From the IMG/VR virus record IMGVR_UViG_3300027849_000009: a stretch of 64,000 bases of DNA; one strand, given 5' to 3'. Source of the DNA: a virus. Below are positions 1 to 64,000 of this stretch, in pieces. The notes under the pieces were generated by a model that saw only the letters and a program-made list of their open reading frames with translations, did not search any database and was not told the DNA's origin. Both the position numbers and the translations under genes were made by a program. Positions within the stretch are counted from its first letter, which is position 1, and every line of letters begins with the position of its first letter.

Positions 1-201
1 GTTACTAGTGATGGACCCTACCAGAGAGAGACTAAGGTTTATAAATCTCTTGATGTTGGTACTGGTAATACTGAAAGAAAGGAACGAATGAACTATACTG
101 GCACTCTTATCAAAGGTATTGCTACCATGCATAAGAGCAATGCGGTGCCAATCCTCAATCAACAAGATGCAATAGACATTGCAAACATGAGAAGATCCTG
201 A
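1..201 (+). CDS. Conserved T4-like phage hypothetical protein, 5'-truncated
   Basis: Frame 1 is open from the window edge and ends ...YTGTLIKGIATMHKSNAVPILNQQDAIDIANMRRS*. Confidence 0.75.
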   Translation, partial: VTSDGPYQRETKVYKSLDVGTGNTERKERMNYTGTLIKGIATMHKSNAVPILNQQDAIDIANMRRS

Positions 202-205
202 TATA

Positions 206-385
206 ATGGTAGATTATACACTGAAGACTAACTGGGATTGCCTAGCGACTCTGACGAAAAAGATTGAAGATGATAAGAAGTCCAAAGAGAAAGTGATTTC
301 TTTTGATGGACTTACGTTGACTACCAACAAGTTTACATATACGTTATTTGCTGGTGAATTGAATAGAAAGAAGAGGACTAAATGA
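206..385 (+). CDS. Hypothetical protein (59 aa)
   Basis: ATG at 206, MVDYTLKTNW...RKKRTK*; its stop overlaps the next ATG. Confidence 0.6.
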   Translation: MVDYTLKTNWDCLATLTKKIEDDKKSKEKVISFDGLTLTTNKFTYTLFAGELNRKKRTK

Positions 386-615
386 TGGCAGAACGATATC
401 GCGAAGAAACTACTGATTGGGGTGATTACAAGATAAGCAATCACATATATATTACTATGGGTGAGCAATTGTTAGGTTATATACCCAAAGGCGGTAAAGA
501 GATGCGATTCTCTAAACCGAAGAAGCAATGGTCAGTATCGCGACGAAAGTTTCGTGAACTCACCAAGAAAGAAATAGCGTGGGTAAAAGAAAATGGTAAC
601 ATACCGCAAAGTTAG
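382..615 (+). CDS. Hypothetical protein
   Basis: ORF with GAGGA SD, translationally coupled to neighbours. Confidence 0.7.
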   Translation: MMAERYREETTDWGDYKISNHIYITMGEQLLGYIPKGGKEMRFSKPKKQWSVSRRKFRELTKKEIAWVKENGNIPQS

Positions 616-967
616 TATATTAGCACTAGCAATATTAATATCTGGATGTAATTTATTACCAGACAACTTCGATAATCAAGAGTTTGGTTATCTCGCAGAA
701 CTTCATGTATCTGCATCCGTAACACCAAGTCCCTGTGATCAAGACGAACTAAAAGAAATACATCGTCTAGCATCCGTTCTCACTACATACAGTGAACATA
801 CACTAAATGACAATACCACACTAATCTATAGTGAGATTCAAAGTCTCACGGGTGAGTTGTTGGACAGGGAATCACCTAGTAGAACCTACTGTAAAATGAA
901 ACGAAAGAGTATCCGACAAGTGACTGACACAGCACTATCGGTATTCGGAACGAGGATAAAGAAATGA
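593..967 (+). CDS. Lipoprotein
   Basis: Signal peptide with lipobox ISGC. Confidence 0.75.
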   Translation: MVTYRKVSILALAILISGCNLLPDNFDNQEFGYLAELHVSASVTPSPCDQDELKEIHRLASVLTTYSEHTLNDNTTLIYSEIQSLTGELLDRESPSRTYCKMKRKSIRQVTDTALSVFGTRIKK

Positions 968-1185
968 GTGCATTATTAGACGATTGGGAAAAGAAAGCAG
1001 AAGTTCATATTCATGAGTTGAAGAGTTACTTGGATAATGGTGAACTTGCACAAGATGAATATGACGAGTTAGTAAAAGATGTTGTTGATACATCTACTAT
1101 TGTCGGACTACTTGATACAGAAAACGATCGGATCATTATGGCGAAGATTGCAGAAGGACTAATGGTTCTTGCAGGTGCGCTATGA
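964..1185 (+). CDS. Acidic hypothetical protein
   Basis: ATGA overlap with the upstream gene; GAGGA SD. Confidence 0.7.
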   Translation: MSALLDDWEKKAEVHIHELKSYLDNGELAQDEYDELVKDVVDTSTIVGLLDTENDRIIMAKIAEGLMVLAGAL

Positions 1186-1574
1186 TAAGTAAAATACTGT
1201 TCGGTGTGATACTGAGTGGTTCTATAGGTTTCTATCTGTTCTATACGTTTGCGCATCTACCATTAGTCACTAAGGTGGAGCAACAGCAGTTAGTTCTACA
1301 GGCACAAGAGTTTCGCCAGCAAGAACAGATTGCTACTATAGACGCACTTCAGAACAATCTAACCAAGACTAGTGAAGCACTAAGCACACAGTCGGCACGT
1401 AACTCAGAGATTGAGGGTGAGATGTCTCGATACATGAACATCTTTCGTAGACACAACCTAAGTAAATTAGCGGCAGCAAAACCTGGACTAATTGAACCAC
1501 GTATTAACAAGGGGACCAAGAATGTATTTGACAGCATCGAAAAAGATTCTGCTTTTATCAGCGATCTTAATTAG
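1182..1574 (+). CDS. Inner-membrane spanin (Rz-like)
   Basis: N-terminal TM helix followed by coiled coil; KPGLIEPRINKGT motif; overlaps a downstream lipoprotein gene. Confidence 0.7.
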   Translation: MISKILFGVILSGSIGFYLFYTFAHLPLVTKVEQQQLVLQAQEFRQQEQIATIDALQNNLTKTSEALSTQSARNSEIEGEMSRYMNIFRRHNLSKLAAAKPGLIEPRINKGTKNVFDSIEKDSAFISDLN

Positions 1575-1914
1575 TACAGGTTGTTCGTTACTTCCTCAAG
1601 CACCTAAAGTTATTCCAGTTGAGATTCGTACTATAGAGGTAAAGATACCTATTGTGCATCCTACTCTGCCTCGTGCAATCGATCTGAAAGAACCATACTT
1701 CTATGTGGTATCAGATAAGAACATGGATACGTTTATCGCAGAGATGGAGAAACTAAATGGTACAGTAGTCTTCACTGCAATGACAATTGATGACTATGAG
1801 TTGATGGCATATAACATGCAGGAAATAAAACGCTACATAGGACAGTTAAAGGAAGTTGTGGTATACTACCGAACTATTAATGACGAACCCGAAGAGGTCG
1901 TAGAGGAAAAATAA
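1522..1914 (+). CDS. Outer-membrane spanin lipoprotein (Rz1-like)
   Basis: Starts inside the i-spanin gene in another frame, AAGGGG SD, lipobox STGC, Pro-rich segment then helix. Confidence 0.7.
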   Translation: MYLTASKKILLLSAILISTGCSLLPQAPKVIPVEIRTIEVKIPIVHPTLPRAIDLKEPYFYVVSDKNMDTFIAEMEKLNGTVVFTAMTIDDYELMAYNMQEIKRYIGQLKEVVVYYRTINDEPEEVVEEK

Positions 1915-2369
1915 TGTACGATTACAAAGTAAAAATCGTGAGAGTGGTCGATGGCGATACAGTGGATGTTGATATTGACTTAGGTTTTGGTATCTGGATG
2001 CTTAAAGAACGTGTACGTATGATGGGCATCGACACACCTGAATCACGTACTCGCGATAAGGTAGAGAAGAAGTTTGGTCTTGCCGCTAAGAAACATCTCA
2101 AAGAAATGTTAGGTAAGACAGCGATTCTTAGGACTCAGATCGATAGGTCCGGAGAAGACAAGAAAGGTAAGTTCGGTCGTATTCTAGGGGACTTCGATGT
2201 TCAAGTTGAACCATCTATCGGTCAGTATGATACAATGAAGAGTGCTTGCCAGATTATGATTGATGACGGTCATGCAGTATCGTACTTCGGTGGTAATAAA
2301 GAAGAGAATAAAGCAAAGCATTTAGCGAACCGTGAACGCCTGATTGCCGAAGGTGTTGTCGTTCTATAG
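1914..2369 (+). CDS. Thermonuclease (staphylococcal nuclease-like)
   Basis: RVVDGDT, RVRMMGIDTPE and GKFGRIL motifs. Confidence 0.9.
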   Translation: MYDYKVKIVRVVDGDTVDVDIDLGFGIWMLKERVRMMGIDTPESRTRDKVEKKFGLAAKKHLKEMLGKTAILRTQIDRSGEDKKGKFGRILGDFDVQVEPSIGQYDTMKSACQIMIDDGHAVSYFGGNKEENKAKHLANRERLIAEGVVVL

Positions 2370-2433
2370 ATCGAAAGGTTATATGCATATAACAAAATAC
2401 TCTAAAAATAGTGTTATTAAATCATAATAATGC

Positions 2434-2462
2434 TTGTGGATGTTACTCTCTCGTGTTATAAT
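2434..2462 (+). promoter_or_regulatory. Early sigma70-type promoter
   Basis: TTGTGG-17-TATAAT with TG extension; upstream motif B at 2388-2404. Confidence 0.6.
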
Positions 2463-2493
2463 GGTACCTCATTAGACAGAGAGAGTAACTACC

Positions 2494-3123
2494 ATGTTCA
2501 TGAAGATCGCAGATTCTACCCTTTACGAGATGTACGTAACTAAGCATCAAATCAAGCAGAACAAAGGCGAAGCACGTGGTTCTAAGGACATGGAGCGCAC
2601 CAAGTGCTACGATGCAGAGTGGAGATTCCAACGCTCTGTTCAGATCCCTCTATTCAAGTCTATCGCAGAAGCAGAAAAATTCACTAAGAAAATCTACAAG
2701 TCTAAGTTGTGGGAGAAGATGTGGAAAGAATCTGTCGAGAACAATGTCGGTAGAATCTTCAACAACTATCCTGACGTAGTACAGATGAAGCGCGCCTCAG
2801 GAAGAACTGCTGGTTCTACTAACGGTAAGACTGTATACTTAAATGTCAATTCTGGTTTAGATATGTACACTTTGTTGCACGAACTTGCTCACACTCTTGG
2901 TCACATGCACCACGGACGTTCGTTTCGTCAAGCACTGTTGAAACTTGTAGGACAGTTCATGGGTGCCAAGTTCAAGAAAGTTCTAGCAGAATCATTCAAG
3001 AAAAACAAACTCAAGTGTGGCGATGCTCGTAAAGCAATGTCATTTGAGAACTGGGTTGCTTCTCGTGATCGAATGGAGAAGATTCGTCAAGAGAAAGGAA
3101 TAGGGGAGTTCGCACCATTATGA
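2494..3123 (+). CDS. HEXXH zinc metallopeptidase-like protein
   Basis: LLHELAH...HHGRSF motif. Confidence 0.75.
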   Translation: MFMKIADSTLYEMYVTKHQIKQNKGEARGSKDMERTKCYDAEWRFQRSVQIPLFKSIAEAEKFTKKIYKSKLWEKMWKESVENNVGRIFNNYPDVVQMKRASGRTAGSTNGKTVYLNVNSGLDMYTLLHELAHTLGHMHHGRSFRQALLKLVGQFMGAKFKKVLAESFKKNKLKCGDARKAMSFENWVASRDRMEKIRQEKGIGEFAPL

Positions 3124-3488
3124 GACCAATATGCTTAAATTACGGTTGTGAGAAACTAGTGACCCATAACGGTAGCAGATGGCGATCCTTCTGTGCCCGT
3201 TGTCATCGTGCTGGATATGGTGCCGCGACACTAGCAGAAGGTGTAACTGCATTCAAGACTGGTGTGTGTAGTAATCAGAACGGTCAACTTGGATTCGGAT
3301 GTGCAATCGATTATGTTAAAGCACCGTGGGCATTGGGACAGACTCAGATCGATCATATATCTGGTGACTACTTTCATAACGATCCAATCAACTGTATGGA
3401 ACTATGTGATATGTGCCATACTTACAAGGGTAAACTGTCAGGCGATTTCAAGCGACAGAATAAATATATGTATAAAAAAACGAAATAA
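3120..3488 (+). CDS. HNH-type endonuclease / zinc-finger protein
   Basis: CxxxxC and CxxC pairs; IDHISG...HNDPINCMELCDMCH. Confidence 0.7.
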   Translation: MRPICLNYGCEKLVTHNGSRWRSFCARCHRAGYGAATLAEGVTAFKTGVCSNQNGQLGFGCAIDYVKAPWALGQTQIDHISGDYFHNDPINCMELCDMCHTYKGKLSGDFKRQNKYMYKKTK

Positions 3489-3501
3489 ACTGAGAAATAT
3501 G

Positions 3502-3530
3502 TTGCAATTACATATTACCTATGTTATAAT
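3502..3530 (+). promoter_or_regulatory. Early sigma70-type promoter
   Basis: TTGCAA-17-TATAAT. Confidence 0.7.
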
Positions 3531-3562
3531 AACACTTCATTAATGAGAAAGAGAGATATATT

Positions 3563-4525
3563 ATGAGTCATGAATTAGAGATTGTAAACGGTAAAGCACA
3601 AATGGCATATGCAGGACAAGTTCCTTGGCATGGTCTCGGTACTAAAGTATCTACAGATTTGTCTCCGAGAGAGATGATGGTCGAAGCGGGATTGGATTGG
3701 GGTGTGGAGAAACACTCTGCATTGATCAACGTGCGTGGTGAGTTAATTGAGACGGGTCAGGAAGCACTTATCCGTACAGATACCAATGCTGTACTAACTA
3801 ACGTAGGTAAGAACTGGAATCCTGTTCAGAATAGCGAAGCATTCGATTTCTTTGCTGAGTACTGCGCCGCTGGCGATATGGAGATGCACACAGCGGGTTC
3901 ACTAAAGGATGGGCAAATCACTTGGGTTCTTGCTAAAGTAAATGAGTCATTCGATATCCTTGGTGATGATCAAGTAGATTCGTTCTTGTTACTATCTAAC
4001 CCACATCAGTATGGCAAAGCAATCAATGTTCGCTTCACTCCTATTCGTGTAGTATGTAACAACACCTTGACCTTCTCACTTAGTGCGAACTCAAACAATC
4101 AAGTAACTATGAATCACCGTTCTAAGTTTAATCCTGATGAAGTTAAAGCACATATGGGAATTGCTCACGACAAGTTTGCTCAGTATAAAGAGATGGCGAA
4201 TTACTTAGGACACAAGCAAGCATCATTCGGTGATTTGATTAACTACTTTAACAACGTGTTCCCAGTTGCTAATGCTGCCGCTCGTGAAGCGAAATCATAC
4301 AGTGATTTGTCTCGTACTGCTAAGATAGCGATGGATCAACTTGACACACAACCGGGTGCTGAGTACGGACGCGGATCATGGTGGCAAGCACTTAATGCAG
4401 TGACTTACACAACCGATCACTTGTTGGGTCGCTCTGCTGATACTCGTATGGCGTCTGCATGGTTCGGATCTAATCAAGCGAAGAAAGTCAAAGCAGTAAA
4501 CCTCGCAGTTGAGATGGCATCGTAA
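3563..4525 (+). CDS. DUF932 / TIGR03299-like phage-plasmid protein
   Basis: PWHGLG, VQNSEAF, AGSL.DG and TPIRVVCNNTL motifs. Confidence 0.85.
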   Translation: MSHELEIVNGKAQMAYAGQVPWHGLGTKVSTDLSPREMMVEAGLDWGVEKHSALINVRGELIETGQEALIRTDTNAVLTNVGKNWNPVQNSEAFDFFAEYCAAGDMEMHTAGSLKDGQITWVLAKVNESFDILGDDQVDSFLLLSNPHQYGKAINVRFTPIRVVCNNTLTFSLSANSNNQVTMNHRSKFNPDEVKAHMGIAHDKFAQYKEMANYLGHKQASFGDLINYFNNVFPVANAAAREAKSYSDLSRTAKIAMDQLDTQPGAEYGRGSWWQALNAVTYTTDHLLGRSADTRMASAWFGSNQAKKVKAVNLAVEMAS

Positions 4526-4549
4526 TTAACGCCTGAAAAACGTCTTTAG

Positions 4550-4557
4550 TATAAATA
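4550..4557 (+). promoter_or_regulatory. T4-type late promoter
   Basis: TATAAATA within an RBS-occluding inverted repeat (4539-4587). Confidence 0.8.
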
Positions 4558-4592
4558 TTATAATGATATTCATGTACTAAAGGCGTTGTTTT

Positions 4593-5066
4593 ATGATCGA
4601 TCCTATATCTGCTGTGGCAGTTGCAACATCCGCATACAAAACAATAACTGCAATGCTTTCTGCTGGACGTGAAGTTGAAGATACTCTCGGTCAGTTAGGA
4701 AAATGGTACGGCGCTATCGCTGACTTCAATGAAGCAAAGCGACAAGCAGAAAATCCCCCTCTATTCAAGAAACTATTCTATTCCTCAAGTATTGAACAAG
4801 AGGCGATGAATATGTTCATTCAAGAACGAAAAATCAAAGCACAAGAAAAAGACCTCCGAGAACTATTGACCTTCTGTTTTCCTGGTGACGCATACAAAGA
4901 ATTGACGGATATGCGTAGAAAAATAAGGGATCAGCGAGAGAAAACCCAGTACAAGCAAATTCGCCAGAGACAAGCATTTGTTGCCAATGCAATCAACTGT
5001 ATACTGATTGTTGTTTTAAGTGCTTTTACGTATGGTATATTTTCAATGATTATAAATAACATATAG
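4593..5066 (+). CDS. Membrane-anchored coiled-coil protein
   Basis: Helical body with a C-terminal TM segment. Confidence 0.75.
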   Translation: MIDPISAVAVATSAYKTITAMLSAGREVEDTLGQLGKWYGAIADFNEAKRQAENPPLFKKLFYSSSIEQEAMNMFIQERKIKAQEKDLRELLTFCFPGDAYKELTDMRRKIRDQREKTQYKQIRQRQAFVANAINCILIVVLSAFTYGIFSMIINNI

Positions 5067-5113
5067 ATAAGATAAGATAAACAATTGAATTAAATGAATG
5101 AAAGGTGGAATAA

Positions 5114-5674
5114 ATGAAACATATAATTTGTGTGATGTTAATGGGAATGCTATGCACCATAGCGAATGCACAAGATGCTCCCATTGATGATACTATCAGA
5201 ACAGACTCAGTAACAAACAGTACGGTTGATTCAACATCGAGATCAACTACCACGCTGAACTCTCCTCCTGCTTCTGCAATAACTCCGACTATCAATACGT
5301 CAAACTCTGACTTATGTACGTTCGGTGTTGCGGGTGCAATTCAAACACAGATTCTAGGTATCTCTACTGGCACTCAGGTGACAGATGATAACTGTGAACG
5401 CCTGAAACTTTCGAAGACTCTGTATGATATGGGTATGAAAGTGGCAGCGGTTTCGACGATGTGTCAAGACGAACGAGTATTCAACGCTATGATGATGGCA
5501 GGCACTCCGTGTCCCTACGATGGTATGATTGGATCAGAAGCAAAGGCAGCATGGGAAGTTAATGCTGAAGAGAAACCAGATGCTAAAAAAGAAGAGGAGG
5601 GACTGACTGATGGTACTAAGACATTATTGGGCGGCGCTGGCGTTGCTAGTTTGCTCTTGTTACTCCTACTCTAA
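5114..5674 (+). CDS. Secreted protein with Cys-flanked beta-hairpin and C-terminal hydrophobic anchor
   Basis: Sec signal ending ANA; S/T-rich stretch; C...C hairpin; ends GGAGVASLLLLLL. Confidence 0.75.
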   Translation: MKHIICVMLMGMLCTIANAQDAPIDDTIRTDSVTNSTVDSTSRSTTTLNSPPASAITPTINTSNSDLCTFGVAGAIQTQILGISTGTQVTDDNCERLKLSKTLYDMGMKVAAVSTMCQDERVFNAMMMAGTPCPYDGMIGSEAKAAWEVNAEEKPDAKKEEEGLTDGTKTLLGGAGVASLLLLLLL

Positions 5675-6500
5675 CGATACAGTTTATGGTTCTACGTCGA
5701 ATGCGGCAGCAAATGGTTACAGATGGGTCATGACAAATGTTCTACCTCAACAGTTAGGATTGACTGTTGGTAATGTCATCTATCAATACACTACAGTTAA
5801 GAATACTGATGACGATATGGTTGTCAGTGTACAGAATGAGAATGCGCGAGGCGAAGGTTATATCTTTAGATCAGTAGATGATTGGTCAGGAATACCGGGC
5901 AATAGTATAAATAAAGTCGTTCCTGCAGGCAACATAGACATATCATACTGGGGGAATGGTTCGATAGATTGGACAGGCACTGGTTCTGTTACAGATGCGA
6001 AAGTGATATACACGTATCAGTACGACCCATGTTTTGATCCGCAGACTGATCCCGCTTGCCCAGGATGGATAGCGCCAGTTAATTACAGTATCGAAGACGC
6101 CGAAGCATACGATGCTTTATCTGAAGACTATGTTCAGAATGAACTGGATCGAAAGCAGACTCTCCAAGATGAAGAAGAGGAAGAAGAAGCGGAACGCAAG
6201 GCAAACATTCTAAGAAAGAAAAGAGAGAATGACGAACGACTAGAAGTAATGTTGGGATATGTGAATACATCCCTATTATCTGACGGTCAACTAATTCAGC
6301 ATGAGATGCTAAAGGCGACAAACAATCTGTCGGGTGCGTATTATGCAACTATATCAGGTGGTAATTATCCAGAGACTATTAAGTTGATTGATAAGAAACT
6401 GCCGGATAGTAAGAGTGGTGTCAGAACCAATCTTGCGCAACAAGTGCTACACCAACAGATGGTCGACTCACAATATAATAATAATAACGGAGAACAATAA
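5610..6500 (+). CDS. Secreted protein (beta domain, acidic linker, helical C-terminus)
   Basis: Signal peptide; CFDPQTDPACPG; poly-Glu run. Confidence 0.75.
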   Translation: MVLRHYWAALALLVCSCYSYSNDTVYGSTSNAAANGYRWVMTNVLPQQLGLTVGNVIYQYTTVKNTDDDMVVSVQNENARGEGYIFRSVDDWSGIPGNSINKVVPAGNIDISYWGNGSIDWTGTGSVTDAKVIYTYQYDPCFDPQTDPACPGWIAPVNYSIEDAEAYDALSEDYVQNELDRKQTLQDEEEEEEAERKANILRKKRENDERLEVMLGYVNTSLLSDGQLIQHEMLKATNNLSGAYYATISGGNYPETIKLIDKKLPDSKSGVRTNLAQQVLHQQMVDSQYNNNNGEQ

Positions 6501-6994
6501 TGTTCAAAAAATTAATGTTATCGGTAGCAATTCTGAGTGGCAGTGCAATTGCCCAAGAAGTGCCTATTACTGGCAACGTAGAATCAAAATGTATAGTACA
6601 AACTGATACACTCGGAGTATATGGTAACCCGACTCCTAGTCAACTAACTACATCATCTAATAGTGGCGGAGTAACTCCTATTATTCGTTTCGATGTGATT
6701 CAAGCAAGTTTTTATAAAGCACGAATCACTACACCGAGCGGATTCTCAGAAAGTCCTGCGCTAGATGATGTTGTAACATGGACGGGTGATGTTGCTGTAG
6801 GCGAAGTTTCCGATGCTACTATGTCATCTTATAGCACCAGCAAAGTCGAGTACGATAACACAACTGAAATAGATTTGACAGTTGCGGGCAGTACTTGGTT
6901 TAATATTACATCAACAGCAGACTACGGATATGACACAGCACTTCCTGCTGGCACTTATCGTGCTGTTGTAAGCGCGGAATGTATCGCTCTGTAA
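6500..6994 (+). CDS. Fimbrial/pilin-like secreted subunit
   Basis: Signal ending AIA; N-terminal ITGNVESKC and C-terminal LPAGTYRAVVS, as in chaperone-usher pilins. Confidence 0.55.
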   Translation: MFKKLMLSVAILSGSAIAQEVPITGNVESKCIVQTDTLGVYGNPTPSQLTTSSNSGGVTPIIRFDVIQASFYKARITTPSGFSESPALDDVVTWTGDVAVGEVSDATMSSYSTSKVEYDNTTEIDLTVAGSTWFNITSTADYGYDTALPAGTYRAVVSAECIAL

Positions 6995-7368
6995 TGCGTT
7001 TTTTTGTAATGCTATTATTGATGACTTTAAGCACCTATGTAATAGGTCATCAATGGACTCCAACTTATCCTACGTTGAAGAACTCTTATGTATCTGGGGT
7101 TCTTTCAACTAGGATGGAGTTGTTCAATGCTAGAAAAGAGGTGTTGTATTATCAGATTGGTGTATTTGATACCGACTTCAAAGCAGTGCCATTTGCTACC
7201 TCAGAAAAGATAATAAAGATTGAACACCTTGACCGAAGGACTGTTGACATTTTTATTAGAAATAGAGATAAAAGTAAAGCAGTATATATTTGTTCTAAGT
7301 CTAAGTTGTTAGCAAAGGGATCGGCAACAACCTCTATATCTTCAAGGATATGTTCTAAAATTAAATGA
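6994..7368 (+). CDS. Fimbrial chaperone-like periplasmic Ig-fold protein
   Basis: Signal peptide, early TP motif, alternating beta strands, two C-terminal Cys; adjacent to the pilin-like gene. Confidence 0.45.
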   Translation: MRFFVMLLLMTLSTYVIGHQWTPTYPTLKNSYVSGVLSTRMELFNARKEVLYYQIGVFDTDFKAVPFATSEKIIKIEHLDRRTVDIFIRNRDKSKAVYICSKSKLLAKGSATTSISSRICSKIK

Positions 7369-7378
7369 GTAAATTGTA

Positions 7379-7807
7379 GTGAGAAAGATTTTTATAATAT
7401 TGATGTTAGTAAGTACCGGAGCAATAGGTGAATCTAGTTCTTTGAATCTTGCTATACCTCAATCACAACAGAGTTACCAGTCAGACAGAATACGTGCAGG
7501 GAATATCGAATGTTCTAATGCTATCGGTTCTGCAACTAATGTTGAGTTTGGTGTTGTTGGAATCATTGGAGAGAATGATCCCTACGGTTATAATAATAAC
7601 TCTGGCGCCAGTATGAACACAGGTAGCAATAACGGTATGGTCAAAGATGTCGGTGTGTATGCTAAGATAACGATACCAATCGGTGGACCAAAAGAAAGAA
7701 TAAACTGTAATACTTTGTATCAACTAGAACTAGAAAAGACTCGCTTAGAAGTTCGCAAACTGAAAGCAGAAATACAGAGTATGAAGCAACTAGAATTTGA
7801 TAACTAA
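7379..7807 (+). CDS. Secreted protein with amphipathic beta-hairpin and C-terminal coiled coil
   Basis: Signal peptide; strands NVEFGVVGI and DVGVYAKITIPIG flanked by two Cys. Confidence 0.7.
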   Translation: MRKIFIILMLVSTGAIGESSSLNLAIPQSQQSYQSDRIRAGNIECSNAIGSATNVEFGVVGIIGENDPYGYNNNSGASMNTGSNNGMVKDVGVYAKITIPIGGPKERINCNTLYQLELEKTRLEVRKLKAEIQSMKQLEFDN

Positions 7808-7821
7808 AGGATCAATGTAAC

Positions 7822-8280
7822 ATGGCAGAAGTAGAGTTTGGTGGAGTAACTTTTAGTGGCGGTAAGATGTTTGTCTTACTCTCTGCACTTTCTACTTTGG
7901 GCGGTGCTACATGGGCAGGTTTCGAGTTCTATTCCGACTACATGGATATGAAAGAGATTGTCCAGAACATCGACACTACCGAGATAGCAAACCGAAATGC
8001 TCAGATCGAGATTAAACTTGACGAAGCAATCGACTATTCACGTAGTATCAAGAACGACCTTCGTGATGACTTCAATCGTATGGAAGGTAATGTTGACCGT
8101 ATCGAAGATAAGAATCGTGATATGGAAGATAAAGTAAAGACGATGATTGATCGCGCCAGCGAGAGATTTGACTCAAAGAGAGATAGTCTTCAGAACGATA
8201 CCGAGATTAAAATCAACTCTCTTGAAGATCGAATGAATAAGAAGATACAAACTGTTTTAGATAATCCTCTGGCAGATTAA
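7822..8280 (+). CDS. Membrane-anchored coiled-coil protein
   Basis: N-terminal TM helix followed by long heptad region. Confidence 0.75.
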   Translation: MAEVEFGGVTFSGGKMFVLLSALSTLGGATWAGFEFYSDYMDMKEIVQNIDTTEIANRNAQIEIKLDEAIDYSRSIKNDLRDDFNRMEGNVDRIEDKNRDMEDKVKTMIDRASERFDSKRDSLQNDTEIKINSLEDRMNKKIQTVLDNPLAD

Positions 8281-8284
8281 AGTA

Positions 8285-8572
8285 ATGCAAGTAACAGATA
8301 GAGCAAGAGAGAAACTCCAAAACTTCTTAGAACAACGGAGTAAAGGTTGCGGTGTGTTCGTAACAGTTAAAACAACTGGATGCTCTGGGTATGCATATCA
8401 TTTAGAATTTGCAAATGACCAAGATAGTCTTATCGAAGTAGACCCCAAATACAAGTATATGTTCGAAGGAGTCATTCTTGATTATGTCAAGCAGGGTCTT
8501 AATGAAGGATTCGAATTTGACAATCCTAACGAAAAACACAAATGCGGTTGTGGTGAATCTTTTACCGTATAA
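8285..8572 (+). CDS. iscA: A-type Fe-S carrier protein (IscA/HesB)
   Basis: TTGCSGYAY and C-terminal CGCGESF motifs. Confidence 0.92.
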   Translation: MQVTDRAREKLQNFLEQRSKGCGVFVTVKTTGCSGYAYHLEFANDQDSLIEVDPKYKYMFEGVILDYVKQGLNEGFEFDNPNEKHKCGCGESFTV

Positions 8573-8581
8573 AAATAACAC

Positions 8582-8610
8582 TTGACATTCCTTATAAATC
8601 CTAGTATAAT
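8582..8610 (+). promoter_or_regulatory. sigma70-type promoter
   Basis: TTGACA-17-TATAAT. Confidence 0.75.
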
Positions 8611-8728
8611 GCACTTAACGCTTTTATGAATACTAAATATTATCTTTTCAACAAATATCGCAAATACCAATTCTATCTTGAGAGAAAGGGTAATACTATA
8701 GATGTATATGTTTAGTACTATAAATCCT

Positions 8729-8795
8729 ATGAATGATGACTATTCATGAGATAAATGGTAATTAGGTTGACGATGTTGTGATATCATGATATAAT
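8729..8795 (+). promoter_or_regulatory. Early promoter cassette with palindromic motif A
   Basis: ATGAAT-N7-ATTCAT (8729-8747), 19 nt gap, TTGACG-17-TATAAT. Confidence 0.8.
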
Positions 8796-8823
8796 AACAC
8801 TATATTAACCAATTGAGAAAATT

Positions 8824-8997
8824 ATGAATTTATATGATATGAACGATACAAACTTTGATAACTACCAAAACTACATTATGGACAATGCTGATCTTTCTGA
8901 GGTCACCATCTGTAACGGAGACACACTCTTGGAGGCAGCAGAAAATTCGTACCTCCTAGAAGAGTTCATGCAATCACCCCAATACATTGTGGAATAA
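8824..8997 (+). CDS. Small highly acidic early protein (57 aa)
   Basis: MNLYDMNDTNFD...QYIVE*; 12 D/E and no K/R; first ORF after an early promoter. Confidence 0.7.
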   Translation: MNLYDMNDTNFDNYQNYIMDNADLSEVTICNGDTLLEAAENSYLLEEFMQSPQYIVE

Positions 8998-9008
8998 CCT
9001 TTGAGTAA

Positions 9009-9362
9009 ATGATTATGAGAAAACCACCAATATGTTGCATAGAAGATTGCGGTCAAACATCCGATCATACAGATGTACGCTATTTCGGTGAAGTGTATAG
9101 AAACCTCTGTGAGGAACATTACGAAGACCTGCATCCTATTAGAGATAGAACACATCCAATTAGACCCGAGTGTACAGTTGCAGATTGTGACAAGTTAGCG
9201 CATAATACCGGTACCAATAAGAACGGTACTATAAACTGGAGAAAGCATTGTTATGCGCATCACCAGGATAGACTAGACCAACTCGCCTTATCAAATTCAA
9301 TTTCGCTTACTCCATTTATACCAAGATCGCATCACGGTGATCTGCTACCATTTTTCGAGTGA
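9009..9362 (+). CDS. Tandem zinc-finger protein
   Basis: Two CxxxxC...CxxH units. Confidence 0.65.
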   Translation: MIMRKPPICCIEDCGQTSDHTDVRYFGEVYRNLCEEHYEDLHPIRDRTHPIRPECTVADCDKLAHNTGTNKNGTINWRKHCYAHHQDRLDQLALSNSISLTPFIPRSHHGDLLPFFE

Positions 9363-9372
9363 TATAAGTTCC

Positions 9373-9439
9373 ATGAATAGTGAGTATTCATGAGATAAAT
9401 GCTAATTAGGTTGACTATGTTGTCATTTCATGAGATAAT
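9373..9439 (+). promoter_or_regulatory. Early promoter cassette with motif A
   Basis: ATGAATAGTGAGTATTCAT, 19 nt gap, TTGACT-17-GATAAT. Confidence 0.8.
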
Positions 9440-9469
9440 AGTACCCTAATCAGATGAGAGAGATATGTT

Positions 9470-9766
9470 ATGACTGCATTTACTAAAGAAAACTTCACTT
9501 GGGACGGCATGTACTTGATGTATCAAGGCGCGTTCGAAGGTTCTCGCACTATGGAGCAAGTGTCTCCTGACTGTCACCCATCTTGGTACGGTATGCCCGA
9601 ACGTACTTTTGTTGCACGATTCAAGTATGGTAGCAAACCTTGGAAGTCGTGGGTTAACTTCCTAGTTAAGAACTTCACCATCGAAGAGTACATTGAACTA
9701 AGTAAACAAACTAGTCCGATGCAAGCGATGGAAGTCAAAGGTTTTAAAGCGAGGAAGAAAGCATGA
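9470..9766 (+). CDS. Hypothetical early protein
   Basis: ORF with GAGAGAG SD after promoter cassette. Confidence 0.75.
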   Translation: MTAFTKENFTWDGMYLMYQGAFEGSRTMEQVSPDCHPSWYGMPERTFVARFKYGSKPWKSWVNFLVKNFTIEEYIELSKQTSPMQAMEVKGFKARKKA

Positions 9767-10188
9767 AAATTTTAATGATGTGTCAAGATAGAGAGAACTA
9801 TGGCGCTCATGATTGGGACGATGCAACTACCGAGTGTCCTCAGTATTGGAAGAATAAGGGCGGTAATACATATATCATAGAGAACGTAACTGTTGCGCAG
9901 GGACGTGATGAGGCGTTCTGGCAGTTAGCAGAGGCAGCAATCGAGTCTTCGGACGATTACTTCTCTACGCATATTCTACAGCAACAATTAGTAGATGATG
10001 ATTACGACACTAGTAAGTGGATAGAGGGTTGGGAAACTCCTATTCGCTTAAATCTTGTCGGCGAAGACTTCCATGCAGAGAGAACTCGGGGGGCATTATC
10101 TAACGTCTCAATCAACGAGTCATGGATTCAAAAAGATGGTGATAGATTGCACTACACATCCTTAAATACTACAGGTACAAACAAATGA
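9763..10188 (+). CDS. Hypothetical protein
   Basis: ENYGAHDWD...PQYWKNKGG motif; coupled to neighbours. Confidence 0.75.
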   Translation: MKILMMCQDRENYGAHDWDDATTECPQYWKNKGGNTYIIENVTVAQGRDEAFWQLAEAAIESSDDYFSTHILQQQLVDDDYDTSKWIEGWETPIRLNLVGEDFHAERTRGALSNVSINESWIQKDGDRLHYTSLNTTGTNK

Positions 10189-11138
10189 AGGGAAATAGAA
10201 TACTTGTTACCGGCGGTGCTGGTTTCATTGGTTCACAACTGATTGCTCGATTGAATGATCGGGGTTACGAGGCGATGGGTATTGACAACTTCAACTCCCA
10301 TCTGTACGATGCATCCTTTAAACATGATCGAGTAAAGGCATTAAAGATTCCTGTTACTCATTGTGATTTTGCCTCAGGAGACATTCGCTATCTTCGTAAG
10401 ACTGTCACGGACTTCGCGCCTGATCAGATTATTCATCTCGGTGCTATGGCGGGGGTGCGCGATTCGTTTGGTAAAGAAAGTGAATATCACAAGAACAATA
10501 TTGACGGCACACAAAGAATCATTGAATTACTTCAGACATATTTACCTGAGTGTCGGGTGATTTATGCGTCTACGTCTAGTGTGTACAGTAGCACCAAAGA
10601 ACTTCCATGGAAAGAGGACAATGTTCAAGCGCACCAGTTGAATGCATATTCATACAGCAAGTATGCTAACGAATGTATGTTCAAGATTAGTGGTCTGAAT
10701 AATGTTGGTCTAAGATTCTTCACAGTCTATGGACCGTGGGGCAGACCTGACATGGCACTGTTCGACTTCACTAAGAAGATTCTAGCGGGCGAACGTATCA
10801 CAGTGTATAACTATGGTAACATGAAACGGGACTTCACCTACGTCGATGATATACTTGACGGCATTGAGATAGTGATTGAGAATGCTAAGATCGAATCTGG
10901 TGAGATATTCAATATTGGTAATGGCAAGCAAGTGGGTTTAATAGACTTCATCAATGAGATTGTGAAGTGTACGGGCAAGAAATCATTGCAAGACCTTCGC
11001 GCTCCACATCCTGCTGATGCTCTTGAAACATGGTCTGATACAACGAAACTTGCTAAACTAGGATATGCTCCGAAGGTTGATGTTGAAGAAGGTGTCGCTA
11101 AGTTCTACGATTGGTACATGGAGTACTACGGTGATTAG
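10185..11138 (+). CDS. NAD-dependent nucleotide-sugar epimerase (UDP-glucuronate 4-epimerase/WcaG-like)
   Basis: TGGAGFIG, YxxxK, LRFFTVYGPWGRPDMA, RDFTYVDD. Confidence 0.92.
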   Translation: MKGNRILVTGGAGFIGSQLIARLNDRGYEAMGIDNFNSHLYDASFKHDRVKALKIPVTHCDFASGDIRYLRKTVTDFAPDQIIHLGAMAGVRDSFGKESEYHKNNIDGTQRIIELLQTYLPECRVIYASTSSVYSSTKELPWKEDNVQAHQLNAYSYSKYANECMFKISGLNNVGLRFFTVYGPWGRPDMALFDFTKKILAGERITVYNYGNMKRDFTYVDDILDGIEIVIENAKIESGEIFNIGNGKQVGLIDFINEIVKCTGKKSLQDLRAPHPADALETWSDTTKLAKLGYAPKVDVEEGVAKFYDWYMEYYGD

Positions 11139-11481
11139 TTATAGCACAAACTGGATGGGTCCAATCTCTACTAAGTGGTACGAAGATAGAGACATACCAT
11201 TTGTAATGGAGAAAACACTAAACTCTTCTAACACTGCATACATAGAGTACAAACACTATCTTGAATCTTATTCATGTGGACGTATCGATATCTATGGGTT
11301 AGATCCTGAAGAATATTATGCAGGTAAAGATGAGTACGGTGTCTCGCCAATGCGTACAGAAGATTGGAACGCATTCGGCGATTGGTTAGATAATATAAAT
11401 GATGAAAGTCTAACTACATACAAAGAACTGATACGTCAATTCGAAGATCACCATGGCAAACCTATAAGATGGTATAAATAG
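11131..11481 (+). CDS. Hypothetical protein
   Basis: GTG start overlapping the epimerase stop. Confidence 0.65.
   Translation: MISYSTNWMGPISTKWYEDRDIPFVMEKTLNSSNTAYIEYKHYLESYSCGRIDIYGLDPEEYYAGKDEYGVSPMRTEDWNAFGDWLDNINDESLTTYKELIRQFEDHHGKPIRWYK
11473..11480 (+). promoter_or_regulatory. T4-type late promoter
   Basis: TATAAATA upstream of a structured leader and lipoprotein gene. Confidence 0.7.
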
Positions 11482-11578
11482 AGATTACAAGGATGATGTT
11501 CTGCGTATCAAGTGGTACGTACCACAGTAGTGATAAAGGGATACACAATCGGAAAGACAAGAACAGGAGATTGTCACT

Positions 11579-11788
11579 ATGCATAAGTTATTCGCATTAG
11601 TAGCAGTAGTTTTTCTAGCAAGTTGTTCTACAGTCGATGCTACCTATGACGGTGGTAAGGGTGTTGTGAATGGTGTTGCCAAAGATACATTTGGTATTAC
11701 ATCAGGAACTTTTGACGTTATTTCAAACGTCATCAAAGATGTTGCTGATAAGACTGGCGTAGATATCGAAGAAGAAGACGCCGAGTAA
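11579..11788 (+). CDS. Small lipoprotein (entericidin-like architecture)
   Basis: Lipobox LASC followed by Gly-rich amphipathic helix; AGGAGA SD. Confidence 0.75.
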   Translation: MHKLFALVAVVFLASCSTVDATYDGGKGVVNGVAKDTFGITSGTFDVISNVIKDVADKTGVDIEEEDAE

Positions 11789-11845
11789 TTGTAAGTAAGG
11801 AGTTCGCCGACCAAGGATGGTACTATTCATTAAAGGTATTAGAGT

Positions 11846-12016
11846 ATGAAACGTGGTGAGAAAAGTTTGGAAGTAAGAGCAAAGCAACAGATTTCTATTT
11901 GTTGTAAGACTCTGTGTGAACGTGAGGTAGTCGAAGCGTATATTGAAGAGTTGGAATGTGAAATCGCTGACTTGAAAAAGTATGTTGCCGCATTAGAAAG
12001 GCAGTACAATGAGTGA
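11846..12016 (+). CDS. Hypothetical coiled-coil protein (56 aa)
   Basis: MKRGEKSLEV...RQYNE*; overlaps next start. Confidence 0.55.
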   Translation: MKRGEKSLEVRAKQQISICCKTLCEREVVEAYIEELECEIADLKKYVAALERQYNE

Positions 12017-12467
12017 ATATACACCAGACAATTGGGTTGTCATTAAATTTACCCAACAAGTAAAAAGTGGCAACACTGGATATGGTAGAACAGAAAAAGT
12101 GTTTTACAAAGTACTCGGTGGTTGGTCAGGCGGTTATCTGTCTGGTGATTCATGGAGACTGAACAGTGGCATCGTTGATGTTGAAGAGACTACCGATTCT
12201 TTTATCTTCATTGGTCATAGTGGTAGTCGATACATATGCGACAAGACTCAGGAATGTCTGAGAATGAATACTGCCGGTATATGGAAACAAATGCAGGAAG
12301 TTAGTGGTGATACGGCAGGAGATGTTGAAGTCGAACTGATGGAACCTGATGACGAAAGAACTCGTAAGGATTGGAAGGCGATGATACTCAATGTGACACC
12401 AGAAGAATTTATTGCAAAGTACGAAGACGTATTGCTACCCGTAATGAAGAGACTGGCAGACAAATGA
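12009..12467 (+). CDS. Conserved phage hypothetical protein
   Basis: YTPDNWVV...YKVLGGWSGGYL.GDSWRLNSGI motif. Confidence 0.8.
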   Translation: MSEYTPDNWVVIKFTQQVKSGNTGYGRTEKVFYKVLGGWSGGYLSGDSWRLNSGIVDVEETTDSFIFIGHSGSRYICDKTQECLRMNTAGIWKQMQEVSGDTAGDVEVELMEPDDERTRKDWKAMILNVTPEEFIAKYEDVLLPVMKRLADK

Positions 12468-12643
12468 ATAAGTGGTGGAGAATCTGGGCAAAGAGTCTAG
12501 GTGAGAAAGTTGGTGAGACGGACAAGCAAGCAAACACTGTTGCTAGTATTCGTACACTATGGTGGTTGACTCACATGGCAACTTGTGTAGCAATCATTCT
12601 TAATGCAATAGCAAATCACGGTTGGAGATTGATAGGATTATGA
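12464..12643 (+). CDS. Small membrane protein
   Basis: WRIWAKSLGEK motif plus TM helix. Confidence 0.7.
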   Translation: MNKWWRIWAKSLGEKVGETDKQANTVASIRTLWWLTHMATCVAIILNAIANHGWRLIGL

Positions 12644-12996
12644 AATACGTCTGGATGGGTTTAGGTTGGTTGTGTGTTGTATTAGCATATGTTGGTTTCG
12701 TCACACCTGGAATTCCATTCAGTCACTTTCTGTTGGGTGCAGTCTATTGCTTCTCGAAGTCTAGTCCTCGAATGGAGAAGTGGTTATATAATCATCCCTG
12801 GTTCGGTGAGTTTCTTACCAACTGGAAAGAGAAGAAGATATTCCCAGTCAAAGCAAAGATCGGCATGGTCGTTATGATGTCATCTTCCCTCATTATTATG
12901 TACTACACTGTACCTAATATCATGTTGGTTGTCTATGCGGGTGTCACCATGGCACTAGTTGCTACCTTTGTCTGGTGGAAATACCCATCGTCATAA
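12640..12996 (+). CDS. ybaN: YbaN/DUF454 inner-membrane protein
   Basis: GFVTPGIP..FLL.A.YCFSKSSPR...WL.NHPWFG motif. Confidence 0.85.
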   Translation: MKYVWMGLGWLCVVLAYVGFVTPGIPFSHFLLGAVYCFSKSSPRMEKWLYNHPWFGEFLTNWKEKKIFPVKAKIGMVVMMSSSLIIMYYTVPNIMLVVYAGVTMALVATFVWWKYPSS

Positions 12997-13001
12997 GTTC
13001 C

Positions 13002-13067
13002 ATGAATCATGAGTATTCATGAGATAAATGGCGAAAGTGTTGACACCATCTCCAGTTATGATATAAT
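13002..13067 (+). promoter_or_regulatory. Early promoter cassette with motif A
   Basis: ATGAATCATGAGTATTCAT, 19 nt gap, TTGACA-16-TATAAT. Confidence 0.8.
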
Positions 13068-13097
13068 AGTACCTCATTAGACAGATAGAGACTTATT

Positions 13098-13394
13098 ATG
13101 AAAGACAGAATATTCAACTATGCCCACACTGATGATACTAACAAGTTCTACTTCAATCGTGTTACCGACGAGTTCACCACCAAGATGAATTGGTATGATA
13201 ACGATGACGTTGATATGATTGTCGTTGACGCAACCAATACCTCACAAGAGACTGACAACATATTCTCTTTCATCTATAAGACAGAACCTAACACTGATCA
13301 AGTATGGATGCGCTTTGCCAATGAGTTCGAATGTCGCAACACTGACTTGATTCTTGATCCAACTAAACCTGCTTACATGATACAGGTGAAATAA
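13098..13394 (+). CDS. Hypothetical acidic early protein
   Basis: ORF directly after promoter cassette. Confidence 0.7.
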   Translation: MKDRIFNYAHTDDTNKFYFNRVTDEFTTKMNWYDNDDVDMIVVDATNTSQETDNIFSFIYKTEPNTDQVWMRFANEFECRNTDLILDPTKPAYMIQVK

Positions 13395-13395
13395 A

Positions 13396-13554
13396 ATGAA
13401 TAAACTGAATCTTGTATTAGGTAGTTTGATGATGATGGGTGCTGTTGGTGCAATCGAGACTGGCAGTATGCCACTCAGTACTGCTATGGTGTTTGGTGTG
13501 ATTGGTTCAATCTCCGCAGTCTACAGTGCATATAAACTTAATGAAGAGTATTAA
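13396..13554 (+). CDS. Small two-TM membrane protein
   Basis: MNKLNLVLGSLMMMGAVGA...; AGGTG SD. Confidence 0.6.
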   Translation: MNKLNLVLGSLMMMGAVGAIETGSMPLSTAMVFGVIGSISAVYSAYKLNEEY

Positions 13555-13557
13555 ATA

Positions 13558-13851
13558 ATGACCGAGTTCACCCCCGAAGAGTTGAAAAACTCCAAACGAA
13601 TCTTCAAGTCCGCAACACCAAAGTATACTATTGATTGGTATGTCAAGTGGTTTGCCTCTGTTATGGTCCTCTCTGCAATGTCAGTACGAGGAATTGAGGG
13701 ATTGATGTACTACGATCTCGCCTTGTCATACATTGGATTGATCGGGTGGTTAGCAGTCTCGTTCATGTGGAAAGATAGAGCATTGATTTGTGTAAACGGT
13801 GTTGGTCTTGTGTTACTATCAAAGAATATTCTTTCTCTGTGGGCAGCATAA
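13558..13851 (+). CDS. Membrane protein (DUF6552-like)
   Basis: DWYVKW and WKDRALI motifs; three TM segments. Confidence 0.7.
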   Translation: MTEFTPEELKNSKRIFKSATPKYTIDWYVKWFASVMVLSAMSVRGIEGLMYYDLALSYIGLIGWLAVSFMWKDRALICVNGVGLVLLSKNILSLWAA

Positions 13852-13864
13852 GAATGAAGGTTCT

Positions 13865-13928
13865 TATAACAAAATGTTCTAAAAATAAGTGAGAAAAAGG
13901 TAGACAAGAACTCCAGATATGATATAAT
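13865..13928 (+). promoter_or_regulatory. Early promoter cassette with motif B
   Basis: TATAACAAAATGTTCTA, 19 nt gap, TAGACA-16-TATAAT. Confidence 0.7.
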
Positions 13929-13965
13929 AAGTACTTAGTTAATCGAGATGAAGAGAGAATATATT

Positions 13966-14559
13966 ATGAATGATGTAATTGAGATGTACGAAGCAAATGT
14001 TGTTATGAATGATTTAGTTGAGTTGTTCGAAGCAAATAGTTTAACACTTGTACTAGATGTTGACAATAAGATTGCTCGTTGTGATCGACCTGCTCCACGT
14101 AGTCGTTTAGGTTTCAAGAGCGAGTTCCACACTCGTTACCAAAGTGTTGAGCGTATGATTCTAGTATGTACTCAGTTCATCGAAAAGCGTATTGCTAATC
14201 AGAAAGCGAAAGAAGAACGTAAGATCGCTCAGAAGTTAAATAAAGTTGCTCTTGCCGCAGATGTTAAAGTTGGTGACTTGTTCGTTGACAGTTGGGGTTA
14301 TGAACAAACCAATGTTGATGCTTACCAAGTTGTTGCTAAACCTAGTGCGACTACTGTAATCGTTCGTGAGATTGGTTACGCTACTGTTAAAGATTCTGAA
14401 GGTTATGATTGTGAAAATGTTCGTCTTGTTCCTAACTCTTTCAAGGGTGAAGAGATGACCAAGAGATTAAACAACTACGGTGGTTTCAAGACTTACAGTC
14501 ACTCAAGTGCTTCAAAGACTACTGCTGATGCTACTCACTACCGTTCATGGTACTACTAA
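13966..14559 (+). CDS. Hypothetical early protein
   Basis: VGDLFVDSWGYEQTNVDAYQVV motif; GAGAG SD. Confidence 0.8.
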   Translation: MNDVIEMYEANVVMNDLVELFEANSLTLVLDVDNKIARCDRPAPRSRLGFKSEFHTRYQSVERMILVCTQFIEKRIANQKAKEERKIAQKLNKVALAADVKVGDLFVDSWGYEQTNVDAYQVVAKPSATTVIVREIGYATVKDSEGYDCENVRLVPNSFKGEEMTKRLNNYGGFKTYSHSSASKTTADATHYRSWYY

Positions 14560-14572
14560 GAGAGAATATATT

Positions 14573-14710
14573 ATGAAAAATGAAGTTTCTGTGTTGATGA
14601 ATGACCTCGTTATGCTGATTGAAGCAAGCGAGTGTTATAACGAAACGTACTACAACAGCGAGTACAAGCGAATAATTAATCGAATCATTGAACTAGGAGG
14701 GTTCTTATAA
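14573..14710 (+). CDS. Small hypothetical protein
   Basis: Same 20-nt RBS as the 13966 gene; N-terminus similar (MNDLV..IEA). Confidence 0.6.
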   Translation: MKNEVSVLMNDLVMLIEASECYNETYYNSEYKRIINRIIELGGFL

Positions 14711-14760
14711 CAAAATGTTCTAAGAAAGGTGTTGACAAAACATCATATCCATGAGATAAT
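14706..14760 (+). promoter_or_regulatory. Early promoter cassette with motif B
   Basis: TATAACAAAATGTTCTA, 9 nt gap, TTGACA-17-GATAAT. Confidence 0.75.
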
Positions 14761-14792
14761 AGTACCCTATTGAGATGAGAGAGTTATTAGTT

Positions 14793-15281
14793 ATGTTAGT
14801 TGAAGCGATCCAGTTTGCCACCGAGATGCACAAAGGTCAGGTACGAAAGTATACTGGTGAAGCATATATCACCCACCCTGTTGCCGTTGCTGATCTTGTT
14901 GAAGAGTATATGGATGCCAATGGTTACAGCGAAGATGAGATCATGGATGCCATGACCATCGCCGTCTTGCACGATACTGTCGAAGACACCGAAGCAACCG
15001 AGGAAGACATCTTCCAGATGTACGGTGCTGATATTGCCAGCGGTGTTTGGTTCTTAACTAAGTGTCCTGACTATGTAGGTAACAGACGAATTCGCAAGAA
15101 GATATGCGAAGAACGTCTCGCTCGTGCCCCACAAATTATTAAAATCATTAAGACATTTGATATGTACCACAACAGTCTAACCTTGGAAAGAGATGACCCT
15201 AAGTTCTACAAGGTCTTCATGGTCGAGACTGCCAGTTTGTTGAGCGCAATGAACACTACTGAAATCTTTCCGAAGAAGTAA
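14793..15281 (+). CDS. HD-domain small alarmone hydrolase (SpoT/Mesh1-like)
   Basis: HKGQVRKYTGEAYITHP, LHDTVEDT and IK..D..HN motifs. Confidence 0.85.
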   Translation: MLVEAIQFATEMHKGQVRKYTGEAYITHPVAVADLVEEYMDANGYSEDEIMDAMTIAVLHDTVEDTEATEEDIFQMYGADIASGVWFLTKCPDYVGNRRIRKKICEERLARAPQIIKIIKTFDMYHNSLTLERDDPKFYKVFMVETASLLSAMNTTEIFPKK

Positions 15282-15306
15282 CTACTTAAATTATTGGAGA
15301 TATATT

Positions 15307-15660
15307 ATGGGTATTCACGTAAACATTTATAAGCAAGCAAGAGACGAAGATTCTATGTTCGGTAACGTGGACTGCACCGCTGGTGGTGAGTCAAGTTACG
15401 CAAAAGGTTTCACTGTGATGAACTGTGAAGGACCGTTCGAACCTTGTATGGATTATCCTGCCGCTGAACTTGTGATGGCAGAACCAATCGGTGGAAGAAA
15501 GATTCTTAGACTGTTTCCAGTTTCTAAGTTGAACAACAACATGACCATGTTCGGTGGAAACTATGCGGGTTGTTCTGACTCAAGGTTCTCAAGACTTTGT
15601 GACCAGTTACTCGGTAGTACGTTCTACGGTGCGGTTGCTGTCTTTGATAGAGTTGAGTGA
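15307..15660 (+). CDS. Hypothetical protein
   Basis: MFGGNYA..SDSRF...FDRVE motif; GGAGA SD. Confidence 0.8.
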   Translation: MGIHVNIYKQARDEDSMFGNVDCTAGGESSYAKGFTVMNCEGPFEPCMDYPAAELVMAEPIGGRKILRLFPVSKLNNNMTMFGGNYAGCSDSRFSRLCDQLLGSTFYGAVAVFDRVE

Positions 15661-15670
15661 GATTCATCAG

Positions 15671-15736
15671 ATGAATAATCACTATTCATGAGAAAAATGT
15701 GAAAAGTGTTGACACCCTGTGTGAATATGTTATAAT
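15671..15736 (+). promoter_or_regulatory. Early promoter cassette with motif A
   Basis: ATGAATAATCACTATTCAT, 19 nt gap, TTGACA-16-TATAAT. Confidence 0.8.
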
Positions 15737-15765
15737 GGTTGTACGAATTGAGAGAGAGATTAAAT

Positions 15766-16149
15766 ATGTTATATAATGATTACAACGAAATCCCCGCAAA
15801 CCTTCGCCGAGTTATCCTTGATGAGACGCTAGAGAAGCGTATAAACAAAGTGCCTTTGTCACTATGTAATCGAATCATCGATGATTATGAGCGACATGAG
15901 GCAGAGATGGAAACACTTCGCCACTTCAGTGTTCAATATAAGAAGGGCAGTGTCACTAAGACATTCGAATACACAAGTGGTCAAGAAGCGTTGACCGCAC
16001 TTGATCAGATGATTGGTTATGATGATAGAGACTTGTCTGTTGTTGCTGTTCTGAAGCAAGCAGATAGAGTTATTCGTGGTTACTTCAACGGTCAGTGGAT
16101 TGTCCCTGCTCCGAAAGATGCTGTTAAATTTAATAAGGTTGGTGTTTAA
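15766..16149 (+). CDS. Hypothetical early protein
   Basis: ATG after GAGAGAG SD. Confidence 0.7.
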   Translation: MLYNDYNEIPANLRRVILDETLEKRINKVPLSLCNRIIDDYERHEAEMETLRHFSVQYKKGSVTKTFEYTSGQEALTALDQMIGYDDRDLSVVAVLKQADRVIRGYFNGQWIVPAPKDAVKFNKVGV

Positions 16150-16150
16150 T

Positions 16151-16426
16151 ATGATTATTGATAAAATTACTGTTACTACTGCGCAACAAATTCCTAATGA
16201 AGATACTTCGTTTATACAGGATATGTACACATCAATTACTGTACGTGAGTTGTACGCTGTAGTAAAAAAGAAAGCGTTGGCGATAGCAGAAGATTTAGAA
16301 TTGCAGACCCAAGGCAAAGCGCGTGTTAGCGTTGAGATGGTAGAGGGCGCGGGTGGTTTACCTTGCGCAGATATTTGGAGTTACGGAAGCATTACAAATC
16401 AAGTCTTCTGTACAGATGAGGTATAA
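16151..16426 (+). CDS. Hypothetical protein
   Basis: Operon-coupled ORF. Confidence 0.6.
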   Translation: MIIDKITVTTAQQIPNEDTSFIQDMYTSITVRELYAVVKKKALAIAEDLELQTQGKARVSVEMVEGAGGLPCADIWSYGSITNQVFCTDEV

Positions 16427-17005
16427 ATGAGAGAAGATAATATAATTTTAACTGACATCGACGGAGTAGTTCTTAACTGGTTCTATGCGTTTGATGTCTG
16501 GATGTTAGAACATGGACATGAGCGTAGAGATGGTGTTCTACAATATGATGTATCAGAAACATATGGTATTGGCAAAGCACAAGCAAAACAAATGGTTCGT
16601 ATGTTCAATGAGAGTGCCGCAATGGGATTCTTACCGCCTCTACGTGATGCAATGCACTACATGAAGAAGTTGCACGAAGAGCATGGATATGTTTTCCATG
16701 CAATCACTAGTCAGAGCAGTAACCCTAATGCGCAGAAGTTGCGAATTATGAATCTTCAGAAGTTATTTGGAGAAACTCTATTCGCGAAGTTCACTATTCT
16801 TGGTTGTGGTGATGACAAAGACGAAGCACTTGAACCATATCGCGATTCCGGTTATACTTGGGTTGAAGATAAAGTAGAGAATGCTGAGTTGGGTGTTAAG
16901 TTAGGACTCGATAGTCTATTGATGGAACATGGATTCAACATGGATCACGAAACTATTCCTTGTATGAAAAACTGGAAAGACATCTATGAGCGACTTGTAG
17001 GTTAA
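16427..17005 (+). CDS. HAD-family phosphatase/nucleotidase (T4 gp30.2-like)
   Basis: ILTDIDGV and WVEDK motifs. Confidence 0.85.
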   Translation: MREDNIILTDIDGVVLNWFYAFDVWMLEHGHERRDGVLQYDVSETYGIGKAQAKQMVRMFNESAAMGFLPPLRDAMHYMKKLHEEHGYVFHAITSQSSNPNAQKLRIMNLQKLFGETLFAKFTILGCGDDKDEALEPYRDSGYTWVEDKVENAELGVKLGLDSLLMEHGFNMDHETIPCMKNWKDIYERLVG

Positions 17006-17057
17006 TATGTTATGGGGAGTGGCGTTATGTGCTACTCCCTAACACGTTTCTGTCCCT

Positions 17058-17065
17058 TATAAATA
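17058..17065 (+). promoter_or_regulatory. T4-type late promoter
   Basis: TATAAATA 26 nt upstream of ATG 17092. Confidence 0.75.
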
Positions 17066-17091
17066 AAACATTATATCGAGGGAATCAATCA

Positions 17092-18543
17092 ATGCCAGCG
17101 TTAGGTTTAGATGAGTTTAAAAATATAGCGTCATCCGGTGACTATGCTGGCACTTATAGGCATGAAATTTTCAATCTCAAGATCAGAGACAAAAAACCAT
17201 TCATAATAGGCAACACTGAAGCGGGCAGAAAAGTTGTCGGCGTATCTTATGAGTATGATCCCCGCGATACTAGTCATAAAGGCACATTCACCTACTACAT
17301 CCACAACAAGAAAGAACTCATATCTGTATCTAATAGAAAGGTATTTAAAGATGGAGACTTTGGTGGAGGCAAAGCAGGATCAGGTGGTGGTGCTGAAGTA
17401 ACCAAGTTTACTGAGTCTACACAGTGCTACTATTGTGCCTATGTGTTCAAGCATGGACGTAAGATCGATCTGAAGAAACCTCCTACTACTGCTGAACTCA
17501 AATCATGTGAGAATCTGGTATATGCCACAAAGTCACTTGATGATTGTATCAAGAAAGGACCCGCAAAATGGTTCGAAGACCAGATATATGCTAAGACTGC
17601 TAATGTGATGTTCGAGAAATACAAGGGCAAGTTCAAAGGCACTGTATACTTTCATCGTTCTGGTGATGGCAGTAGGTCTAAGTTGATGGACAGCATCTAT
17701 CAAGCAAAGTTAATTTGTGCTAGAAAAGATCGACAGTCTGGTGAACCTCAAGCACCTGGTAGTTTCTCTAATGACAAATGGAATCCCGGTGACATATGGG
17801 CAACAACATTACCTAACGAAGCAAAACCTCTGCACGACTTCACAGATTCGTGGGGCGAACTCAATGATGCTGTAGCAAGACTGAGTGGTGCTTTCGGTGG
17901 TGATGCTAAGATTCTAGGCATATCTTTGAAGCGACTAGCAGGAATGGGTAAAGTACAAGAGTTCAATATTCCTGGCACCAAGACATTCGATGATATCTCA
18001 TTCTCACATTTTACCTTCGGTCAAATCAATAACTTCTTCTCATCTACTGATGCCTACTTGTATACATTAGTACAGGGCAGAATGCAGTTAAGAACATTCT
18101 CTACTACATCATCTTGGCAGGGACAGATTACTGGTGCGGCGGCAGCAGGTGGTAAGATTGGTGGTGGTAACTTAGCATTCTATCTAAATCTAGTCACTAA
18201 TGGTACAGTTAGAATGTTCGGTGCATTAGGAACTGAAGATAATCTCATCAGAAATGAAATAAATAATAACGCTAAATATAGTAATGATTTCTATAAGTTG
18301 TATGTTAATTTAGCGAAAAGTTCTAAGAACCAAAGGCAAGAAGTGCCGCTGTCCGAATCAGAGTTTGATAAGAAACTCAGTCAAGCGACAGATGGTTTTA
18401 GAGTATCAAAATACATTACCAGTAGATTTATAAATGAGTTGTTAAAATTAACTGCTAAAGAGCAGGACGAAATAATGACCTTGTGTTGGTTGTATGCATC
18501 TTCTGCAACAGACCAATCTAGTTATTATATTAAAATAGCATAG
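17092..18543 (+). CDS. PD-(D/E)XK-like nuclease-fold protein
   Basis: KWNPGDIW...GISLK motif; GAGGG SD before 17092. Confidence 0.6.
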   Translation: MPALGLDEFKNIASSGDYAGTYRHEIFNLKIRDKKPFIIGNTEAGRKVVGVSYEYDPRDTSHKGTFTYYIHNKKELISVSNRKVFKDGDFGGGKAGSGGGAEVTKFTESTQCYYCAYVFKHGRKIDLKKPPTTAELKSCENLVYATKSLDDCIKKGPAKWFEDQIYAKTANVMFEKYKGKFKGTVYFHRSGDGSRSKLMDSIYQAKLICARKDRQSGEPQAPGSFSNDKWNPGDIWATTLPNEAKPLHDFTDSWGELNDAVARLSGAFGGDAKILGISLKRLAGMGKVQEFNIPGTKTFDDISFSHFTFGQINNFFSSTDAYLYTLVQGRMQLRTFSTTSSWQGQITGAAAAGGKIGGGNLAFYLNLVTNGTVRMFGALGTEDNLIRNEINNNAKYSNDFYKLYVNLAKSSKNQRQEVPLSESEFDKKLSQATDGFRVSKYITSRFINELLKLTAKEQDEIMTLCWLYASSATDQSSYYIKIA

Positions 18544-18550
18544 AAATAGG

Positions 18551-18578
18551 TTGACAACCAGTACCAGTATGTTATAAT
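18551..18578 (+). promoter_or_regulatory. sigma70-type promoter
   Basis: TTGACA-16-TATAAT. Confidence 0.7.
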
Positions 18579-18610
18579 AGCATATTACTTACTAGAACTA
18601 AGAGAGAAAT

Positions 18611-18907
18611 ATGAAGTCATTCAAAGTATATCTTCAAGAATCCATCAAAGTAAAGTGGAATAAAGTTGCTGATGGATACGTGAATAAAAAGATGGTGTAC
18701 AAACACGTTACTTCTGATGGTATGTATCAAATACGTATATCTGGTGCTGATTCTATGAAATTTAATAAAGATGGCAGTCAGAAAGTGATGCCAACAGTCT
18801 TTGATATGCATCCAGCATCATATAGTCCAAGATACCCCGTTAGCGGTTATAAGAATGTTACTATAGCGAAAGCAGAAGTTGAAAGGTGGATTGCTGATCA
18901 TGAATAA
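18611..18907 (+). CDS. Putative internal head protein
   Basis: N-terminus MKSFKVYLQE resembles the T4 capsid-targeting sequence (CTS). Confidence 0.65.
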   Translation: MKSFKVYLQESIKVKWNKVADGYVNKKMVYKHVTSDGMYQIRISGADSMKFNKDGSQKVMPTVFDMHPASYSPRYPVSGYKNVTIAKAEVERWIADHE

Positions 18908-20129
18908 TTTTAACGAGTTCATTACAGAAGCGGCACAAAAGAACACCCATATGACCCACATCGAAGATAAGGTCATCTACGGTGGTGCTAATGGAACTCG
19001 TCAAGCAATCAATGCTCTTCGTGAGTTAAGAGATATGCTTGGCGGTAAGAAAGAAGGTTCTGTATCAGTCAAGTGGGACGGTGCACCAGCAGTATTTGCC
19101 GGTACTGATCCCTCTGACGGTAAGTTCTTTGTTGCTAAGAAAGGTATCTTCAATAAGAATCCAAAGATATACAAGACTGATGCTGACATCGATGACGATA
19201 CATCTGGTGATCTCAATGACAAACTAAAACTTGCATTGAAGTATTTACCTGAACTTGGTATTAAAGGAGTCATTCAAGGCGACTTTCTATACAAGCGTTC
19301 TGAACTAAAGAAGAAAAAGATCGGTACAGAAACATATCTTACCTTTCACCCTAACACAATCGTGTATGCAGTACCCGTAAAACAATCTAAAGAACTTCTC
19401 GCTTCTAAAATCGGCATTGTATGGCACACTACATATACAGGTAGTTCTTTTGAAACTATGAGCGCATCATATGGTGTTGATGTAAACAAACTGAAGAAGT
19501 CAACTAATGTCTGGTCACAGGATGCTATATTGCGTGATGTGTCTAATGCTACGATGACTAAAAAAGAAACGGATGAAGTAAATGAAACTCTATCACAAAT
19601 TGGCAAACTTTTTAACCAAATCTCTGGAAGCACTCTTCGAGTATTATCCTCTAACCCAGGACTTGCACAGACCATCGAGACCTTTAATAACACCTACGTT
19701 AGACGAGGAGAAGTTATCGGAGACTCCAAAAAGCACGCCGAAAAACTCATCGCCTACATCAACCAAAAGTACCAAAAAGAAATCGACAAGCGCAAAACCG
19801 AAAAAGGCAAAGGCGCCCAGCAAGCAAAGCGCGACGAAATCCTCAAGTTCTTCAGCAAAGAAAACAAAATAAGTCTAATTAAGATGTTTGAATTGCAGAA
19901 ATTGATTGTTTTAGTTAAATTAAAACTTATAAATAACCTTAATAGATTAAGTAATATTGGTGCGTTTGTTAAAACTAAGAACGGATACAAGACTACTGGT
20001 CAAGAAGGTTATGTTGCAATAGACACACTTGGTGGTGATGCGGTGAAACTAGTTGATCGTATGGAGTTTTCATACAACAACTTTTCACCTGATATATTAA
20101 AAGGATGGGATAAACCAAAAGGTAAATAA
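18900..20129 (+). CDS. DUF6267-like protein; RNA/DNA ligase-like nucleotidyltransferase
   Basis: KWDG, QGD, EGYV and VKLV motifs; CTS-like MNNFNEFITE. Confidence 0.7.
   Translation: MNNFNEFITEAAQKNTHMTHIEDKVIYGGANGTRQAINALRELRDMLGGKKEGSVSVKWDGAPAVFAGTDPSDGKFFVAKKGIFNKNPKIYKTDADIDDDTSGDLNDKLKLALKYLPELGIKGVIQGDFLYKRSELKKKKIGTETYLTFHPNTIVYAVPVKQSKELLASKIGIVWHTTYTGSSFETMSASYGVDVNKLKKSTNVWSQDAILRDVSNATMTKKETDEVNETLSQIGKLFNQISGSTLRVLSSNPGLAQTIETFNNTYVRRGEVIGDSKKHAEKLIAYINQKYQKEIDKRKTEKGKGAQQAKRDEILKFFSKENKISLIKMFELQKLIVLVKLKLINNLNRLSNIGAFVKTKNGYKTTGQEGYVAIDTLGGDAVKLVDRMEFSYNNFSPDILKGWDKPKGK
19582..19872 (+). CDS. Putative overprinted K/S/T/P/A-rich basic protein
   Basis: +1 frame ORF inside the DUF6267-like gene, coinciding with a codon third-position shift to C/A. 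Confidence 0.5.
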   Translation: MKLYHKLANFLTKSLEALFEYYPLTQDLHRPSRPLITPTLDEEKLSETPKSTPKNSSPTSTKSTKKKSTSAKPKKAKAPSKQSATKSSSSSAKKTK

Positions 20130-20130
20130 G

Positions 20131-20565
20131 ATGGCAGATAAACCATTATCGTTTAAAGACTTTTTAACAGTTGACTACAGTCAGACTGGTGAAAGAGTAC
20201 AAGCGACAAACGCTAAACAGCGTAAAGAAACTGACGAAGCACTCGACTTTCAACAGAGACGTGCCCGCGGTCGTTCGATGAAAAAGAACAAAGCAAAGAT
20301 AGCGATGGGTCGTAGACGTGCCGCTAAGAAAACTGCTAGTCAAGATGTCCTTAAGAAACGTGCCCGCAAAGGCGCGATCAATCAACTATTCAAAAAATTC
20401 GCAAAGGGCACTTCACGGTCTGATTTACCTGCATCTCGGCGTCAAGAGATCGAGAAGCGTATCGAGAAAATGAAATCCAAAGTGAATATGATTGCACGTA
20501 AGAACTTACCTGCTATTCGCAAATTAGAGAAAGATCGCCGACAGGGTGGAAATACTCCAAAATGA
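20131..20565 (+). CDS. Basic hypothetical protein, putative head-associated
   Basis: Very K/R-rich; SFKDFL N-terminus; TDEAL possible cleavage site. Confidence 0.75.
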   Translation: MADKPLSFKDFLTVDYSQTGERVQATNAKQRKETDEALDFQQRRARGRSMKKNKAKIAMGRRRAAKKTASQDVLKKRARKGAINQLFKKFAKGTSRSDLPASRRQEIEKRIEKMKSKVNMIARKNLPAIRKLEKDRRQGGNTPK

Positions 20566-21809
20566 TTCCTTCCTTTAAACAGTATCTCGTAGAAGAGAAC
20601 CGTGAAGTGTTCTTCACATTCGGTCGTATGAATCCTCCTACGATCGGACACGGCAAACTACTGTCAGTACTATCCACTAAAGCGGGCAAGAATCCCTGGT
20701 TCGCTTATGTCTCACAATCACAAAACGCAAAGAAAGATCCCTTAACCTACGACCAGAAAGTGAAACACGTTCGCAAGATGTTTCCTAAGTTTGGTCGTAA
20801 TGTAATGCTTGATAAGAAAGTACGTACAGTGTTTGATATTGCTGTAATACTATTCGATCAAGGTTTCAATCGCATTACAATGGTTGTTGGTTCGGATCGT
20901 GTAACAGAATTTAAGACTCTCCTTGACAAGTACAATGGTGAGAAAGCGCGACATGGTTTCTACAACTTCGAAAAGATTATGGTTGTCTCTGCTGGTGAAC
21001 GTGATCCTGATGCCGAAGGCGTTGAGGGAATGTCTGCATCTAAGCAACGCGAGAATGCCAAGAACAATGATTTCGCATCATTCTCTCAGGGTGTTCCTAA
21101 GTCGATGAATGCGAGAGATGCAAAGCGTCTGTTCAATGATGTTCGCGGTGGGATGGGACTCAAAGAAACAACTACATTTAGAAATCACATTGAACTTGAA
21201 TCAGTATCAGAGACACGAGAGAAATTCATTCAAGGTGAGTTATTCAATCTTACTGACAAAGTTATTATTAGCGAGTCAGGTAAGTCGGGATACATTCAGA
21301 CTATTGGTACTAACTATGTTATCGTAGCATTAGATGAAGGTGGCATTACTCGTCAATGGATAGAATCAGTTGAGTTAGCAGAAGTACCAACAAGTCAGAT
21401 GATCGATAAGATTAAAGCATCTACTGTATCTAAGAAGCGATATCAGACAGCACTCAAAATACTAAAAGATGTTGTTGCTCGTAAGAAGAAAGAAGCGAAT
21501 GGTAAACCCATGCGTCACGGTATCGAATACTACGCTGGACAAATCGCTAAACAGTATGATATTAATCCTCGGGTTCTTGCTACTATGCATGAGACTAATG
21601 TTCCTGGATGGGGAACACCAGAAGCAACTAAGAAAGCGAAGAAGTATGTGCCTGGTCAGAATGAAGCGAAGGGTGACGAAGTTGCCATAGCAAGAGATGT
21701 TATCGACCAAGAACTTCAGACAGACAAGATTAAACATGACCGTATTCTTGATCGTGCGAGACTAAACCGCGCTAGACGCAAGAATAAACAAACAAATCCA
21801 AAAGTATAA
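20562..21809 (+). CDS. Cytidylyltransferase-like (HIGH-superfamily) nucleotidyltransferase
   Basis: FTFGRMNPPTIGH, VVGSDR and MSASK motifs; CTS-like SFKQYLVEE. Confidence 0.85.
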   Translation: MIPSFKQYLVEENREVFFTFGRMNPPTIGHGKLLSVLSTKAGKNPWFAYVSQSQNAKKDPLTYDQKVKHVRKMFPKFGRNVMLDKKVRTVFDIAVILFDQGFNRITMVVGSDRVTEFKTLLDKYNGEKARHGFYNFEKIMVVSAGERDPDAEGVEGMSASKQRENAKNNDFASFSQGVPKSMNARDAKRLFNDVRGGMGLKETTTFRNHIELESVSETREKFIQGELFNLTDKVIISESGKSGYIQTIGTNYVIVALDEGGITRQWIESVELAEVPTSQMIDKIKASTVSKKRYQTALKILKDVVARKKKEANGKPMRHGIEYYAGQIAKQYDINPRVLATMHETNVPGWGTPEATKKAKKYVPGQNEAKGDEVAIARDVIDQELQTDKIKHDRILDRARLNRARRKNKQTNPKV

Positions 21810-21812
21810 ATA
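21805..21812 (+). promoter_or_regulatory. T4-type late promoter
   Basis: TATAAATA 6 nt before ATG 21819. Confidence 0.7.
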
Positions 21813-21818
21813 GGACAT

Positions 21819-23819
21819 ATGAAAACATTTAATGCGCTATCAGAAGAAGTAACTCAAAAGCAACTCAATGATGTTGAGAAGTTTGCGGATCGTATTCTCG
21901 CCAAGTTTAATGTAGACATTGAATTTACTCGACACTTTGCGGATCGTATGAATGATGATCGAAACAAACCCGCAGTTAGTGTTGCGGAGTTACAGCAGAT
22001 ATTCAAAAAGATTGCAAGAAAGAAAGCGAAGGATATAAGACAGAATCCAGACAGTGAAGCGGTCATAAAAGATATTCAAAAAGACTTGAACTTGCCTGTG
22101 GTTATACGTTATAATAGAAACAAAGAAGAGTTTGAGGTTACTACAAAGACTATCATGCGCAAAAAAGATTTTAAAACCACAAGTAAAGTAATTACTACGG
22201 AAGCAAAAAAAATGAAAGATGACCCTTGTTGGAAAGATTACGAGATGGTAGGCACTAAGAAGAAGAATGGTAAAGAAGTGCCTAACTGTGTACCAAAAGA
22301 AGATGTGTCCTTAGAGTCAACAAAGGAATACGGTAAGTCTCAGGCAGCGATTGCTCGTAAGCGTCAACAGGCAGCAATGCGTCCTGGTGAGATGGACAAG
22401 TTAAAGCGTCTCAAAGATATGCTCAAGAATGCTAATAATAAAGTTGGTGTTGTTAAAAAAGAATCTGTTGATGAAGCAACTATTGAAGAAGCAACAATGG
22501 GCCCAGACAAGTTAGAGATGCTACGTAAAGCATATGGTTCTGTTAATAAGATAGACCCCTCATCTCCTACGTATAAGAAGATGGAAAAAATGATTGATGG
22601 TATGAGTCAAGACCATTTGAAAGGTCTTGCTTTTGCTAAGATTAAATTCTTATCTATGTTGGCAGCAACTAAGTTACGTTACAAGCACAACGTAAAGTTA
22701 GACTTTGGTGACTACTGGGCAGAATCGGTCGATCATGATCTAGAACAAATCGAAGAAGCAGTTCAAGATTGGACAGTCACCGTTACAAAACCTGTCAACA
22801 AATTAAAGAAAGGTGCCACACAAAAAGTTAAAGCACGTTCGGCATTTGAAGCAATTAACAAAGCAGTGAAACTGTGGGGCGATCCTGCTCTTAAAGCGGC
22901 ACCAATGAATTCGTTTAGTATTACTAAAGAATCTGTTGAACTTGACGAAGCGGCGGGCAAATATTCAAAATCTGGTGATAATCTAATGTATAAATGGGGT
23001 GATGTTAATAAAGCACTAATGAATGCTGGTTTAAACCCTAGAGCAATATTAAATGTTCTTACCGATCTTTCTAAAAAGGAAGTCAAAGAGTCTGTTGAAC
23101 TTGACGAAGGGTACCAAAATAAAGTTTTAGCAAGTAAAGGTCAGTGGGTATTTCAAAATAAAGGCGAAATTCAGCAAATTAAATATAAAGGAAAAGTAAT
23201 TGGAGATGGTTACTATGACCAAGGGTCAGATAGTTTTGATGTAAGTTGGACAGATTTTAAGCGTGGTCAAAAGAATAACCGCAAAGGAGGAACAATGTTT
23301 GATACCGCACAGGATGTCGTAGACTTTTTCTCTAAGATGAAAATTACAGAGTCTGTTGACCTTGACGAAGCAAGACAAATGAAAGACCCTAAGAAAGACT
23401 CTATGGTCACTAAGAGTGGTAAGACTATCGTAATCGACAAGTCTAAGGAATCAGAGTACCTCAAGAAAGGTTGGACTCTTGCTGAGAATGAGACTGTCAA
23501 AGAGTCTAATAACTTCTTTAAGTTCCGCGACTCATTGAATGAGAAGAAAGATTCTGCTGCCGATTTGTACTTTGATACTTACTCTGCCGCAGTACAACAC
23601 GCAAAGGCGCAAGCAGAGAAGAAAGGTTTTGAAGTTGTCGAAGATGATTGGTTCACTCAAGTGACCACAGGCAAAGGGAAACCTGGTCGTGGTAAGACTA
23701 CACGCCACACTCTGAAACTTCTCAAGAATGATAAACCAGTACGTAAAAGTCTTGCTATTCAGGTATACAACCGTGATACCAATAAGAACACTTACGAACT
23801 TAATATGTACATATCCTAA
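21819..23819 (+). CDS. Modular putative internal head polyprotein
   Basis: CTS-like MKTFNALSEE; modules separated by repeated ESV(E/D)LDE linkers. Confidence 0.75.
   Translation: MKTFNALSEEVTQKQLNDVEKFADRILAKFNVDIEFTRHFADRMNDDRNKPAVSVAELQQIFKKIARKKAKDIRQNPDSEAVIKDIQKDLNLPVVIRYNRNKEEFEVTTKTIMRKKDFKTTSKVITTEAKKMKDDPCWKDYEMVGTKKKNGKEVPNCVPKEDVSLESTKEYGKSQAAIARKRQQAAMRPGEMDKLKRLKDMLKNANNKVGVVKKESVDEATIEEATMGPDKLEMLRKAYGSVNKIDPSSPTYKKMEKMIDGMSQDHLKGLAFAKIKFLSMLAATKLRYKHNVKLDFGDYWAESVDHDLEQIEEAVQDWTVTVTKPVNKLKKGATQKVKARSAFEAINKAVKLWGDPALKAAPMNSFSITKESVELDEAAGKYSKSGDNLMYKWGDVNKALMNAGLNPRAILNVLTDLSKKEVKESVELDEGYQNKVLASKGQWVFQNKGEIQQIKYKGKVIGDGYYDQGSDSFDVSWTDFKRGQKNNRKGGTMFDTAQDVVDFFSKMKITESVDLDEARQMKDPKKDSMVTKSGKTIVIDKSKESEYLKKGWTLAENETVKESNNFFKFRDSLNEKKDSAADLYFDTYSAAVQHAKAQAEKKGFEVVEDDWFTQVTTGKGKPGRGKTTRHTLKLLKNDKPVRKSLAIQVYNRDTNKNTYELNMYIS
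22926..23370 (+). repeat. Three copies of a 25-bp linker repeat encoding (K/T)ESV(E/D)LDE
   Basis: AAAGAATCTGTTGAACTTGACGAAG at 22926-22950; variants at 23085-23109 and 23346-23370; partial copy at 22458-22476. Confidence 0.9.
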
Positions 23820-24151
23820 TGAAAAAGTTTAGTTCTTTCATAAAGGAAGACTGTACTTGTGAAGAACTAGAAATCACAGAGGCGGAATATCAGGGTAAAT
23901 CTGTTACACTAAATAATCCCTTTAGACTGCCTTCTGGTAATAAGAAGAAGTTTGGCGTATACGTTACCAATAAGAAAGGTAATATAGTTAAAGTTACGTT
24001 TGGTGATCCTAACATGGAGATCAAACGTGATGATCCCGAAAGACGAAAGTCCTTCAGAGCGCGGCACAATTGTGCTGATAAGAAAGATAAAACCACTCCG
24101 GGTTATTGGAGTTGCTATCAATGGAGGGCATCTGCGAAAGTAGATAACTAG
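23819..24151 (+). CDS. DUF6321-like protein with CTS-like N-terminus
   Basis: MKKFSSFIKE; FGDPNM, RRKSFRARHNC and YWSC motifs. Confidence 0.75.
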   Translation: MKKFSSFIKEDCTCEELEITEAEYQGKSVTLNNPFRLPSGNKKKFGVYVTNKKGNIVKVTFGDPNMEIKRDDPERRKSFRARHNCADKKDKTTPGYWSCYQWRASAKVDN

Positions 24152-24156
24152 ATTGT

Positions 24157-24456
24157 ATGGGAAATATGACAAACGCAGATCGACTAGGCAGAATAGAGGA
24201 CAAGATTGACCAAATGTCCGAAGCAATCATCTCACTCGCAAGAGTGCAGGAGAAAGTGTCGGACTTGGAGAATCGAAGAGCGGAGCAACACGAACGTATG
24301 AATCAACACTCTAAGAAATTAGATGACATAGATATTAAAGTCACTACGTTGATGGAAAAAGTAAACAACATACAGATGGTGGGACTCGCGGCAGGCGGTC
24401 TGATAGCAACAATTTTTTTAGCACTACTAACTGGGCAGATAGTAATCGGCCAATAA
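24157..24456 (+). CDS. Coiled-coil protein with C-terminal TM helix
   Basis: RLGRIEDKID heptads and hydrophobic C-terminus. Confidence 0.7.
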   Translation: MGNMTNADRLGRIEDKIDQMSEAIISLARVQEKVSDLENRRAEQHERMNQHSKKLDDIDIKVTTLMEKVNNIQMVGLAAGGLIATIFLALLTGQIVIGQ

Positions 24457-24474
24457 ACGCAACTGGAGAACAAA

Positions 24475-25503
24475 ATGAATCCCGAGTACATTAAAAATAT
24501 CGCCCAACTATGGCAAGACGTACAAGAAGGCGAAAAGAAGAAATTAGATCCCGTAGATGATAAAGCGAACGATAAGAAGTTCGTTAATCGCAAAGACAAA
24601 GACATTGACAACGATGGCGATGTTGATTCATCTGATGAGTTTCTGCATAAGAAACGCAAAGCAATCGATGATAAGATTGATGGCGGTAAGAAACCTGCTA
24701 AGGAATCTTGCGGCGATGACGATAAGAAGGTGAAGAAAGAGTCGGACGAAGATATGACTCCTTGTCCTGATTGCGAAGGTTCTACTGAAAATCACGAACC
24801 TGATTGTCCTAAAGCAGACAAAGGTAAAAAAGAAGTAGAAGAAGGCAGAGTGAAAGATCAAATGGTTACAGATTCCGAGAAGATGTCTAAGAAAGACTTC
24901 ATTAAGAAGTACGGAAAAGAAATGGCAGATGATCTTTATGAAGCAAAAGAATATTCTTACACGGTTGTTCATGCTAAGAAAGGTAAGGTAGTAGTTACTG
25001 CCCCTACTTCATATGATGCGGCACAGAAAGCGGCAAAGCAATGGAAACTGAAGTCTACCGGTGGTGTTGATGCGCATCTTATGAAAGAGTCAAACACTGT
25101 TACTCATGCTCACCACGGTTACGGTGAAATTCTGCAACGTACTGATGAAGGCATAGATGTTATGTTTGAACATGGCGTTGAAATGGGTATGAGCGAAGCA
25201 ACTCTAACATTCCTAGAGACTGTTGCCGCTACTACACTAGCAAAGAAAGCGACTCAAGTTGCTGGCGGTGGAGAGAAGACTGGACAAAATGCTTCTAAAG
25301 GCGAGAAAGAATTTGCTGATAAGCATGACAAAGATGATCCAAAGTTAGCGGCAGATGATGCTGATGGACACGAAGATGCTACTAAAGCAGGACGTGCAGT
25401 TAAGTCTCAGTCTGGTACTCGTGGTAACGAACCTCGTATCGGTGACAAGACTATTGTAAATCCTGTTAAGGGTGCTGTAACTAAAACTACTGGTAAGGAA
25501 TAA
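24475..25503 (+). CDS. Modular charged protein, putative head-associated
   Basis: DIDNDGDVDSSDEFLH EF-hand-like motif; several xxE cleavage-like sites. Confidence 0.75.
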   Translation: MNPEYIKNIAQLWQDVQEGEKKKLDPVDDKANDKKFVNRKDKDIDNDGDVDSSDEFLHKKRKAIDDKIDGGKKPAKESCGDDDKKVKKESDEDMTPCPDCEGSTENHEPDCPKADKGKKEVEEGRVKDQMVTDSEKMSKKDFIKKYGKEMADDLYEAKEYSYTVVHAKKGKVVVTAPTSYDAAQKAAKQWKLKSTGGVDAHLMKESNTVTHAHHGYGEILQRTDEGIDVMFEHGVEMGMSEATLTFLETVAATTLAKKATQVAGGGEKTGQNASKGEKEFADKHDKDDPKLAADDADGHEDATKAGRAVKSQSGTRGNEPRIGDKTIVNPVKGAVTKTTGKE

Positions 25504-25507
25504 GATT

Positions 25508-25771
25508 ATGCCTATTAGAGGTCCTAAGAATGCTACTCCAACTCCAATCGGTTGGGTTTCACCAAAAGGCGAATTGCTAAAGAGTCAACGTATTACTTCT
25601 CAGCAAATCGCAGAGTTTCATGGCGATGTTCCATCAACTGCAACTCAGTTAAACGAAGCACCTGTTCACCAGACTTCATTGGGTGCTATGACAGATGTGG
25701 AACTAGAAGTAACTTCACTGCATTATGATATCGACTTGTCTTCGGGTATCACCGAAGAGTTAGAAGATTAA
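25508..25771 (+). CDS. Hypothetical protein
   Basis: PT..GWVSPKGELL motif. Confidence 0.7.
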   Translation: MPIRGPKNATPTPIGWVSPKGELLKSQRITSQQIAEFHGDVPSTATQLNEAPVHQTSLGAMTDVELEVTSLHYDIDLSSGITEELED

Positions 25772-25772
25772 T

Positions 25773-26090
25773 ATGTCAGAAGAACTAGATAAGATCCATC
25801 ATCCTGCTGATACCAACGGTGATGGAAAGGTATCAAAAGAAGAAGAAGCAATGTACTTAGAGTTTAAACGTAAAGAACTCGACGATGCTGATGCTATGCG
25901 AGACGCACAACGTAAGATGGCGTGGTTCGCATTGTTCGGTATGTTGTTATATCCCTTTGCTGTTGTACTTGCTTCTCTATTAGGTATCGATACAGCGGCG
26001 AAGACTTTAGGTGATATGGCGCCTACTTACTTTGTATCTGTATCATTAATTGTTGGTGCTTTCTTTGGCGCTCAGGCACTGAAGAAATAG
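25773..26090 (+). CDS. EF-hand plus two-TM membrane protein (holin candidate)
   Basis: DTNGDGKVSKEE followed by two TM helices. Confidence 0.65.
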   Translation: MSEELDKIHHPADTNGDGKVSKEEEAMYLEFKRKELDDADAMRDAQRKMAWFALFGMLLYPFAVVLASLLGIDTAAKTLGDMAPTYFVSVSLIVGAFFGAQALKK

Positions 26091-26129
26091 AAGTCTATAT
26101 ACTATACCAACATATAGACTATAGCAAAT

Positions 26130-26498
26130 ATGAAACTTTTTGAAACACTAGATGAATCTACGTTCCTGATCTTCTCAGCAAAGAATTATTACAATCCTAC
26201 TTGTATCGATGCTGAGGAGTTCTACGAAGATATAAAACGATTTAAGTATATCAAGCGTCTATTGAACAGACATCTTGATGGTGGTAAACTGTCAGTGAAC
26301 TTGATATTAAATCATCTCATTGTTGTATTCAATGTGTTTGGTAATGAACCAGGTTTAAAGATGTTAGAGTACAAGTTAGATGACCGTCACTGGACATCAG
26401 TCAAACCATTCCTTGTATATCTAAGAGTAATAACAAACGAAACATATACGGGCATTGAAATGGATGCGCGTGTTATCGAAGAGTTGAGAAAGATATGA
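26130..26498 (+). CDS. Conserved T4-like hypothetical protein
   Basis: Y.NP.C...EF.ED.KRFKYIKRL and LILNH motifs. Confidence 0.8.
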   Translation: MKLFETLDESTFLIFSAKNYYNPTCIDAEEFYEDIKRFKYIKRLLNRHLDGGKLSVNLILNHLIVVFNVFGNEPGLKMLEYKLDDRHWTSVKPFLVYLRVITNETYTGIEMDARVIEELRKI

Positions 26499-27082
26499 GT
26501 TTAGCAAGTAAAGCGGGTGATCTGCTCTATACGTTTAGATTCTTGAAGATGTTGACTACACCTTGGGATGAGACTGATGCATTTAAATTAGGTCTTATTG
26601 ATGAGAAAGGTAAGCGAATCAAGAGCGAGAAAGTCGATTCATCTGACAAGAAAACCGCGTTAGGTCCTTTCGTTCGTCTCGTGTTTAATGTCAAAAGAGC
26701 AATAGGCAAGATACCTGGTGGCAAGACTACTTTAGGTTCTTATGCGGCAGCACTCTTTCTACTCAAAGAACATTATAGTGTCGGTGAGAATAATCTAACA
26801 AGAATATGTGTCGAAGCGGGTATTGATCCACTTGATATGATAGCAGAAGACCATGCTTGGTACGTACTTGAGAACAACCAATTAGCACCAGGAATATATC
26901 GCGTAAAGGGTGATAAACTTCTTGGCGAAGGACTCGAAGATGCAGTTCGTGCTAAAGACCAAATTCGTATACTTGACGAATCATTTCCAGTCGGTGATGT
27001 GTTCGGCATGAACGTGTATGAAGCAATGCACCTAACTACTAACAAGATGGTGTATATCACACTAGGAGAAATCTACAAATGA
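26495..27082 (+). CDS. Conserved T4-like hypothetical protein
   Basis: FRFLKMLTTPW..TDAFKLGLIDEKG motif. Confidence 0.8.
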   Translation: MSLASKAGDLLYTFRFLKMLTTPWDETDAFKLGLIDEKGKRIKSEKVDSSDKKTALGPFVRLVFNVKRAIGKIPGGKTTLGSYAAALFLLKEHYSVGENNLTRICVEAGIDPLDMIAEDHAWYVLENNQLAPGIYRVKGDKLLGEGLEDAVRAKDQIRILDESFPVGDVFGMNVYEAMHLTTNKMVYITLGEIYK

Positions 27083-27255
27083 AATCGTTCAAAGAATTTA
27101 TGGTAGAAGAACCTACAGTCTCCACTGGTCCCGGTATCGCAGGCACAAGTCCTGGTGATCCTGCTGACTGGACACATGGAAAGAAGAAAAAGCGTAAACC
27201 CCTAACTCGTTCTTTTATAGAGATAATGGGCAAGCGTAAAAAACTTATCAAATAA
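27079..27255 (+). CDS. Small basic protein with CTS-like N-terminus
   Basis: MKSFKEFMVEEPT...KRKKLIK*; AGGAG SD. Confidence 0.7.
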   Translation: MKSFKEFMVEEPTVSTGPGIAGTSPGDPADWTHGKKKKRKPLTRSFIEIMGKRKKLIK

Positions 27256-27269
27256 AACCTCGAAATAGA

Positions 27270-27298
27270 TTGACATCCTCTCGATTGTAGTGTACAAT
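27270..27298 (+). promoter_or_regulatory. sigma70-type promoter for nrdAB
   Basis: TTGACA-17-TACAAT. Confidence 0.7.
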
Positions 27299-27352
27299 AA
27301 GCACTATATAAACGACTAGACCCAAAAATAAAATAATAGATGAGTAGAATTA

Positions 27353-29341
27353 ATGCCAGTAAAAATTGATAAGAAGCGTGATGCACTATTAAAAGATTAC
27401 GCAGTAGGTATGTTGAAAGACTTCTACTTAAATGATAATGAAAATTCTCCGCAAGAAGCATTCGCTAGAGCATCAACAGCATGGTCAAGATACGAAGGAC
27501 AATTGGACGAAGCATTAGCACAACGACTCTATGATTTTGTTTCGAAGAAGTGGTTTATGTTTGCTAGTCCTGTACTATCTAATGCGCCTACTGATAAGAA
27601 GAAAGATAAAGGGATGCCTATCTCATGCTTTCTAACTTATGTTCCAGATACATTAGAAGGACTAATTGGTCACTCATCTGAGTTAAGATGGTTGTCAGTC
27701 TATGGTGGTGGAGTTGGTGGTCATTGGAGTGATGTACGTACAGTATCAGATGTAGCACCTGGTCCTATGCCATTCTTACATACTGTCGATGCTGACATGA
27801 TTGCATATAAACAAGGCAAGACTCGCAAGGGTTCTTATGCCGCATATATGGATGTAAGTCACCCTGACATTATAGAGTTTTTGAACATGCGTGTGCCTAC
27901 GGGTGACGTACAGCGTAAAGCATTGAACTTGCATAATGCAATCAATATTACTGATGAGTTCATGGAAGCGGTTACTAAGAATCTTTTGTTCGATCTACGT
28001 GATCCGAAAGGACAAAAAGTTAAAGAATCAATCAATGCTCGTAAGTTATGGGAACGTATTCTTGAGACTCGATTCAGAACAGGCGAACCTTACTTAAACT
28101 TTATTGACACTGCTAACAGAGACTTACCTCAACCATTGAAAGACCTAGGTCTGAAGATTAATGGTTCGAATCTCTGTAATGAAATTCACTTACCCACATC
28201 GAAAGACCGAACTGCTGTATGTTGTTTGTCTTCATTAAATCTGGAATACTATGATGAATGGAAAGATACTACTATTGTTCGTGACCTTATTCGTATGCTT
28301 GATAACGTCTTGCAGTACTTCATTGACGAAGCACCCAACACAATTGAACGTGCAAAATATAGCGCCGCAAGAGAGAGATCGCTCGGACTTGGAGCGATGG
28401 GATTCCATAGTCTATTGCAACGACACGGTGTTGCATGGGAGTCACAGGCAGCGCGGGAAATTAACGATGCTGTGTTTAAACACATTAATACCCAAGCGAT
28501 TCTGGAGACTGAAGTCTTGGCACAAGAGAGAGGTGAATATCTCGATGGTCAGGGAAGTGGACGGAGAAATAGTCATCTCATGGCAGTGGCACCCAACGCT
28601 TCAAGTGGAGTAATACTAAGTACTAGTCCTTCGATTGAACCAAGTAAAGCAAACGCATACACACACCGTACTCGTGCTGGATCGTTTCTTGTTAAGAATC
28701 CATACTTGATTCAATTACTGATAGATAAGGGTGAAGATAACGAGTCTAACTGGACAAGTATCATCACCAACAAAGGTTCTGTTCAACACTTACCGTTTAT
28801 GACTGAAGGCGAGAAAGCAATCTTCAAGACTGCGCAAGAGTTAGATCAGAACTGGGTAGTTCAACACGCAGGTGAACGTCAGAAGTATATCTGCCAGGGT
28901 CAGAGTGTTAATCTATTCTTTCCAGCAGGTACTCCTAAGTCGTATGTAAACAAAGTACATATCAATGCATGGAAACTAGGACTGAAAGGACTGTACTATC
29001 TACGTACAGAAGCGAAGTCTCGTGCAGAGAATGTATCAGAGAAAGTAGAAAGAGTAGCACTAGAAGGTGATAAGCGAAACGTAGTATATTCTAAACCAGA
29101 TTGTCCATTCTGTCAATTGGCGAAAGAAGAAATGAGACTACGTGGTATTCCATATGATGAAGTTAATCTAACTGAGGTAGGTAAGACAGCGGCAGAAGTA
29201 ACTGGTCGTAAAGATGTTAAAACAGTTCCACAGATATATATTGGTGGAGAATATATTGGTGGGTATGAAGACCTTATGTCATACCTAGATAAAGAAGTTG
29301 AAAACGATGGCGATGACGAATGTCTCGCGTGTTCAGGATAA
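27353..29341 (+). CDS. nrdA: Ribonucleotide reductase class Ia alpha subunit with fused glutaredoxin
   Basis: SCF, GSNLCNEI, APNASS, GLYYLR; then CPFC...TVPQI Grx domain and terminal CLAC. Confidence 0.97.
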   Translation: MPVKIDKKRDALLKDYAVGMLKDFYLNDNENSPQEAFARASTAWSRYEGQLDEALAQRLYDFVSKKWFMFASPVLSNAPTDKKKDKGMPISCFLTYVPDTLEGLIGHSSELRWLSVYGGGVGGHWSDVRTVSDVAPGPMPFLHTVDADMIAYKQGKTRKGSYAAYMDVSHPDIIEFLNMRVPTGDVQRKALNLHNAINITDEFMEAVTKNLLFDLRDPKGQKVKESINARKLWERILETRFRTGEPYLNFIDTANRDLPQPLKDLGLKINGSNLCNEIHLPTSKDRTAVCCLSSLNLEYYDEWKDTTIVRDLIRMLDNVLQYFIDEAPNTIERAKYSAARERSLGLGAMGFHSLLQRHGVAWESQAAREINDAVFKHINTQAILETEVLAQERGEYLDGQGSGRRNSHLMAVAPNASSGVILSTSPSIEPSKANAYTHRTRAGSFLVKNPYLIQLLIDKGEDNESNWTSIITNKGSVQHLPFMTEGEKAIFKTAQELDQNWVVQHAGERQKYICQGQSVNLFFPAGTPKSYVNKVHINAWKLGLKGLYYLRTEAKSRAENVSEKVERVALEGDKRNVVYSKPDCPFCQLAKEEMRLRGIPYDEVNLTEVGKTAAEVTGRKDVKTVPQIYIGGEYIGGYEDLMSYLDKEVENDGDDECLACSG

Positions 29342-29353
29342 GAGAGTAGATTA

Positions 29354-30322
29354 ATGGCATTATTAGAATTCAGTAAAAGTTACAAACCATTCTATTACCC
29401 TTGGGCGGTAGACTTGACAAAGAAACATGAAGAGATACATTGGGTAGAAGACGAAGCAGAGTTAAGCGAAGACGTACAAGATTGGAAAACTAAGTTAAGT
29501 GAAGAGGAGAAGGAGTTTGTTACACAGATTCTACGTCTATTCACACAGTCAGATGTTCAAGTAGGCGAGAACTACCACGAGTTATTGATCCCTAAGTTTA
29601 AGAACAACGAGATCCGTAACATGCTATCGTCCTTTGCTAATCGCGAAGGTGTACATCAACGTGCATATGCTCTGTTGAATGATACGCTTGGATTGCCAGA
29701 CGAAGACTTCCACAAGTTTCTTGAATACAAAGCGATGGCAGAGAAACTGGACTTCATGAAAGAAGGCAGTATCAATACACATACAGGTCTTGCACTAGTA
29801 TTAGCACAGTCAGTATTCAACGAAGGTATGAGTTTGTTCTCTTCGTTCGTTATGCTATTGAACTTCCAGCGTTTCGGTAAGATGAAAGGCATGGGTACTA
29901 TTGTTGAGTGGTCTATTCGTGATGAGACTCTACACGTACAAGGCAACGCTAAGTTGTTCCGTGAGTTCTGCGAAGAGCATCCACGCATTGTCAATGACGA
30001 ATTAAAGTCAAAGATTTATGAGATGGCAAAGAATGCTGTTAAGTTAGAAGATAAGTTTATTGACTTAGCATACAACAACCACGAGATCGAAGGTCTTGCA
30101 AAAGAAGATGTTAAGCAATACATTCGACACATTGCTGATCGACGCTTGTTACAACTAGGCATGAAACCTAAGTTTAAAGTAAAAGAGAATCCATTACCTT
30201 GGTTGGACTGGGTACTCAATGGAGCATCTCATGATAATTTCTTTGAGAAGCGAGTCACTGAGTACTCTGTAAATGGTATGGACGGTGATTGGGGATGGGA
30301 TGAAGAAGGAGTGCCTGCATGA
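29354..30322 (+). CDS. nrdB: Ribonucleotide reductase class Ia beta subunit
   Basis: Di-metal ligands D, EGVH, E, DETLH; NFFEKRVTEY. Confidence 0.97.
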   Translation: MALLEFSKSYKPFYYPWAVDLTKKHEEIHWVEDEAELSEDVQDWKTKLSEEEKEFVTQILRLFTQSDVQVGENYHELLIPKFKNNEIRNMLSSFANREGVHQRAYALLNDTLGLPDEDFHKFLEYKAMAEKLDFMKEGSINTHTGLALVLAQSVFNEGMSLFSSFVMLLNFQRFGKMKGMGTIVEWSIRDETLHVQGNAKLFREFCEEHPRIVNDELKSKIYEMAKNAVKLEDKFIDLAYNNHEIEGLAKEDVKQYIRHIADRRLLQLGMKPKFKVKENPLPWLDWVLNGASHDNFFEKRVTEYSVNGMDGDWGWDEEGVPA

Positions 30323-30468
30323 TGGAAGACACCCGTAGATTTATGACTGAATGTCCGGTATGTGATAGTAACTGTTTCATCGATGTGTTAAACGTCGATG
30401 AGGCAGTGATATACTGTCCCATGTGCGGAACTGAAGCAGAAGTGGAAGAGGTTTTTATAGAAGACTAA
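30319..30468 (+). CDS. Small acidic zinc-ribbon protein
   Basis: CPVC...CPMCG, 49 aa. Confidence 0.7.
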   Translation: MMEDTRRFMTECPVCDSNCFIDVLNVDEAVIYCPMCGTEAEVEEVFIED

Positions 30469-30498
30469 ATAGTGTTATCTTCAATCAAGGTAGCACTA
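30464..30498 (+). promoter_or_regulatory. Late promoter variant with RBS-occluding hairpin
   Basis: ACTAAATA at 30464-30471; stem 30470-30481 pairs with 30487-30498. Confidence 0.6.
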
Positions 30499-30499
30499 C

Positions 30500-32143
30500 A
30501 TGAAACCCACTATAGCATTGTATGAGGGTCATGATACTAATCTAACAGTATATGACCCTAATACCGACTCGTTCTACATATATGAATTTGAACGTGTTTC
30601 AGGTATTAAACACCACAACATAAAAAATCGTACGGGTAGCAATGGTTTATCTACCAGCGCAAATGTTCAATATCTACATATTATTCTGAATCATCTTAAA
30701 GAAGTTCATGGCATTGAAAATGACTTTGGCACATTTATCTTCAAACCCATTTGGTGGAATATATCATACATTGACCGTAGTATTATCAATTCAGACAAAG
30801 AGATTTTACCAGTCATCGATCACCATGATGCTCATGCATGGTGTGCATATGGACAGGCACCTGAATCGTTCGAGAACACTGCTTGTATAACTTATGATGG
30901 TTGGGGCGAAAACACCGCATTCAAGTACTCGTGTTTCAAAGGCATCAATCGACATTCAGTTGAACCCATGTATTATAATTTCTCGATGGTCTACACTGCT
31001 ATGGCACACTCTCTCAAGATATTACATAATACTATGGATCTTGATCTCCCGGGTAAACTAATGGGATTATCTGCATACGGTGAAGTGAATCGCACGTGGT
31101 CAGATATAATGAAAGATTCTATCAAATCAGACTGGTGGAAATATAAACTAAACAAAGATACAGGATCTAAACCACCTGCCACCTGGAACGACTCACAAAA
31201 TCCATTACTTGTGATGAGAAAACAGATCAATCCGTGTATTCAGACAACTGATTATAACATAAAACTAGAGAACACTAAAGCATTCATGCTTGCTAGGTCT
31301 GCGCAGATTGCATTCGAAGAAGGTATCGTCGAAACTATTAAAGAAGAGTTCCTTGATAAGATTGAAGCGCACGATAACAATCTGATAATATCTGGTGGTA
31401 GTGCATTAAATGTTCTTGCTAACGAAGCAATCAAACGTGCATTTCCTGATGTCAACATATACATCCCACCAAACTGTCATGATGGCGGTCTAAGTTTTGG
31501 TATGTTATATGAACATCTAAAGACTACTAAGAAATACGATGTCACACAATCTGGTCCAAGAATATTTGATTACAAATATATGGATCCGATGATTAAACTA
31601 TACGGCGCAAAGAAGGTCAGTATTAATGATATTGCAGACTTACTTAAAGAGCAGAAGATAATAGGGATGGTGATTGGTAACATGGAAGTAGGACCGAGAG
31701 CATTAGGCAATCGTTCTATACTATGTGACGCATCTAACCCTAAGATGAAAGACACACTCAATTGTCGTGTTAAGTTCCGAGAGTGGTTTAGACCGTTCGC
31801 TCCTATATGCAGAAAGGAAGATGCACCTAAGTATTTCTACTCACCAAACTTTGATAACATGGAATGTATGCAATTCGTCGCGGATGTGTTGCCAGAGTAT
31901 CAAACTAAACTATTCTCTGTAACACACTACGACAATACTGCCAGACTGCAGGTGGTGACGGAGGAGAGCAATGCCGCAATCTATGACATACTGACAGCGT
32001 TCGATGGAGTACTAATAAACACTTCCTTGAATGTTCAAGGTAAACCTATTCTAAATACCTTTGATGAAGCATTTCATGTTTTACAAAAGACTGGTCTAGA
32101 CCATATAGTGGTAGAGTATGAAAATGATTATTGGTTATTCTAA
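30500..32143 (+). CDS. O-carbamoyltransferase (NodU/CmcH/TobZ family)
   Basis: GHD, HH.AHA, DG.G, GKLMGL, GG.ALN, GPRALGNRS, FRPFAP, NTS.N. Confidence 0.92.
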   Translation: MKPTIALYEGHDTNLTVYDPNTDSFYIYEFERVSGIKHHNIKNRTGSNGLSTSANVQYLHIILNHLKEVHGIENDFGTFIFKPIWWNISYIDRSIINSDKEILPVIDHHDAHAWCAYGQAPESFENTACITYDGWGENTAFKYSCFKGINRHSVEPMYYNFSMVYTAMAHSLKILHNTMDLDLPGKLMGLSAYGEVNRTWSDIMKDSIKSDWWKYKLNKDTGSKPPATWNDSQNPLLVMRKQINPCIQTTDYNIKLENTKAFMLARSAQIAFEEGIVETIKEEFLDKIEAHDNNLIISGGSALNVLANEAIKRAFPDVNIYIPPNCHDGGLSFGMLYEHLKTTKKYDVTQSGPRIFDYKYMDPMIKLYGAKKVSINDIADLLKEQKIIGMVIGNMEVGPRALGNRSILCDASNPKMKDTLNCRVKFREWFRPFAPICRKEDAPKYFYSPNFDNMECMQFVADVLPEYQTKLFSVTHYDNTARLQVVTEESNAAIYDILTAFDGVLINTSLNVQGKPILNTFDEAFHVLQKTGLDHIVVEYENDYWLF

Positions 32144-32156
32144 GGAATTATAACAG

Positions 32157-32612
32157 ATGTGGAATATGAATGAAAGTGTATTCGAACCCAGCGAAGAGTT
32201 TTTAAAAGACTATGTTGGATTTGTGTATCGTATCACTGAGATAGATACAGGTAAGATGTATATAGGAAAGAAGTTCTTCTGGAAACCCAAGACACTACCC
32301 AAGAACTCTGTACGTAAAAGAAAGATAAAAATGAAAGTACCTTCGGACTGGCAGAAGTATTATGGTTCGAGTGAACATCTATTAGAGTCAATCAAGAGAA
32401 CTGGCGTTGATAACTATCACCGTGAAGTTCTAAAGTTATGCACAACTAAAGGCGAATGCTCCTACTATGAAGCAAAGTTACAATTTGAATACGATGTCCT
32501 ACTCGACGAACAATACTACAATGCGTTTATCGGTTGCAAAATACACGCAAAGCATTTGCCCAAACCCGCTATCGAAATACGAACAGCAGAACCTTGGTTC
32601 AATAGACCTTAA
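32157..32612 (+). CDS. GIY-YIG nuclease-domain protein
   Basis: GFVY...YIGKK and YYGSS motifs. Confidence 0.8.
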   Translation: MWNMNESVFEPSEEFLKDYVGFVYRITEIDTGKMYIGKKFFWKPKTLPKNSVRKRKIKMKVPSDWQKYYGSSEHLLESIKRTGVDNYHREVLKLCTTKGECSYYEAKLQFEYDVLLDEQYYNAFIGCKIHAKHLPKPAIEIRTAEPWFNRP

Positions 32613-32615
32613 ACT

Positions 32616-34364
32616 ATGAGGAATCTAATCGCCGCTAATTGGGGGCATGACGCCTCACTATGTTTCTGGAATGATGTTGCGAAAACATTTCATACTATTG
32701 AGATAGAAAAACTTGTAGGTATAAAACACTACAGAGGTCACGCACGTAAGGATGAAGAACTAGAGATTCTTAAAAGGTGTGCTAAGATAGCAGAAGAAGA
32801 GTTTGGCATACCCAACGACTATCACTGCATCATTCGTGGCAATCTATTGAACGATATCAAGAAAGAACAGATTGAAAATGGCACGGGTCGTTTGACAGAT
32901 AATAAAGTTTCTGATGATATGATGCTCGATGTTGATAACATTAATGCGGCATTTAATACTAAGAATATTGATATCACATATCGACATCATGAAGCACACG
33001 CATGGAATGGATTCGCTCCTTCGGGATTTGACAAAGCAGTCATACTTACTATGGATGGTGGTGGTAACGATGGGTTCACTCACTTGTTCACTGCTGAACA
33101 TCCTAATAAACCTCTGACAAGTCGTACACGAATACATGGAGTTCAAGCGCATGGCAGAAACTATACTCAGGCATGCCTATGGTCGTTATACAGTATAATG
33201 CAAAGCACCGACTGCTCGTTAGATGTTGCGGGTAAAGCAATGGGTGCATCGTCGTACGGAAACACTGAAAGCGATCCCTACTCGACTGCAACGAAACTGT
33301 TTTTGAGGACTAACTCCGCTTGGAAAAACTTTAGTCCTGGCAGAATGCTGTACGAGAAACATTACAATCAACCTCTGAAAGACGGTACTAACAGCAAGAT
33401 TAAGTTTATCGAAGCATTTAGTACTTCGCCCGAAGTGTACAATCCCTATAAACTATTTATTGATGAGATCGATTGGCAAACAGAATGTGATATGGCAAGA
33501 GGCATTCAAGATGCGTTTGTTAAAGATGCTATAAAATGGTTCAAAGAGATTATGAGTGTTAGGAACATAAACCTAGATGACTACGACAGAAATGTGGTGT
33601 TCTCTGGTGGTAGTGCGTTAAATGTACTGTTCAATGATATACTACAGCGAGAGATGAATATCAATCTATTCGTGCCGCCTAATCCAGCAGACCAAGGAAT
33701 TCCCTACGGTATGCTCGTGCAATGGATGGTCGATCATGCAACACAATACTCGCGTGAAGAAACTACGTACTCTGGTCAAAAGATACAAGACATGGAGGAC
33801 TTACAGAAATATTATCATTCACACAAAGGCAGAATGACAACTATTGCAGATGTAGCAAGCATACTGAAAGATGATAAGATTGTCGGACTCGTGCAAGGTG
33901 GCATGGAAGTAGGTGCGAGAGCATTAGGCAATCGTTCTATACTTGCTGATCCAAAGGGCGCAGATAAGAAAGACAAAGTTAATGTAGTAAAGAGACGCGA
34001 AGCATACCGTCCGTTCGCGCCAGTATGTAGATTAGAAGATGTAGAGACTTACTTTGACTCAGTTCGTTATGACAATCTATCTTATATGAATTTTGCGATA
34101 AAGACTCGTGAGGAACATATAGATAAGTTAAGAGCAGTTACTCATGTTGATGGGACAGCAAGAGTACAGACAGTTACTAAAGAACAGAATACAATACTAC
34201 ATGATTTATTAAGTGAATTTGATGGTGTATTATTGAACACTTCTTTCAATGTGAAAGGATCTCCAATACTAAATACACTTAAAGAAGCGTTCTATATGCT
34301 TGACGAAACCACACTCGATCATCTGGTAGTAGTAGATGAACATAACACAATATGGATTTTTTAA
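32616..34364 (+). CDS. O-carbamoyltransferase (NodU/CmcH/TobZ family), second paralog
   Basis: GHD, HHEAHA, DGGG, GKAMG, GARALGNRS, YRPFAP, HVDGTARVQ. Confidence 0.92.
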   Translation: MRNLIAANWGHDASLCFWNDVAKTFHTIEIEKLVGIKHYRGHARKDEELEILKRCAKIAEEEFGIPNDYHCIIRGNLLNDIKKEQIENGTGRLTDNKVSDDMMLDVDNINAAFNTKNIDITYRHHEAHAWNGFAPSGFDKAVILTMDGGGNDGFTHLFTAEHPNKPLTSRTRIHGVQAHGRNYTQACLWSLYSIMQSTDCSLDVAGKAMGASSYGNTESDPYSTATKLFLRTNSAWKNFSPGRMLYEKHYNQPLKDGTNSKIKFIEAFSTSPEVYNPYKLFIDEIDWQTECDMARGIQDAFVKDAIKWFKEIMSVRNINLDDYDRNVVFSGGSALNVLFNDILQREMNINLFVPPNPADQGIPYGMLVQWMVDHATQYSREETTYSGQKIQDMEDLQKYYHSHKGRMTTIADVASILKDDKIVGLVQGGMEVGARALGNRSILADPKGADKKDKVNVVKRREAYRPFAPVCRLEDVETYFDSVRYDNLSYMNFAIKTREEHIDKLRAVTHVDGTARVQTVTKEQNTILHDLLSEFDGVLLNTSFNVKGSPILNTLKEAFYMLDETTLDHLVVVDEHNTIWIF

Positions 34365-35113
34365 TGTTAAAATTTCAACAGTACATAAACGAACAAGCAA
34401 TAATAGAACAAGCAGAACTAGACCTAATCAACGAAGGCGTAAATGATCCAGCAATCTTTAAAGCAGTGTTTCTTGCTGGTGGTCCTGGTAGTGGCAAGTC
34501 GTTCATTGTTGGCAAAACTGGATTAGGTAGTTTTGGATTTCGTGTAGTCAACTCTGATGATGCATTTGAAAACTCTATGAAGAAAGCAGGCATGGAGATG
34601 AATCCGGATAACATCTTCTCTGTTAAAGGACAAGAACTACGTGGTAAAGCAACTAAGTTGACTGCCGCTAAACAAGAGATGTATCTTAAAGGTCGTCTCG
34701 GTATTGTTATTGATGGTACTGGTAAAGACTCTGCTAAGATTAAAAAGCAACGTGCGGCACTAGAGAAGATGGGATACGAAACTGCAATCATTATAGTGAA
34801 CACCAACTTAGAATCCGCTGTTGATCGTGATACAAAACGTCAACGCTCGATTGGTAAGAAGATGCTGGAACCCATGTGGCAGGCAGTACAAGATAATATC
34901 GGAGCATACCAACAGATGTTTGGTCAAGAGAATACATTCATTGTTGATAACTCAGACGTTGATGGTGTTACTGATAAGAAAGAAATCTTGAAATTGATCG
35001 ACAAGAAAACAATGGCAGCATACAAGGGAATTGGTGCATGGTCTAAGAGACCAGTTAAAGGATCTCGTGCTAAGAAGTGGATTAAATCTGAGTTAAAAAA
35101 TAAGACTAGATAA
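34364..35113 (+). CDS. P-loop kinase (zeta-toxin/PNK-like) with CTS-like N-terminus
   Basis: AGGPGSGKS, N.D, IDGT; starts MLKFQQYINE. Confidence 0.8.
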   Translation: MLKFQQYINEQAIIEQAELDLINEGVNDPAIFKAVFLAGGPGSGKSFIVGKTGLGSFGFRVVNSDDAFENSMKKAGMEMNPDNIFSVKGQELRGKATKLTAAKQEMYLKGRLGIVIDGTGKDSAKIKKQRAALEKMGYETAIIIVNTNLESAVDRDTKRQRSIGKKMLEPMWQAVQDNIGAYQQMFGQENTFIVDNSDVDGVTDKKEILKLIDKKTMAAYKGIGAWSKRPVKGSRAKKWIKSELKNKTR

Positions 35114-35127
35114 TAGTAAGAAATAGG

Positions 35128-35156
35128 TTGACAGGCGTACTGTGATCGTGTATAAT
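35128..35156 (+). promoter_or_regulatory. sigma70-type promoter
   Basis: TTGACA-17-TATAAT. Confidence 0.8.
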
Positions 35157-35203
35157 GCACTTAGTACGTTTTTAATTGAATAAGATGATAGGTTGTTAGT
35201 AAT

Positions 35204-35635
35204 ATGAGTTATGCAAGAAAGAAAGAAGTATATCAAATACTTAAACTAGTTGAATCAGCAAAGTCTCGTAAAGACAAGATCCAAGTCTTACGTGATAACA
35301 ATATAATGGCACTACGAGATGTACTTCAAGGTACATTCGATCCCACTATCAAATTCAAACTGCCAGAAGGCACACCTCCGTTTACTGCAAATGAAGAAAA
35401 CACTGCACCCTCATCATTACTAAGGCATCATAGATTCTTTAAGTATTTTGTTGAGGGAGTTGGTGAGTGTGAAAAACTCACAAACCTCAGGCGTGAAAAA
35501 ATGTTCATTGAAGTACTCGAAGCGATTCACCCACAAGATGCCGAAATTGTAATCAAAATGGTTGCAAAGAAAACCCCCTTGAAAGGATTGACCAAGAAAT
35601 TGGTACAGGAGGCATTGCCTGATTTGATCCGATAA
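35204..35635 (+). CDS. Conserved T4-like hypothetical protein
   Basis: LPEG.PP and RREKMFI..LE.IHP.DA motifs. Confidence 0.8.
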   Translation: MSYARKKEVYQILKLVESAKSRKDKIQVLRDNNIMALRDVLQGTFDPTIKFKLPEGTPPFTANEENTAPSSLLRHHRFFKYFVEGVGECEKLTNLRREKMFIEVLEAIHPQDAEIVIKMVAKKTPLKGLTKKLVQEALPDLIR

Positions 35636-35683
35636 TTTGTCATGTTGAAGTTTAATTAACTAACCCCCTTACGGAGTACGCCT

Positions 35684-35854
35684 ATGGTAGAAAGAAATCA
35701 GATAGCAAGGTTAAGAAAAGATTCTCAAGAACTTGGACACTATATCCACAAATTGAATAAGAAAGGAAATGCAGATAAAGCGTATAAAATCGCCAAACGG
35801 CAATCTTTCCTCAATCAGGTAATAGAGCAATTCGAGACTTCAATAGCAAAATAA
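35684..35854 (+). CDS. Small hypothetical protein (56 aa)
   Basis: MVERNQIARLRKD...SIAK*; GGAG SD. Confidence 0.65.
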   Translation: MVERNQIARLRKDSQELGHYIHKLNKKGNADKAYKIAKRQSFLNQVIEQFETSIAK

Positions 35855-35906
35855 GGGGGTGATCCTATCTCTTTGGAGTAATTACAGTTACTTCATCGTA
35901 TGTTTT

Positions 35907-35941
35907 AGGATAGCGTCTCAAGGATGAGACATATCTTTTTT
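35907..35941 (+). terminator. Intrinsic terminator-like hairpin with AAGGAU loop
   Basis: GATA-GC-GTCTC/AAGGAT/GAGAC-A-TATC followed by a T-run. Confidence 0.55.
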
Positions 35942-35990
35942 ATACATAATGTAAACTATAAGAAACAATGTACAGGATAAGAAACAAATA

Positions 35991-36227
35991 ATGCCTATTT
36001 ACACAATGAAAAACATTAATACTGGCGAAACAGAAGATATGTTTATGTCTATAGCAAACATGGAAAAATTCGTGGCAGAAGGTACTCACACACAAGTTAT
36101 GAGTGCGCCTGCTTTGGTAAGTCATACAGGTAACATCATCAATAAGACATCTGGTGATTGGAAAGAACATCTTACTCGCTGTCAGAAAGCGGCAGGCACT
36201 CACATTCCTAATACTATAAAAGTATAA
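35991..36227 (+). CDS. FmdB-like small protein
   Basis: MPIY...TGE N-terminus; sits directly upstream of phoH. Confidence 0.65.
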   Translation: MPIYTMKNINTGETEDMFMSIANMEKFVAEGTHTQVMSAPALVSHTGNIINKTSGDWKEHLTRCQKAAGTHIPNTIKV

Positions 36228-36228
36228 T

Positions 36229-36954
36229 ATGAAATCAAAACAAACTAAAGGTCAGTTCATTACAGCGGCACCGGCACGTCGACCCAGAACACTTCGTCTC
36301 TGCGACTTGATGACTATCGATCCTCTTACAGATAAGCAGAGAGATACGTTTGAAGCATATAAGTCTGGTGATCATCTAGCACTCGTAGGAACAGCAGGAA
36401 CAGGTAAGACATTTCTTGCTCTATATCTTGCGTTCGAAGAGATGATGAATAAGTCAACAATATACGAATCAGTTAGAATCGTTCGCTCAGTTGTACCTAC
36501 AAGAGATGTTGGTTTCTTGCCAGGAACACTAGAAGAGAAACTTGATGCGTTCACAGGACCTTATCGTTCTGCTTGTGCTGAGTTGTTCGGAGACGGTGAA
36601 GCGTATGATAAACTGATTGATGCCAACCAATTAACATTCGAGTCTACATCATTTATTCGTGGTGTCACATATGATAACTCTATTGTTATTGTCGATGAGA
36701 TGCAGAACTTAAACTTTCACGAGTTAGATTCTATCATCACACGTATCGGTCAAAACAGTAAGATTATATTTGCAGGTGATTATCTGCAATCAGATTTCAA
36801 GAATAAGAATGAAAAAGAAGGGGTTAATAAATTCCTAAGTATACTTGAGAACATGAAACATTTCAGCATAGTTACATTTACTTGGGAAGACATCGTAAGG
36901 TCTGACTTCGTGAGAGACTATATAATGACTAAAGAACATATGGGCATAACATAA
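36229..36954 (+). CDS. phoH: PhoH-family ATPase
   Basis: GTAGTGKT, GFLPG, RG.T, DEMQN, GD..QSD, VRS motifs. Confidence 0.95.
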   Translation: MKSKQTKGQFITAAPARRPRTLRLCDLMTIDPLTDKQRDTFEAYKSGDHLALVGTAGTGKTFLALYLAFEEMMNKSTIYESVRIVRSVVPTRDVGFLPGTLEEKLDAFTGPYRSACAELFGDGEAYDKLIDANQLTFESTSFIRGVTYDNSIVIVDEMQNLNFHELDSIITRIGQNSKIIFAGDYLQSDFKNKNEKEGVNKFLSILENMKHFSIVTFTWEDIVRSDFVRDYIMTKEHMGIT

Positions 36955-37400
36955 TGAACAGAACAAATTTATTTGAACAATTAAAAATCGACGAAGGTGT
37001 CAAGTACGAAGTGTACAAGGATCATCTTGGTTATCCAACATTTGGTGTAGGTCACTTAATTTTAAAAGATGACCCCGAATATGGATTCGAAGAAGGCACT
37101 CCTATCTCAGAAGAACGTGTTGTTGAAGCGTTTAAATATGACAGTGAGTTAGCAGAGTCAGAGTGTGTTGCACTATTCGGTAACGGATTCATGTTGTGGC
37201 AACCAGAAGTACAAGAAATCTGCATTAACATGATGTTCAACTTAGGTCGTACTCGACTAAGTAAGTTCAAGAACTTCAGGGCAGCACTTAAAGATAAAGA
37301 CTTTGCACGAGCGGCAGTAGAAGGTCGTGATAGTCTATGGTACAGACAAGTAGGCAATCGTGCCGAGCGTCTGATGGTTAGATTGGAAGCACTAGGATAA
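36954..37400 (+). CDS. Lysozyme/endolysin (T4 e-like, GH24)
   Basis: DEG......Y.D..GY.T.G.GH; NM.FNLG; S.W..QV..RA. Confidence 0.9.
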   Translation: MNRTNLFEQLKIDEGVKYEVYKDHLGYPTFGVGHLILKDDPEYGFEEGTPISEERVVEAFKYDSELAESECVALFGNGFMLWQPEVQEICINMMFNLGRTRLSKFKNFRAALKDKDFARAAVEGRDSLWYRQVGNRAERLMVRLEALG

Positions 37401-37405
37401 TAGTA

Positions 37406-37561
37406 ATGGCAAAGTACGGTCGATTCGATCCCCGTAATAAGAAGAAAGAGCAGAAGTCTGGTAAGAAAGTAAGAACACCACAGGATGCTATGAATTTTAT
37501 TAACTCGCTTGATAAGAGGTCTTTCTCGGAGTCTACTACAGATCAACGTGAACAAAAGTAA
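37406..37561 (+). CDS. Small basic hypothetical protein
   Basis: MAKYGRFDPRNKKK...; AGGA SD. Confidence 0.6.
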   Translation: MAKYGRFDPRNKKKEQKSGKKVRTPQDAMNFINSLDKRSFSESTTDQREQK

Positions 37562-38448
37562 TGCCATTACAAGAGTACGTCGATCCATGGAAAGGACTGT
37601 CTTTTCTTTTTACAGATACTAATACTGTAGATTGGAAGGGCACCATTGGTGTCGGCGACATACTCTTTGGTCTTAATGCTGTACATATGCTCACACATCT
37701 AGCACGAAAGTCTGGTCGCGATGTGCCATTCACTACGATGAATGTGCATTGGAATCACAGCGAAGACCACCTCCATCACTTCGAAGATCCCGAAACTATC
37801 ATTGAGCGAACTGATTACATTCATTCGTTCTATCACGATAAAGAATCCGTAAAGATTAATCATATCTTTAACTCCACTGACAATGAGATTGAACGTCTAC
37901 GTCATAGAGGACTACAACGTAAGTCTGGTGCGAGAGATGTGCTAGATGGTATCCCGTCATGGATGTTCAGACGCGATTGCTGGCACGATTCAAGTGAAAG
38001 CAAGAAGGTCGTATTCTGGAGACCATTCGTACTTAATGCAGAGATCCCACGTGGGTGGAAACGAACCTTTCAACCCGAAGACTGGGAAAGAATACTCGAC
38101 ATACTACGCGCCAAAGGTTATGAACTTATTGAGTTGTCGTACCGCACCCCCGTAAGAGAAGCATTCTATCATATCAACACTTGTCGTTTTGGTATATTCT
38201 ACGATGGCATGTGGCAGTACATTGCAAAGAATTTATGTAAACCTGTTGTAGCATTAGGCGACAATGGTATCATTCACATACACAATCCGCAGGGCGTCAA
38301 CTTCAAGTTACCTATACCAGATGCTGGAGGTGGTACTGTATTCTCTTATCTTGAGGGTTTAGATAAAGGAAATCAAAATCACATGGATCGTCGTGCAGAG
38401 AAATATCGAGATTTTATACTAAATGAGTTGCAAGTTGAAGACATTTAG
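37561..38448 (+). CDS. Putative GT-B glycosyltransferase-like protein
   Basis: GVGD near N-terminus; WKR.F..EDW and YDG...IA..L.KP resemble GT9-like enzymes. Confidence 0.5.
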   Translation: MPLQEYVDPWKGLSFLFTDTNTVDWKGTIGVGDILFGLNAVHMLTHLARKSGRDVPFTTMNVHWNHSEDHLHHFEDPETIIERTDYIHSFYHDKESVKINHIFNSTDNEIERLRHRGLQRKSGARDVLDGIPSWMFRRDCWHDSSESKKVVFWRPFVLNAEIPRGWKRTFQPEDWERILDILRAKGYELIELSYRTPVREAFYHINTCRFGIFYDGMWQYIAKNLCKPVVALGDNGIIHIHNPQGVNFKLPIPDAGGGTVFSYLEGLDKGNQNHMDRRAEKYRDFILNELQVEDI

Positions 38449-38493
38449 TGTATACTATACATAGTAGTCTATAACGTAATAAAGTGAATTAAT

Positions 38494-39462
38494 ATGAAAA
38501 TCGATAGAGCAGTAATTGAGATTGAAGGTGCATGTAACTTCTCATGTACCATGTGTCCACAAGACAAGCGCAACGAACAGGGCGGGCGACACAAAGACTT
38601 TCTTCGTAAGATGAATCTATTGGAGTTTGAGGACTACGTAAGAGATTGCGCACAGCATGGTTTACGTGTAGTTAATCTTGATGGTTCTGGCGAAGCAACA
38701 ATTCTACGAACACTTCCTAAATATATTGAAATCGTTAAGAGATACAATGCCGAGTGCGTTATCTTCTCTAACGGTTTTAAGATGCATGGTCAATTCATGC
38801 GAGACTGTGTTGATGCAGGACTCGACTTCTTCAGGTTTTCGTTCATCGGTTCGAATCCAGAAAAGTATCAACAATGGATGTATAACACTCGCGGTTCGAA
38901 CTACGAGTTTATCAAGAAGAACATTCGTGAGATGCGCGACTATGTTAAGTCATCGGGTTCTACATGTACTGTAGCAACATATCATCTTATCACTGACAAC
39001 GACAACTACGAGAACGAACTTGCTGAGTATAAAGCAATCGTTGAAGAGTTAGATGTTAAGACTGAAATCTGGAAGATGCACAACTGGTCAGGCGTATATG
39101 AGTTAGATGTTAATGCTCGAAAGGGTGAAGTTAAAACATGTGGTCGACCATTCGCTCCTGATGTTGTGATTCGTGCTGGCGGTTTAGATGGTAACAGAGG
39201 TGCAGTTGCGCCATGTTGTCAAGTATTAGGTCGCGACGAAGAGGCAGTTCTTGGTCATTGTTCTGTAAACACTATCGAAGAGATTTGGGATGGACCTGCT
39301 TACACCGAGTTAAGAGACAATCATACTACAGGTGACTATCCAGATTACTGTAAGTCGTGTGACTTTTTACTTGACGATCCAGAAGTTTTAGTCTATAGTA
39401 ACCATGAACGTGATCTACACCAGATGTACGGCACTGAATTTAGTCTTGAGGAATTTCGATGA
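38494..39462 (+). CDS. Radical SAM/SPASM protein
   Basis: CNFSCTMC; C-terminal C...PCC...C..C SPASM/twitch motif. Confidence 0.9.
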   Translation: MKIDRAVIEIEGACNFSCTMCPQDKRNEQGGRHKDFLRKMNLLEFEDYVRDCAQHGLRVVNLDGSGEATILRTLPKYIEIVKRYNAECVIFSNGFKMHGQFMRDCVDAGLDFFRFSFIGSNPEKYQQWMYNTRGSNYEFIKKNIREMRDYVKSSGSTCTVATYHLITDNDNYENELAEYKAIVEELDVKTEIWKMHNWSGVYELDVNARKGEVKTCGRPFAPDVVIRAGGLDGNRGAVAPCCQVLGRDEEAVLGHCSVNTIEEIWDGPAYTELRDNHTTGDYPDYCKSCDFLLDDPEVLVYSNHERDLHQMYGTEFSLEEFR

Positions 39463-40040
39463 AACCAGATGTTCATATGATTACTATTACTGGTAATGCT
39501 ATATCAGAACACTATCGCGATCTTGTTAAACCATCGTGGGAAGATGCTGGTTGGAAAGTTTTAAACTTCGAAGCGTTAGTTCCTGAGGACTGTGTGAATG
39601 TGAAAATCTTACCCTTAGGCGATAAGCGTCGAGGTGCTAAGATAGTTGGATTTACTGAAACAGAGATAGCAGTTTGGTACAGTCATTACTATGCTTGGAT
39701 GCTATGTCGTAAGTTAGATAAACCTATCATCGTAGCAGAGCATGACATTCTATTAGAACAAGATATTGATCCAGATGTGTTCAATCATCCTATTGCCTGC
39801 TTGTCTCATGTCACACGAAGAAACGGTGATCATGCTAAACTCGCGGGTGGTGCATATTATATTACGCCAGCAGGCGCAAAGAGATTATGTGCAATCAAAG
39901 ACCATAAGAAAGACTCTGTTGATTATAACTCTGATGCTTGGATACATCGTATTTGTGATACTTACGGTAAATGGTTTATGATGACAACTATACAAGTGCA
40001 AGACCAAGAAGTTGGTGTTACAGTTGAGCATAGAAAATGA
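39459..40040 (+). CDS. Glycosyltransferase family 25-like
   Basis: E.A...SH...W, EHD and AY.ITP.GA motifs. Confidence 0.75.
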   Translation: MKPDVHMITITGNAISEHYRDLVKPSWEDAGWKVLNFEALVPEDCVNVKILPLGDKRRGAKIVGFTETEIAVWYSHYYAWMLCRKLDKPIIVAEHDILLEQDIDPDVFNHPIACLSHVTRRNGDHAKLAGGAYYITPAGAKRLCAIKDHKKDSVDYNSDAWIHRICDTYGKWFMMTTIQVQDQEVGVTVEHRK

Positions 40041-40822
40041 AAAGATTAATATATCAAGTAGCAGTAGGCAAACCTTCGAAGTTATATGCAACGTGTATAG
40101 AGACAGTCTCCTTATATTGCGAACGTCATGGTATAGAGCATATCGTACAGACAACTCCTAAACTTAGAATCAAACCCGACATCTTTACCACGGGTCGTAG
40201 CACTGAGTCATACAGTAAACATGGTGGTTTTCTACCTATCTTCGAGAAAGAGAATGCGTTCGATCTCCTTGATTCTTATGACCAGATTGCTATAGTTGAT
40301 GCTGACATATTCATACGTGAAGACGCTCCTAATATCTTCGATGATTTCGGAACAGATCGTGCGTTCGGTGCAGTCATTGAGCGAGAGATGCCTATCACTA
40401 GAGAGTATCAGAACAAGATACAAAACTACTCTAATATGCAGTACGCTGGATTACACACACCTCAAGTTGACTTCAAACCTAACAGATTAGGATTCGAGTT
40501 CGCTAACATGGGTCTAATTCTACTGAACAGTAAGTTGTTTAAACCTTATCTTAAAGGACAGACAGCAAAACAGTTTCTAAATCGTATTGAGTTTAAACCA
40601 TTCGTTGATGGTATCAATGCTTGGAAATGGTCTACAGATCAGACTCTATTGAACTATTTCATAAAAAAAGAGAAGGTTTCGTTTAAATCGCTTGACTTTA
40701 GATGGAATGGTCTGTATACTGTAAATACAAAGATAACTGAATGCTACTTCGTTCACTTCTTTCTGAAAGATAAACTGCCGAATGGTGGTGAGAATGTAAG
40801 CGAGTTAATAGGAAACATATGA
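40037..40822 (+). CDS. GT-A glycosyltransferase (GT8/GT34-like)
   Basis: DAD, N.G, DQ.LLN, WN, HF motifs. Confidence 0.8.
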   Translation: MKRLIYQVAVGKPSKLYATCIETVSLYCERHGIEHIVQTTPKLRIKPDIFTTGRSTESYSKHGGFLPIFEKENAFDLLDSYDQIAIVDADIFIREDAPNIFDDFGTDRAFGAVIEREMPITREYQNKIQNYSNMQYAGLHTPQVDFKPNRLGFEFANMGLILLNSKLFKPYLKGQTAKQFLNRIEFKPFVDGINAWKWSTDQTLLNYFIKKEKVSFKSLDFRWNGLYTVNTKITECYFVHFFLKDKLPNGGENVSELIGNI

Positions 40823-41922
40823 AGTCATACGAAGATAAAACCCAGAAGTACAGTACGTGGGGAGATAAACTTCTCCAACATACTGACCTTCTGGCGTCCA
40901 TACAGATAGAAGATAAGTTTAAACCAGTTACAGTTCAACTGTCGCTATGTGAGATGTGTGACAGTGATTGTCCGTTCTGCTCTGTTGCGGCACGACCTCT
41001 GAAGAGTTACATCCCATGGGAGCAAGTGAAACAACTTCTGCTTGACTTTAAAGATTTGGGTGCTAAGAGTATCGAGATTACAGGTGGTGGTAATCCAATG
41101 CTGTATCGCGATAAAGAGACCAAGAAGAATATTAACGATGTGATTAAGTTCTGCAACGAATGTGGATTCGATGTTGGTATTATTACTAACACAGAGAAAC
41201 TTGAACGTCATCTTAATCCCGAAGTATATCCAATGATTAACTGGATTCGTATCTCACTGATTAAGTTAGATGAGCGAACTGCACCAGAGAAGTATGATTT
41301 CGGATCATTCCCTCACAGCAAGTTGGGATTCAGTTACATAATCTACGATAGCACAGGCGATGGACCTGATGTATTATCTCGCACGAACAAACCTTATCAA
41401 GGCACTACAGTAGAAAGCATCGAACGTATTGCTAAACTGATTGAGTTGAACCCTGGTGTTAAGTTCTGTCGTATTGCAGGCAACTGTTTATTGTCAGGAC
41501 ACAACACAGAGATACGTGGTAGATTCGGTGCTATCATTGACGCGCTTGATAAACATGACAAGTTCTTTATCAAAGAGATATGGGATCAAGATAAACCATT
41601 CTCTGACGGTTGTTACGTAGGACTAGTTCGACCATACATTGCACCACATCCTGACGGTGGCACATATCAAGTTTATATTTGCACAAGTCATGTACTAGAG
41701 AATCGAATCTATGATTTGGACTATTCTCTTGGTGATATTAAAGATATCAAAGCAATATGGAACAAGGCAAATCTACTGTACGCAAAGACAGGCAACCCGT
41801 ATGAAGTACGTGGTAACTGTGGTGATGACTGGGACAAGTCATGCGTGAAGTGCTTCTACTATAACAATAACAAACTACTACATACAGTAGCGCAACCAAT
41901 GGAAGACCCTAACTTTCCGTGA
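40819..41922 (+). CDS. Radical SAM protein with C-terminal Cys domain
   Basis: CDSDCPFC, ITGGGNP; C-terminal C...C..C. Confidence 0.85.
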   Translation: MKSYEDKTQKYSTWGDKLLQHTDLLASIQIEDKFKPVTVQLSLCEMCDSDCPFCSVAARPLKSYIPWEQVKQLLLDFKDLGAKSIEITGGGNPMLYRDKETKKNINDVIKFCNECGFDVGIITNTEKLERHLNPEVYPMINWIRISLIKLDERTAPEKYDFGSFPHSKLGFSYIIYDSTGDGPDVLSRTNKPYQGTTVESIERIAKLIELNPGVKFCRIAGNCLLSGHNTEIRGRFGAIIDALDKHDKFFIKEIWDQDKPFSDGCYVGLVRPYIAPHPDGGTYQVYICTSHVLENRIYDLDYSLGDIKDIKAIWNKANLLYAKTGNPYEVRGNCGDDWDKSCVKCFYYNNNKLLHTVAQPMEDPNFP

Positions 41923-42073
41923 GACATGAAACAGGGATGTTCATTTTGCGAATGATGTTGATTGTCTGGTTATCAATGAGTGTTGATGGCGAAGATGATC
42001 TTTACGGAGTACTCTCCTCAATAAGAAGACTCCAAGAGTGTAAGAAACTAGTAACTATACAATAGGTGATGAT

Positions 42074-42658
42074 GTGGCATTTGACAAAACGTACTACGAA
42101 ACAAACAACTATACGAACTATCTCGAAAGAGGTGATCGTTATCAACAAACTGCCGCAGAGTTGCTGGCACACTTAAAGACTATGAACTTAGATCATGGAC
42201 CCTTTCTCGACTTCGGTTGTGCTGTAGGGTTTCTACTTCAGGGTCTAAAGAATCTAAGACCTGATGAGGAGATGTACGGTGTTGACATCTCTGAATATGC
42301 TCGTGAAGTATGTAAGGAGAAAGAACTCACTGCATTAGCAGAAGTAGAATTCGCTAAGAGTCACGGTGTTGTATTTGCTATGGATGTATTCGAGCATATG
42401 CCTATCGATCAACTCGACCTATTCTTCAATCTTATTAAAGCAGAAACTATCGTATTTCGTATGCCGGTACCTGCTGCCGAAGGCGAAGATTACTACCTTG
42501 ATGTATCTCGTGCTGATCCTACACATCTTATTAAGTGGACTAAGGACGAGTGGAGAGAATTCTTTGTAGAGAATAACTATATTCCTCTTGACTTAAACCT
42601 CTCAACGGTGTATAATAGTACTGGAGTTTACACTGGATTAGCAATTCGAGTTAAGTAA
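42074..42658 (+). CDS. Class I SAM-dependent methyltransferase
   Basis: LDFGCAVG, GVDIS, DVFEH, DPTH. Confidence 0.85.
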   Translation: MAFDKTYYETNNYTNYLERGDRYQQTAAELLAHLKTMNLDHGPFLDFGCAVGFLLQGLKNLRPDEEMYGVDISEYAREVCKEKELTALAEVEFAKSHGVVFAMDVFEHMPIDQLDLFFNLIKAETIVFRMPVPAAEGEDYYLDVSRADPTHLIKWTKDEWREFFVENNYIPLDLNLSTVYNSTGVYTGLAIRVK

Positions 42659-43200
42659 TGTACAACGCATTTAAAATAGAAAACATCTTCGACCAAGACG
42701 AGATAGAGAATCTAAAATCTTTATTCGAATCTTGTTCGGAGAGTTTAGCACATCAAGATTACAATCTCTATGATGTTGATAAACGTATTATTCCAAACTC
42801 TGCTACACATCCTCTGTTACAAAAACTAAATCAATATGTCGATCTGACTCCTATGTCTCATTACTTTGTTAAGTATGATGTCGAAGGATTCACTAGTCTG
42901 CATACAGATGATGATGGTGTGGTAAAGTTGACTGTCGTTACATTGCTTGACGATGTGGATTTAGTAGGCGGCGAGACTCTTGTACTTGATCGCTACGTGA
43001 AGAATGCTAGACCATCATATAAGTATGCAAAACGTGGTAAGATGGGAGAAGCGCCAATTGGCAGTTCACGTATTCCTGTCATTGCTAGAATGAAACCTGG
43101 AGACTCTATCAGTTATGACAATGCAGTAAAGCATGGCGTTTGTCAAGTTGAGAAGGGTTATAGATTAGTATTAGTTAGTTGGTATAAAGAACATGATTAA
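42658..43200 (+). CDS. 2OG-Fe(II) oxygenase
   Basis: HTD...GGE...H.V.....R..LV.W. Confidence 0.8.
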   Translation: MYNAFKIENIFDQDEIENLKSLFESCSESLAHQDYNLYDVDKRIIPNSATHPLLQKLNQYVDLTPMSHYFVKYDVEGFTSLHTDDDGVVKLTVVTLLDDVDLVGGETLVLDRYVKNARPSYKYAKRGKMGEAPIGSSRIPVIARMKPGDSISYDNAVKHGVCQVEKGYRLVLVSWYKEHD

Positions 43201-43672
43201 GATTGCACACCGTGGTAATGTAAGTGGACCTAATCCTGGTCGCGAGAACACCTCAAAGTATATTGATGAAGCAGTTGAATTAGGGTATATCGCTGAAGTG
43301 GATATATGGAAAGTCGGTGACAGATTATATATGACACATGAATGCAAGTTGAACGATAGAACTGAAATCAACATTGAATGGTTAAAGTCACGAAAGAATG
43401 AACTTGTTATACACTGTAAAGATATTATTGCATTACAGTTTTTCTCGTGTTCACTTGAAGACTGGCACTTCTATTATCACGAGAGTGACGCATATACTCT
43501 AACAAGTGCTAATTGGATTTGGGCATTTCCCGGGAGTCCTGTTCACCCATATAAACCTAAAGACATTTACAATTCTGCTGATTGTGTTTCTATATGCAAC
43601 TTACCAGAACTGAGTGACCAAGATGTATCACTGTTTGCTGGTGTATGTTCTGATTACATAGAGAACTATTAA
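43193..43672 (+). CDS. Glycerophosphodiester phosphodiesterase-like protein
   Basis: IAHRGN, EN, EVD, H, C.D motifs. Confidence 0.8.
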   Translation: MIKIAHRGNVSGPNPGRENTSKYIDEAVELGYIAEVDIWKVGDRLYMTHECKLNDRTEINIEWLKSRKNELVIHCKDIIALQFFSCSLEDWHFYYHESDAYTLTSANWIWAFPGSPVHPYKPKDIYNSADCVSICNLPELSDQDVSLFAGVCSDYIENY

Positions 43673-44376
43673 TGAAAGTCTATTGTATTTACACAGAGAA
43701 AGATCCTCAATCTAAGAAGGGATTGCAAAGGTGTAAAGATTCTGCTAAGAAGCACGACATCGATCTTATATCATATCCCTGCATACACTTCTCTGACTTA
43801 AAAGAAGTTTGGAAAGAGCATGACATCAAAGCGAAGTATAAACCAATCCCAGGACAACAGACAGACTTTGTTAAGAAGTTCGCGCCACAGACTAGGGTAG
43901 CAAACGGCACTACACATTATATGTTGTATAAGAAGTGTGTCGAATTGAACGAACCTATTGCTATACTAGAACACGATTCATTTTTTGTCGCACCTCTTCC
44001 TACAGATTTACCTCCTAACATAGATGAGGCGATTATTCAAATATCATCACATTCTGCGATGCAACTTACTCCTACTATGTTGAAGGGTTGTGGTCGTGCT
44101 AATAAGATGAGAACATATGGTAAGACACAAAAACCATATCGCGACTGGACTGGTGAGAAGGGTGTTATATCTCATCCTCTATCAGGCACAAACGGCACTA
44201 GTGGTTACATAATAGGTCCCGTGGCAGCACAGCGAATGATTGACTATATAAATGTAGAAGGTATAGGATTTGCTGATAGATTACGTGAAGATCATATTGG
44301 CGAAGGAAATATTCACTTACAAGTTCCGCAGAGCGTTCTCTGTCCGAACGATATTAAATCAGCGAGACTGACATGA
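43672..44376 (+). CDS. Glycosyltransferase family 25-like
   Basis: H..L...C, LEHD, GY.I.P.AA. Confidence 0.75.
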   Translation: MKVYCIYTEKDPQSKKGLQRCKDSAKKHDIDLISYPCIHFSDLKEVWKEHDIKAKYKPIPGQQTDFVKKFAPQTRVANGTTHYMLYKKCVELNEPIAILEHDSFFVAPLPTDLPPNIDEAIIQISSHSAMQLTPTMLKGCGRANKMRTYGKTQKPYRDWTGEKGVISHPLSGTNGTSGYIIGPVAAQRMIDYINVEGIGFADRLREDHIGEGNIHLQVPQSVLCPNDIKSARLT

Positions 44377-45005
44377 ACATGAACATGAAAGACATCTTTT
44401 TAAAGAACGGTAGTGATAAGGGTGTTACTGGTAAATACCCACACCACTATCACACAGTGTATGAATCAGTATTCGAATCGCGTCGGAACGAACCTATTAA
44501 GATATTAGAGGTAGGTATTTGGAAAGGAACGAGTCATCAATCATGGTTAGATTACTTTCCCAATGCAGAAGTCTATGGCATTGACATATTTACTCGTGAA
44601 CAACCCGAAGACGTTCCTGCACTACAAGATGAGCGGTGTCACTACATCAAAGCAGACAGTACAAATCCTAGTGTACAAGGTCTCATAGATGAAGCATGGG
44701 GCGAAGATATTAAGTTCGACTTTATCATTGATGATGGTTTACATACGCCTACAGCAAACAGAAAGACTTTCGAGAATCTATGGAAGTATACAGCAAAGGG
44801 CGGCAGTTTCTTAATTGAAGATATTTGGCCAATCAACAAGATGACTTTCGATGAAGCAAAACATTCTTGGATACAGAAATCTGCTTACAACAGACACTTC
44901 TATGACATGTTCCTCGAGGCATTGCCCGAAGGATACGTAGAATACGATTGTCGATATACGAGCGGTGTTCCTGATAGTTATATTATAGAGATAAAGAATG
45001 ATTGA
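44373..45005 (+). CDS. Sugar O-methyltransferase-like (class I SAM)
   Basis: SDK...H.Y, LEVGI, GIDI, FIIDDG.H, IED. Confidence 0.8.
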   Translation: MNMNMKDIFLKNGSDKGVTGKYPHHYHTVYESVFESRRNEPIKILEVGIWKGTSHQSWLDYFPNAEVYGIDIFTREQPEDVPALQDERCHYIKADSTNPSVQGLIDEAWGEDIKFDFIIDDGLHTPTANRKTFENLWKYTAKGGSFLIEDIWPINKMTFDEAKHSWIQKSAYNRHFYDMFLEALPEGYVEYDCRYTSGVPDSYIIEIKND

Positions 45006-45696
45006 TGGTTACGTAATAACACTAAGTGATAATCCAATTTCTTGGCATTCAAGCGATAGACTCATTGCTAGTTCAGAGAAAGTAGAGAACGAGTTTACGA
45101 TTCATAAGACTCAAGCAATCACACCTGATCGTGTAACAACATTGATGAAACAGCATCGACTTCATTGGAACTACCCTTGGCAAGGATCACAACTTGATTT
45201 GCAGTCTGGTCTTACGAAGTCTGCTTATCAAACTGTTGATCCCAATAAGAGAATCGCTTGCTTTCTGTCACACTATCTACTATGGAAAAAGTGTGTAAGT
45301 GAGAAGAAAGACATAATGATATTCGAGCATGATGCATATTTTACAAGTAAGTTAGAATATAGTTTGCTATTTCAATCACCTTATGATATAATAGGACTTA
45401 ATGATCCAATGGGAGCAACTAGACGCGCCCAACTATATCATGAAGGTGTAAGCAAGAGACGCGGAGTTAGTCCAGCACCTAAGATAGATAGCATTGAGAT
45501 TCCACAAGGCATAGCAGGAAACTCTGCATACTTCATTAAACCTGAAGGCGCACAGAAACTAATAAACTTAGTGGATGAATACGGTGCTTGGCCAAACGAT
45601 GCTATTATGTGTAAACAATTAATACCTCGCAAACTGGGACAATTGTTCCCTTATGTAACTAAAGTACAAGGTATCGAATCGACGACCTCAATATGA
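44998..45696 (+). CDS. Glycosyltransferase family 25-like
   Basis: ACFLSH..LW, FEHDA, AY.IKP.GA..L. Confidence 0.8.
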   Translation: MIDGYVITLSDNPISWHSSDRLIASSEKVENEFTIHKTQAITPDRVTTLMKQHRLHWNYPWQGSQLDLQSGLTKSAYQTVDPNKRIACFLSHYLLWKKCVSEKKDIMIFEHDAYFTSKLEYSLLFQSPYDIIGLNDPMGATRRAQLYHEGVSKRRGVSPAPKIDSIEIPQGIAGNSAYFIKPEGAQKLINLVDEYGAWPNDAIMCKQLIPRKLGQLFPYVTKVQGIESTTSI

Positions 45697-46343
45697 AATC
45701 ATTTGTAATTACAATAAAATCTTTACCGGAGTCTGTTGCAGTAGCAGAGAGAATGATAGCATCGGCACCTGAGTATGATGTTCAGATGTTCAATGCTATT
45801 ACTCCTAAGGATGATCCATATAAACTATTTGATTATTATGGATTGCCTCTACATGGATTTAGAGAAGAGGGATCAGTGAAACTTAACTGTATGTCTGCAT
45901 TCTTATCACACTACACATTATGGAAAATGTGTGTGAAAGATAATGTCGAGTACCAAATATTCGAGCATGACGCTGTAGCAGTTATGCCTATTCCTAGAGT
46001 GATCAAATATACGGGTTGCGTCAATATTGGTGCACCTAGTTATGGTAGGCAAGTGCAGTGTGTTCAGATGGGTGTTAATCCTTTGACAACTAAGACTTAC
46101 TTTCCTGGCGCACATGGTTATCGACTCAAACCTGATGCGGCAAAGGCATTTATTCAAGGTGCTTATGACTATGCCAGACCAACAGATGTATTTCTAAACA
46201 TTGCAATCTTTCCTTGGTTAGAAGAGTTCTATCCACATCCTGTGGTTGCAAGAGATACATTTACTACTATTCAAAAAGAAGGTGGGTGTGTAGCAAAGCA
46301 TAATTATGATGCTAACAAATATCGGATAATAAGTAATGTCTAA
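45693..46343 (+). CDS. Glycosyltransferase family 25-like
   Basis: AFLSH..LW, FEHDA, GY.L.P.AA, D. Confidence 0.8.
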   Translation: MKSFVITIKSLPESVAVAERMIASAPEYDVQMFNAITPKDDPYKLFDYYGLPLHGFREEGSVKLNCMSAFLSHYTLWKMCVKDNVEYQIFEHDAVAVMPIPRVIKYTGCVNIGAPSYGRQVQCVQMGVNPLTTKTYFPGAHGYRLKPDAAKAFIQGAYDYARPTDVFLNIAIFPWLEEFYPHPVVARDTFTTIQKEGGCVAKHNYDANKYRIISNV

Positions 46344-46992
46344 TACAAGCAGGTGCTTTATTACTGGGTGTGATTCTAATACAGAATGGATGCTCCCTTG
46401 GTTTATTAAGCACTACACTAAGCACAACAAAACACCTATTGTCTTTATGGACTTTGGTGTATCTCGTGAAATGAAAGGATGGTTACAGGCAGATAATATA
46501 TTTGCTGACTACATAACAATGGAGAAACAGAAAGTTGGTGGTTGGTTCTATAAACCACAAGCATTACTTGCATCTCCTTGTGAAGAGACTTGCTGGATTG
46601 ACACAGACATTCATGTACTAGGCGATCTATCGGGTGTCTGGGATCATGTTGAAGATAATAAACTAGGCATGGTAGAAGACAAACCTTGGAGCGCACGAAG
46701 AGGCGAAGTATGGCACAACTCTGGTGTTGTTGCAATGAAGGGCAAACCTAATATACTTCGCAAGTGGGCAGATGAATGTCGAAAGAATCCTAAAGTAGGA
46801 GACCAAGAAGTACTTCACTCGATGATGCTTACTCCCATTTCACGTATGACACACATCAATAGTGTGCCTAATATATACAACTGGTTACGTATACAATTAC
46901 TTGATGGTCAAGACAATCCTAACAAACTTGCTATGCACTGGACAGGTGCAAAGGGCAAAGAACAGATAAAGAAGATAATGTATAATGAGTAA
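46336..46992 (+). CDS. GT-A glycosyltransferase (GT8-like)
   Basis: WF.KP, WIDTD, NSGV, GDQ, YN, HW. Confidence 0.75.
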   Translation: MSNTSRCFITGCDSNTEWMLPWFIKHYTKHNKTPIVFMDFGVSREMKGWLQADNIFADYITMEKQKVGGWFYKPQALLASPCEETCWIDTDIHVLGDLSGVWDHVEDNKLGMVEDKPWSARRGEVWHNSGVVAMKGKPNILRKWADECRKNPKVGDQEVLHSMMLTPISRMTHINSVPNIYNWLRIQLLDGQDNPNKLAMHWTGAKGKEQIKKIMYNE

Positions 46993-47734
46993 AGTATTTC
47001 ATATTATTGGTAACGGTGATCAAGCGAAGCATTACCTGAAAGAACCACGAAAGGGAACTAAACTTCTCTGTAATATGCCTCCGTTCGAGATACCTAGAGA
47101 TGAGGTGTTCGGTACGTGCATGGTTGACTTCAAGATGATGATGGCATTGACCGAAGGGTCAGTTCAACTTGATCAATATATGTGGATTCTAGGCACACGT
47201 CCTCGCGCATGGATGTATGAACGTCATGCATTCTATCTCAAGTATGCTCCTAACATCAAAGAGTTCTACACTGATGTTCCTGAATATGCTGGCAATGCAA
47301 CGAACTTTAACTGTGGTCACATGGCAGTTCACTATGCGGCAGCACGACACAAAGCAGATGTTATTCATATGTACGGATTTGATACTCTGTTCGATTTCAA
47401 TATGCGTAGTGTGACTGACCTTGTATTGTCTAGTGATAGAACACAAGTCAACAACTATAGACTATTGAACAACTGGCGCCCTGTCTGGCGTGATATCATG
47501 CGTGAGTTCCCCGATACTAAGTTCGTATTGCACCACAATCATGACCAACTGAAGATACCTAAACTGCCTAATGTTGAAGTAGTAGTATATCCAGATGCAC
47601 TGACTAGTCCTCAAAAGAATGAAGATGAGAGTGATATTAGTGATGGTCGTGGAATGGATCAGCAAGTGGTTATCCCACAGACAAGAGCAGATCGACGTAG
47701 AGCAGAAAAAGAATTGAAAAAGAAAGCAAAATAA
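46985..47734 (+). CDS. Sialyltransferase/Maf-like GT-A protein
   Basis: IIGNG...CN...D...G..A...A...I.MYGFD pattern. Confidence 0.55.
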   Translation: MSKVFHIIGNGDQAKHYLKEPRKGTKLLCNMPPFEIPRDEVFGTCMVDFKMMMALTEGSVQLDQYMWILGTRPRAWMYERHAFYLKYAPNIKEFYTDVPEYAGNATNFNCGHMAVHYAAARHKADVIHMYGFDTLFDFNMRSVTDLVLSSDRTQVNNYRLLNNWRPVWRDIMREFPDTKFVLHHNHDQLKIPKLPNVEVVVYPDALTSPQKNEDESDISDGRGMDQQVVIPQTRADRRRAEKELKKKAK

Positions 47735-47747
47735 GTCAAAATAAGTC

Positions 47748-47776
47748 TTGCATTGGTTGGATATCTGTGATATAAT
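47748..47776 (+). promoter_or_regulatory. sigma70-type promoter
   Basis: TTGCAT-17-TATAAT; tandem AAAATAAGTC upstream. Confidence 0.65.
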
Positions 47777-47808
47777 ACTACTTGTATTCAATTGAAGAGA
47801 CTTATATT

Positions 47809-48492
47809 ATGTTCGAACACCTTAATTATGACCTGGGTTACGCTGATTTAGAATCAGAAACCCTTGAAACTGGTCGTCATTATCAAACGCCTGACGGCAA
47901 AAAGTATCCTTCTATCACAACCTGTCTGTCTATTCTATCTGAGAAAGGCATCGCCGCTTGGCGCAAACGTGTTGGTAAAGAAGAAGCAGACAAGATATCT
48001 TTCCGCGCGTCTACACGCGGTACTGCTGTTCACGAAATCATCGAAGATTACATCAACAATGTGCCTGACTATACTAAGAAGTATATGCCTAACATCGTCG
48101 CTAACTTTCTTGACGTTAAAGAAATCCTAGATACACGTATAGGTAAAGTCTATGCACAAGAAGTTCCATTGTACTCGCATCATCTAGGTGTTGCAGGACG
48201 AGTGGATTGTGTTGCTGAGTTTGATGGCAAGTTATCAATCATCGATTTCAAGACTGCTAAGAAAGCAAAACTTCGTAAGTATGTCGAAGCGTATTTCATG
48301 CAAGAGTCATTCTATGCTATAGCATGGGAAGAAATCACTCAATTACCTATTACACAACTAGTCACCATTATTGCTGTTGACAACGATGAACCACAAGTGT
48401 TTATCGAGCATCGTGATAATTGGTCAGGACCATTAAAACTTACTATTAAGAAGTATAAGGATCGCAAAAATGCCGAACAATATAGTTTCTGA
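47809..48492 (+). CDS. PD-(D/E)XK exonuclease (T4-like, Cas4-like fold)
   Basis: YPSITT, RGT..H, AGRVD, IDFKT, Q...Y. Confidence 0.88.
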   Translation: MFEHLNYDLGYADLESETLETGRHYQTPDGKKYPSITTCLSILSEKGIAAWRKRVGKEEADKISFRASTRGTAVHEIIEDYINNVPDYTKKYMPNIVANFLDVKEILDTRIGKVYAQEVPLYSHHLGVAGRVDCVAEFDGKLSIIDFKTAKKAKLRKYVEAYFMQESFYAIAWEEITQLPITQLVTIIAVDNDEPQVFIEHRDNWSGPLKLTIKKYKDRKNAEQYSF

Positions 48493-48805
48493 ATCCGCAG
48501 AGTACGAGAACTTTGTTGGTGAAAGAGTAGAAGTAGATACCGAAGCACCAGCATCACTCGCGGAGTTTATCGGTATGGAAGATAACACTAAAGAGTGGAA
48601 GAAAGAATGGGTTGGTATGCCTGAGTACAAGCAGGAAGATAATCCTACGTTTAAGACTATCTCTATGCACTTCAGAAACAAAGAAGACTACGAAGAGTTT
48701 GCTAAACTGATTGAGCAACCCTTAACTAAGAAGACTAAGAGTACTTGGTTCCCACGGTTAGATAGAACTGCTAACTCACTATTGCGTTGGGTCGAAGAAG
48801 AATGA
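48470..48805 (+). CDS. Hypothetical protein preceding TAGT-like glycosyltransferases
   Basis: EW.GMPE and HF...EDY..F...I.Q..T.KTKS.WFP motifs. Confidence 0.7.
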   Translation: MPNNIVSESAEYENFVGERVEVDTEAPASLAEFIGMEDNTKEWKKEWVGMPEYKQEDNPTFKTISMHFRNKEDYEEFAKLIEQPLTKKTKSTWFPRLDRTANSLLRWVEEE

Positions 48806-49659
48806 TCGAAAAGATATTCATTCCTACTGTCAACAGACCAGACTCACAGTTGACGTATAATAACTTACCCGATGCTCTGAAGAAGATAACTGTTATGGTT
48901 GTTCAAGCATGGGAAAGAGATCAGTACGATTATCCTTGTGAGTATCTGGTTCTACCTGATACGGACGAATATCACTTCGACCATTACTATTGTCTACCTA
49001 AGACTCGAAAGTTTATATATGAGACGGGTCAAGATATGAAGTATGCAGTACTTGACGATGATTTAGTTTTCATACGAAGAAACGCAAAATACTGGACTGG
49101 CATATCAAACATGGAAATGTCCAAGAAGACATCGACAGACGAAGATATTCTTGAGATGTTTGAAAAGTTCAGTGTTTGGTTAGACCTAGATACAGTAACG
49201 ATATGCGGATGTGGACCGAGTGCTTTACCTCCTATTCCTATAGAGTATCGCAACAACTCTTTTTTATATTGCGGACTATGGATAAATGGCAGTGACTTCA
49301 AGCATGAGTTACACGAACTTGATTTGACCTCAATAAAGATTGCTGAAGATGTGTTCTTTCTATTACAGATGCTAGACAAAGGGTACGGTAATAGACAGAG
49401 TAACGAGTTTGCATTTTTAAATAGCAGTGTACATAAGAAAGATTATGGTTCTACTTGTTGGGATAAACAATCATTTGATGATACACACAAAGACCATAAG
49501 TACATTGAGCAGAGATTTCCTAATACATTCAATGTACTTTATGACGAGAACGGCGAGAGAACAAAGGGTGGATTTAGAGATTATGGAAGAACAAAAGTTA
49601 AATGGGGTAAGACCTTCAAACCTAGAACAAACACATTGGGAGCATTTTTAGATGGTTAA
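48802..49659 (+). CDS. TAGT/GREB1-like glycosyltransferase (putative DNA-modifying)
   Basis: IFIPT..R, LDDD, ED...LQ.L..G. Confidence 0.7.
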   Translation: MIEKIFIPTVNRPDSQLTYNNLPDALKKITVMVVQAWERDQYDYPCEYLVLPDTDEYHFDHYYCLPKTRKFIYETGQDMKYAVLDDDLVFIRRNAKYWTGISNMEMSKKTSTDEDILEMFEKFSVWLDLDTVTICGCGPSALPPIPIEYRNNSFLYCGLWINGSDFKHELHELDLTSIKIAEDVFFLLQMLDKGYGNRQSNEFAFLNSSVHKKDYGSTCWDKQSFDDTHKDHKYIEQRFPNTFNVLYDENGERTKGGFRDYGRTKVKWGKTFKPRTNTLGAFLDG

Positions 49660-50596
49660 ACCTAAGTATCCTATATATATTATATCAAAGGGACGCCAAG
49701 ACTCTATGGTGACATCACAGTCATTAGCGAGAATGAAAGTCCATCATTACATTAGCATTGAACCTCAAGACTGGGACGCTTATGAGACTGCGCTTGATAA
49801 TTTTAACATTAGGAAGTATGTTACTCTATTACTTCTGCCCTTCAGCAACCATGGTGATGGTCCAGGTCGCGCTCGTAATTGGTGTTGGGACCATTCTATT
49901 ACACTTGGCGCTAAACGCCATTGGGTTCTTGACGACAATATTGCTGATTTCTACCGCCTTCATAATAATAAGCGAATTCGTGTAGAGAGTGGTGCATTCT
50001 TTGCTCCTATGGAAGACTTCGTTGATCGCTACACTAATGTTATGATAGCAGGACCTCAGTATCGTTTCTTCTGCGCACCTAATCAAGCATACCCCGCCTT
50101 TGTAAAGAACACTAGAATCTATTCTTGTCTCTTGATTGACAATGAATGTAAGCACAGATGGCGTGGTCGTTACAATGAAGACACTGACATTTGTTTGCGC
50201 GTTCTCAAAGACGGTGACTGTACTATTCAGTTCAATGCATTTCTTCAAGGCAAGATGGCAACGCAGACACTCAAGGGTGGTAACACCGAAGAGTTCTATC
50301 ATAAAGAGTTGGGTATTGATGAGAACGGTGTTGCTATTCAAGCAGACGAAACATTAGACGTAAAAGAAAGATATAACGTAGAGGGTACAATCGCTAAGTC
50401 ACAGATGCTTGTTGATATGCATCCTGACGTAGCAACGATGGTATGGAGATATGGTAGATGGCATCACCATGTAAACTACGATTCGTTCAAAAAGAATCCG
50501 CTAGATAAAGATACAACTGTTGTGATACAGAAAGGTGTTAATAACTACGGTATGAAATTAATTAATAATTATGGTGTAAACGCGAATGAATATTAG
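49652..50596 (+). CDS. TAGT/GREB1-like glycosyltransferase (putative DNA-modifying)
   Basis: YIISKGR, ARN, W.LDDN, YNEDTD.CL, GGNT. Confidence 0.8.
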   Translation: MVKPKYPIYIISKGRQDSMVTSQSLARMKVHHYISIEPQDWDAYETALDNFNIRKYVTLLLLPFSNHGDGPGRARNWCWDHSITLGAKRHWVLDDNIADFYRLHNNKRIRVESGAFFAPMEDFVDRYTNVMIAGPQYRFFCAPNQAYPAFVKNTRIYSCLLIDNECKHRWRGRYNEDTDICLRVLKDGDCTIQFNAFLQGKMATQTLKGGNTEEFYHKELGIDENGVAIQADETLDVKERYNVEGTIAKSQMLVDMHPDVATMVWRYGRWHHHVNYDSFKKNPLDKDTTVVIQKGVNNYGMKLINNYGVNANEY

Positions 50597-51119
50597 AGAA
50601 GCAACAATTGACTTACATAATGCAGTAGAGGCGACACCCTTTGCTATTCGAATGATTGATGGTACTTTGTCTAAGAAGGACTACGTTCGCTATCTCAATG
50701 CTCAGTATCTAATCTTTAATGCTATGGAACAGTATGGTGAGTATACTCTTCCTCATGAGAATCTACCTAGAAAACAAGCAATCATTGATGATCTCAAATC
50801 ATTAGATGAAGAAGCGACTGGTTATAATATGCCTAAGTCTGCTCAAAAATATTCTGATTATATTCTTGGACCATACGACTCTGAAGAGAATCTTCGTAGT
50901 TCACACATCTACTTGAATTACATGGGTATGATGTTCGGTGGTGGTATCGTAGCAAAGAATGGTTACTCTGATGGTAACTTATATAAGTTCGAAGGTGGTC
51001 GATCAGAAATCATTGCGGCGATTCGTGGATTGGAACTAAGTGTCGATGAAGTCAATCAAGGGTTTCGTTATCACATAGAGATATTCGAAGAGTTAGAAAG
51101 GATGGGTAAAGATGATTAG
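50586..51119 (+). CDS. hemO: Heme oxygenase
   Basis: REAT..LH...E (proximal His); HIY..YMG..FGG distal helix. Confidence 0.88.
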   Translation: MNIREATIDLHNAVEATPFAIRMIDGTLSKKDYVRYLNAQYLIFNAMEQYGEYTLPHENLPRKQAIIDDLKSLDEEATGYNMPKSAQKYSDYILGPYDSEENLRSSHIYLNYMGMMFGGGIVAKNGYSDGNLYKFEGGRSEIIAAIRGLELSVDEVNQGFRYHIEIFEELERMGKDD

Positions 51120-51762
51120 TTTAGAAGATCGTCTAACCGCACTAACTGGTGAGATGCAAGAAATCATTGAAGCATCTGCTGGCGTTAAACCATTAGAGAC
51201 AGAGGAGTTTGGATGGGAGAACTATCGATACGAATCGCCTAAGTTTAGACTAGCACACATAGAGCGATACTATGTTGATGGACTGGTTGTTGCTCATGTT
51301 GTTGTAATGCCAGTTCAGAGTTGTGGTGCACCTATCTTTGGATTCGATGTTGTCGGTAGTGCTAAGTCAGGAAGAATTACTGGTGCTTTCGTTGATTGGT
51401 CGCCCATAATGTGGGAAGGCAAGTGGCACAACACAGAGTGGAACAATGATAGAAAACTACCTGTTTGGGCAGAGTGCTTCAGCAATCAATTCGTCGCTAT
51501 CAGACCGGACGAAGAAGAGACTGATAAACTGTTTGAGTTTGCTATAGATACTTTCATGGAGTATATGATGATGCTTCAAGAGTGCTTTATTAATACGTCT
51601 GGTCGATTTGACAAAGGCGCACTAGAAGTTATCAAGATAGCACAGAATAAGTACTGTACACACCAAGCATCAAACCCACGCACACGTGCCGCATTGAATA
51701 AGAAGATCGGCAAAGAACGTGCAGAGTATTTCATGACTGAGATACTTTTCCCGAAGATTTAG
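51112..51762 (+). CDS. pcyX: Ferredoxin-dependent bilin reductase (PcyX/PcyA-like)
   Basis: FR.AH.E, PIFGFD, D.SP, LP.WA..FS, Q..YC..Q..N..T, LFP; adjacent to heme oxygenase. Confidence 0.8.
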   Translation: MISLEDRLTALTGEMQEIIEASAGVKPLETEEFGWENYRYESPKFRLAHIERYYVDGLVVAHVVVMPVQSCGAPIFGFDVVGSAKSGRITGAFVDWSPIMWEGKWHNTEWNNDRKLPVWAECFSNQFVAIRPDEEETDKLFEFAIDTFMEYMMMLQECFINTSGRFDKGALEVIKIAQNKYCTHQASNPRTRAALNKKIGKERAEYFMTEILFPKI

Positions 51763-51821
51763 TCCCGCCTTGGGACCGACCTGAGCATGTCACGAAACTG
51801 CTCTTTCTTTTAAAATAATGC

Positions 51822-51850
51822 TTGACAATCCATTTACTTTGGTGTATAAT
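51822..51850 (+). promoter_or_regulatory. sigma70-type promoter
   Basis: TTGACA-17-TATAAT. Confidence 0.8.
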
Positions 51851-51941
51851 GGTGCCTATGAAGTGATAACTCTTTCGTAAACTGGTAATGATTCCTAAGC
51901 GAGAGTGACACTTCATATACATAATGATTAAAAGGTAACAT

Positions 51942-52484
51942 ATGAAAGTTAATATAGGTAAGTATCCTAGACACCGATGGTATCACAACTTTGTTTTCTG
52001 GCACTTTGGATATGAAGCAAAGGTAAAAGAGAAGATTGTGATTGAAGAGTTTGATACTTGGTCAATGGATCATACACTCGCAAAGATAATTCTTCCTATG
52101 CTTATTCAGTTGAAAGAGACAAAGCATGGCGCACCCTTTGTTGAGATGGAAGATGTTCCTGAACTTCTACGTTGGGACATGAAAGACGAGCGACACTACA
52201 ATACCAAAGGTGAAGTTGATGAGCAATACTTCGAGCGTTGGGAATATGTGATCAGCGAAATGATTTGGGCATTCGAACAGAAGAACTCAGATGATTGGAC
52301 AGAGCAATACACAAAGGGTGAGCATGATATTCAATGGATTGAACTAGAAGATGGTATGTCTGAGATGACTAAAGGACCAAACGACACTTTCGAATCTGAC
52401 GATGAAGGCATTAAAGCACATCAAAAAAGAATAACAAATGGTTTTAGACTATTTGGTAAATACTACGAAGGACTATGGGATTAA
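51942..52484 (+). CDS. Conserved phage hypothetical protein
   Basis: DTWSMDHTLA..I.P.L..LK and GF.LFGKYY..LWD motifs. Confidence 0.8.
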   Translation: MKVNIGKYPRHRWYHNFVFWHFGYEAKVKEKIVIEEFDTWSMDHTLAKIILPMLIQLKETKHGAPFVEMEDVPELLRWDMKDERHYNTKGEVDEQYFERWEYVISEMIWAFEQKNSDDWTEQYTKGEHDIQWIELEDGMSEMTKGPNDTFESDDEGIKAHQKRITNGFRLFGKYYEGLWD

Positions 52485-52485
52485 T

Positions 52486-53154
52486 ATGGAACAAAATGAA
52501 GTAAGTTTAATTGCACTAAGTTCACCGAGCGCATACACTGGAGTTAATTCAGCAGAGCAATTGGTAGCATATGCGGCAAGAGTGAGTAACCCCGCTAATC
52601 AGAATAACACCGAGACTGCTGGTAAGTTAGTTCGTTATTTGATTAAGGAGAATCATTGGTCACCACTTGAAATGGTACACTTGACACTTGAGATTAAAAC
52701 AACTCGTGATATTGGTCGTCAGATTATACGTCACAGGTCGTTCGCCTTTCAAGAGTTCTCACAGAGATATGCAGTGAGTGAGAATATTGATGTAGTACGT
52801 GAAGCACGAGTTCAAGACGAGAAGAATCGCCAGAACTCTAATGTAACTGATGACGAACATATTAAGAGTGAATGGGGACGTTCACAAGCGCGTATACGCA
52901 ACTTCGCAAAGAAAGAGTATGCTGCCGCACTTGATATGGGTATTGCTAAGGAACAGGCACGTGCATTGTTGCCCGAGGGTTTAACAGGAACAACACTGTA
53001 TATGGCAGGTAGTTTGCGTTCATGGATTCACTATTGTGATTTGCGTATGGCGAATGGTACACAGAAAGAACATATGGATGTAGCAGAAAAATGTTGGGAA
53101 ATAATTAAGCAACACTTCCCTGATGTAGTTAAAGCGGTCGAGGAGACTAAGTAA
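52486..53154 (+). CDS. thyX: Flavin-dependent thymidylate synthase
   Basis: H.SP.E, RHRSF...EFSQRY, E.AR..LP, Q.EH. Confidence 0.95.
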   Translation: MEQNEVSLIALSSPSAYTGVNSAEQLVAYAARVSNPANQNNTETAGKLVRYLIKENHWSPLEMVHLTLEIKTTRDIGRQIIRHRSFAFQEFSQRYAVSENIDVVREARVQDEKNRQNSNVTDDEHIKSEWGRSQARIRNFAKKEYAAALDMGIAKEQARALLPEGLTGTTLYMAGSLRSWIHYCDLRMANGTQKEHMDVAEKCWEIIKQHFPDVVKAVEETK

Positions 53155-53432
53155 TGAGTGATTTTAAAAAAGGTGATGTAGTAAGTGTAGTGACTCTTTC
53201 AGGAGAGTATATGGGTAAGTACAATCAGAATCATGCAGACGGTGGGTTGACGTTAGATGATCCTCGTATGTTGATTGCTGGTGATGACGGTATTGGTTTC
53301 GCTCGTGGTATCTGTATGACTGGTATTGAGAATGTCAATACTGTTCGTTTCAAAGATTATGTTTACGTAACACCAACCAACGCAGAGTTTGAGAAAGCGT
53401 ATCGTACAGCAGTAAGCGGCATCATTCTGTGA
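53154..53432 (+). CDS. Conserved T4-like small beta-barrel protein
   Basis: GDVVS....GE..G and C-terminal Y...SGII. Confidence 0.75.
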   Translation: MSDFKKGDVVSVVTLSGEYMGKYNQNHADGGLTLDDPRMLIAGDDGIGFARGICMTGIENVNTVRFKDYVYVTPTNAEFEKAYRTAVSGIIL

Positions 53433-53575
53433 ATTCAAAGAAAGCGAAATTGTTTCGTAAAGTAGGAAAGGTTGACAAACGGTCAAAGTCCTTGTATAAT
53501 AGTCTAACTAGCAAAGAAAAAGAATTGTTAGGCGAGATTTATAAAGTAGCGAAACAAAAACAGTCGGAGAAATAA
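53429..53575 (+). CDS. Small basic hypothetical protein (48 aa)
   Basis: GTG start overlapping upstream stop; MNSKKAKLFRK...QSEK*. Confidence 0.55.
   Translation: MNSKKAKLFRKVGKVDKRSKSLYNSLTSKEKELLGEIYKVAKQKQSEK
53472..53500 (+). promoter_or_regulatory. Consensus sigma70 promoter embedded in an ORF
   Basis: TTGACA-17-TATAAT with TG. Confidence 0.75.
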
Positions 53576-53576
53576 C

Positions 53577-54128
53577 ATTAATATATTCTATTTGCATCAA
53601 GATCCTATAATATGTGCAGAACAGCACAGCGACAAGCACGTGGTAAAGATGTGTGTAGAATATGCACAACTGTTATCGACTGCGCAAAGATGTATTGATG
53701 GCGAGTTCTGGCATGGTAGAACAACTAACGGTCGTAAGATTGCTAGGTACTTCCACCCAGACTCTGCCATGAATCATACTCTGTATAAAGCAACACACAT
53801 CAATCATCCATCTTCTATCTGGTGCAGAGCATCCGTACAGAATTATCAGTGGTTGTATGATATGTGGGTCTCATTATGTTTTGAGTTCGAACGACGATAT
53901 AAAAAGAAGCATTTGTCATTTGTAAAGTTAGAGTACTATCTCTTAATGCCACCTGCCGCAATACCTATAGACGAGTTTACAGAACCTACTCCTGCTATGG
54001 GTTCACATCCGCATTGCATTGTTGAAGGTGATTCGATAACATCTTATCGCAACTACTACAGAGAAGCAAAGCGTGATTTTGCAGTATGGTCAACAAGAGA
54101 CATCCCAGAATGGTGGAGAGAAAGATAA
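53577..54128 (+). CDS. Pyrimidine-dimer DNA glycosylase-like (DenV-related) protein with ATT start
   Basis: (M)NIFYLH....A..H.DKHVVKM..E.AQLLS, H.NHP, YR.YY...K; GGAGA SD 6 nt before ATT. Confidence 0.75.
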   Translation: MNIFYLHQDPIICAEQHSDKHVVKMCVEYAQLLSTAQRCIDGEFWHGRTTNGRKIARYFHPDSAMNHTLYKATHINHPSSIWCRASVQNYQWLYDMWVSLCFEFERRYKKKHLSFVKLEYYLLMPPAAIPIDEFTEPTPAMGSHPHCIVEGDSITSYRNYYREAKRDFAVWSTRDIPEWWRER

Positions 54129-54886
54129 TGGCAAAGAGAATTAAGAAAGTAAAATTCACGCCGAAACCAAAGAAGACTTTGGTGCCTGCACCTAACTGGG
54201 AGAAACTCCAGAAGGCAAGTACAGAAGAGAAACGACTGGATGCATGGAAAGATTGTGAACAGTTCGTTCATGCTGAAGTTACTGACAAAGAGTATCTTCA
54301 CTCTATGAAGAAGTGGGTACGAGGTAGTGACTGGAACATGGCAGAGCAGAGTGCAATATTGCCTGATGCTTTCATGTTACCGTTTGCTAAACATGGTTGG
54401 AAAGCAATACGATTAGGGTTTATGCCTGAGAATGTTGAGCGTTCAATTAAGAAGAATCTTCTACCTTTGCTTGAGAAAGCACAGAAATTGAGAGATAGAA
54501 TTGCTAGTGATCCTGCGATTCATCCATCAGTGCTTGAGAAAGATGAAGACCATGATTTGTATTACCCCACAATAAAAGAATGGATAGCGGAAACAAAGTC
54601 GTTTCTGAAAGCGAGTAAAAACTATCAAGAGTCTCCTGATCCTGCATTGCGTAGTCAGTATCGAGTGATGGAAACTTATCTCTACAATCTCAATCAATAC
54701 GTCAAGATGGGAGTGTGGTTAGATTCGCACTATGGCGCCAAACGTGAGTACAAGCAAGTCGCCGCATGTGTTGCACCAGCATATCATGCAGACGGCACAC
54801 AGAAAAGAACTATTGGTATATACTATCTCGACGTAGGTGATGTGTGGACCAAAGAAATGGAAGGATATTATAATGATCAAACTTGA
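54128..54886 (+). CDS. Hypothetical protein
   Basis: Long ORF coupled to gp33. Confidence 0.75.
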   Translation: MAKRIKKVKFTPKPKKTLVPAPNWEKLQKASTEEKRLDAWKDCEQFVHAEVTDKEYLHSMKKWVRGSDWNMAEQSAILPDAFMLPFAKHGWKAIRLGFMPENVERSIKKNLLPLLEKAQKLRDRIASDPAIHPSVLEKDEDHDLYYPTIKEWIAETKSFLKASKNYQESPDPALRSQYRVMETYLYNLNQYVKMGVWLDSHYGAKREYKQVAACVAPAYHADGTQKRTIGIYYLDVGDVWTKEMEGYYNDQT

Positions 54887-55109
54887 TAGTGATATGATGA
54901 TGACGAAGAGTCGCTTTACTAGGATGGTAGAAGATTGGGTACGTGAGAAGCAACAACCCTATATGGATGCCGTAGTAGCGATTTGTGAGAACCACAACAT
55001 GGACGTAGAAGACTGTAAGAAGTTTGTCTCACCTGTCATTAAGAACAAACTTGAGGCAGAAGCAATGTCTCTAAACTATCTACCAAGGCAGAATACTCTG
55101 CCGCTATGA
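54873..55109 (+). CDS. gp33: Late transcription coactivator gp33
   Basis: F...VE......Y.DA....CE......I..KLE.EA..LNYL. Confidence 0.85.
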   Translation: MIKLDSDMMMTKSRFTRMVEDWVREKQQPYMDAVVAICENHNMDVEDCKKFVSPVIKNKLEAEAMSLNYLPRQNTLPL

Positions 55110-55477
55110 GTGATGAAAGTACAATAGCATCAACAAACGCGCTCCTGCCGTTTGGTACAACGTCCAGTGCGCCTGCTATTGTACTTCCTGACACTGATCT
55201 GTTTAGATCAGAACGTGGATCATTAACACGAAACTACTTCGAGAATGCAGTTGATTTAATTAATCGTGAGTATGAAGCGATAAAAAGACTTGCAATGTTG
55301 AATGAATTAGTGTATAATGCATCTTATAACTTCGTACCAAGAGTTGGTCAAATGTATCATCTATATCGAAAGCAAGACGATTCATATATGTTGAGCATGA
55401 TCGAAAACTGGACGAAGTATGAGTTTGTAGTATCGATTGAATATACTGCTGACTCAGTTTGGAAAGAAAAAGGTTGA
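55106..55477 (+). CDS. DUF2452-like protein
   Basis: LP.GT..SAP.I; Y.A.YNF.P.VG..YHLY. Confidence 0.65.
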   Translation: MSDESTIASTNALLPFGTTSSAPAIVLPDTDLFRSERGSLTRNYFENAVDLINREYEAIKRLAMLNELVYNASYNFVPRVGQMYHLYRKQDDSYMLSMIENWTKYEFVVSIEYTADSVWKEKG

Positions 55478-55502
55478 CTTTCGTAAGTTATTATGTTACT
55501 AT
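55474..55502 (+). promoter_or_regulatory. Promoter for gene 32
   Basis: TTGACT-17-TACTAT followed by A-rich leader. Confidence 0.6.
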
Positions 55503-55588
55503 ATACAAGTACATTATGAAATACAAGTGGACAAAAGCAACACCATACTAGAAACTATACTCTGTAATAATACTAAAGGTAAATAAAT

Positions 55589-56485
55589 ATGTCATTCGCA
55601 AATCTAAAACGCAACCGTAACTCAATCTCCGATCTTGTCAGTGCCGCTGGTGCTGGTTCAGGCGGTGGTGGAGACGCAAAGAAATCCTATAAAGATGAAC
55701 GCCAGTGGAAACCAACTGTTGATAAAGCAGGCAATGGTTATGCTGTACTTCGTTTTCTCCCTGCTCCTGAAACATGTGAAACTCCTTGGGTTCGCTATTG
55801 GGATCACGGGTTCAAGGGTCCTACTGGTCAATGGTTCATCGAGAAATCTTTGACTTCTATTGGTCAACAAGATCCAGTATCAGAAGCAAACAGTATCCTA
55901 TGGAACACAGGTACTGATGATAACAAAGCAATTGTTCGTGAACGTAAGCGCCGTTTGCACTATGTATCAAACGTACTAGTGGTTAGTGATCCATCTAATC
56001 CTGCCAATGAAGGCAAAGTATTCATGTACACTTATGGTAAGAAAATCTTCGATAAGATCATGGATGTTATGCAACCACAGTTCGCTGATGAGAAACCAGT
56101 TAACCCATTCGACTTCTGGGAAGGTGCAGACTTTAAACTGAAGATTCGTCAAGTTGAAGGGTATCGTAACTATGATAAGTCCGAGTTCTCTTCGCCAGCA
56201 CCTCTAATGGGTGGTGATGATGATCAACTTGAGCAGTTATATGAAACTGTTTATGACTTAGGTGAGTTTGCTGATCCTGCTGCCTACAAGACATACGAAG
56301 AGTTATCTGCTCGTCTTGCTCTTGTTCTTGGTGAGCAAGCACCTCGCACTGTTGCACAGACTGTAGCATTAGATACTGTACAAGCACCAGCGCCTGTACG
56401 TGAAGCACCTGCTCCAGTTATGCCTAGTGCTGCCGAAGATGAAGATGACACTATGTCATACTTCGCTAAACTAGCGGCAGAATAA
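55589..56485 (+). CDS. gp32: Single-stranded DNA-binding protein gp32
   Basis: DKAGNGYAVLRFLP, HGFKGPTG.W.IE, GKKIFDKI, NYDKSEF, acidic tail. Confidence 0.97.
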   Translation: MSFANLKRNRNSISDLVSAAGAGSGGGGDAKKSYKDERQWKPTVDKAGNGYAVLRFLPAPETCETPWVRYWDHGFKGPTGQWFIEKSLTSIGQQDPVSEANSILWNTGTDDNKAIVRERKRRLHYVSNVLVVSDPSNPANEGKVFMYTYGKKIFDKIMDVMQPQFADEKPVNPFDFWEGADFKLKIRQVEGYRNYDKSEFSSPAPLMGGDDDQLEQLYETVYDLGEFADPAAYKTYEELSARLALVLGEQAPRTVAQTVALDTVQAPAPVREAPAPVMPSAAEDEDDTMSYFAKLAAE

Positions 56486-56518
56486 CGTCAACTTCATAAG
56501 ACGGTAGAGGATGAAACT

Positions 56519-56548
56519 AAGGGGACGCGAAAGCGTCCCTTTTTTATT
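56519..56548. terminator. Bidirectional intrinsic terminator
   Basis: AAGGGGACGC-GAAA-GCGTCCCTTTTTT between convergent genes. Confidence 0.9.
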
Positions 56549-57914
56549 AGAAGGAATACATGGAAGAAATATAACCGTTATTGTGAACAGGTGAAAGTGA
56601 TCTACTTTCTCTTCTACTTGTACCGTTAGATACATTGTTCTGAGTTGATGTAGGAGCATTAACATTATTTACATTAGTAATATTCACTGTAGCACCTTCG
56701 CCTGCTGTTACTGTTCCTTTAGCAATCGATCCCGTAACTTCTTCTCGCATAGATGATTTGCTTAATCTATCAGCAGTACTCTTTCTGTTAGCAGTTACAA
56801 TAGACTGGGTCAGAGTTTCTGGAGTCATCTCAGCAAGATTAGTTCTACCGCCCCTAGCACCACTCACTTTCTTCGCTACTGTATTACCATTTGCATCAGT
56901 ATCAACTTGCATAGTCTCTACTGTAGGCGCACTGCCTGTACCGCCACTCATCACATTGTTCCATTCTTTCATGAATGCTTGAGCAGGTGAATCACCGCCA
57001 GGAGCGATTGCCATTATAGCGGCAACTGCACCACGTGCGAATCCTTCTAGTACATTGAACATTGTATCAACAAGTTTACCGAATAAATCAGAGAAAGAGA
57101 ATGAGTCAAGTAACTTAGAGAAGTTGCCCAATCCTATCTTTTCCATCAACCATGATACACCATCTTTAAGTAAGTCAAGAGGAATCAAAACAATGTTTGC
57201 AATACCTTTCTGTATTCCTTTTGCAATAGCAAAAAACTTATCCAAAATATCAGCACCATCACCAAGACTAGTCAGTTCTTTAAAGATTGCCATTCCCACT
57301 TCGATTGCCGCAGTGAGTGGAAGAAATACTCTACCAAGTACTCTAAAGAACCCAAAGAACTTAGCGAATGTTGCACCGAATCCTTTAACGAATGTAACTA
57401 TAGGTTGAAAGAACCCTCCAATCTTAGCAAAGACTTTGCCTATAACGCCTCCTTTACCTAAGAATGCTCCGATACGACCGAAGAAATCAGTCATTGGTTT
57501 AAAGAAGGTGCCTACCTTTGCTACTGCTTTACCAATTGCTCCTTCGGCAGAGAAGATTGCTTTAAACTTAGCACCCCATGCAATGAACTTAGCACCTAGG
57601 TCTATCTTAAAGAATTTCAAACCTTTATTCAGTGCATCACCAATACCGGCGGCAAATCCCAGAACAGCGGCAGCGACACCAGCAACAAGAAACCCTAGAC
57701 CAAAGTCAAGACCCTTCACATCATCTTTTGGTTTAGTATCTTCGCTAGGCACAGTAGGAGCAGGTGGGGCGATTCTCTCGCGCATCATTTCCATCTCGTC
57801 CATCTTATTAGCAAACCAAAGCGTAATAAAATTATCGAGTCTACGATCAACCCGTTGAAGAGTTTCGTTGGTCTGCATCTGTTCTAGTACTACGTCATCC
57901 AGTGTTTGTGCCAT
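56547..57914 (-). CDS. Tail tape-measure-like / baseplate hub protein (gp29-like)
   Basis: Long G/A/F-rich amphipathic repeats; lies directly downstream of gp26/gp51. Confidence 0.6.
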   Translation of the reverse strand: MAQTLDDVVLEQMQTNETLQRVDRRLDNFITLWFANKMDEMEMMRERIAPPAPTVPSEDTKPKDDVKGLDFGLGFLVAGVAAAVLGFAAGIGDALNKGLKFFKIDLGAKFIAWGAKFKAIFSAEGAIGKAVAKVGTFFKPMTDFFGRIGAFLGKGGVIGKVFAKIGGFFQPIVTFVKGFGATFAKFFGFFRVLGRVFLPLTAAIEVGMAIFKELTSLGDGADILDKFFAIAKGIQKGIANIVLIPLDLLKDGVSWLMEKIGLGNFSKLLDSFSFSDLFGKLVDTMFNVLEGFARGAVAAIMAIAPGGDSPAQAFMKEWNNVMSGGTGSAPTVETMQVDTDANGNTVAKKVSGARGGRTNLAEMTPETLTQSIVTANRKSTADRLSKSSMREEVTGSIAKGTVTAGEGATVNITNVNNVNAPTSTQNNVSNGTSRRESRSLSPVHNNGYISSMYSF

Positions 57915-58095
57915 TACTTTCTCTCTCTTGTTTCTCTTCTTCTAAAGTTTGCATTAACAGTATCAAGTGTACCTCTCTCTCCCATGGCATCATAAACTCT
58001 AACTCTGTTAATGAATACTTATGATACCTGGATAGCAAAAAATTAGTCTTAAAATGATTTGCTAGATTGTCGTGAGACAGGCATACTAGAAAAAA
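57895..58095 (-). CDS. gp51: gp51-like baseplate hub assembly segment, probably reached by -1 frameshift
   Basis: LSHDNL..HFKTNF....HKYSLTELE.MMPWERE.HL..L; no suitable in-frame start; T TTT TTC at 58095-58089. Confidence 0.75.
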   Translation of the reverse strand, partial: FFLVCLSHDNLANHFKTNFLLSRYHKYSLTELEFMMPWEREVHLILLMQTLEEEKQERESNGTNTG

Positions 58096-58781
58096 CTCTG
58101 CATTCCCTCCAGTACAACATTATTATGTGTACCACATTTTTCACAGTCAAACTTAACTTCATGTTTAACTGAAGGCATATCTTTTAAATACGTTGACACT
58201 TTCTCGAATTGCTGTTGTGTCATCGAATCAATAAATCCATCAATACTCTCTTTCGATTCGTCTGCCATTACGATTCGTTCTTCTTGAGTGATAAGAGTCT
58301 TCATACATTTACCAAGAACACTGAATCCTGCCTGTGCTTCATCTTCAGTGAAGTCAACCATAGCATAACTCGGGTAAATCATCTCGATAGATATATCATC
58401 ACTTAATTTTATGATGTTACTCTTCTTACCAACCTTACATTGAATCTCACCAATATCAACTAACTGTTCATTGTCATGGTCACACTCTTCGCAAGCAATG
58501 TTTAATGTTACAACTTCACCAACAGACTTTGATCGGATCTGAAGAAACATGTATTCAATATCGAATGTTGTTAATTCATTTCGTTTAATACTGTTACCGT
58601 CAAGACACGCCATAACTGTATCAAGCACTGCATTCATTATCTGACTAAGGTCTTTCGACTCAGATGCCATTAGTAAAATCTTTTCTTCTTTGACTAAGTA
58701 AGGTCTAAACTTCACTTTCTTCTTCAACGATGGAACTGTCAACTCATATTTGGGTGTATCATTTAACGATGGTAATGCCAT
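58086..58781 (-). CDS. gp26: Baseplate hub assembly protein gp26
   Basis: MALP...P.Y, FRPYLVKEEK.LL, FD.EY.FL.IR.KSVGE, CxxC pairs, ends SFF. Confidence 0.9.
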   Translation of the reverse strand: MALPSLNDTPKYELTVPSLKKKVKFRPYLVKEEKILLMASESKDLSQIMNAVLDTVMACLDGNSIKRNELTTFDIEYMFLQIRSKSVGEVVTLNIACEECDHDNEQLVDIGEIQCKVGKKSNIIKLSDDISIEMIYPSYAMVDFTEDEAQAGFSVLGKCMKTLITQEERIVMADESKESIDGFIDSMTQQQFEKVSTYLKDMPSVKHEVKFDCEKCGTHNNVVLEGMQSFF

Positions 58782-58814
58782 TATTTAACTTCCTCAATAA
58801 TTTAATTTAGTGCT

Positions 58815-59189
58815 TTATTTATTTCTGTAATCTGCGATAGCAGACTTGATTGCGTCTTCTGCTAGGACGGAACAATGTATCTTAACAGGAGGTAATGCTA
58901 ACTCTTCTGCCAGTTCTGTATTCTTGATTGTGTTTGCTTTATCCAAGGACTGACCAATGACCCATTCAGTAAGCAGACTACTAGAAGCAATAGCAGAACC
59001 ACAACCATAGGTTTTAAATTTAGCATCTTCTATTATTCCTTCTTCGCTTACTCTTATCTGTAGTCTCATAACATCACCACACGCAGGAGCACCTACCATA
59101 CCAGTGCCCACGTTCTTGTCATGTTCGTCCATCTTTCCCACGTTTCGGGGATTCTCGTAATGGTCTAGTAACTTCTCACTGTATGCCAT
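58815..59189 (-). CDS. iscU: Fe-S cluster scaffold IscU
   Basis: HYENPRNVG, GAPACGDVM, GCGSAIASSS, LPPVKIHC. Confidence 0.97.
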   Translation of the reverse strand: MAYSEKLLDHYENPRNVGKMDEHDKNVGTGMVGAPACGDVMRLQIRVSEEGIIEDAKFKTYGCGSAIASSSLLTEWVIGQSLDKANTIKNTELAEELALPPVKIHCSVLAEDAIKSAIADYRNK

Positions 59190-59191
59190 AT

Positions 59192-59923
59192 TTAAGTTAG
59201 TGCTTTGAATATTTTGTTTGTTACTTTACTTGCCGCATTTGTTGATGCCGCACCAGTTGCTGTGATTCCTAACTTGCCCTTATCAGCAGGTTCCAAATAT
59301 TCACCGCGCCATGCTTTATATGAGAACTCTACAGTGAACTGACTGATTTCGTTCTGCGATGCATCCGTAAATGTCTCGTACTGTATTGACTTAGGAAATG
59401 CACGATCTAGTAACCAATGATAGTTTGCTGAACCGCTTGTGCCCGCATCTACATCAAGATCAAGATTAAGTGAGATAGGACCAATATTAATATCTTTACT
59501 GATATTGAATAGAGGTGTCGTGAATCCCTTTTCTAGTTGATAGATGTGAACTGGATTACAGTATGTGTCTGCATATCCAGCAACGTATCTTCCTTCGCCC
59601 GCATCACCGACACGCCTAATAATACTGTCCATCCAACTCTCAAAGTATCGCCGCGTTCCCTGATCGTTCATTACTCTGAATGTCATACTGACTTCTGGAT
59701 TGTTAAACCCATATGCTACTTGCTGTATATCAGCACCAATCTCTCGCGCAACTGTACTAATCTGTCGTGATGGAAGTGTAACACTAGTACACATAAAGGA
59801 CATATCTTTGGGCGACTGATCACCTATACGCGGCAAAAGAACGTGATACAAGTTGGGTCTTGCCGCACCTCCTTTAGCACCAAATACACTTTTAAATTCG
59901 TCTACGCTACCTGGTCTAAACAT
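59192..59923 (-). CDS. gp54: Baseplate-tail tube initiator (gp54-like, tail tube fold)
   Basis: ARPN.Y.V, C..V.LP, F..W...I, AFP, F.V.F.Y. Confidence 0.7.
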   Translation of the reverse strand: MFRPGSVDEFKSVFGAKGGAARPNLYHVLLPRIGDQSPKDMSFMCTSVTLPSRQISTVAREIGADIQQVAYGFNNPEVSMTFRVMNDQGTRRYFESWMDSIIRRVGDAGEGRYVAGYADTYCNPVHIYQLEKGFTTPLFNISKDINIGPISLNLDLDVDAGTSGSANYHWLLDRAFPKSIQYETFTDASQNEISQFTVEFSYKAWRGEYLEPADKGKLGITATGAASTNAASKVTNKIFKALT

Positions 59924-60522
59924 TAGATCATACCTCGTGAATCTTTATATACTTGACCCTTGTTGCCCTGGAATTGTGCAGTGGGTAAGAAAGTCGCAAT
60001 CTCCCATTCAGGAGGTGGCACGTATGCCATACGACCTTCAATCTGAGATGTTAAGTAATGCTTGAAACAAGGTTTAAAGAATCTCATCTTCGCACTTCGC
60101 TGTAGCATAGAATATCTAGTCTGAAACTTTGTGGTTTCATCGAATGCTTTATTGTTTGTAACTTTCATTAACTCATCCAGAAATCTTGCTCTTAATGCAA
60201 TAGGTAAGTAATGAAGATTCAAACCATAGAACCCGCCCTTTGCAGGACCAACAATGATTACTAGAGGAAACGCATCCCAGTATGGAAGTGTTGCTCTGTT
60301 CTTAGCATCATAGAAGTACATGTACATATCGCCAATGCCGGTCTTCTGCTTCGCAACATTAGGACCTCGCTGTTCTAGTTCTTCTTCGCGCATTAACGCC
60401 CGCCGATTAAGACCGCGCATATTCTGCACCTTGCGTCTAAACCAGTTCTGCGATTCTTTAGTGCGAGGAGTAATACCTGCACGAAACGCTTCTGCTTCTA
60501 CTTTTTTAAATATTTCACTCAT
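59923..60522 (-). CDS. gp2: DNA end protector gp2
   Basis: YDAK....LPYWD.FPL, GLNLHYLP, PC.K.YL, W..A..LP. Confidence 0.92.
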   Translation of the reverse strand: MSEIFKKVEAEAFRAGITPRTKESQNWFRRKVQNMRGLNRRALMREEELEQRGPNVAKQKTGIGDMYMYFYDAKNRATLPYWDAFPLVIIVGPAKGGFYGLNLHYLPIALRARFLDELMKVTNNKAFDETTKFQTRYSMLQRSAKMRFFKPCFKHYLTSQIEGRMAYVPPPEWEIATFLPTAQFQGNKGQVYKDSRGMI

Positions 60523-60526
60523 GGTT

Positions 60527-61042
60527 CTATTTAGTCTTTTTCCTAGAGTATGGTTTCATTTTCTTTAAAGGTTTAATACTTTTCTTTGGTTTTGCTTTCT
60601 GAGTTGACTTAGGCATAATACCCATTGCAGTCAATTCATTCTCAGTCCATATAACAAAGTCCCAACCATTATCCTTAGCATATGCTGATGCCGCTTTCCA
60701 TTTGTTCTGATTCTTTATGTAAGTCAAACCTTCGTTGATGTATCTCTTTGTCTTACGAGAACCTGTAGGTGGTGATAGTTCTTTGTGTGGTTTGATCTCG
60801 ACCAGAACAGTCTTGCCATTCTTGTATGTCAACTTCAAGTCCATAAAGTATCGATGATACCTCATATCAACCTCATAGAGATACGGTATTACTGTCTCTT
60901 CGCTTGACCAGTACTTAATGTCAGAGTTATCGTCTGCCCACATGAAAGCATATTTCTCCCATAGAGAACGATAAACGACCTTATTGTAATCCCCTCTGTA
61001 CTTTTCGGGGTGTTTAACTTTATATCTTCCAGAATACGCCAT
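60527..61042 (-). CDS. gp4: Head completion nuclease gp4
   Basis: KY.GD...V.YRS.WE, WSSEE..IPY, HRYF.D, EIKP, N..KW.AA. Confidence 0.93.
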   Translation of the reverse strand: MAYSGRYKVKHPEKYRGDYNKVVYRSLWEKYAFMWADDNSDIKYWSSEETVIPYLYEVDMRYHRYFMDLKLTYKNGKTVLVEIKPHKELSPPTGSRKTKRYINEGLTYIKNQNKWKAASAYAKDNGWDFVIWTENELTAMGIMPKSTQKAKPKKSIKPLKKMKPYSRKKTK

Positions 61043-61051
61043 AAATATACT

Positions 61052-61082
61052 TATAAATAACCTCATAGAAACTCTATTTAGT
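61052..61082. promoter_or_regulatory. Overlapping divergent late promoters
   Basis: TATAAATA on + (61052-61059) and ACTAAATA on - (61075-61082). Confidence 0.7.
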
Positions 61083-61093
61083 AGGTAAATAAA

Positions 61094-62359
61094 ATGGCAA
61101 AAACATCACGTGGCGAACTAAAGCAACAACAGCGAAAAGCGCAAGAAAATTTCCGCGCTGAAATTGCTAAGTCTGAGAACAGACCTGATCCCACTACTAC
61201 GCAAGAGGCATATGAGAAAACTCAACCAGTTGCTCAAGTAAAGACCGAGGTTATTCATGAAGAAGTTATCACCGAAACTCTCGCAGAAAATCCTTCGCAG
61301 TTCGAAGAAAATAAGAAGCGTAATTTTAGATACCCTCTATCAATGCCCGCATCAGGAAAAGGTTATCCCGGAACTATTACATTTGAAGCACACATAGTTG
61401 AAGGTGTTGATCTTGCCAAAGAAATGTCTGGCATATATAATCGACTTACTAGAAAGAAGGAAGTGGTTGAAGATGAAAGCGAGGCAGATGAAGAAAACAA
61501 ACAGTCCATTATAGAGTCCAACAAAACAGCGAATAGCAAAAACAATGCAGAAGAAGCAGGACTACGGAACGACATCACTAAAGTGGCAAATTCAGTAAGC
61601 AAGACTTTTGAAAATGTTAATGCCCTCAATTCAGTCGGCAGTGTTATATTGCCACTGCAACGTGACTTACGATTCTCGGACAACGTATCATATGAAAGTC
61701 CTGCTATCGGTATGATGGGTGCTGGACTAGAAGGCGCGATAGGCGGTAAGAATCCATTTGATGGTGCTACTAACGGTGACGGTTCATTTACTACTGCCTC
61801 TTCAGCACTTGCCGCACAAGCAATTGCAAAAGCATCGGGTCTTGGAGTTGGCGCACTAATTGGTAAAATAGCAGGCGGTGCTTTAGGTGGTGCTGTACTT
61901 GGTTCTGGCGCTACAGAAGGACTAGGCGATGCTGTCAAGAGTGCTACACGAATTGCATCTGCTCCTAATCAAAGAACTCTATTCAAAGAAGTACAGATTC
62001 GACAGTTTGCTTTCACGTTTAAGTTGATCGCTAACAGTAGTCGTGAGGCAGAAGAGATTAAGAATATCATCAAATTCTTCAGACAGGAATTGTATCCTGA
62101 GATGTTGACTGTTGGTGATAACAAAGTTCCTATCGCATACAAGTTTCCTAATGTGTTTTCGATAAAGGTTAAGAATCAGTTTGGTGGCGATGCTGCCTCA
62201 AAGATACAAAGATGTTATTTACGAGATGTTCAGACATCATACAATGCTACCGGTAACGGTCTCCTAGAAGATGGTAATTTCATCGAAGTGGACATATCGT
62301 TATCGTTTCAAGAAGTTAAAGCACTTGATAAACAAATGGTTGCACTAGAGGATTATTAA
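61094..62359 (+). CDS. gp48: Baseplate tail-tube cap gp48
   Basis: RYP, PN...LF..V..R.F.F.FKL, E...I..II.FF, ..L.F.E. Confidence 0.85.
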   Translation: MAKTSRGELKQQQRKAQENFRAEIAKSENRPDPTTTQEAYEKTQPVAQVKTEVIHEEVITETLAENPSQFEENKKRNFRYPLSMPASGKGYPGTITFEAHIVEGVDLAKEMSGIYNRLTRKKEVVEDESEADEENKQSIIESNKTANSKNNAEEAGLRNDITKVANSVSKTFENVNALNSVGSVILPLQRDLRFSDNVSYESPAIGMMGAGLEGAIGGKNPFDGATNGDGSFTTASSALAAQAIAKASGLGVGALIGKIAGGALGGAVLGSGATEGLGDAVKSATRIASAPNQRTLFKEVQIRQFAFTFKLIANSSREAEEIKNIIKFFRQELYPEMLTVGDNKVPIAYKFPNVFSIKVKNQFGGDAASKIQRCYLRDVQTSYNATGNGLLEDGNFIEVDISLSFQEVKALDKQMVALEDY

Positions 62360-63156
62360 TGTCAAACTATTTTGAAAACTTTCCTAGAAATCTCTATCGT
62401 TTTGGCAACGGTGAGGATCCCGTTTACTTTCAACGACTGAGTAAGTACGTTGATTTGATTGACCAGGTAAGAGATGATGTTGGAGGATACCTAGAGTACG
62501 AGATTCTTGAAGGTGATCGACCCGACACACTAGCACATCGTCTTTACGGTAAGGGCGAGTACGAGTGGACATTCTTCTCAATGAATGAGCGTCTACGTGA
62601 GACTGGTTGGCCAATGAGACTTCAAGATGTGTACGAGTATGCACAGACTAAAGCATATAAGAATTACACTTGTAATATCAATCTTGAAGTTGATTCTGCT
62701 TCGCTTGTTCTTTATGGTGATTCCGTATCAGGACAACAGATGTTACTTTCTGGTATTGCACCGCTATATGATGTTGGTCAAGCAGTAATACTTGGACAAC
62801 AACAAGGCATAGTTACTGCTAAGAACTTAGCGGTTGGCGAGATAACAGTTAGAATTGATAGTGCTGTTGGTAATCCCACAAGTCCTCTGAACCAAACTTA
62901 CTTGTCATATGGTGATGGCACATCTAATGTACTATCATTAACATCTTCTAAGTACGAGTACGAAGGAACACATCACTTCATAGACTCTGCAGGAGATGAG
63001 ATAGATTATTTTTACAGCAATGCGGCGGGTAAAATACCAGTAACTAATCTGGAATATTTAATTGCACAGAATCAAGAGTCGAGAAAAATACGTGTTATCA
63101 AGAAACAATTCATCGACAAGATTGTAGGCGAACACAAACGTCTAACATCGAGATAA
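62359..63156 (+). CDS. gp53: Baseplate wedge subunit gp53
   Basis: YF..FP...Y, G.RPD.LA..LYG, WP, TN.EY....N.ESR.I.V. Confidence 0.88.
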   Translation: MSNYFENFPRNLYRFGNGEDPVYFQRLSKYVDLIDQVRDDVGGYLEYEILEGDRPDTLAHRLYGKGEYEWTFFSMNERLRETGWPMRLQDVYEYAQTKAYKNYTCNINLEVDSASLVLYGDSVSGQQMLLSGIAPLYDVGQAVILGQQQGIVTAKNLAVGEITVRIDSAVGNPTSPLNQTYLSYGDGTSNVLSLTSSKYEYEGTHHFIDSAGDEIDYFYSNAAGKIPVTNLEYLIAQNQESRKIRVIKKQFIDKIVGEHKRLTSR

Positions 63157-63159
63157 TTT

Positions 63160-64000
63160 ATGGCAGAAAATAACTCACAGTATAGTATTCTTGAGGCAGC
63201 AATAATCTCTTCATCTGCAACTAGTGAAGACAATATGGTTGACATCAAGAGCAACGTAATAGAACTTCAATTCTGGGAGCATATAGGCAAACCCTATATC
63301 GATGCAAGGATTGTGTTCATCGATGATATGGGTTTGAAGGAAGCATTAGGCATTCAGGGTACAGAACGTATTCGTATTGTTATAGGTGATGCACAACATC
63401 CCGAAGAACCAGCAATTATCAAATACTTCTACTTTGCTAACATAGCAGAGACAGAGCGATTGAACGAAAGAAGTGAAATGCTATCGGTCAATCTTGTTGA
63501 AGAACACGTATATGTGGATGCTGTTAAACAGTTTAGTAGGTCATACACTGCCAATCTCGAAGACATCATAGAGAGTATATGCAATCGTGATTTAGGTAAA
63601 GGTGTTGAGAGATGGCGATTTAAGGGATCTGTACAGGGTCAACGAAAGATTATTGTTCCTTACATGAGTCCTATTGCCGCGATACAATGGTTAAAGATTA
63701 GAGCAACGACAAAGATTGGTTCACCTATATATCTCTACTCAAGTTTATATCAAGATGAATTGGTCATGTCTGACTTAGATAATCTTTTAAGCGAAGACGT
63801 TATCAACGGTGATATGCCATTCAGATACTCAAAGGCACTTCAGGCAAGCGATGATCCTAGACGTAACCTATACGAGATTATAGAATTTAACGAGACTGGG
63901 GGTGACAACTCACTATCATTATATGAATCTGGTGCTATCGGTTCACTCTATTCTAATCTGGATGCTGGTACAGGCAACTCGGTTGATGACCACATGACTA
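63160..64000 (+). CDS. Baseplate hub protein (gp27-like), 3'-truncated
   Basis: ORF open to the window end; E.I..P...A.I...D...G.E.I.I pattern; follows gp53. Confidence 0.65.
   Translation, partial: MAENNSQYSILEAAIISSSATSEDNMVDIKSNVIELQFWEHIGKPYIDARIVFIDDMGLKEALGIQGTERIRIVIGDAQHPEEPAIIKYFYFANIAETERLNERSEMLSVNLVEEHVYVDAVKQFSRSYTANLEDIIESICNRDLGKGVERWRFKGSVQGQRKIIVPYMSPIAAIQWLKIRATTKIGSPIYLYSSLYQDELVMSDLDNLLSEDVINGDMPFRYSKALQASDDPRRNLYEIIEFNETGGDNSLSLYESGAIGSLYSNLDAGTGNSVDDHMT

What the first reader, a model, noticed from the sequence alone, without database searches (positions are those of the whole stretch)
1..64000. Near-total avoidance of the palindrome RGCY (AGCT/AGCC/GGCT/GGCC)
Seen: in the stretches I scanned, purine-GC is almost always followed by a purine. 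Met-Ala starts are ATGGCA/ATGGCG, Glu-Ala and Lys-Ala use GCA/GCG, and Trp-Leu uses TGG TTR, while pyrimidine-GCT/GCC is common. The four exceptions I found are GGCC at 44827, 45590 and 62609 (forced by Trp-Pro codons) and at 22500 (Gly-Pro, inside the modular polyprotein). GATC and GANTC are not avoided. This was an eye scan, not an exhaustive count. Inference: strong selection by a host RGCY-specific nuclease (CviJI-like specificity) or by a phage-encoded RGCY nuclease that cuts host DNA; candidates in the window are 17092-18543, 1914, 3120 and 32157.
Basis: partly seen in the sequence, partly recalled or inferred. Interest (0 to 1): 0.72.

Follow-up and report, generated by a model that had tools for sequence, protein, structure and literature searches.

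The report
Marine phage genome purged of RGCY
An abundant, uncultured marine T4-like phage has rewritten its codons so that the four-letter DNA word RGCY almost never occurs; this looks like an extreme case of dodging a DNA-cutting restriction enzyme, most likely one made by its unknown bacterial host.

Summary
The 64-kb window has 0 AGCT, 0 AGCC, 0 GGCT and 5 GGCC, against 427±16 RGCY expected when synonymous codons are shuffled.

- **Spread:** a 116-kb contig at about 87% identity shows the same purge, as do fragments from at least 10 other metagenome assemblies.
- **Onset:** the next relative (about 70% identity, same gene order) keeps 1,395 AGCT/AGCC/GGCT sites and lacks only GGCC. GGCC avoidance is therefore older; loss of the other three words is specific to this clade.
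- **How it was done:** sites were removed by synonymous swaps at any of the four positions, with no extra protein change.
- **Still maintained:** substitutions within the clade still dodge the word.
- **Protein cost:** Trp-Pro, the only dipeptide that forces RGCY, is depleted about 3.5-fold.
- **Other words:** several 5- and 6-base palindromes are also depleted.
- **No known protection:** no DNA methylase, TET, DpdA or dCMP hydroxymethylase gene was found.

Best reading (about 0.7): selection by a host restriction nuclease of CviJI-like specificity. The host and the enzyme were not identified.

The phage-encoded-nuclease idea is not supported. The third (3120) gave only weak HNH matches. The fourth (17092-18543) has no recognisable nuclease fold and also occurs in RGCY-rich phages.

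This scan has found RGCY purges before, in other marine T4-like phages.

The parts
1..64000 (.). DNA free of AGCT, AGCC and GGCT on both strands, in coding and non-coding sequence
   Evidence: 0 observed against about 376 expected for these three words under codon shuffling.
44827..44830 (+). Surviving GGCC inside TGG CCA (Trp-Pro, unavoidable), context TTGGCCAA
   Evidence: Conserved at the orthologous position in G002.
45590..45593 (+). Surviving GGCC inside TGG CCA (Trp-Pro, unavoidable)
   Evidence: Conserved in G002 and in G003.
62609..62612 (+). Surviving GGCC inside TGG CCA (Trp-Pro, unavoidable)
   Evidence: Conserved in G002 and in G003.
24448..24451 (+).
   Evidence: Conserved in G002 despite about 14% local divergence.
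22500..22503 (+). Surviving GGCC that could have been avoided (GGC CCA, Gly-Pro), in ORF 21819-23819, context TGGGCCCA
17092..18543 (+). 483-aa protein of unknown function (phrog_1462): an N-terminal SH3/Sm-like barrel plus a 384-aa domain with no known fold. It is the only candidate found in the purged clade and missing from the unpurged relatives searched. No evidence here links it to the purge.
1914..2369 (+). An orthologue is present in the unpurged relative.
32157..32612 (+). An 80%-identical orthologue is present in the unpurged relative.
3120..3488 (+).
   Evidence: E 0.005-0.009. No Pfam family.
47782..48492 (+). PD-(D/E)XK (PDDEXK_1) nuclease beside the TAGT genes. A 74%-identical orthologue is present in the unpurged relative.

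Best explanation
The window is part of an abundant, uncultured marine T4-like myovirus. It carries gp32, baseplate, gp2/gp3/gp4-like and RNR genes. No psbA was found in five contigs of this phage family, so its host is probably a heterotrophic bacterium. The bacteria it infects most likely make a Type II-like restriction endonuclease that cuts the degenerate palindrome RGCY, the specificity known from chlorovirus enzyme CviJI. The phage carries no recognisable DNA methylase or base-replacement pathway, so each RGCY site would be a lethal target. Selection has therefore removed every site that synonymous codons allow, and it keeps removing new ones. GGCC avoidance is older and is shared with relatives, which suggests a HaeIII-like pressure. 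Loss of AGCT, AGCC and GGCT arose in the ancestor of this clade. What is shown: the depletion, its synonymous nature, its clade-specific onset, its maintenance, and its cost at the protein level. What is inferred: that the agent is a host nuclease.
For: **1. Size and specificity of the depletion.** The window has 5 RGCY against 427±16 expected, and half-sites are not avoided. YGCY plus RGCR stands at O/E 1.32 and YGCR at 0.84, so only the palindromic combination is selected against.

**2. Removal by synonymous change.** At 280 RGCY sites of relative G003 that lie in orthologous genes, the window's amino acids are identical at 54.3%. Background is 55.6%, and three control words give 55-59%. The replacements are diverse (AGCA, GGTT, GGCA, AACC, AACT, AGCG and others) and involve any of the four positions. 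This rules out C-to-T deamination bias and base miscalling.

**3. Genome-wide and clade-specific.** G002 (116 kb, about 87% nucleotide identity) has 0 AGCT, 0 AGCC, 0 GGCT and 13 GGCC. Syntenic G003 (153 kb, about 70% identity) has 528, 389, 478 and 20. Under codon shuffling, GGCC O/E is 0.10, 0.12 and 0.11 in the window, G002 and G003. AGCT O/E is 0, 0 and 0.86.

**4. Continued maintenance.** If the real window-versus-G002 substitutions are placed at random positions of the same class, they create 142±11.5 new AGCT/AGCC/GGCT sites. The real sequences have none. The same holds for closer variants.

**5. Cost at the protein level.** Trp-Pro is seen 3 times against 10.6 expected in the window, and 4 against 12.8 in G002. 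Pooled relatives that avoid GGCC show O/E 0.19; relatives that do not avoid it show 0.86.

**6. Varied purges among relatives.** Related phages purge different words: AGCT only, GGCC only, AGCT plus GGCC without AGCC/GGCT, or YGCR. This is what differing host restriction repertoires would produce. The window also lacks AACGTT (0 against 19.8) and AGATCT (0 against 20.9), and is depleted in GCWGC, CTGCAG, GTTAAC, TCTAGA and CTTAAG.

**7. No self-protection or own restriction system found.** Pfam families PF00145, PF01555, PF02086, PF12851, PF01702 and PF00303 have no match in G001-G005. The genes that G002 has and G003 lacks are a FkbM methyltransferase, an Hsp20 and small ORFs.

**8. Context from the literature.** RGCY is the most common methylated motif in marine myovirus-like genomes (PMC8919816). 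This suggests that an RGCY-directed threat is common in this habitat.
Against: - The host is unknown, and no RGCY-specific bacterial restriction enzyme was identified here. To my knowledge, characterised RGCY enzymes come from chloroviruses.
- Avoidable GGCC sites persist (2 in the window, 9 in G002) while the other three words are at zero. A single enzyme cutting all four words equally would not leave this pattern. It needs an added assumption, such as weaker cutting of GGCC or protection of those sites.
- Roughly 15-25% of the phage genome was not seen. The window's first 18.5 kb holds many ORFs of unknown function, so a phage-encoded enzyme is not excluded.
Confidence: 0.7

Rival explanations
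1. The phage makes its own RGCY-cutting nuclease to destroy host or competitor DNA, and protects itself by having no sites. The best candidate is the 483-aa protein at 17092-18543. It may have been acquired after a host-driven purge had already removed the sites.
For: Among relatives, the protein is found only in the purged clade: the window, G001 (90% identity) and L105 (83%). It is absent from G003-G008, Melnitz and C48C1. Eighty IMG/VR loci that carry the family have lower RGCY O/E (median 0.43; 15% below 0.1) than 75 relatives chosen by the TAGT gene (median 0.74; Mann-Whitney p = 2e-12). An independent purged lineage, G009, also carries it. There are faint hints of CCGG-type restriction enzymes: language-model features give RE_HpaII 0.85 and RE_HaeIII 0.84, Foldseek gives SgrAI at E 2.4, and VIA-align gives MspI at Z 3.0. 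By my own reading of the alignment, invariant P-G-D and S-L-K residues sit on adjacent predicted strands.
Against: None of the structural or feature matches is significant. Many carriers of the family are RGCY-rich (L168 0.90, L145 0.81, L156 0.80, and G012 with 279 AGCT), so carrying it does not require a purge. The comparison is confounded by phylogeny and host group. Acquiring a cutter that hits every 64 bp before one's own roughly 1,500 sites are gone would be lethal, so this cannot be the original driver. The other named nucleases have orthologues in unpurged G003.
Confidence: 0.12
2. The phage avoids being marked rather than being cut. A host RGCY methyltransferase would methylate the sites, and the marked DNA would then be attacked by modification-dependent (Type IV, McrBC-like) nucleases in the next host. 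Losing the sites prevents the marking.
For: RGCY methylation is common on marine myovirus-like genomes (PMC8919816). The sequence signature would be the same as for classical restriction.
Against: That study detected no RGCY methylation on prokaryotic genomes. The idea needs two host systems instead of one. Nothing here bears on Type IV enzymes.
Confidence: 0.05
3. The purge avoids a clash with the phage's own GCY hypermodification (C5-methyltransferase, then TET, then TAGT glycosylation). In RGCY this would place bulky groups on both strands at adjacent base pairs.
For: A strong TAGT match lies at 49652-50596 (E 1.5e-44), inside a large sugar-tailoring gene cluster. Phage C5-methyltransferases linked to TET methylate GC[C/T] (PMC8256090). 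Relatives with methyltransferase and/or TET genes (Melnitz, C48C1) have RGCY O/E of about 0.37.
Against: No C5-methyltransferase and no TET were found in G001-G005, or in the window ORFs scanned. G003 carries the same TAGT (82% identity) and the same cluster yet keeps normal AGCT, AGCC and GGCT counts.
Confidence: 0.03
4. The pattern is a mutational bias, a codon-usage side effect, or a sequencing or assembly artefact.
For: None found.
Against: The codon-preserving null still expects 427 sites. Replacements are of many kinds and are synonymous. Independent assemblies from many samples and 7 studies agree.
Confidence: 0.01

Closest known systems
Restriction-site (short palindrome) avoidance in virulent dsDNA phages. 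From my own knowledge: GATC-free Staphylococcus phage K and GGCC-poor Bacillus phages, with a survey by Rusinov et al. 2018, PMC6286503.
   Same: A short palindromic nuclease target is removed genome-wide by synonymous substitution. The pattern is specific to a lineage. Several other palindromes are depleted in the same genome.
   Different: The word is a degenerate 4-mer, equivalent to 3 bp and expected about every 150 bp in this genome, so several hundred sites per 64 kb had to go, and all avoidable non-GGCC ones did. The cost reaches protein sequence through Trp-Pro depletion. No bacterial enzyme of this specificity is known to me.
CviJI restriction-modification system of chlorovirus IL-3A (R.CviJI cuts RG^CY; recognition site as stated in PMC3681635)
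   Same: The recognition word is the one purged here.
   Different: That system is encoded by a virus of algae and protects its own DNA by cytosine methylation. Here no methylase was found, protection is by absence of sites, and the nuclease is inferred to belong to the host.
Phage C5-methyltransferase / TET / TAGT cytosine hypermodification at GC[C/T] (Burke et al. 2021, PMC8256090), and RGCY methylation of marine myovirus-like genomes (Hiraoka et al. 2022, PMC8919816)
   Same: It concerns the same phage group and habitat, and the modified word overlaps RGCY. This window carries a TAGT homologue.
   Different: Those phages keep the sites and modify them. This clade has neither the methyltransferase nor TET, and has deleted the sites instead.

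Membership tests
Restriction-site avoidance in phage genomes | The word is significantly under-represented against a null that keeps protein sequence and codon usage | tested here: met
   5 against 427±16. z = -16 to -20 for AGCT and AGCC/GGCT.
Restriction-site avoidance in phage genomes | Sites are removed by synonymous change, not by protein change or a single mutation type | tested here: met
   Amino-acid identity at relatives' RGCY sites is 54.3% against 55.6% background. Replacements involve all four positions.
Restriction-site avoidance in phage genomes | Avoidance varies between related phages and is actively maintained | tested here: met
   G002 is purged and G003 is not. Other relatives avoid other words. 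Random placement of the real substitutions would create 142±11.5 sites.
Restriction-site avoidance in phage genomes | The host encodes a nuclease that recognises the avoided word | not testable with these tools
   The host is unknown and no whole genome is held for the window. The nearest cultured phages are only about 50% identical in gp32.
Virus-encoded CviJI-like restriction-modification system | The virus encodes a cytosine methyltransferase that protects RGCY | tested here: not met
   No PF00145, PF01555 or PF02086 match in G001-G005. None of the window ORFs scanned matched a DNA methyltransferase family. About 15-25% of the genome was not seen.
Virus-encoded CviJI-like restriction-modification system | The virus encodes an endonuclease specific for RGCY | tested here: inconclusive
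   The nucleases found (SNase, GIY-YIG, PDDEXK_1, TnsA-like) are shared with unpurged G003. The 483-aa protein has no significant nuclease match. No R.CviJI sequence was available as a query.
Phage C5-MT/TET/TAGT hypermodification cluster (PMC8256090) | TET-associated glycosyltransferase | tested here: met
   PF20691 at 49652-50596, E 1.5e-44; a weaker copy at 48787-49659, E 1.2e-8.
Phage C5-MT/TET/TAGT hypermodification cluster (PMC8256090) | A C5 cytosine methyltransferase together with a TET/JBP dioxygenase | tested here: not met
   PF00145 and PF12851 are absent from G001-G008. The same searches found both in Melnitz, and TET in C48C1. The window has only a PF09859-like 2OG oxygenase at 42658-43200.
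PD-(D/E)XK restriction endonuclease (for 17092-18543) | Structural match to a restriction-endonuclease core | tested here: inconclusive
   The models are confident (pLDDT 87 and 90.5). The best matches are not significant: SgrAI at Foldseek E 2.4, and MspI at Z 3.0 with rmsd 5.3 over 151 residues.

The most novel reading that the evidence does not exclude
The 483-aa protein at 17092-18543 belongs to a family of more than 800 marine-phage proteins with no known fold. It could be a new kind of phage-borne restriction endonuclease whose specificity includes RGCY, used to shred host or rival-phage DNA. Under this reading, phages that carry it protect themselves by having no target sites rather than by methylation. 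The locus would be modular: relative G003 has, at the same position, a protein with the same N-terminal barrel but a different C-terminal domain.
Probability: 0.1. Interest if true: 0.85.

Novelty: new member of a known kind. Interest (0 to 1): 0.5.

Why it matters
A frequent-cutter specificity known only from algal viruses appears to act as a major, recurring selective force on abundant ocean phages. Some lineages methylate RGCY and others, like this one, delete it. That predicts an undiscovered class of RGCY-cutting nucleases in marine bacteria. It also gives a sequence-only marker (which words a phage has purged) for grouping uncultured phages by host defence repertoire. The case further shows that restriction pressure can reach through the genetic code and reshape protein sequence, as seen in the Trp-Pro depletion. 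RGCY-free natural genomes and the enzymes behind them could also be useful as tools.

Tried and rejected
- **Whole genome of the window:** none is held. An exact-protein look-up for the left end found nothing.
- **Artefact or mutational bias:** rejected.
- **Literature:** searches for RGCY plus phage and for CviJI plus avoidance found no report of RGCY avoidance in phages. The original CviJI papers (PMC306069, PMC145972) are not held, so I could not check whether CviJI cuts GGCC less well. No supplements are held for PMC8919816.
- **The 483-aa protein:** Pfam gave no family. Sequence and profile searches against PDB found nothing. Foldseek against PDB gave no match at E ≤ 0.001 for the full model or the domain model. 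The VIA-align wide search matched the N-terminal domain to Hfq/Sm/Tudor-like barrels at Z about 5, and the rest at Z 3.8 or lower. The structural atlas library was not available.
- **Genes shared by purged lineages (window and G009) but missing from G003 and G012:** one 97-aa ORF (13558-13851) with no family match, plus a 24-residue match of the truncated ORF at 1-165.
- **Cyanophage identity:** there is no psbA in ten related contigs, although heme oxygenase and bilin reductase genes are present.
- **TGGCCA exemption in this window:** it cannot be separated from forced Trp-Pro, because all three TGGCCA here are Trp-Pro.
- **Artefact:** a few residual sites remain after the real SNPs are applied. 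These come from indel edges in the alignment; the real sequences have none.

Full report
**1. The observation**

The window is 64,000 bp with 39.8% G+C. It contains no AGCT, no AGCC and no GGCT. It has five GGCC, at 22500, 24448, 44827, 45590 and 62609.

The expected number of RGCY depends on the null:
- Base composition gives about 624.
- A first-order Markov model gives about 534.
- Shuffling synonymous codons within each gene, which keeps proteins and codon usage, gives 427±16, with a minimum of 378 in 200 shuffles.

Under the codon shuffle, and with strands merged:

| Word | Observed | Expected | z |
|---|---|---|---|
| AGCC/GGCT | 0 | 191 | -19.8 |
| AGCT | 0 | 185 | -16.1 |
| GGCC | 5 | 52.5 | -7.6 |

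Half-sites are not avoided. YGCY plus RGCR has O/E 1.32 and YGCR has 0.84. GATC (0.89) and GANTC (1.34) are normal. Only the palindromic combination purine-GC-pyrimidine is missing.

Three of the surviving GGCC are TGG CCA (Trp-Pro), the only codon pair that forces an RGCY. The other two, GGC CCA and GGC CAA, could have been avoided.

**2. What the DNA is**

Gene content places the window in a T4-like myovirus:
- It has gp32, a T4 baseplate protein, gp2-, gp3- and gp4-like proteins, class I ribonucleotide reductase, ThyX and PhoH.
- It has a long cluster of glycosyltransferases, radical-SAM enzymes, small-molecule methyltransferases and two carbamoyltransferases.
- It has a heme oxygenase and bilin reductase pair.

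The nearest records in the phage database are Phage C48C1 and the OM43 phage Melnitz, at 68-70% nucleotide identity in the RNR genes. gp32 is only about 50% identical to cyanophages and to Melnitz alike. No psbA was found in ten related long contigs, one of them complete. The host is therefore probably a marine heterotroph.

Near-identical DNA occurs in marine metagenome runs from 7 studies dated 2017-2025. It also occurs in many IMG/VR, ENA and JGI contigs.

**3. Spread and age of the purge**

All fragments at about 83-100% identity (L003-L012, L105, L110) lack AGCT, AGCC and GGCT.

| Genome | Size | Identity to window | AGCT | AGCC | GGCT | GGCC |
|---|---|---|---|---|---|---|
| G002 | 116,030 bp | about 87% nt | 0 | 0 | 0 | 13 |
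| G003 (91% complete, syntenic) | 152,753 bp | about 70% nt | 528 | 389 | 478 | 20 |

G002 shows no RGCY-permissive island anywhere along its length.

Under codon shuffling, GGCC O/E is 0.10 in the window, 0.12 in G002 and 0.11 in G003. AGCT O/E is 0, 0 and 0.86. AGCC/GGCT O/E is 0, 0 and 1.31. GGCC avoidance is therefore older and shared. The step specific to this clade is loss of the other three words.

Other relatives, selected through the TAGT gene, avoid other sets of words. Some avoid AGCT only, some GGCC only, some AGCT plus GGCC but not AGCC/GGCT, and one (L086) avoids YGCR.

**4. How the sites were removed and kept out**

At 280 RGCY sites of G003 that lie in orthologous genes, the window's amino acids are identical at 54.3%. 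Background identity for adjacent codon pairs is 55.6%, and three control words give 55-59%. The window's replacements are varied (AGCA, GGTT, GGCA, AACC, AACT, AGCG and others) and involve any of the four positions. The purge was therefore made by synonymous swaps. It was not made by deamination, by miscalling of a modified base, or by protein change.

Selection is still acting. When the real window-versus-G002 substitutions (4,940 in 42.5 kb) are placed at random positions of the same base and codon class, they create 142±11.5 new AGCT/AGCC/GGCT sites. Closer variants would gain 15-32. The real sequences have none.

There is a cost to proteins. Trp-Pro is seen 3 times against 10.6 expected in the window, and 4 against 12.8 in G002. 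Pooled relatives that avoid GGCC have Trp-Pro O/E 0.19; relatives that do not avoid it have 0.86.

Four of the five surviving GGCC sit at the same positions in G002.

**5. Other avoided words**

Under the same null, the window has:
- AACGTT: 0 against 19.8
- AGATCT: 0 against 20.9
- GCWGC: 23 against 75.5
- CTGCAG: 3 against 17.9
- GTTAAC: 2 against 15.3
- TCTAGA: 2 against 16.8
- CTTAAG: 1 against 10.4

Part of the GCWGC deficit follows from the ban on AGCY. The genome looks shaped by several restriction specificities, of which RGCY is the most severe.

**6. Self-protection and phage-encoded enzymes**

No C5 methylase, N4/N6 methylase, Dam-type methylase, TET/JBP, DpdA/TGT or ThyA-type hydroxymethylase was found in G001-G005. 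The same searches did find a C5 methylase plus TET in Melnitz, and TET in C48C1.

A strong TAGT homologue is present at 49652-50596, but G003 has it too, at 82% identity.

The nucleases in the window all have orthologues in unpurged G003:
- SNase-like, 1914-2369
- GIY-YIG, 32157-32612
- PDDEXK_1, 47782-48492
- TnsA-like, 60527-61066

The genes that G002 has and G003 lacks are a FkbM methyltransferase, an Hsp20 and small ORFs.

**7. The candidate at 17092-18543**

Within this phage group, the protein is present in the purged clade and absent from G003-G008, Melnitz and C48C1. It belongs to a family of more than 800 marine proteins of about 465 aa.

Loci carrying the family have lower RGCY O/E than the TAGT relatives (median 0.43 against 0.74). 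Several other carrier lineages are fully purged. Yet many carriers are RGCY-rich, and purged and unpurged carriers interleave on the protein tree.

The models are confident (pLDDT 87 and 90.5). They show an N-terminal Sm/SH3-like barrel and a 384-residue domain that matches nothing significantly. The only hints are weak ones to CCGG-type restriction enzymes.

G003 has, at the same position, a 367-aa protein. Only its N-terminal roughly 100 residues resemble this family (hhalign E 1.7e-4, probability 50%).

I treat the link as a lead, confounded by phylogeny, and not as support.

**8. An independent lineage**

G009 is 153,883 bp with 45% G+C, and its proteins are about 42% identical to the window's. 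Its counts, with first-order Markov expectations, are:
- AGCT: 0 against 505
- AGCC: 0 against 356
- GGCT: 0 against 360
- CCGG: 0 against 245
- GGCC: 62

Every one of the 62 GGCC lies in TGGCCA. Under codon shuffling that is 62 TGGCCA against 32.6 expected, and 0 other GGCC against 188. Only 16 of the 62 are forced Trp-Pro.

TGGCCA is reported as an m5C motif in marine genomes (PMC8919816). One possibility is that host TGGCCA methylation shields the embedded GGCC. In the present window, all three TGGCCA are forced Trp-Pro, so this cannot be tested here.

**9. Interpretation**

The most economical explanation is gradual selection by a host restriction endonuclease that recognises RGCY, added to an older GGCC-directed pressure. 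A host enzyme allows stepwise site loss, because each lost site raises the chance of escape. A phage that acquired such a cutter while still carrying about 1,500 sites would destroy itself.

RGCY is also the most frequent methylated motif on marine myovirus-like genomes (PMC8919816). Phage methyltransferases linked to TET target GC[C/T] (PMC8256090). Both facts suggest that related phages meet the same threat by modification instead of by deletion.

The persistence of a few avoidable GGCC is not explained by one enzyme that cuts all four words equally.

The host and the nuclease remain unidentified. This scan has reported RGCY purges in other marine T4-like phages before. The phenomenon is therefore recurrent rather than unique to this window.

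Noticed in passing
window 1-64000: Further palindromes are depleted under the codon-shuffle null: AACGTT 0/19.8, AGATCT 0/20.9, GCWGC 23/75.5, CTGCAG 3/17.9, GTTAAC 2/15.3, TCTAGA 2/16.8, CTTAAG 1/10.4, ACGCGT 0/5.7.
   Followed up: partly
G009 = contig of L137 (L190-L197): This distant marine T4-like phage has 0 AGCT, 0 AGCC, 0 GGCT and 0 CCGG. All 62 of its GGCC lie in TGGCCA, which is itself about 1.9-fold enriched. No C5 or N4/N6 methylase was found in the contig.
   Followed up: partly
L086 (IMG/VR 3300006921_000253): A relative selected by the TAGT gene has AGCT 0/54 and YGCR (TGCA, TGCG, CGCA, CGCG) at O/E 0.10. This is a different degenerate GC-core palindrome being avoided.
   Followed up: no
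window 48787-50596: Two TET-associated glycosyltransferase homologues are present (E 1.2e-8 and 1.5e-44). No TET and no C5 methyltransferase were found in the related contigs searched (G001-G008), so what the enzyme acts on is unknown.
   Followed up: partly
window 17092-18543 and L099:14516-15619: At the same position, just upstream of the DUF6267 gene, the window has a 483-aa protein and relative G003 has a 367-aa protein. They share only an N-terminal barrel plus a glycine-rich linker of about 100 residues. This looks like a modular locus with swapped C-terminal domains.
   Followed up: partly
window 30500-34364: Two paralogous carbamoyltransferase genes (547 and 582 aa) are separated by the 151-aa GIY-YIG endonuclease gene at 32157-32612.
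   Followed up: no
window 50586-51762: Heme oxygenase and a ferredoxin-dependent bilin reductase sit side by side in a phage family with no psbA. The pigment genes therefore appear to be in phages of non-cyanobacterial hosts.
   Followed up: no
window 1-18500: This stretch is hypervariable. Most of its ORFs have no homologue in the syntenic relative G003 and no family match.
   Followed up: partly
window, G002 and relatives (proteomes): Trp-Pro dipeptides are 3- to 5-fold depleted in phages that avoid GGCC, but not in relatives that do not avoid it. Pro-Trp is enriched in both groups.
   Followed up: yes

Follow-up and report, generated by a model that had tools for sequence, protein, structure and literature searches.

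Do the small genes at positions 4593 to 8280 of this viral DNA build a pilus-like fibre without an usher, as a preliminary description proposed, or do they serve another task in the infected cell? The window, which is the whole stretch of DNA analysed, is 64,000 nucleotides long. Its source is an uncultured marine T4-like phage, and the genes form a cassette for exported proteins located 3′ of a late-promoter motif. All seven ORFs of the preliminary description were found on the + strand. They are listed below together with two copies of the motif.

4550..4557, + strand: TATAAATA, T4-type late-promoter motif, 36 nt 5′ of the g1 start codon
4593..5066, + strand: g1, 157 aa; charged helical N-terminal part and C-terminal TM segment at 127-157 (ORF list; hydropathy heuristic)
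5051..5058, + strand: second TATAAATA motif, 56 nt 5′ of the g2 start codon
5114..5674, + strand: g2, signal peptide, Thr/Ser-rich linker, near-invariant four-Cys domain (about residues 48-150) and C-terminal GG..LLLLLL hydrophobic anchor
5610..6500, + strand: g3, exported, 296 aa; beta-rich N-domain, acidic/basic helical linker and conserved C-domain
6500..6994, + strand: g4, exported Ig-like beta-sandwich, pilin/adhesin-like, with an unstructured N-terminal extension
6979..7368, + strand: g5, exported single PapD-like (MSP-fold) domain, chaperone-like in the predicted structure
7379..7807, + strand: g6, GTG start; exported; two Cys-clamped amphipathic arms, a tip loop and a C-terminal heptad-like helix
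7822..8280, + strand: g7, N-terminal TM anchor and a long charged helical (coiled-coil-like) part, predicted to be periplasmic

The genes overlap or are separated by at most 15 nt, except for a gap of 47 nt between g1 and g2. The start of g3 overlaps the 3′ end of g2, where the g2 anchor is encoded. These gene overlaps suggest that translation is coupled. The block is flanked by a DUF932 gene and an IscA-like gene, and no ORF of more than 300 aa was found within it. Export signals and TM segments were called by a hydropathy heuristic. The products of g2 to g6 have signal-like N-terminal h-regions with AxA-type sites, in agreement with the five Sec signals claimed earlier. In addition, TM-anchored helical proteins were found at both ends of the cluster, since g1 has a C-terminal TM segment and, in g7, a hydrophobic segment at the N-terminus precedes a charged helix. 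Thus, the envelope targeting claimed for all seven products agrees with these predictions. The number of Cys residues in the mature exported parts is always even and invariant across the families (four in g2, two each in g3, g4, g5 and g6). The C-terminal hydrophobic tail of g2 had received little emphasis in the preliminary description.

Late expression had also been proposed, and the T4-type motif 5′ of the block argues for it. Of 45 distinct related loci, 16 have an exact TATAAATA motif 5′ of the g2 start codon, mostly 40-80 nt away. Furthermore, the copy at 61052 precedes a baseplate-like gene at 61094. The whole window contains 8 copies vs about 5 expected, which is not significant alone.

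The order g2-g3-g4-g5-g6-g7 was kept in about 65 uncultured viral contigs with protein identities of 37-95%, so the synteny on which the preliminary description had made its proposal depend is conserved. This recurrent order is far beyond chance. The cluster of seven genes was retained only in part: six genes (5114-8280) are constant in order, but g1 (4593) moves or is absent. It was present in only 10 of 66 related loci, with varying position and strand, sometimes after g6 or on the opposite strand, and it weakly matches phrog_32327. Thus, g1 is a variable accessory and no constant member. A Phage_OMP gene likewise appears and disappears around the block. In most loci g7 comes after g6, but in one (L075), where the g2-g7 set is complete but rearranged, it lies between g3 and g4. 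As claimed before, there is no usher: no usher-sized gene was found in or beside the cassette, either in the window or in the related loci examined.

For g4, the AF2 model (pLDDT 88.7) is an Ig-like sandwich, and its best Foldseek matches are chaperone-usher pilins, with CfaB, the PapG pilin domain, FimG and CsuA/B at the top ranks (E ~1e-3). This model is consistent with the Ig/pilin-type fold expected for the gene at 6500. The nearest named family in the Atlas fold search was DUF4402 (TM 0.57/0.54, 146 aligned), and, as a separate line of evidence, language-model features linked g4 to SCPU (0.94). The motifs quoted as pilin hallmarks are present and conserved (G25, S29, K30, C31, P149, G151, Y153 and C161 are invariant), but g4 belongs to no pilin sequence profile. 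It had no match in NCBIfam or Pfam (Fimbrial PF00419, SCPU PF05229, DUF4402 PF14352), and its alignment with DUF4402 by hhalign gave a probability of only 5%. A profile of 35 g4 homologues found nothing among PDB sequences and, among 1.84 billion representatives, only 110 small, unannotated proteins. In the N-terminal extension, which is unstructured in the model, conserved V21, I23, G25 and V27 alternate with variable residues. Of the two invariant cysteines, Cys31 is in the first modelled strand and Cys161 in the last, a placement that differs from chaperone-usher subunits. If a disulfide forms between them, a closed sandwich is suggested, which may be complete and may need no donor strand.

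For g5, the AF2 model (pLDDT 91) has a PapD-like fold as a single domain, which fits the one-domain chaperone predicted under the name 6994. Its top Foldseek matches were MSP domains and the chaperone-usher chaperones FimC, SfaE, FaeE, DraB, PapD, SafB, Caf1M and CsuC (E 3e-4 to 2e-3, TMq 0.5-0.6). The model thus resembles chaperone domain 1, which has the Ig-like PapD fold. Language-model features placed g5 near a 104-aa PapD_N cluster (0.84), which is a lead only. The mature protein starts with an invariant His (H-x-F-T-P-T-Y-P), Cys105 and Cys125 are invariant, and the last strand has a conserved R/K at 123 and K127; the basic residues of the PapD chaperone cleft are Arg8/Lys112 (PapD numbering), and in such chaperones the G1 strand serves as the donor that contacts the subunit. 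At about 106 aa, mature g5 consists of one domain and has no second chaperone domain, so the L-shaped boomerang of two Ig-like domains (about 200-250 aa) was not found. No longer g5 relatives were found, which is weak evidence. PF00345 (PapD_N) gave no match to g5 at E up to 1 or, with the limit raised to E 5, to its homologues in the Vibrio and Erwinia phages, and hhalign of g5 against a bacterial PapD_N protein gave a probability of 0.1%. A chaperone-subunit-like pair of g4 and g5 is plausible.

The nearest chaperone-usher types are the archaic (sigma) Csu/SCPU and the alternate class 5 CFA/I systems (chaperones CsuC and CfaA; subunits CsuA/B and CfaB). These systems have an outer-membrane usher (about 800 aa, PF00577), whereas the phage block has none, and their chaperones have two domains (PF00345 and PF02753), whereas g5 has one. 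Moreover, the block is carried by lytic phages with a late-promoter motif 5′ of it, and g6, g2, g3 and g7 have no counterpart in chaperone-usher systems. No member matched PF00345, PF05229, PF14352 or PF00419, and searches of all members against Pfam, NCBIfam and PDB sequences gave no match. At the level of sequence, there is no link to chaperone-usher families. A comparable arrangement exists in an Alteromonadales MAG (locus L101), where the DUF4402 (PF14352) subunit belongs to the nearest named structural family of g4 and is encoded directly 5′ of a PapD_N protein. However, the bacterial chaperone is 286 aa long and the gene after it encodes 896 aa, and the phage block has neither; the profile-profile probability of DUF4402 and g4 is also low, as given above.

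Next to this pair, g6 belongs to the family phrog_37374. Cys45 and Cys110 clamp its two amphipathic arms, which show high conservation (0.56-0.59 bits), and the tip loop between the arms is hypervariable (2.32 bits, 31% gaps). A Cys-hairpin had been claimed for both 7379 (g6) and 5114 (g2), and the Cys-hairpin-Cys-helix layout is indeed present in both; however, homology between them was undetectable, and hhalign aligned the signal peptides only. Neither protein matched Pfam, NCBIfam or PDB, including barrel, secretin and CsgG channel families. g2 matched phrog_20531, and its domain recurs in phages of Pelagibacter, Roseobacter and Ralstonia. g3 has an invariant Cys pair (141 and 150) and no match in Pfam, PHROG, NCBIfam or PDB. 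g7 has an i-spanin-like architecture by the hydropathy heuristic, with an N-terminal TM segment and a charged helix.

The pilus or fibre reading is only partly supported. In its full form, the block would be a self-sufficient, usher-independent system in which the half-size PapD-like chaperone g5 serves the pilin-like subunit g4, g4 forms a donor-strand polymer, g3 is the tip adhesin, and a multi-copy g6 pore (and/or a g2 barrel) in the outer membrane replaces the usher to produce a surface or trans-envelope fibre. The alternating conserved hydrophobic/Gly pattern of the g4 extension would suit this, as would the conserved amphipathic g6 arms with a tip loop as variable as a surface-exposed loop would be. 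There is also a weak OEP/TolC Pfam match of the Erwinia g6 homologue (E 0.0017, below the cut-off). However, no member matches a barrel, secretin, CsgG or usher family, a barrel of 2-strand hairpins would require at least 6-8 protomers, g2 and g6 are not homologous, and the g4 cysteines, if bonded, favour a closed fold. In addition, g4, g5 and g6 occur in jumbo and Erwinia phages with no g3, g2 or g7 beside them. We regard such a fibre, and the self-sufficient system behind it, as improbable. If true, this would be a new way of making fibres, one that is common among marine T4-like phages and shared by Vibrio, Klebsiella and Erwinia phages.

We propose instead that the exported proteins form a module whose probable site of action is the envelope of infected Gram-negative cells, at a late stage of infection. 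As a whole, a late envelope module with g5-g4 strand complementation, assembly by g6, g2 and g7 and no extruded pilus is the best explanation, and we hold it with somewhat better than even confidence. Its deeply conserved core comprises the chaperone-like g5, the pilin/adhesin-like putative subunit g4 with a presumed free N-terminal strand, and g6, in which a clamped hairpin is combined with a coiled-coil helix. The marine T4-like clade adds three further proteins to this core: g3, the tail-anchored g2 and the N-anchored coiled-coil protein g7, the latter two with predicted anchors in the inner membrane. We infer binding, assembly, localisation and role as follows. After Sec export, g5 would bind g4 through beta-strand complementation, as chaperone-usher chaperones do, and would pass it to a periplasmic or outer-membrane-proximal assembly, in which oligomeric g6 may be the organiser and g2 and g7 the tethers. 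Since there is no usher, the product would be an intra-envelope structure or a complex capping a receptor or machinery, not a classical extruded pilus. If the chaperone-subunit relation is true, phages took over the strand complementation of pili, free of the usher, for a task inside the infected-cell envelope.

A new result here is that the trio 6500, 6979 and 7379 (g4, g5 and g6) recurs, rearranged, in cultured phages of unrelated lineages. The three genes are adjacent in Vibrio phages K478b, Ceto, D79 and 2.275.O, Klebsiella phages Eowyn and FBKp24, and Erwinia phage pEp_SNUABM_01. For K478b only, the trio was assigned by hhalign (probability 60-65%, E ~1e-4); assignments also came through phrog_37374 and BFVD fold matches to the g5-like proteins of Eowyn and the Erwinia phage. 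Homologues of g6 were found in 204 cultured phage records. Since cultured Vibrio harveyi, Klebsiella pneumoniae and Erwinia phages carry the core, the proposal is testable by ordinary genetics and biochemistry instead of in an uncultured marine virus.

This distribution bears on whether the proteins work together at all. They might be co-transcribed but independent periplasmic or membrane effectors, for example for superinfection exclusion or host takeover, with no physical assembly and with Ig-like folds as common scaffolds. Ig-like folds, like PapD-like ones, are widespread and therefore not diagnostic. Many pelagiphages have the g2 domain alone, fused to other envelope proteins or beside them, and both g1 and the Phage_OMP gene are inconstant neighbours of the block. 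Nevertheless, g4, g5 and g6 strictly co-occur, adjacent to each other, across unrelated lineages despite rearrangement, the six-gene set withstands reshuffling, and the gene overlaps suggest coupled translation. Independent effectors are thus unlikely.

The Vibrio phages also raise the question of lysis. In Ceto, the trio and an overlapping 67-aa lipoprotein gene lie just 5′ of the annotated holin and M15 endolysin genes, and directly after these there is no recognisable canonical spanin pair. K478b likewise has the lipoprotein gene; in the Vibrio phages, this gene shares sequence with the 3′ end of the gene for the g6-like protein. Together with the i-spanin layout of g7, the heptad-like helix at the end of g6 and the late-promoter motif, this would fit a lysis-linked, envelope-spanning device (spanin-like or lysis-timing), in which g7 would pair with outer-membrane g6 through coiled coils and the other proteins would brace or modulate the envelope until lysis. 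However, no + strand lipobox ORF of at least 25 aa exists in 4400-9000, so there is no o-spanin there, and the trio is not annotated beside lysis genes in the jumbo phages or the Erwinia phage. In contrast to two-component spanins of the Rz/Rz1 type, the cassette of the window has no lipoprotein, g6 combines a cleavable-type signal with a hairpin, and there are pilin-like and chaperone-like members, which have no place in spanins and are not required by them. We consider a device of this kind unlikely.

In three groups of Vibrio phages, a large phrog_10818 protein, which may be a long tail fibre, is encoded ahead of the trio. This neighbourhood and the late-promoter motif would fit virion or virion-assembly components, such as tail-fibre accessory proteins. 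However, five proteins have cleavable signal-like N-termini and paired cysteines, which point to periplasmic export, g2 and g7 have membrane anchors, and no member falls into a structural PHROG category. Virion components are therefore very improbable.

For the late envelope module, we favour a role in late envelope control, i.e. superinfection exclusion, receptor masking or lysis-linked remodelling. Phage proteins for superinfection exclusion or receptor masking, such as T4 Imm and Sp, T5 Llp and Cor, are exported to the infected-cell envelope. Each is a single small protein, made early or from a prophage, and the genes are often near tail or receptor-binding genes. The cassette resembles them in its predicted envelope-exported products, and the Vibrio-phage trio likewise lies near putative tail or receptor-binding genes. 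However, it differs in being multi-protein, in its late-promoter motif and in its unrelated folds. If the chaperone-subunit reading is true, the cassette would represent an unexplored layer of phage-host and phage-phage interaction (exclusion, receptor masking, lysis control).

The cassette is a real, abundant and uncharacterised phage envelope module; it is very common, yet no member has a family name. It is covered by contigs from two RNA libraries of one study, and contigs from RNA libraries are no proof of transcription. In public metagenomes, the g4 family comprises at least 2,767 clusters and the g6 family at least 6,527 clusters at 90% identity. In addition, near-identical DNA was found in marine metagenomes from at least six studies.

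The window belongs to the genome of a large T4-type myovirus, marine and uncultured, and has a GC content of ~40%. All seven ORFs of the cassette named in the preliminary description were found, packed between a DUF932 gene and an IscA-like gene. The features are as follows.

3563-4525, DUF932 gene, one flank of the cassette
4593-5066, + strand, g1
5114-5674, + strand, g2
5610-6500, + strand, g3
6500-6994, + strand, g4, pilin/adhesin-like
6979-7368, + strand, g5, chaperone-like
7379-7807, + strand, g6, Cys-clamped hairpin plus helix
7822-8280, + strand, g7
8285-8572, IscA-like gene, other flank of the cassette
27353-29341, ribonucleotide reductase large subunit with a thioredoxin-like C-terminal extension
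30500-32143 and 32616-34364, two tandem Nol-like carbamoyltransferase genes (phrog_1601)
61094, gp48-like baseplate gene

All cassette proteins were used as tblastn queries against the 66 loci that IMG/VR scans with g3 and g4 had returned. The order g2-g3-g4-g5-g6-g7 was found in essentially every locus long enough, with identities of 37-95%, and the cassette is more than a chance grouping. tblastn located g1 in only 10 loci, in some of them past g6 or on the other strand. Thus, the conserved unit consists of six genes and not seven, and the seven-gene cluster proposed earlier stands for g2-g7 but not for g1. In addition, the divergent contig L075, the only one of the distant g4 relatives that is long enough to give gene context, has the order g2-g3-g7-g4-g5-g6, and the gene set outlasts rearrangement. 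Furthermore, profile searches of a 5.8-billion collection gave at least 2,767 clusters at 90% identity for the g4 family and at least 6,527 for the g6 family; the matches listed are close relatives, and these numbers inform on abundance only. These clusters were on contigs of up to 197 kb and included Tara samples, and near-identical DNA was present in marine metagenomes from at least six studies. Among GenBank phages, there was no DNA match to the block and no tblastn match to g4. Meanwhile, a small exported protein, Phage_OMP (PF24653, a cyanophage outer-membrane-protein-like beta-barrel), lies near the cassette at varying positions in about 10 related loci (L019:9493-9831, L021:8780-9103, and also L018, L020, L022, L038, L039, L041, L049 and L053); tblastn did not find it in the window.

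For all seven proteins, no significant named family was found in Pfam, PHROGs or NCBIfam, and sequence-profile searches of the PDB with g3, g4, g5 and g6 gave chance matches only. The predicted structure of g5 (pLDDT 91, from a 36-sequence alignment) had its best Foldseek matches in the PDB to MSP domains and to the chaperones FimC, SfaE, FaeE, DraB, PapD, SafB, Caf1M and CsuC (E 3e-4 to 2e-3, TMq 0.5-0.6), with fold-match values above the 7-8 stated by the tool as typical noise. Thus, g5 is predicted to be a single PapD-like domain, in line with the one-domain periplasmic chaperone suggested before. Its mature N-terminus coincides with that of domain 1 of the chaperones, the second domain is absent, and a dedicated search found no longer relatives. 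The closest neighbour of g5 in language-model features was a PapD_N cluster of 104 aa (0.84; no more than a lead), and hhalign against a bacterial PapD_N protein gave 0.1%. The idea that the N-terminal His of g5 forms a copper "histidine brace" was dropped because g5 has no second invariant His.

The g4 protein was modelled as a beta-sandwich (pLDDT 88.7), and its top Foldseek ranks were CfaB, the PapG pilin domain, Fim subunits and CsuA/B, all weak (E ~1e-3, TM ~0.4). The nearest named family in a fold search of the ESM Atlas was DUF4402 (TM 0.57/0.54, 146 aligned), and, independently, language-model features placed an SCPU cluster nearest (0.94). By sequence, hhalign with DUF4402 gave 5%, a profile search of 1.84 billion representatives matched only 110 small unannotated proteins, and a cluster look-up yielded no names. 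SCPU (PF05229) was not found in the control genomes. In an Alteromonadales MAG (L101:7923-12127; G003, contig C164), a DUF4402 gene directly precedes the gene of a 286-aa PapD_N protein, so DUF4402 behaves as a subunit of a chaperone-dependent system. The following gene encodes a protein of 896 aa that matches no usher family in Pfam, and the locus may represent a chaperone-dependent fibre system that is still uncharacterised.

In the g4 model, the mature protein begins with 11 residues that form no strand. Here the conserved V21, I23 and V27 and the invariant G25, S29 and C31 alternate with variable positions, which is the pattern of a strand with one face packed against a partner, donor strands being an example. 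Of the invariant Cys, Cys31 lies in the first modelled strand and Cys161 in the last, and the two presumably form a bond. If they do, the sandwich may be complete by itself, and this would count against a classical pilin.

Using a hydropathy heuristic for signals and TM segments, we found signal-like N-terminal segments in g2 to g6, a C-terminal TM segment in g1, and an N-terminal anchor followed by a long charged helical region in g7, so the five exported and two TM-anchored proteins described earlier were recovered. In every exported mature part the number of invariant Cys is even, which fits folding in the oxidising periplasm. It is unlikely that these proteins are independent periplasmic effectors, and very improbable that they are parts of the virion.

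In g6, two strongly conserved amphipathic arms (0.56 and 0.59 bits) are clamped by the invariant Cys45 and Cys110, the loop between them is hypervariable in length and sequence (2.32 bits, 31% gaps), and a heptad-like helix follows. A hairpin that inserts into a membrane or is exposed at the surface, carried on a coiled-coil stalk, would fit this pattern, but the pattern proves nothing. The same layout is found in g2, and no homology between g2 and g6 was detectable, as hhalign aligned the signal peptides only; the same was seen for g4 and g3. The preliminary description had gone further and proposed a surface fibre, with a hairpin beta-barrel in place of the usher and g3 as the tip adhesin. 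The donor-strand-like pattern of g4 and the g6 hairpin could suit such a fibre, the possibly self-complete sandwich of g4 would not, and we regard it as quite unlikely.

The g2 domain was found alone in Pelagibacter, Roseobacter and Ralstonia phages. In other phages (Roseobacter phage CRP-810 and MW202481.1), this four-Cys domain also lies under genes annotated 'OmpA family protein' and beside 'transport protein tonB', a hint that it works in periplasm-spanning or peptidoglycan-associated contexts. The C-terminal tail of g2 reads GG...LLLLLL by the same heuristic; a GlyGly-CTERM/rhombosortase reading was ruled out, as it has neither a basic tail nor an NCBIfam match. A scan of genome contigs with g2 found no isolate genome. 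It found only MAG contigs (L076-L099), labelled as Melainabacteria, Aquiluna, Opitutales, Rhodobacteraceae, Bacteroides, Trichodesmium, Methanobacteriota and others, from many unrelated phyla. Most simply, these are mis-binned phage DNA, and the scan thus gives no clue to the host.

Cultured phages were matched by tblastn with g6. The Erwinia g6 homologue matched 204 records (180 Vibrio, 13 Klebsiella, 6 Serratia, 3 Erwinia, 1 Stenotrophomonas and 1 Raoultella), and phrog_37374 is common to g6 of the window and the g6-like proteins of cultured phages. In every lineage inspected, the g6-like gene has g5-like and g4-like ORFs as neighbours, and these share the signal peptides and Cys patterns of the cassette. 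The order is g4-g5-g6 in Vibrio K478b, Ceto (T5-like Demerecviridae) and D79, and g5-g6-g4 in Erwinia pEp_SNUABM_01 (Vequintavirinae), in the two Klebsiella phages Eowyn and FBKp24, and in 2.275.O, a jumbo phage of Vibrio. The K478b proteins were supported by hhalign (prob 60-65%, E ~1e-4), and when BFVD was searched by fold, the g5 model retrieved a 116-aa protein of Eowyn and a 111-aa protein of Erwinia. The versions of g5 in Erwinia, Eowyn, 2.275.O and L075 also have the His at the mature N-terminus. hhalign of g4 with the Erwinia g4-like ORF was not significant, and the case for homology in Erwinia is made by synteny, by the Cys pattern and by the fold match of g5. Since the trio recurs in cultured lineages, g4, g5 and g6 are the deep core, and g2, g3 and g7 are additions in the marine clade. 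The presence of the trio beyond this clade, in cultured phages, is new here.

In Vibrio phages, a large phrog_10818 protein precedes the trio and a small lipoprotein gene follows. In K478b (L068:5284-5475) and Ceto (L110:3287-3490), this lipoprotein gene (63-67 aa, lipobox ISGC, phrog_16916) begins inside the 3′ end of the one for the g6-like protein, and in Ceto it is followed by two genes with the annotations holin and M15 endolysin. The Ceto context and the i-spanin-like layout of g7 make a lysis-linked, spanin-like role a serious rival. However, an o-spanin is lacking in the cassette of the window, where no lipobox ORF was found, and we judge this role rather unlikely.

The reading that we favour, with moderate confidence, is an exported envelope module, probably expressed late, built round an usher-less pair of chaperone-like and subunit-like proteins. 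The folds, adjacency and conservation of the genes were observed, and we infer how the products might bind and assemble, where they would be located and what they would do. In fold and gene pairing, the module comes closest to two known chaperone-usher pathways, the archaic one (Csu/SCPU, DUF4402) and class 5 (CFA/I). It differs from them in the three defining features tested, as it has no usher, no two-domain chaperone and no family profile matches. At most, it works like part of a chaperone-usher system, and it is not a member. No paper on this module was found in the literature.

The T4-type late-promoter motif TATAAATA is located at 4550, 36 nt 5′ of the g1 ATG, and again at 5051, 56 nt 5′ of the g2 ATG. 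It also occurs at 61052, just 5′ of the baseplate-like gene. The window has 8 such motifs against ~5 expected, which is not significant by itself. Of 45 distinct related loci, 16 have the exact motif ahead of g2, mostly 40-80 nt from its coding start. Thus, judging from these motifs, the cassette is likely to be expressed late.

Two metatranscriptome libraries, both from one study, gave contigs that cover the cassette, one of them (2,132 nt) spanning 5112-7243; according to the tool, such coverage is not proof of transcription. The contigs leave a gap at 8382-8615 and break near 4525-4582 and 5095-5112. Because both runs are contigs from one study, they give no conclusion on transcript ends or on expression of the IscA-like gene. 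In addition, three environmental runs, two of RNA libraries and one of DNA, gave contigs that lack 5 nt of the window at the g1 stop codon (5065), so the g1 C-terminus varies among otherwise near-identical strains.

Just past the IscA-like gene, a perfect sigma-70 consensus (TTGACA, 17 nt, TATAAT) at 8582-8610 probably starts the next, early unit. More strong sigma-70 matches lie at 8767-8795 and 9411-9439.

Follow-up and report, generated by a model that had tools for sequence, protein, structure and literature searches.

Enzymes and basic proteins of an uncultured marine T4-like phage carry N-terminal leaders resembling the T4 capsid targeting sequence

Introduction

Eight proteins encoded on a 64,000-nt stretch of DNA from an uncultured marine T4-like phage (IMG/VR record IMGVR_UViG_3300027849_000009; the whole analysed stretch is hereafter called the window) begin with short leaders that resemble the capsid targeting sequence (CTS) of the T4 internal proteins (IPs). 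This likeness, first proposed in a sequence-only reading, turned out to be real and specific, as seen in the CTS positions, the gp23 maturation site, the split of the orthologues into those with and those lacking the leader, the linkers of fused proteins, the disorder of the leader, the basic cargo and the at least 33 families involved. From these sequence comparisons, we regard it as moderately probable that the leaders are capsid targeting signals like those of the T4 internal proteins, whose cargo would be packaged and cleaved; phages of this group, which is common in the ocean, probably inject pre-made proteins together with their DNA.

To our knowledge, with the exception of T4 and jumbo phages, injection-stage proteins are almost unstudied. 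Should the leaders function like their T4 counterparts, one could predict from a simple signature the proteins that abundant ocean phages inject at infection, and the internal-protein idea would extend from a few small coliphage inhibitors to natural enzymes and polyproteins in phages that infect SAR11, OM43 and marine bacteria related to these. There would also be a first functional handle on the DUF6267 protein and its nucleotidyltransferase partner, for which we know of no role, as well as natural tags and linkers for protein loading into T4-type capsids.

The capsid targeting sequence found in T4 internal proteins is reportedly the subject of the work of Mullaney and Black in 1996. In the CTS of IPIII, residues 4 and 7 serve targeting and residues 8 and 10 serve processing by gp21 (PMC9026906), whose cleavage motif is L/I-x-E (PMC9026906), and the T-even IPs are mutually unrelated except for the CTS (PMC3012670).

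Results and Discussion

Leader peptides in the window

The eight leader-like N-termini previously claimed for this DNA were all found at their starts in the window translation, two of them (21819 and 20131) in degenerate form. The proteins, named here by the position at which they start, are the following:

18611 to 18907, + strand: 98-aa basic protein (pI 9.5), leader MKSFKVYLQE
18900 to 20129, + strand: DUF6267 protein, 409 aa (PF19782, E 5e-104), leader MNNFNEFITE
20131 to 20565, + strand: 144-aa very basic protein (pI 11.3, 30% Lys+Arg), leader MADKPLSFKDFL, degenerate (SFKDFLTVD) and without Glu
20562 to 21809, + strand: HIGH-type nucleotidyltransferase, 415 aa, with a NadD/PPAT-like N-domain, leader MIPSFKQYLVEE
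21819 to 23819, + strand: 666-aa basic modular protein, leader MKTFNALSEE
23819 to 24151, + strand: 110-aa basic protein with an HVA1/DUF2945-like core, leader MKKFSSFIKE
27079 to 27255, + strand: 58-aa basic protein, T4 gp61.1-like, leader MKSFKEFMVEE
34364 to 35113, + strand: P-loop kinase, 249 aa (Zeta_toxin/AAA_33/PNK-like), leader MLKFQQYINE

In a scan of the 105 called ORFs of the window (19,986 residues), the strict motif M-x2-[FY]-x2-[FY]-[ILMV]-x-E was found at six ORF starts, and its core, [FY]xx[FY][ILMV]xE, occurred nine times, six of them inside the first nine residues, where 0.15 are expected (Poisson P = 1.7e-8). Phe at position 4 and Phe or Tyr at position 7 are both present in 18611, 18900, 23819, 27079 and 34364, and in 20562 the aromatic pair is displaced by one residue. 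Of the two weaker leaders, that of 21819 (A-L-S-E) has F4 and L7, without a second aromatic, and that of 20131 has FxxFL displaced by four residues and then no Glu; the 20131 protein shares 47% identity with a C48C1 protein that has the canonical start MLSFKQFVSE. A tail of the L/I-x-E type is found in seven of the eight leaders (including M-V-E in 27079 and L-S-E in 21819) and is absent from 20131. All eight proteins have a pI of at least 9.4, a value reached by 13% of the other 97 ORFs, and they fall into four of 58-144 aa and four of 249-666 aa. For the 18611 protein, no match was found in Pfam or PHROG.

Correspondence with T4 targeting and cleavage

The window motif coincides with the experimentally mapped T4 CTS positions: as in IPI, IPII and IPIII, the tag has ten residues, with aromatics in positions 4 and 7, followed by Ile/Leu in position 8 and Glu in position 10, and its end is the gp21 motif. 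In T4, ipII and ipIII begin with MKTYQEFIAE and ipI with MKTFKEF, one residue apart from the MKSFKEF of the window. The same DNA pattern, applied to the T4 genome, matched only ipII, ipIII and gene 61.1 (reversed control, 0), thereby marking two internal proteins out of the three known. Moreover, the leader tail [FY][IL]xE equals the site at which gp23 is matured in related phages, as aligned to that of T4 (here and below, a slash marks the cut or presumed cut):

T4: GSFLTE/A
C48C1: GFLTE/T
Melnitz: AFLSE/A
HTVC008M: AFLGE/I

The protease gp21 (Peptidase_S77) was found in all four complete relatives examined (C48C1 and three cultured phages, Methylophilales phage Melnitz, Pelagibacter phage HTVC008M and Stenotrophomonas phage DLP_6); a gp21-type protease with the gp22/gp23 module is absent from the 64-kb window, which is part of the genome, and from the nearest record, a 37-kb fragment. 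A tblastn search with the T4 IPs gave nothing below E 0.01 in the window, the mature parts being without IP homology; since the T-even IPs are themselves unrelated beyond the CTS, such homology is not a strict requirement.

Like that of T4, the window tag heads unrelated basic proteins without any other common feature, in a T4-like phage whose relatives encode gp21, and the pI values are 8.9-9.5 for the T4 IPs and at least 9.4 for the window leader proteins. Unlike the T4 IPs, which are 95-193 aa long, the window cargo includes enzymes of 249-415 aa and the 666-aa modular protein; the genes form a cluster within the helicase-primase-nrdAB interval, preceded by early promoters, and their products are putatively packaged. 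In the literature, we found no virion proteomics or N-terminal data for leader-carrying phages.

In the mechanism that we propose, the aromatic pair would dock the leader protein on the scaffolding core during prohead assembly, and a gp21-type prohead protease would cut after the leader Glu, at the same [FY/L]-[IL]-x-E site as in the major capsid protein, a site which also matches the L-x-E linkers of the polyproteins described below. The mature basic proteins would accompany the DNA in the capsid and then into the next host, with the RNA-ligase-like, NadD/PPAT-like and P-loop kinase enzymes on hand before any phage gene expression. The same enzymes would be produced again inside the cell, since the leader genes also have early promoters. 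That their purpose is RNA end-healing/sealing, or the rebuilding of NAD and nucleotides against host defences, is speculative.

Breadth and modularity in related phages

We surveyed 80 related viral loci, in which 173 distinct leader proteins were collected and at least 33 mutually unrelated protein families begin with the leader. Glu is present in 100% of the 173 leaders and L/I in 93%, and the mature parts have a pI above 9 in 97% of these proteins. Chance, or an N-terminal compositional bias in an A+T-rich phage, could draw on the fact that a Met-Lys start is common among phage proteins, but the motif counts reject it, with the P value obtained for the window, 182 N-terminal occurrences in the 80 loci versus 39 elsewhere, and reversed-pattern controls giving 0 to 1 matches per strand per genome (none in T4 or C48C1), and we give it practically no weight. 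It is also very improbable that the shared N-terminus is an mRNA element of the start codon (a RegA-type translational operator or an A/U-rich start for high expression) instead of a peptide signal: the starts are indeed A/U-rich (ATG AAA .. TTT AAA ..) and the relatives encode RegA, but what is conserved is the residue class and not the bases, with Tyr/Phe (TAT, TAC, TTC, TTT) and Ile/Leu/Met (ATT, ATA, CTT, CTC, ATG) interchanging, the peptide is kept although 1 to 7 codons may separate it from the ATG, and equivalent L-x-E peptides lie within fusions, far from any start.

In fused proteins, a linker of the form [LIM]-x-E/[AS] takes the place of the leader. The orthologues of the leader proteins occur both with and without it, the cyanophage and podophage homologues being without, and in both AF2 models (DUF6267 and the nucleotidyltransferase) pLDDT below 50 is confined to leader residues. 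Judging by the orthologues, the leader is a portable tag, and judging by the models, it is not part of the fold.

The clearest modular architecture in the window is that of the 666-aa protein (21819), a candidate polyprotein, in which the linkers KESVELDE/A, KESVELDE/G, TESVDLDE/A, ATIEE/A and EQIEE/A are found, its gene containing a 25-nt linker repeat in four copies; in other phages, its modules are separate leader-headed genes or are fused to the nucleotidyltransferase or to DUF6267. The 23819 protein has a second site, EITE/AEYQGK, and its podophage homologues have no leader, while a module of this type is leader-bearing and fused to DUF6267 in P0243, and is preceded by MME/SEYQGK within a 650-aa protein of Melnitz. 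For the widespread marine T4-like clade formed by the relatives of C48C1, Melnitz and HTVC008M, we put forward a broader proposal, tentatively and as somewhat short of probable: that the CTS tag and the L-x-E linkers form a plug-in system for loading and injecting at least 30 shuffleable basic cargo families, as single genes or polyproteins and including three enzyme types, and that T4 gp61.1 is an overlooked fourth CTS protein.

Enzymes among the cargo

The sequence-only reading had listed a ligase-like protein, a HIGH-type nucleotidyltransferase and a P-loop kinase among the cargo, and each of these identifications held. The first is the RNA-ligase-like DUF6267 protein (PF19782), where K58-x-D60-G61, E369-G370 and K383 are invariant in 98 sequences, so that the KxDG motif I, the EG motif IV and the K of motif V of covalent nucleotidyltransferases are all present. 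Its AF2 model (pLDDT 93.6, with residues 1-10 below 50) has RNA ligases as its best large structural matches, with VIA-align Z scores of 8.1 (5cot), 8.0 (1xdn) and 7.7 (2hvq and 6n0t) over 170-205 residues, which are middling, and Foldseek retrieved DNA ligases at E 0.2-0.4 only. Of 120 close homologues, 101 retain the leader, and the DUF6267 protein of DLP_6 begins with MMKFTQFLAE. Among the representatives in which the start of the core can be located near the N-terminus, 43 are leader-bearing and 46 start straight at the KN(T/L)H core; 44 further representatives could not be placed, several of them visibly leader-bearing.

In its ligase motifs, and in a fold nearest to Rnl2, the RNA editing ligase and the Trl1 ligases, DUF6267 is like the Rnl1/Rnl2/Pnkp set of T4, and it is linked to a PNK-like P-loop kinase. 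It differs from the T4 RNA ligases in that Z reaches only ~8 and a large helical insert (221-348) stands in place of the usual C-terminal domains. Furthermore, T4 Rnl1, Rnl2 and Pnkp are not packaged, unlike the fate proposed for the leader enzymes, and we found no phosphatase or 2H domain.

The nucleotidyltransferase (20562) scores 19.6 bits against PF01467, just under the 21-bit cut-off, and matches phrog_3041 and phrog_395 ('cytidyltransferase') at E 8e-63; Foldseek matches it to NaMN adenylyltransferase (NadD) and PPAT with probability 1.00 and a target TM of 0.55-0.61. The TIGH motif occupies residues 27-30, G29 and H30 being invariant. Its leader, kept in 119 of 120 homologues at varying spacing from the Met, has pLDDT below 50 at residues 5-10; because its 'x' positions vary little and it adjoins the first strand of the fold, it could have an added role in the enzyme itself. 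In T4-like cyanophages, conservation of the DUF6267 and nucleotidyltransferase genes extends over hundreds of genomes.

The kinase (34364) has the Walker A sequence GPGSGKS and exceeds the cut-offs of both PF06414 (Zeta_toxin, 37.7 bits against 22.3) and PF13671 (AAA_33, 34.9 against 27), with a match to phrog_505, polynucleotide kinase, at E 3e-10. Its leader recurs in 104 of 120 homologues, extra sites (IIE and LINE) lie ahead of a conserved GVNDPAIFKA core, and in HTVC008M the kinase sits between DUF6267 and the nucleotidyltransferase.

The leaderless orthologues of these enzymes are core genes of T4-like cyanophages, from which it follows that the enzymes mainly act inside the infected cell; those of cyanophage Syn1 are annotated as hypothetical and not as virion structural proteins. 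Such an intracellular role, together with the uniformly high pI of the cargo and the many cargo families that are small, basic and non-enzymatic, would suit leader proteins that are targeted and cleaved but serve as DNA-condensing or core-filling capsid proteins, their enzyme activity after injection being irrelevant or absent, with no 'toolkit' delivered. We consider this distinctly unlikely; the catalytic motifs are invariant in the leader-bearing DUF6267 and nucleotidyltransferase, which fits active enzymes and is silent on their site of action.

Comparison with T4 gp61.1 and with known packaged proteins

The closest T4 counterpart of the 27079 protein is gp61.1, a 54-aa hypothetical protein encoded between genes 41 and 61 (MKTFKEFIKE), with which it shares size class, neighbourhood, a Gly/Ser/Pro-rich middle and a Lys run. 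Unlike 27079, gp61.1 is acidic (pI 5.5), beyond the leader the likeness is weak (pairwise E 3e-4), and gp61.1 is not known in the virion.

In the giant phages phiKZ, 201phi2-1 and SPN3US, gp21-like proteases cut head and ejection proteins at S/A-x-E (PMC9026906), and a diverse cargo that includes enzymes (the virion RNA polymerase) enters the head and is then cleaved after Glu (PMC9026906), similarly to what we propose here; their propeptides, however, are long and do not form a common 10-residue tag, and jumbo phages are unrelated to the window phage. Among natural enzymes, the T4 ADP-ribosyltransferase Alt undergoes packaging, trimming by gp21 and injection (PMC9026906); going by the description in that review, processing of Alt takes place at the N-terminus as well as the C-terminus, in contrast to the single N-terminal tag of the window proteins.

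Promoters and genome context

The leader genes lie in the replication module, within the helicase-primase-nrdAB interval, where the following signals were located:

18551 to 18578, + strand: perfect sigma-70-type promoter (TTGACA, 16 nt, TG-TATAAT; 12/12), preceding the first leader gene
19928 to 19935, + strand: T4 late-promoter motif TATAAATA, within the 3' portion of the DUF6267 gene, 203 nt ahead of 20131
21805 to 21812, + strand: TATAAATA motif, 6 nt before the 21819 ATG, too close for a normal leader mRNA
27270 to 27298, + strand: sigma-70-type promoter (11/12), ahead of nrdA, at the start of the unit in which the kinase comes last

The perfect promoter implies that the block from 18611 to 27255 would be transcribed early. 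This location of the genes, between helicase and primase/nrdAB and behind such promoters, could also be expected if the leader were a docking peptide for some partner besides the prohead (a complex for replication or nucleotide synthesis, a chaperone or a host factor), by which early enzymes and DNA-binding proteins would be recruited, and neither packaged nor cut. Several of the cargoes are in fact nucleotide or nucleic-acid enzymes, basic charge fits DNA- or RNA-binding proteins in general, and T4 gene 61.1, with the same N-terminus, belongs to the replication module and does not encode a known virion protein. Nevertheless, a docking peptide leaves unexplained the constant protease-motif ending [IL]-x-E with its invariable Glu, the identity of the leader tail with the gp23 cleavage site and the L-x-E linkers at the module borders of fusions, and it has to face the marking of two of the three known T4 internal proteins by the pattern; we hold it to be unlikely.

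As for late transcription, the TATAAATA at 19928 may be a late promoter, or a mere by-product of conserved coding sequence; in C48C1, the motif is also found inside the DUF6267 gene, 223 nt ahead of the gene that follows. There is no enrichment of TATAAATA in the leader block of the window (3 of 8), and in C48C1 7 of the 22 motifs fall inside the 11-kb leader block. At the far end of the second unit, the ATG of the kinase gene (34364) overlaps the stop codon of the upstream gene by one base.

Leader motif in the window

The sequence-only reading had placed T4-like leaders (N-terminal peptides of about ten residues) on eight proteins, and all eight N-termini are present in the window, at the gene starts listed here.

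Leader-bearing (tagged) genes of the window, by gene start
18611: strict core at the start
18900: DUF6267 protein, strict core at the start
20131: FxxFL part displaced by four residues, without the Glu
20562: nucleotidyltransferase, strict core at the start
21819: 666-aa protein, start MKTFNALSE matching a looser form of the motif
23819: 110-aa protein, strict core at the start
27079: 58-aa protein, strict core at the start
34364: kinase, strict core at the start

The strict core was defined as [FY]xx[FY][ILMV]xE and searched in the 105 called ORFs (19,986 residues), where it occurs nine times, six of them within the first nine residues of an ORF, against 0.15 N-terminal matches predicted from the rate elsewhere (Poisson P = 1.7e-8). 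The homologue of the 20131 protein in phage C48C1 (47% identity) begins with a canonical MLSFKQFVSE. For the kinase, the ATG at 34364 was preferred to the one at 34352, because it overlaps the stop codon of the preceding gene by one base. The leader might also have been an element of the mRNA, a reading that we rejected since what is conserved is the class of residue, and the leader does not keep a fixed distance to the ATG.

The phage and its relatives

The window is DNA of an uncultured marine T4-like myophage and contains nrdA and nrdB; by eye, the ORF at 55589 looks like gp32 and the minus-strand ORFs after it look like baseplate genes. At 30500-34364, next to nrdAB, a 151-aa ORF lies between two long ORFs that are paralogues of each other (547 and 582 aa). 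Megablast returned no close relative of the region among GenBank phages; the nearest complete GenBank relative is C48C1 (Kyanoviridae), followed at a greater distance by Methylophilales phage Melnitz, Pelagibacter phage HTVC008M, Stenotrophomonas phage DLP_6 and the T4-like cyanophages.

Comparison with the T4 internal proteins

The T4 internal proteins ipII and ipIII both begin with MKTYQEFIAE, and ipI with MKTFKEF. In the mutagenesis of Mullaney and Black, as reviewed in PMC9026906, residues 4 and 7 of the capsid targeting sequence (CTS) are the main determinants of targeting and residues 8 and 10 those of processing; by the same review, the prohead protease gp21 cleaves after Glu in L/I-x-E. 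Exactly these four positions are kept in the window leaders, while the others vary. The pattern is also specific: scanned with a degenerate DNA version of the strict motif, the T4 genome matches in three places (ipII, ipIII and gene 61.1), and with the reversed pattern in none.

Gene 61.1 (NC_000866, 18966-19130; minus strand) encodes a hypothetical protein of 54 aa between genes 41 and 61. It begins with MKTFKEFIKE, followed by DMVAGD; apart from ipII and ipIII, no other T4 ORF matches the strict CTS pattern, and its product may be an unrecognised CTS-bearing protein. Gp61.1 and the window 27079 protein are alike in the leader, a Gly/Ser/Pro-rich middle and a Lys run, a weak likeness (pairwise E 3e-4). 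The mature parts of the T4 internal proteins have no homologue in the window, and the searchable literature gave no description of CTS-like tags beyond T-even and jumbo phages. One strict-motif match in C48C1, MKDYSHFMVE, was set aside as a false positive; compared by eye with T4 UvsW, it most probably belongs to the N-terminal domain of that helicase.

The leader as a portable module

Among close homologues of DUF6267 the leader is kept in 101 of 120, with positions 2, 3, 5 and 6 freely variable. The wider family was surveyed through representatives of 50%-identity clusters. Where the motif search placed the core start close to the N-terminus, 43 representatives have a leader and then a spacer of roughly 3 to 20 residues, and 46 start directly at the conserved KN(T/L)H core (a further 44 were left unplaced by the motif search, several visibly with a leader). 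The DUF6267 protein of DLP_6 (AAY80_066) has the leader MMKFTQFLAE ahead of SKDV; the candidate tagged proteins of two other cultured phages are those of genes 15-18 and 27 in Melnitz, and gp126-131 and gp139 in HTVC008M. Cyanophage Syn1 has DUF6267 without a leader, and its genome contains no strict-motif match. The kinase has the leader directly before its GVNDPAIFKA core in 104 of 120 homologues, the nucleotidyltransferase has SFKQYLVEE in 119 of 120, where the spacing to the start codon varies, and the core of the 110-aa protein (23819) occurs without a leader in Pelagibacter and Roseobacter podophages. In the structure models of DUF6267 (mean pLDDT 93.6) and the nucleotidyltransferase, no N-terminal segment other than the leader residues (1-10 and 5-10, respectively) has a pLDDT below 50. 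By these alignments and models, the leader is a portable module outside the folds.

The C48C1 'cytidyltransferase' (locus L012, C48C1 63440-63520) is annotated from MNPPTIGHG, a start that leaves out the first strand of the fold. Upstream of this start and in the same frame, the DNA encodes the leader KNFSQYLLEE, probably from a non-ATG start.

Predicted protease sites in leaders and fusions

The major capsid protein gp23 was aligned for T4, C48C1, Melnitz, HTVC008M, DLP_6 and Syn1, using as reference the T4 maturation cut, GSFLTE/A (a slash marks the cut).

Gp23 sites aligned with T4 GSFLTE/A
C48C1: GFLTE/T
Melnitz: AFLSE/A
HTVC008M: AFLGE/I
DLP_6: SLLGE/A
Syn1: GMLQE/V

Leader endings include FITE, YLQE, YINE and FIKE, and one Melnitz leader ends in FLSE/A, which is Melnitz's own gp23 site. 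Each of the four complete relatives that were tested has Peptidase_S77 (gp21). The leader tail is a predicted protease site in this clade.

Other phages carry these modules fused into longer proteins, in which an [LIM]-x-E/[AS] linker takes the place of the leader.

Fusions of leader-protein modules in other phages
P0243: leader, 110-aa module, DESILE/A, DUF6267
P0360: module 1 of the window 666-aa protein, ESVME/A, DUF6267
P0310 and P0361: nucleotidyltransferase and DUF6267
Melnitz gene 18 and P0480: nucleotidyltransferase, then modules encoded in the window by 21819 and 23819

The small module always starts with (A/S)EY.G(K/R), immediately after [ILM]-x-E, its border reading ITE/A in the window, LNE/A in P0243 and MME/S in Melnitz. 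Within the window, the 666-aa protein (21819-23819) has the linkers KESVELDE/A, KESVELDE/G and TESVDLDE/A, encoded by a 25-nt repeat. These fusions, judged by their borders, point to cleavage. The modules of the 666-aa protein are found in related phages as separate genes or fused to other cargo.

Cargo enzymes

The proposed cargo (a ligase-like protein, a HIGH-type nucleotidyltransferase and a P-loop kinase) was borne out in all three cases. DUF6267 has the invariant residues K58-x-D60-G61, E369-G370 and K383, and for its confident model, which includes a helical insert (residues 221-348), the best of the large structural matches are RNA ligases: Z is 8.1 for the Naegleria nick-sealing ligase, 8.0 for trypanosome REL1, and 7.7 for both T4 Rnl2 and Trl1, against 6.2-6.6 for DNA ligases. 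As these Z scores are middling, we call DUF6267 RNA-ligase-like, on its modelled fold, rather than an RNA ligase proper; Foldseek gave weak matches for the same model. The N-domain of the nucleotidyltransferase matches NaMN adenylyltransferase and PPAT (Foldseek probability 1.00), and the kinase scores above the Zeta_toxin and AAA_33 cut-offs. PDB sequence searches with DUF6267 and the nucleotidyltransferase returned no match, and NCBIfam added nothing. The three enzymes are linked by fusion, and by adjacency in HTVC008M. This set of domains would be compatible with RNA repair, with NAD salvage of the NadR kind and with the final steps of CoA synthesis alike.

Clade-wide survey and charge

We surveyed 80 IMG/VR loci (846 kb) around DUF6267 homologues, in which 182 strict-motif matches lie at ORF starts and 39 elsewhere. 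Grouped by first module, the tagged proteins make up 33 families (one probably spurious), including a GC533-like neighbour of DUF6267, a HAD-like protein and many small proteins. In 173 distinct leaders the first aromatic position is Phe in 99%, the second Tyr/Phe in 100%, the next Leu/Ile in 93% and the Glu present in 100%. The leader observation is confirmed and reaches well beyond the window.

All eight window leader proteins have a pI of 9.4-11.3 (8.9-9.5 for the T4 internal proteins), whereas the other 97 window ORFs have a median of 5.9 with only 13% above 9.3 (Mann-Whitney P = 5e-5). Across the 80 loci, pI exceeds 9 in 97% of the mature parts vs 41% of untagged ORFs (P = 2e-25), and DUF6267 is somewhat more basic with a leader (median 9.2) than without (8.6; P = 0.002). 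Six genes at 24157-27082, lying between tagged genes, have no leader and are acidic (pI 4.6-6.3), breaking up the basic tagged block; two of them have C-terminal hydrophobic stretches.

Promoters and packaging

Perfect sigma-70 promoters were found at 18551 and 35128, and one with 11 of 12 matches at 27270. This places the tagged genes in early-type units of the replication module, which counts as evidence against packaging. In T4 the internal-protein genes, too, are transcribed at early as well as late times. The T4 late-promoter motif TATAAATA occurs at 17058, 19928 and 21805, with no enrichment in the window's tagged block (3/8). In C48C1 (156 kb), TATAAATA is enriched: of its 22 plus-strand copies, seven fall in the 11-kb block of tagged genes (57171-68417), within 7% of the genome (Poisson P ~0.001, the block having been delimited after seeing the data). 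The other plus-strand copies are mostly ahead of structural genes. One C48C1 copy is at the same place inside DUF6267 as in the window, which may be explained by coding constraint.

Literature searches gave nothing relevant on virion proteomes of relatives or carriers. The best supported reading of the sequences, and one that we hold to be somewhat more probable than not, is that the leaders are T4-type capsid targeting sequences and gp21-cleaved propeptides.

Upstream of DUF6267, the window encodes a conserved 483-aa neighbour (17092-18543; phrog_1462, cyanophage cluster GC533) with TATAAATA 26 nt before its ATG. The window copy has no leader; a canonical one is found in Melnitz (MQGFKTFLSE) and several IMG/VR loci.
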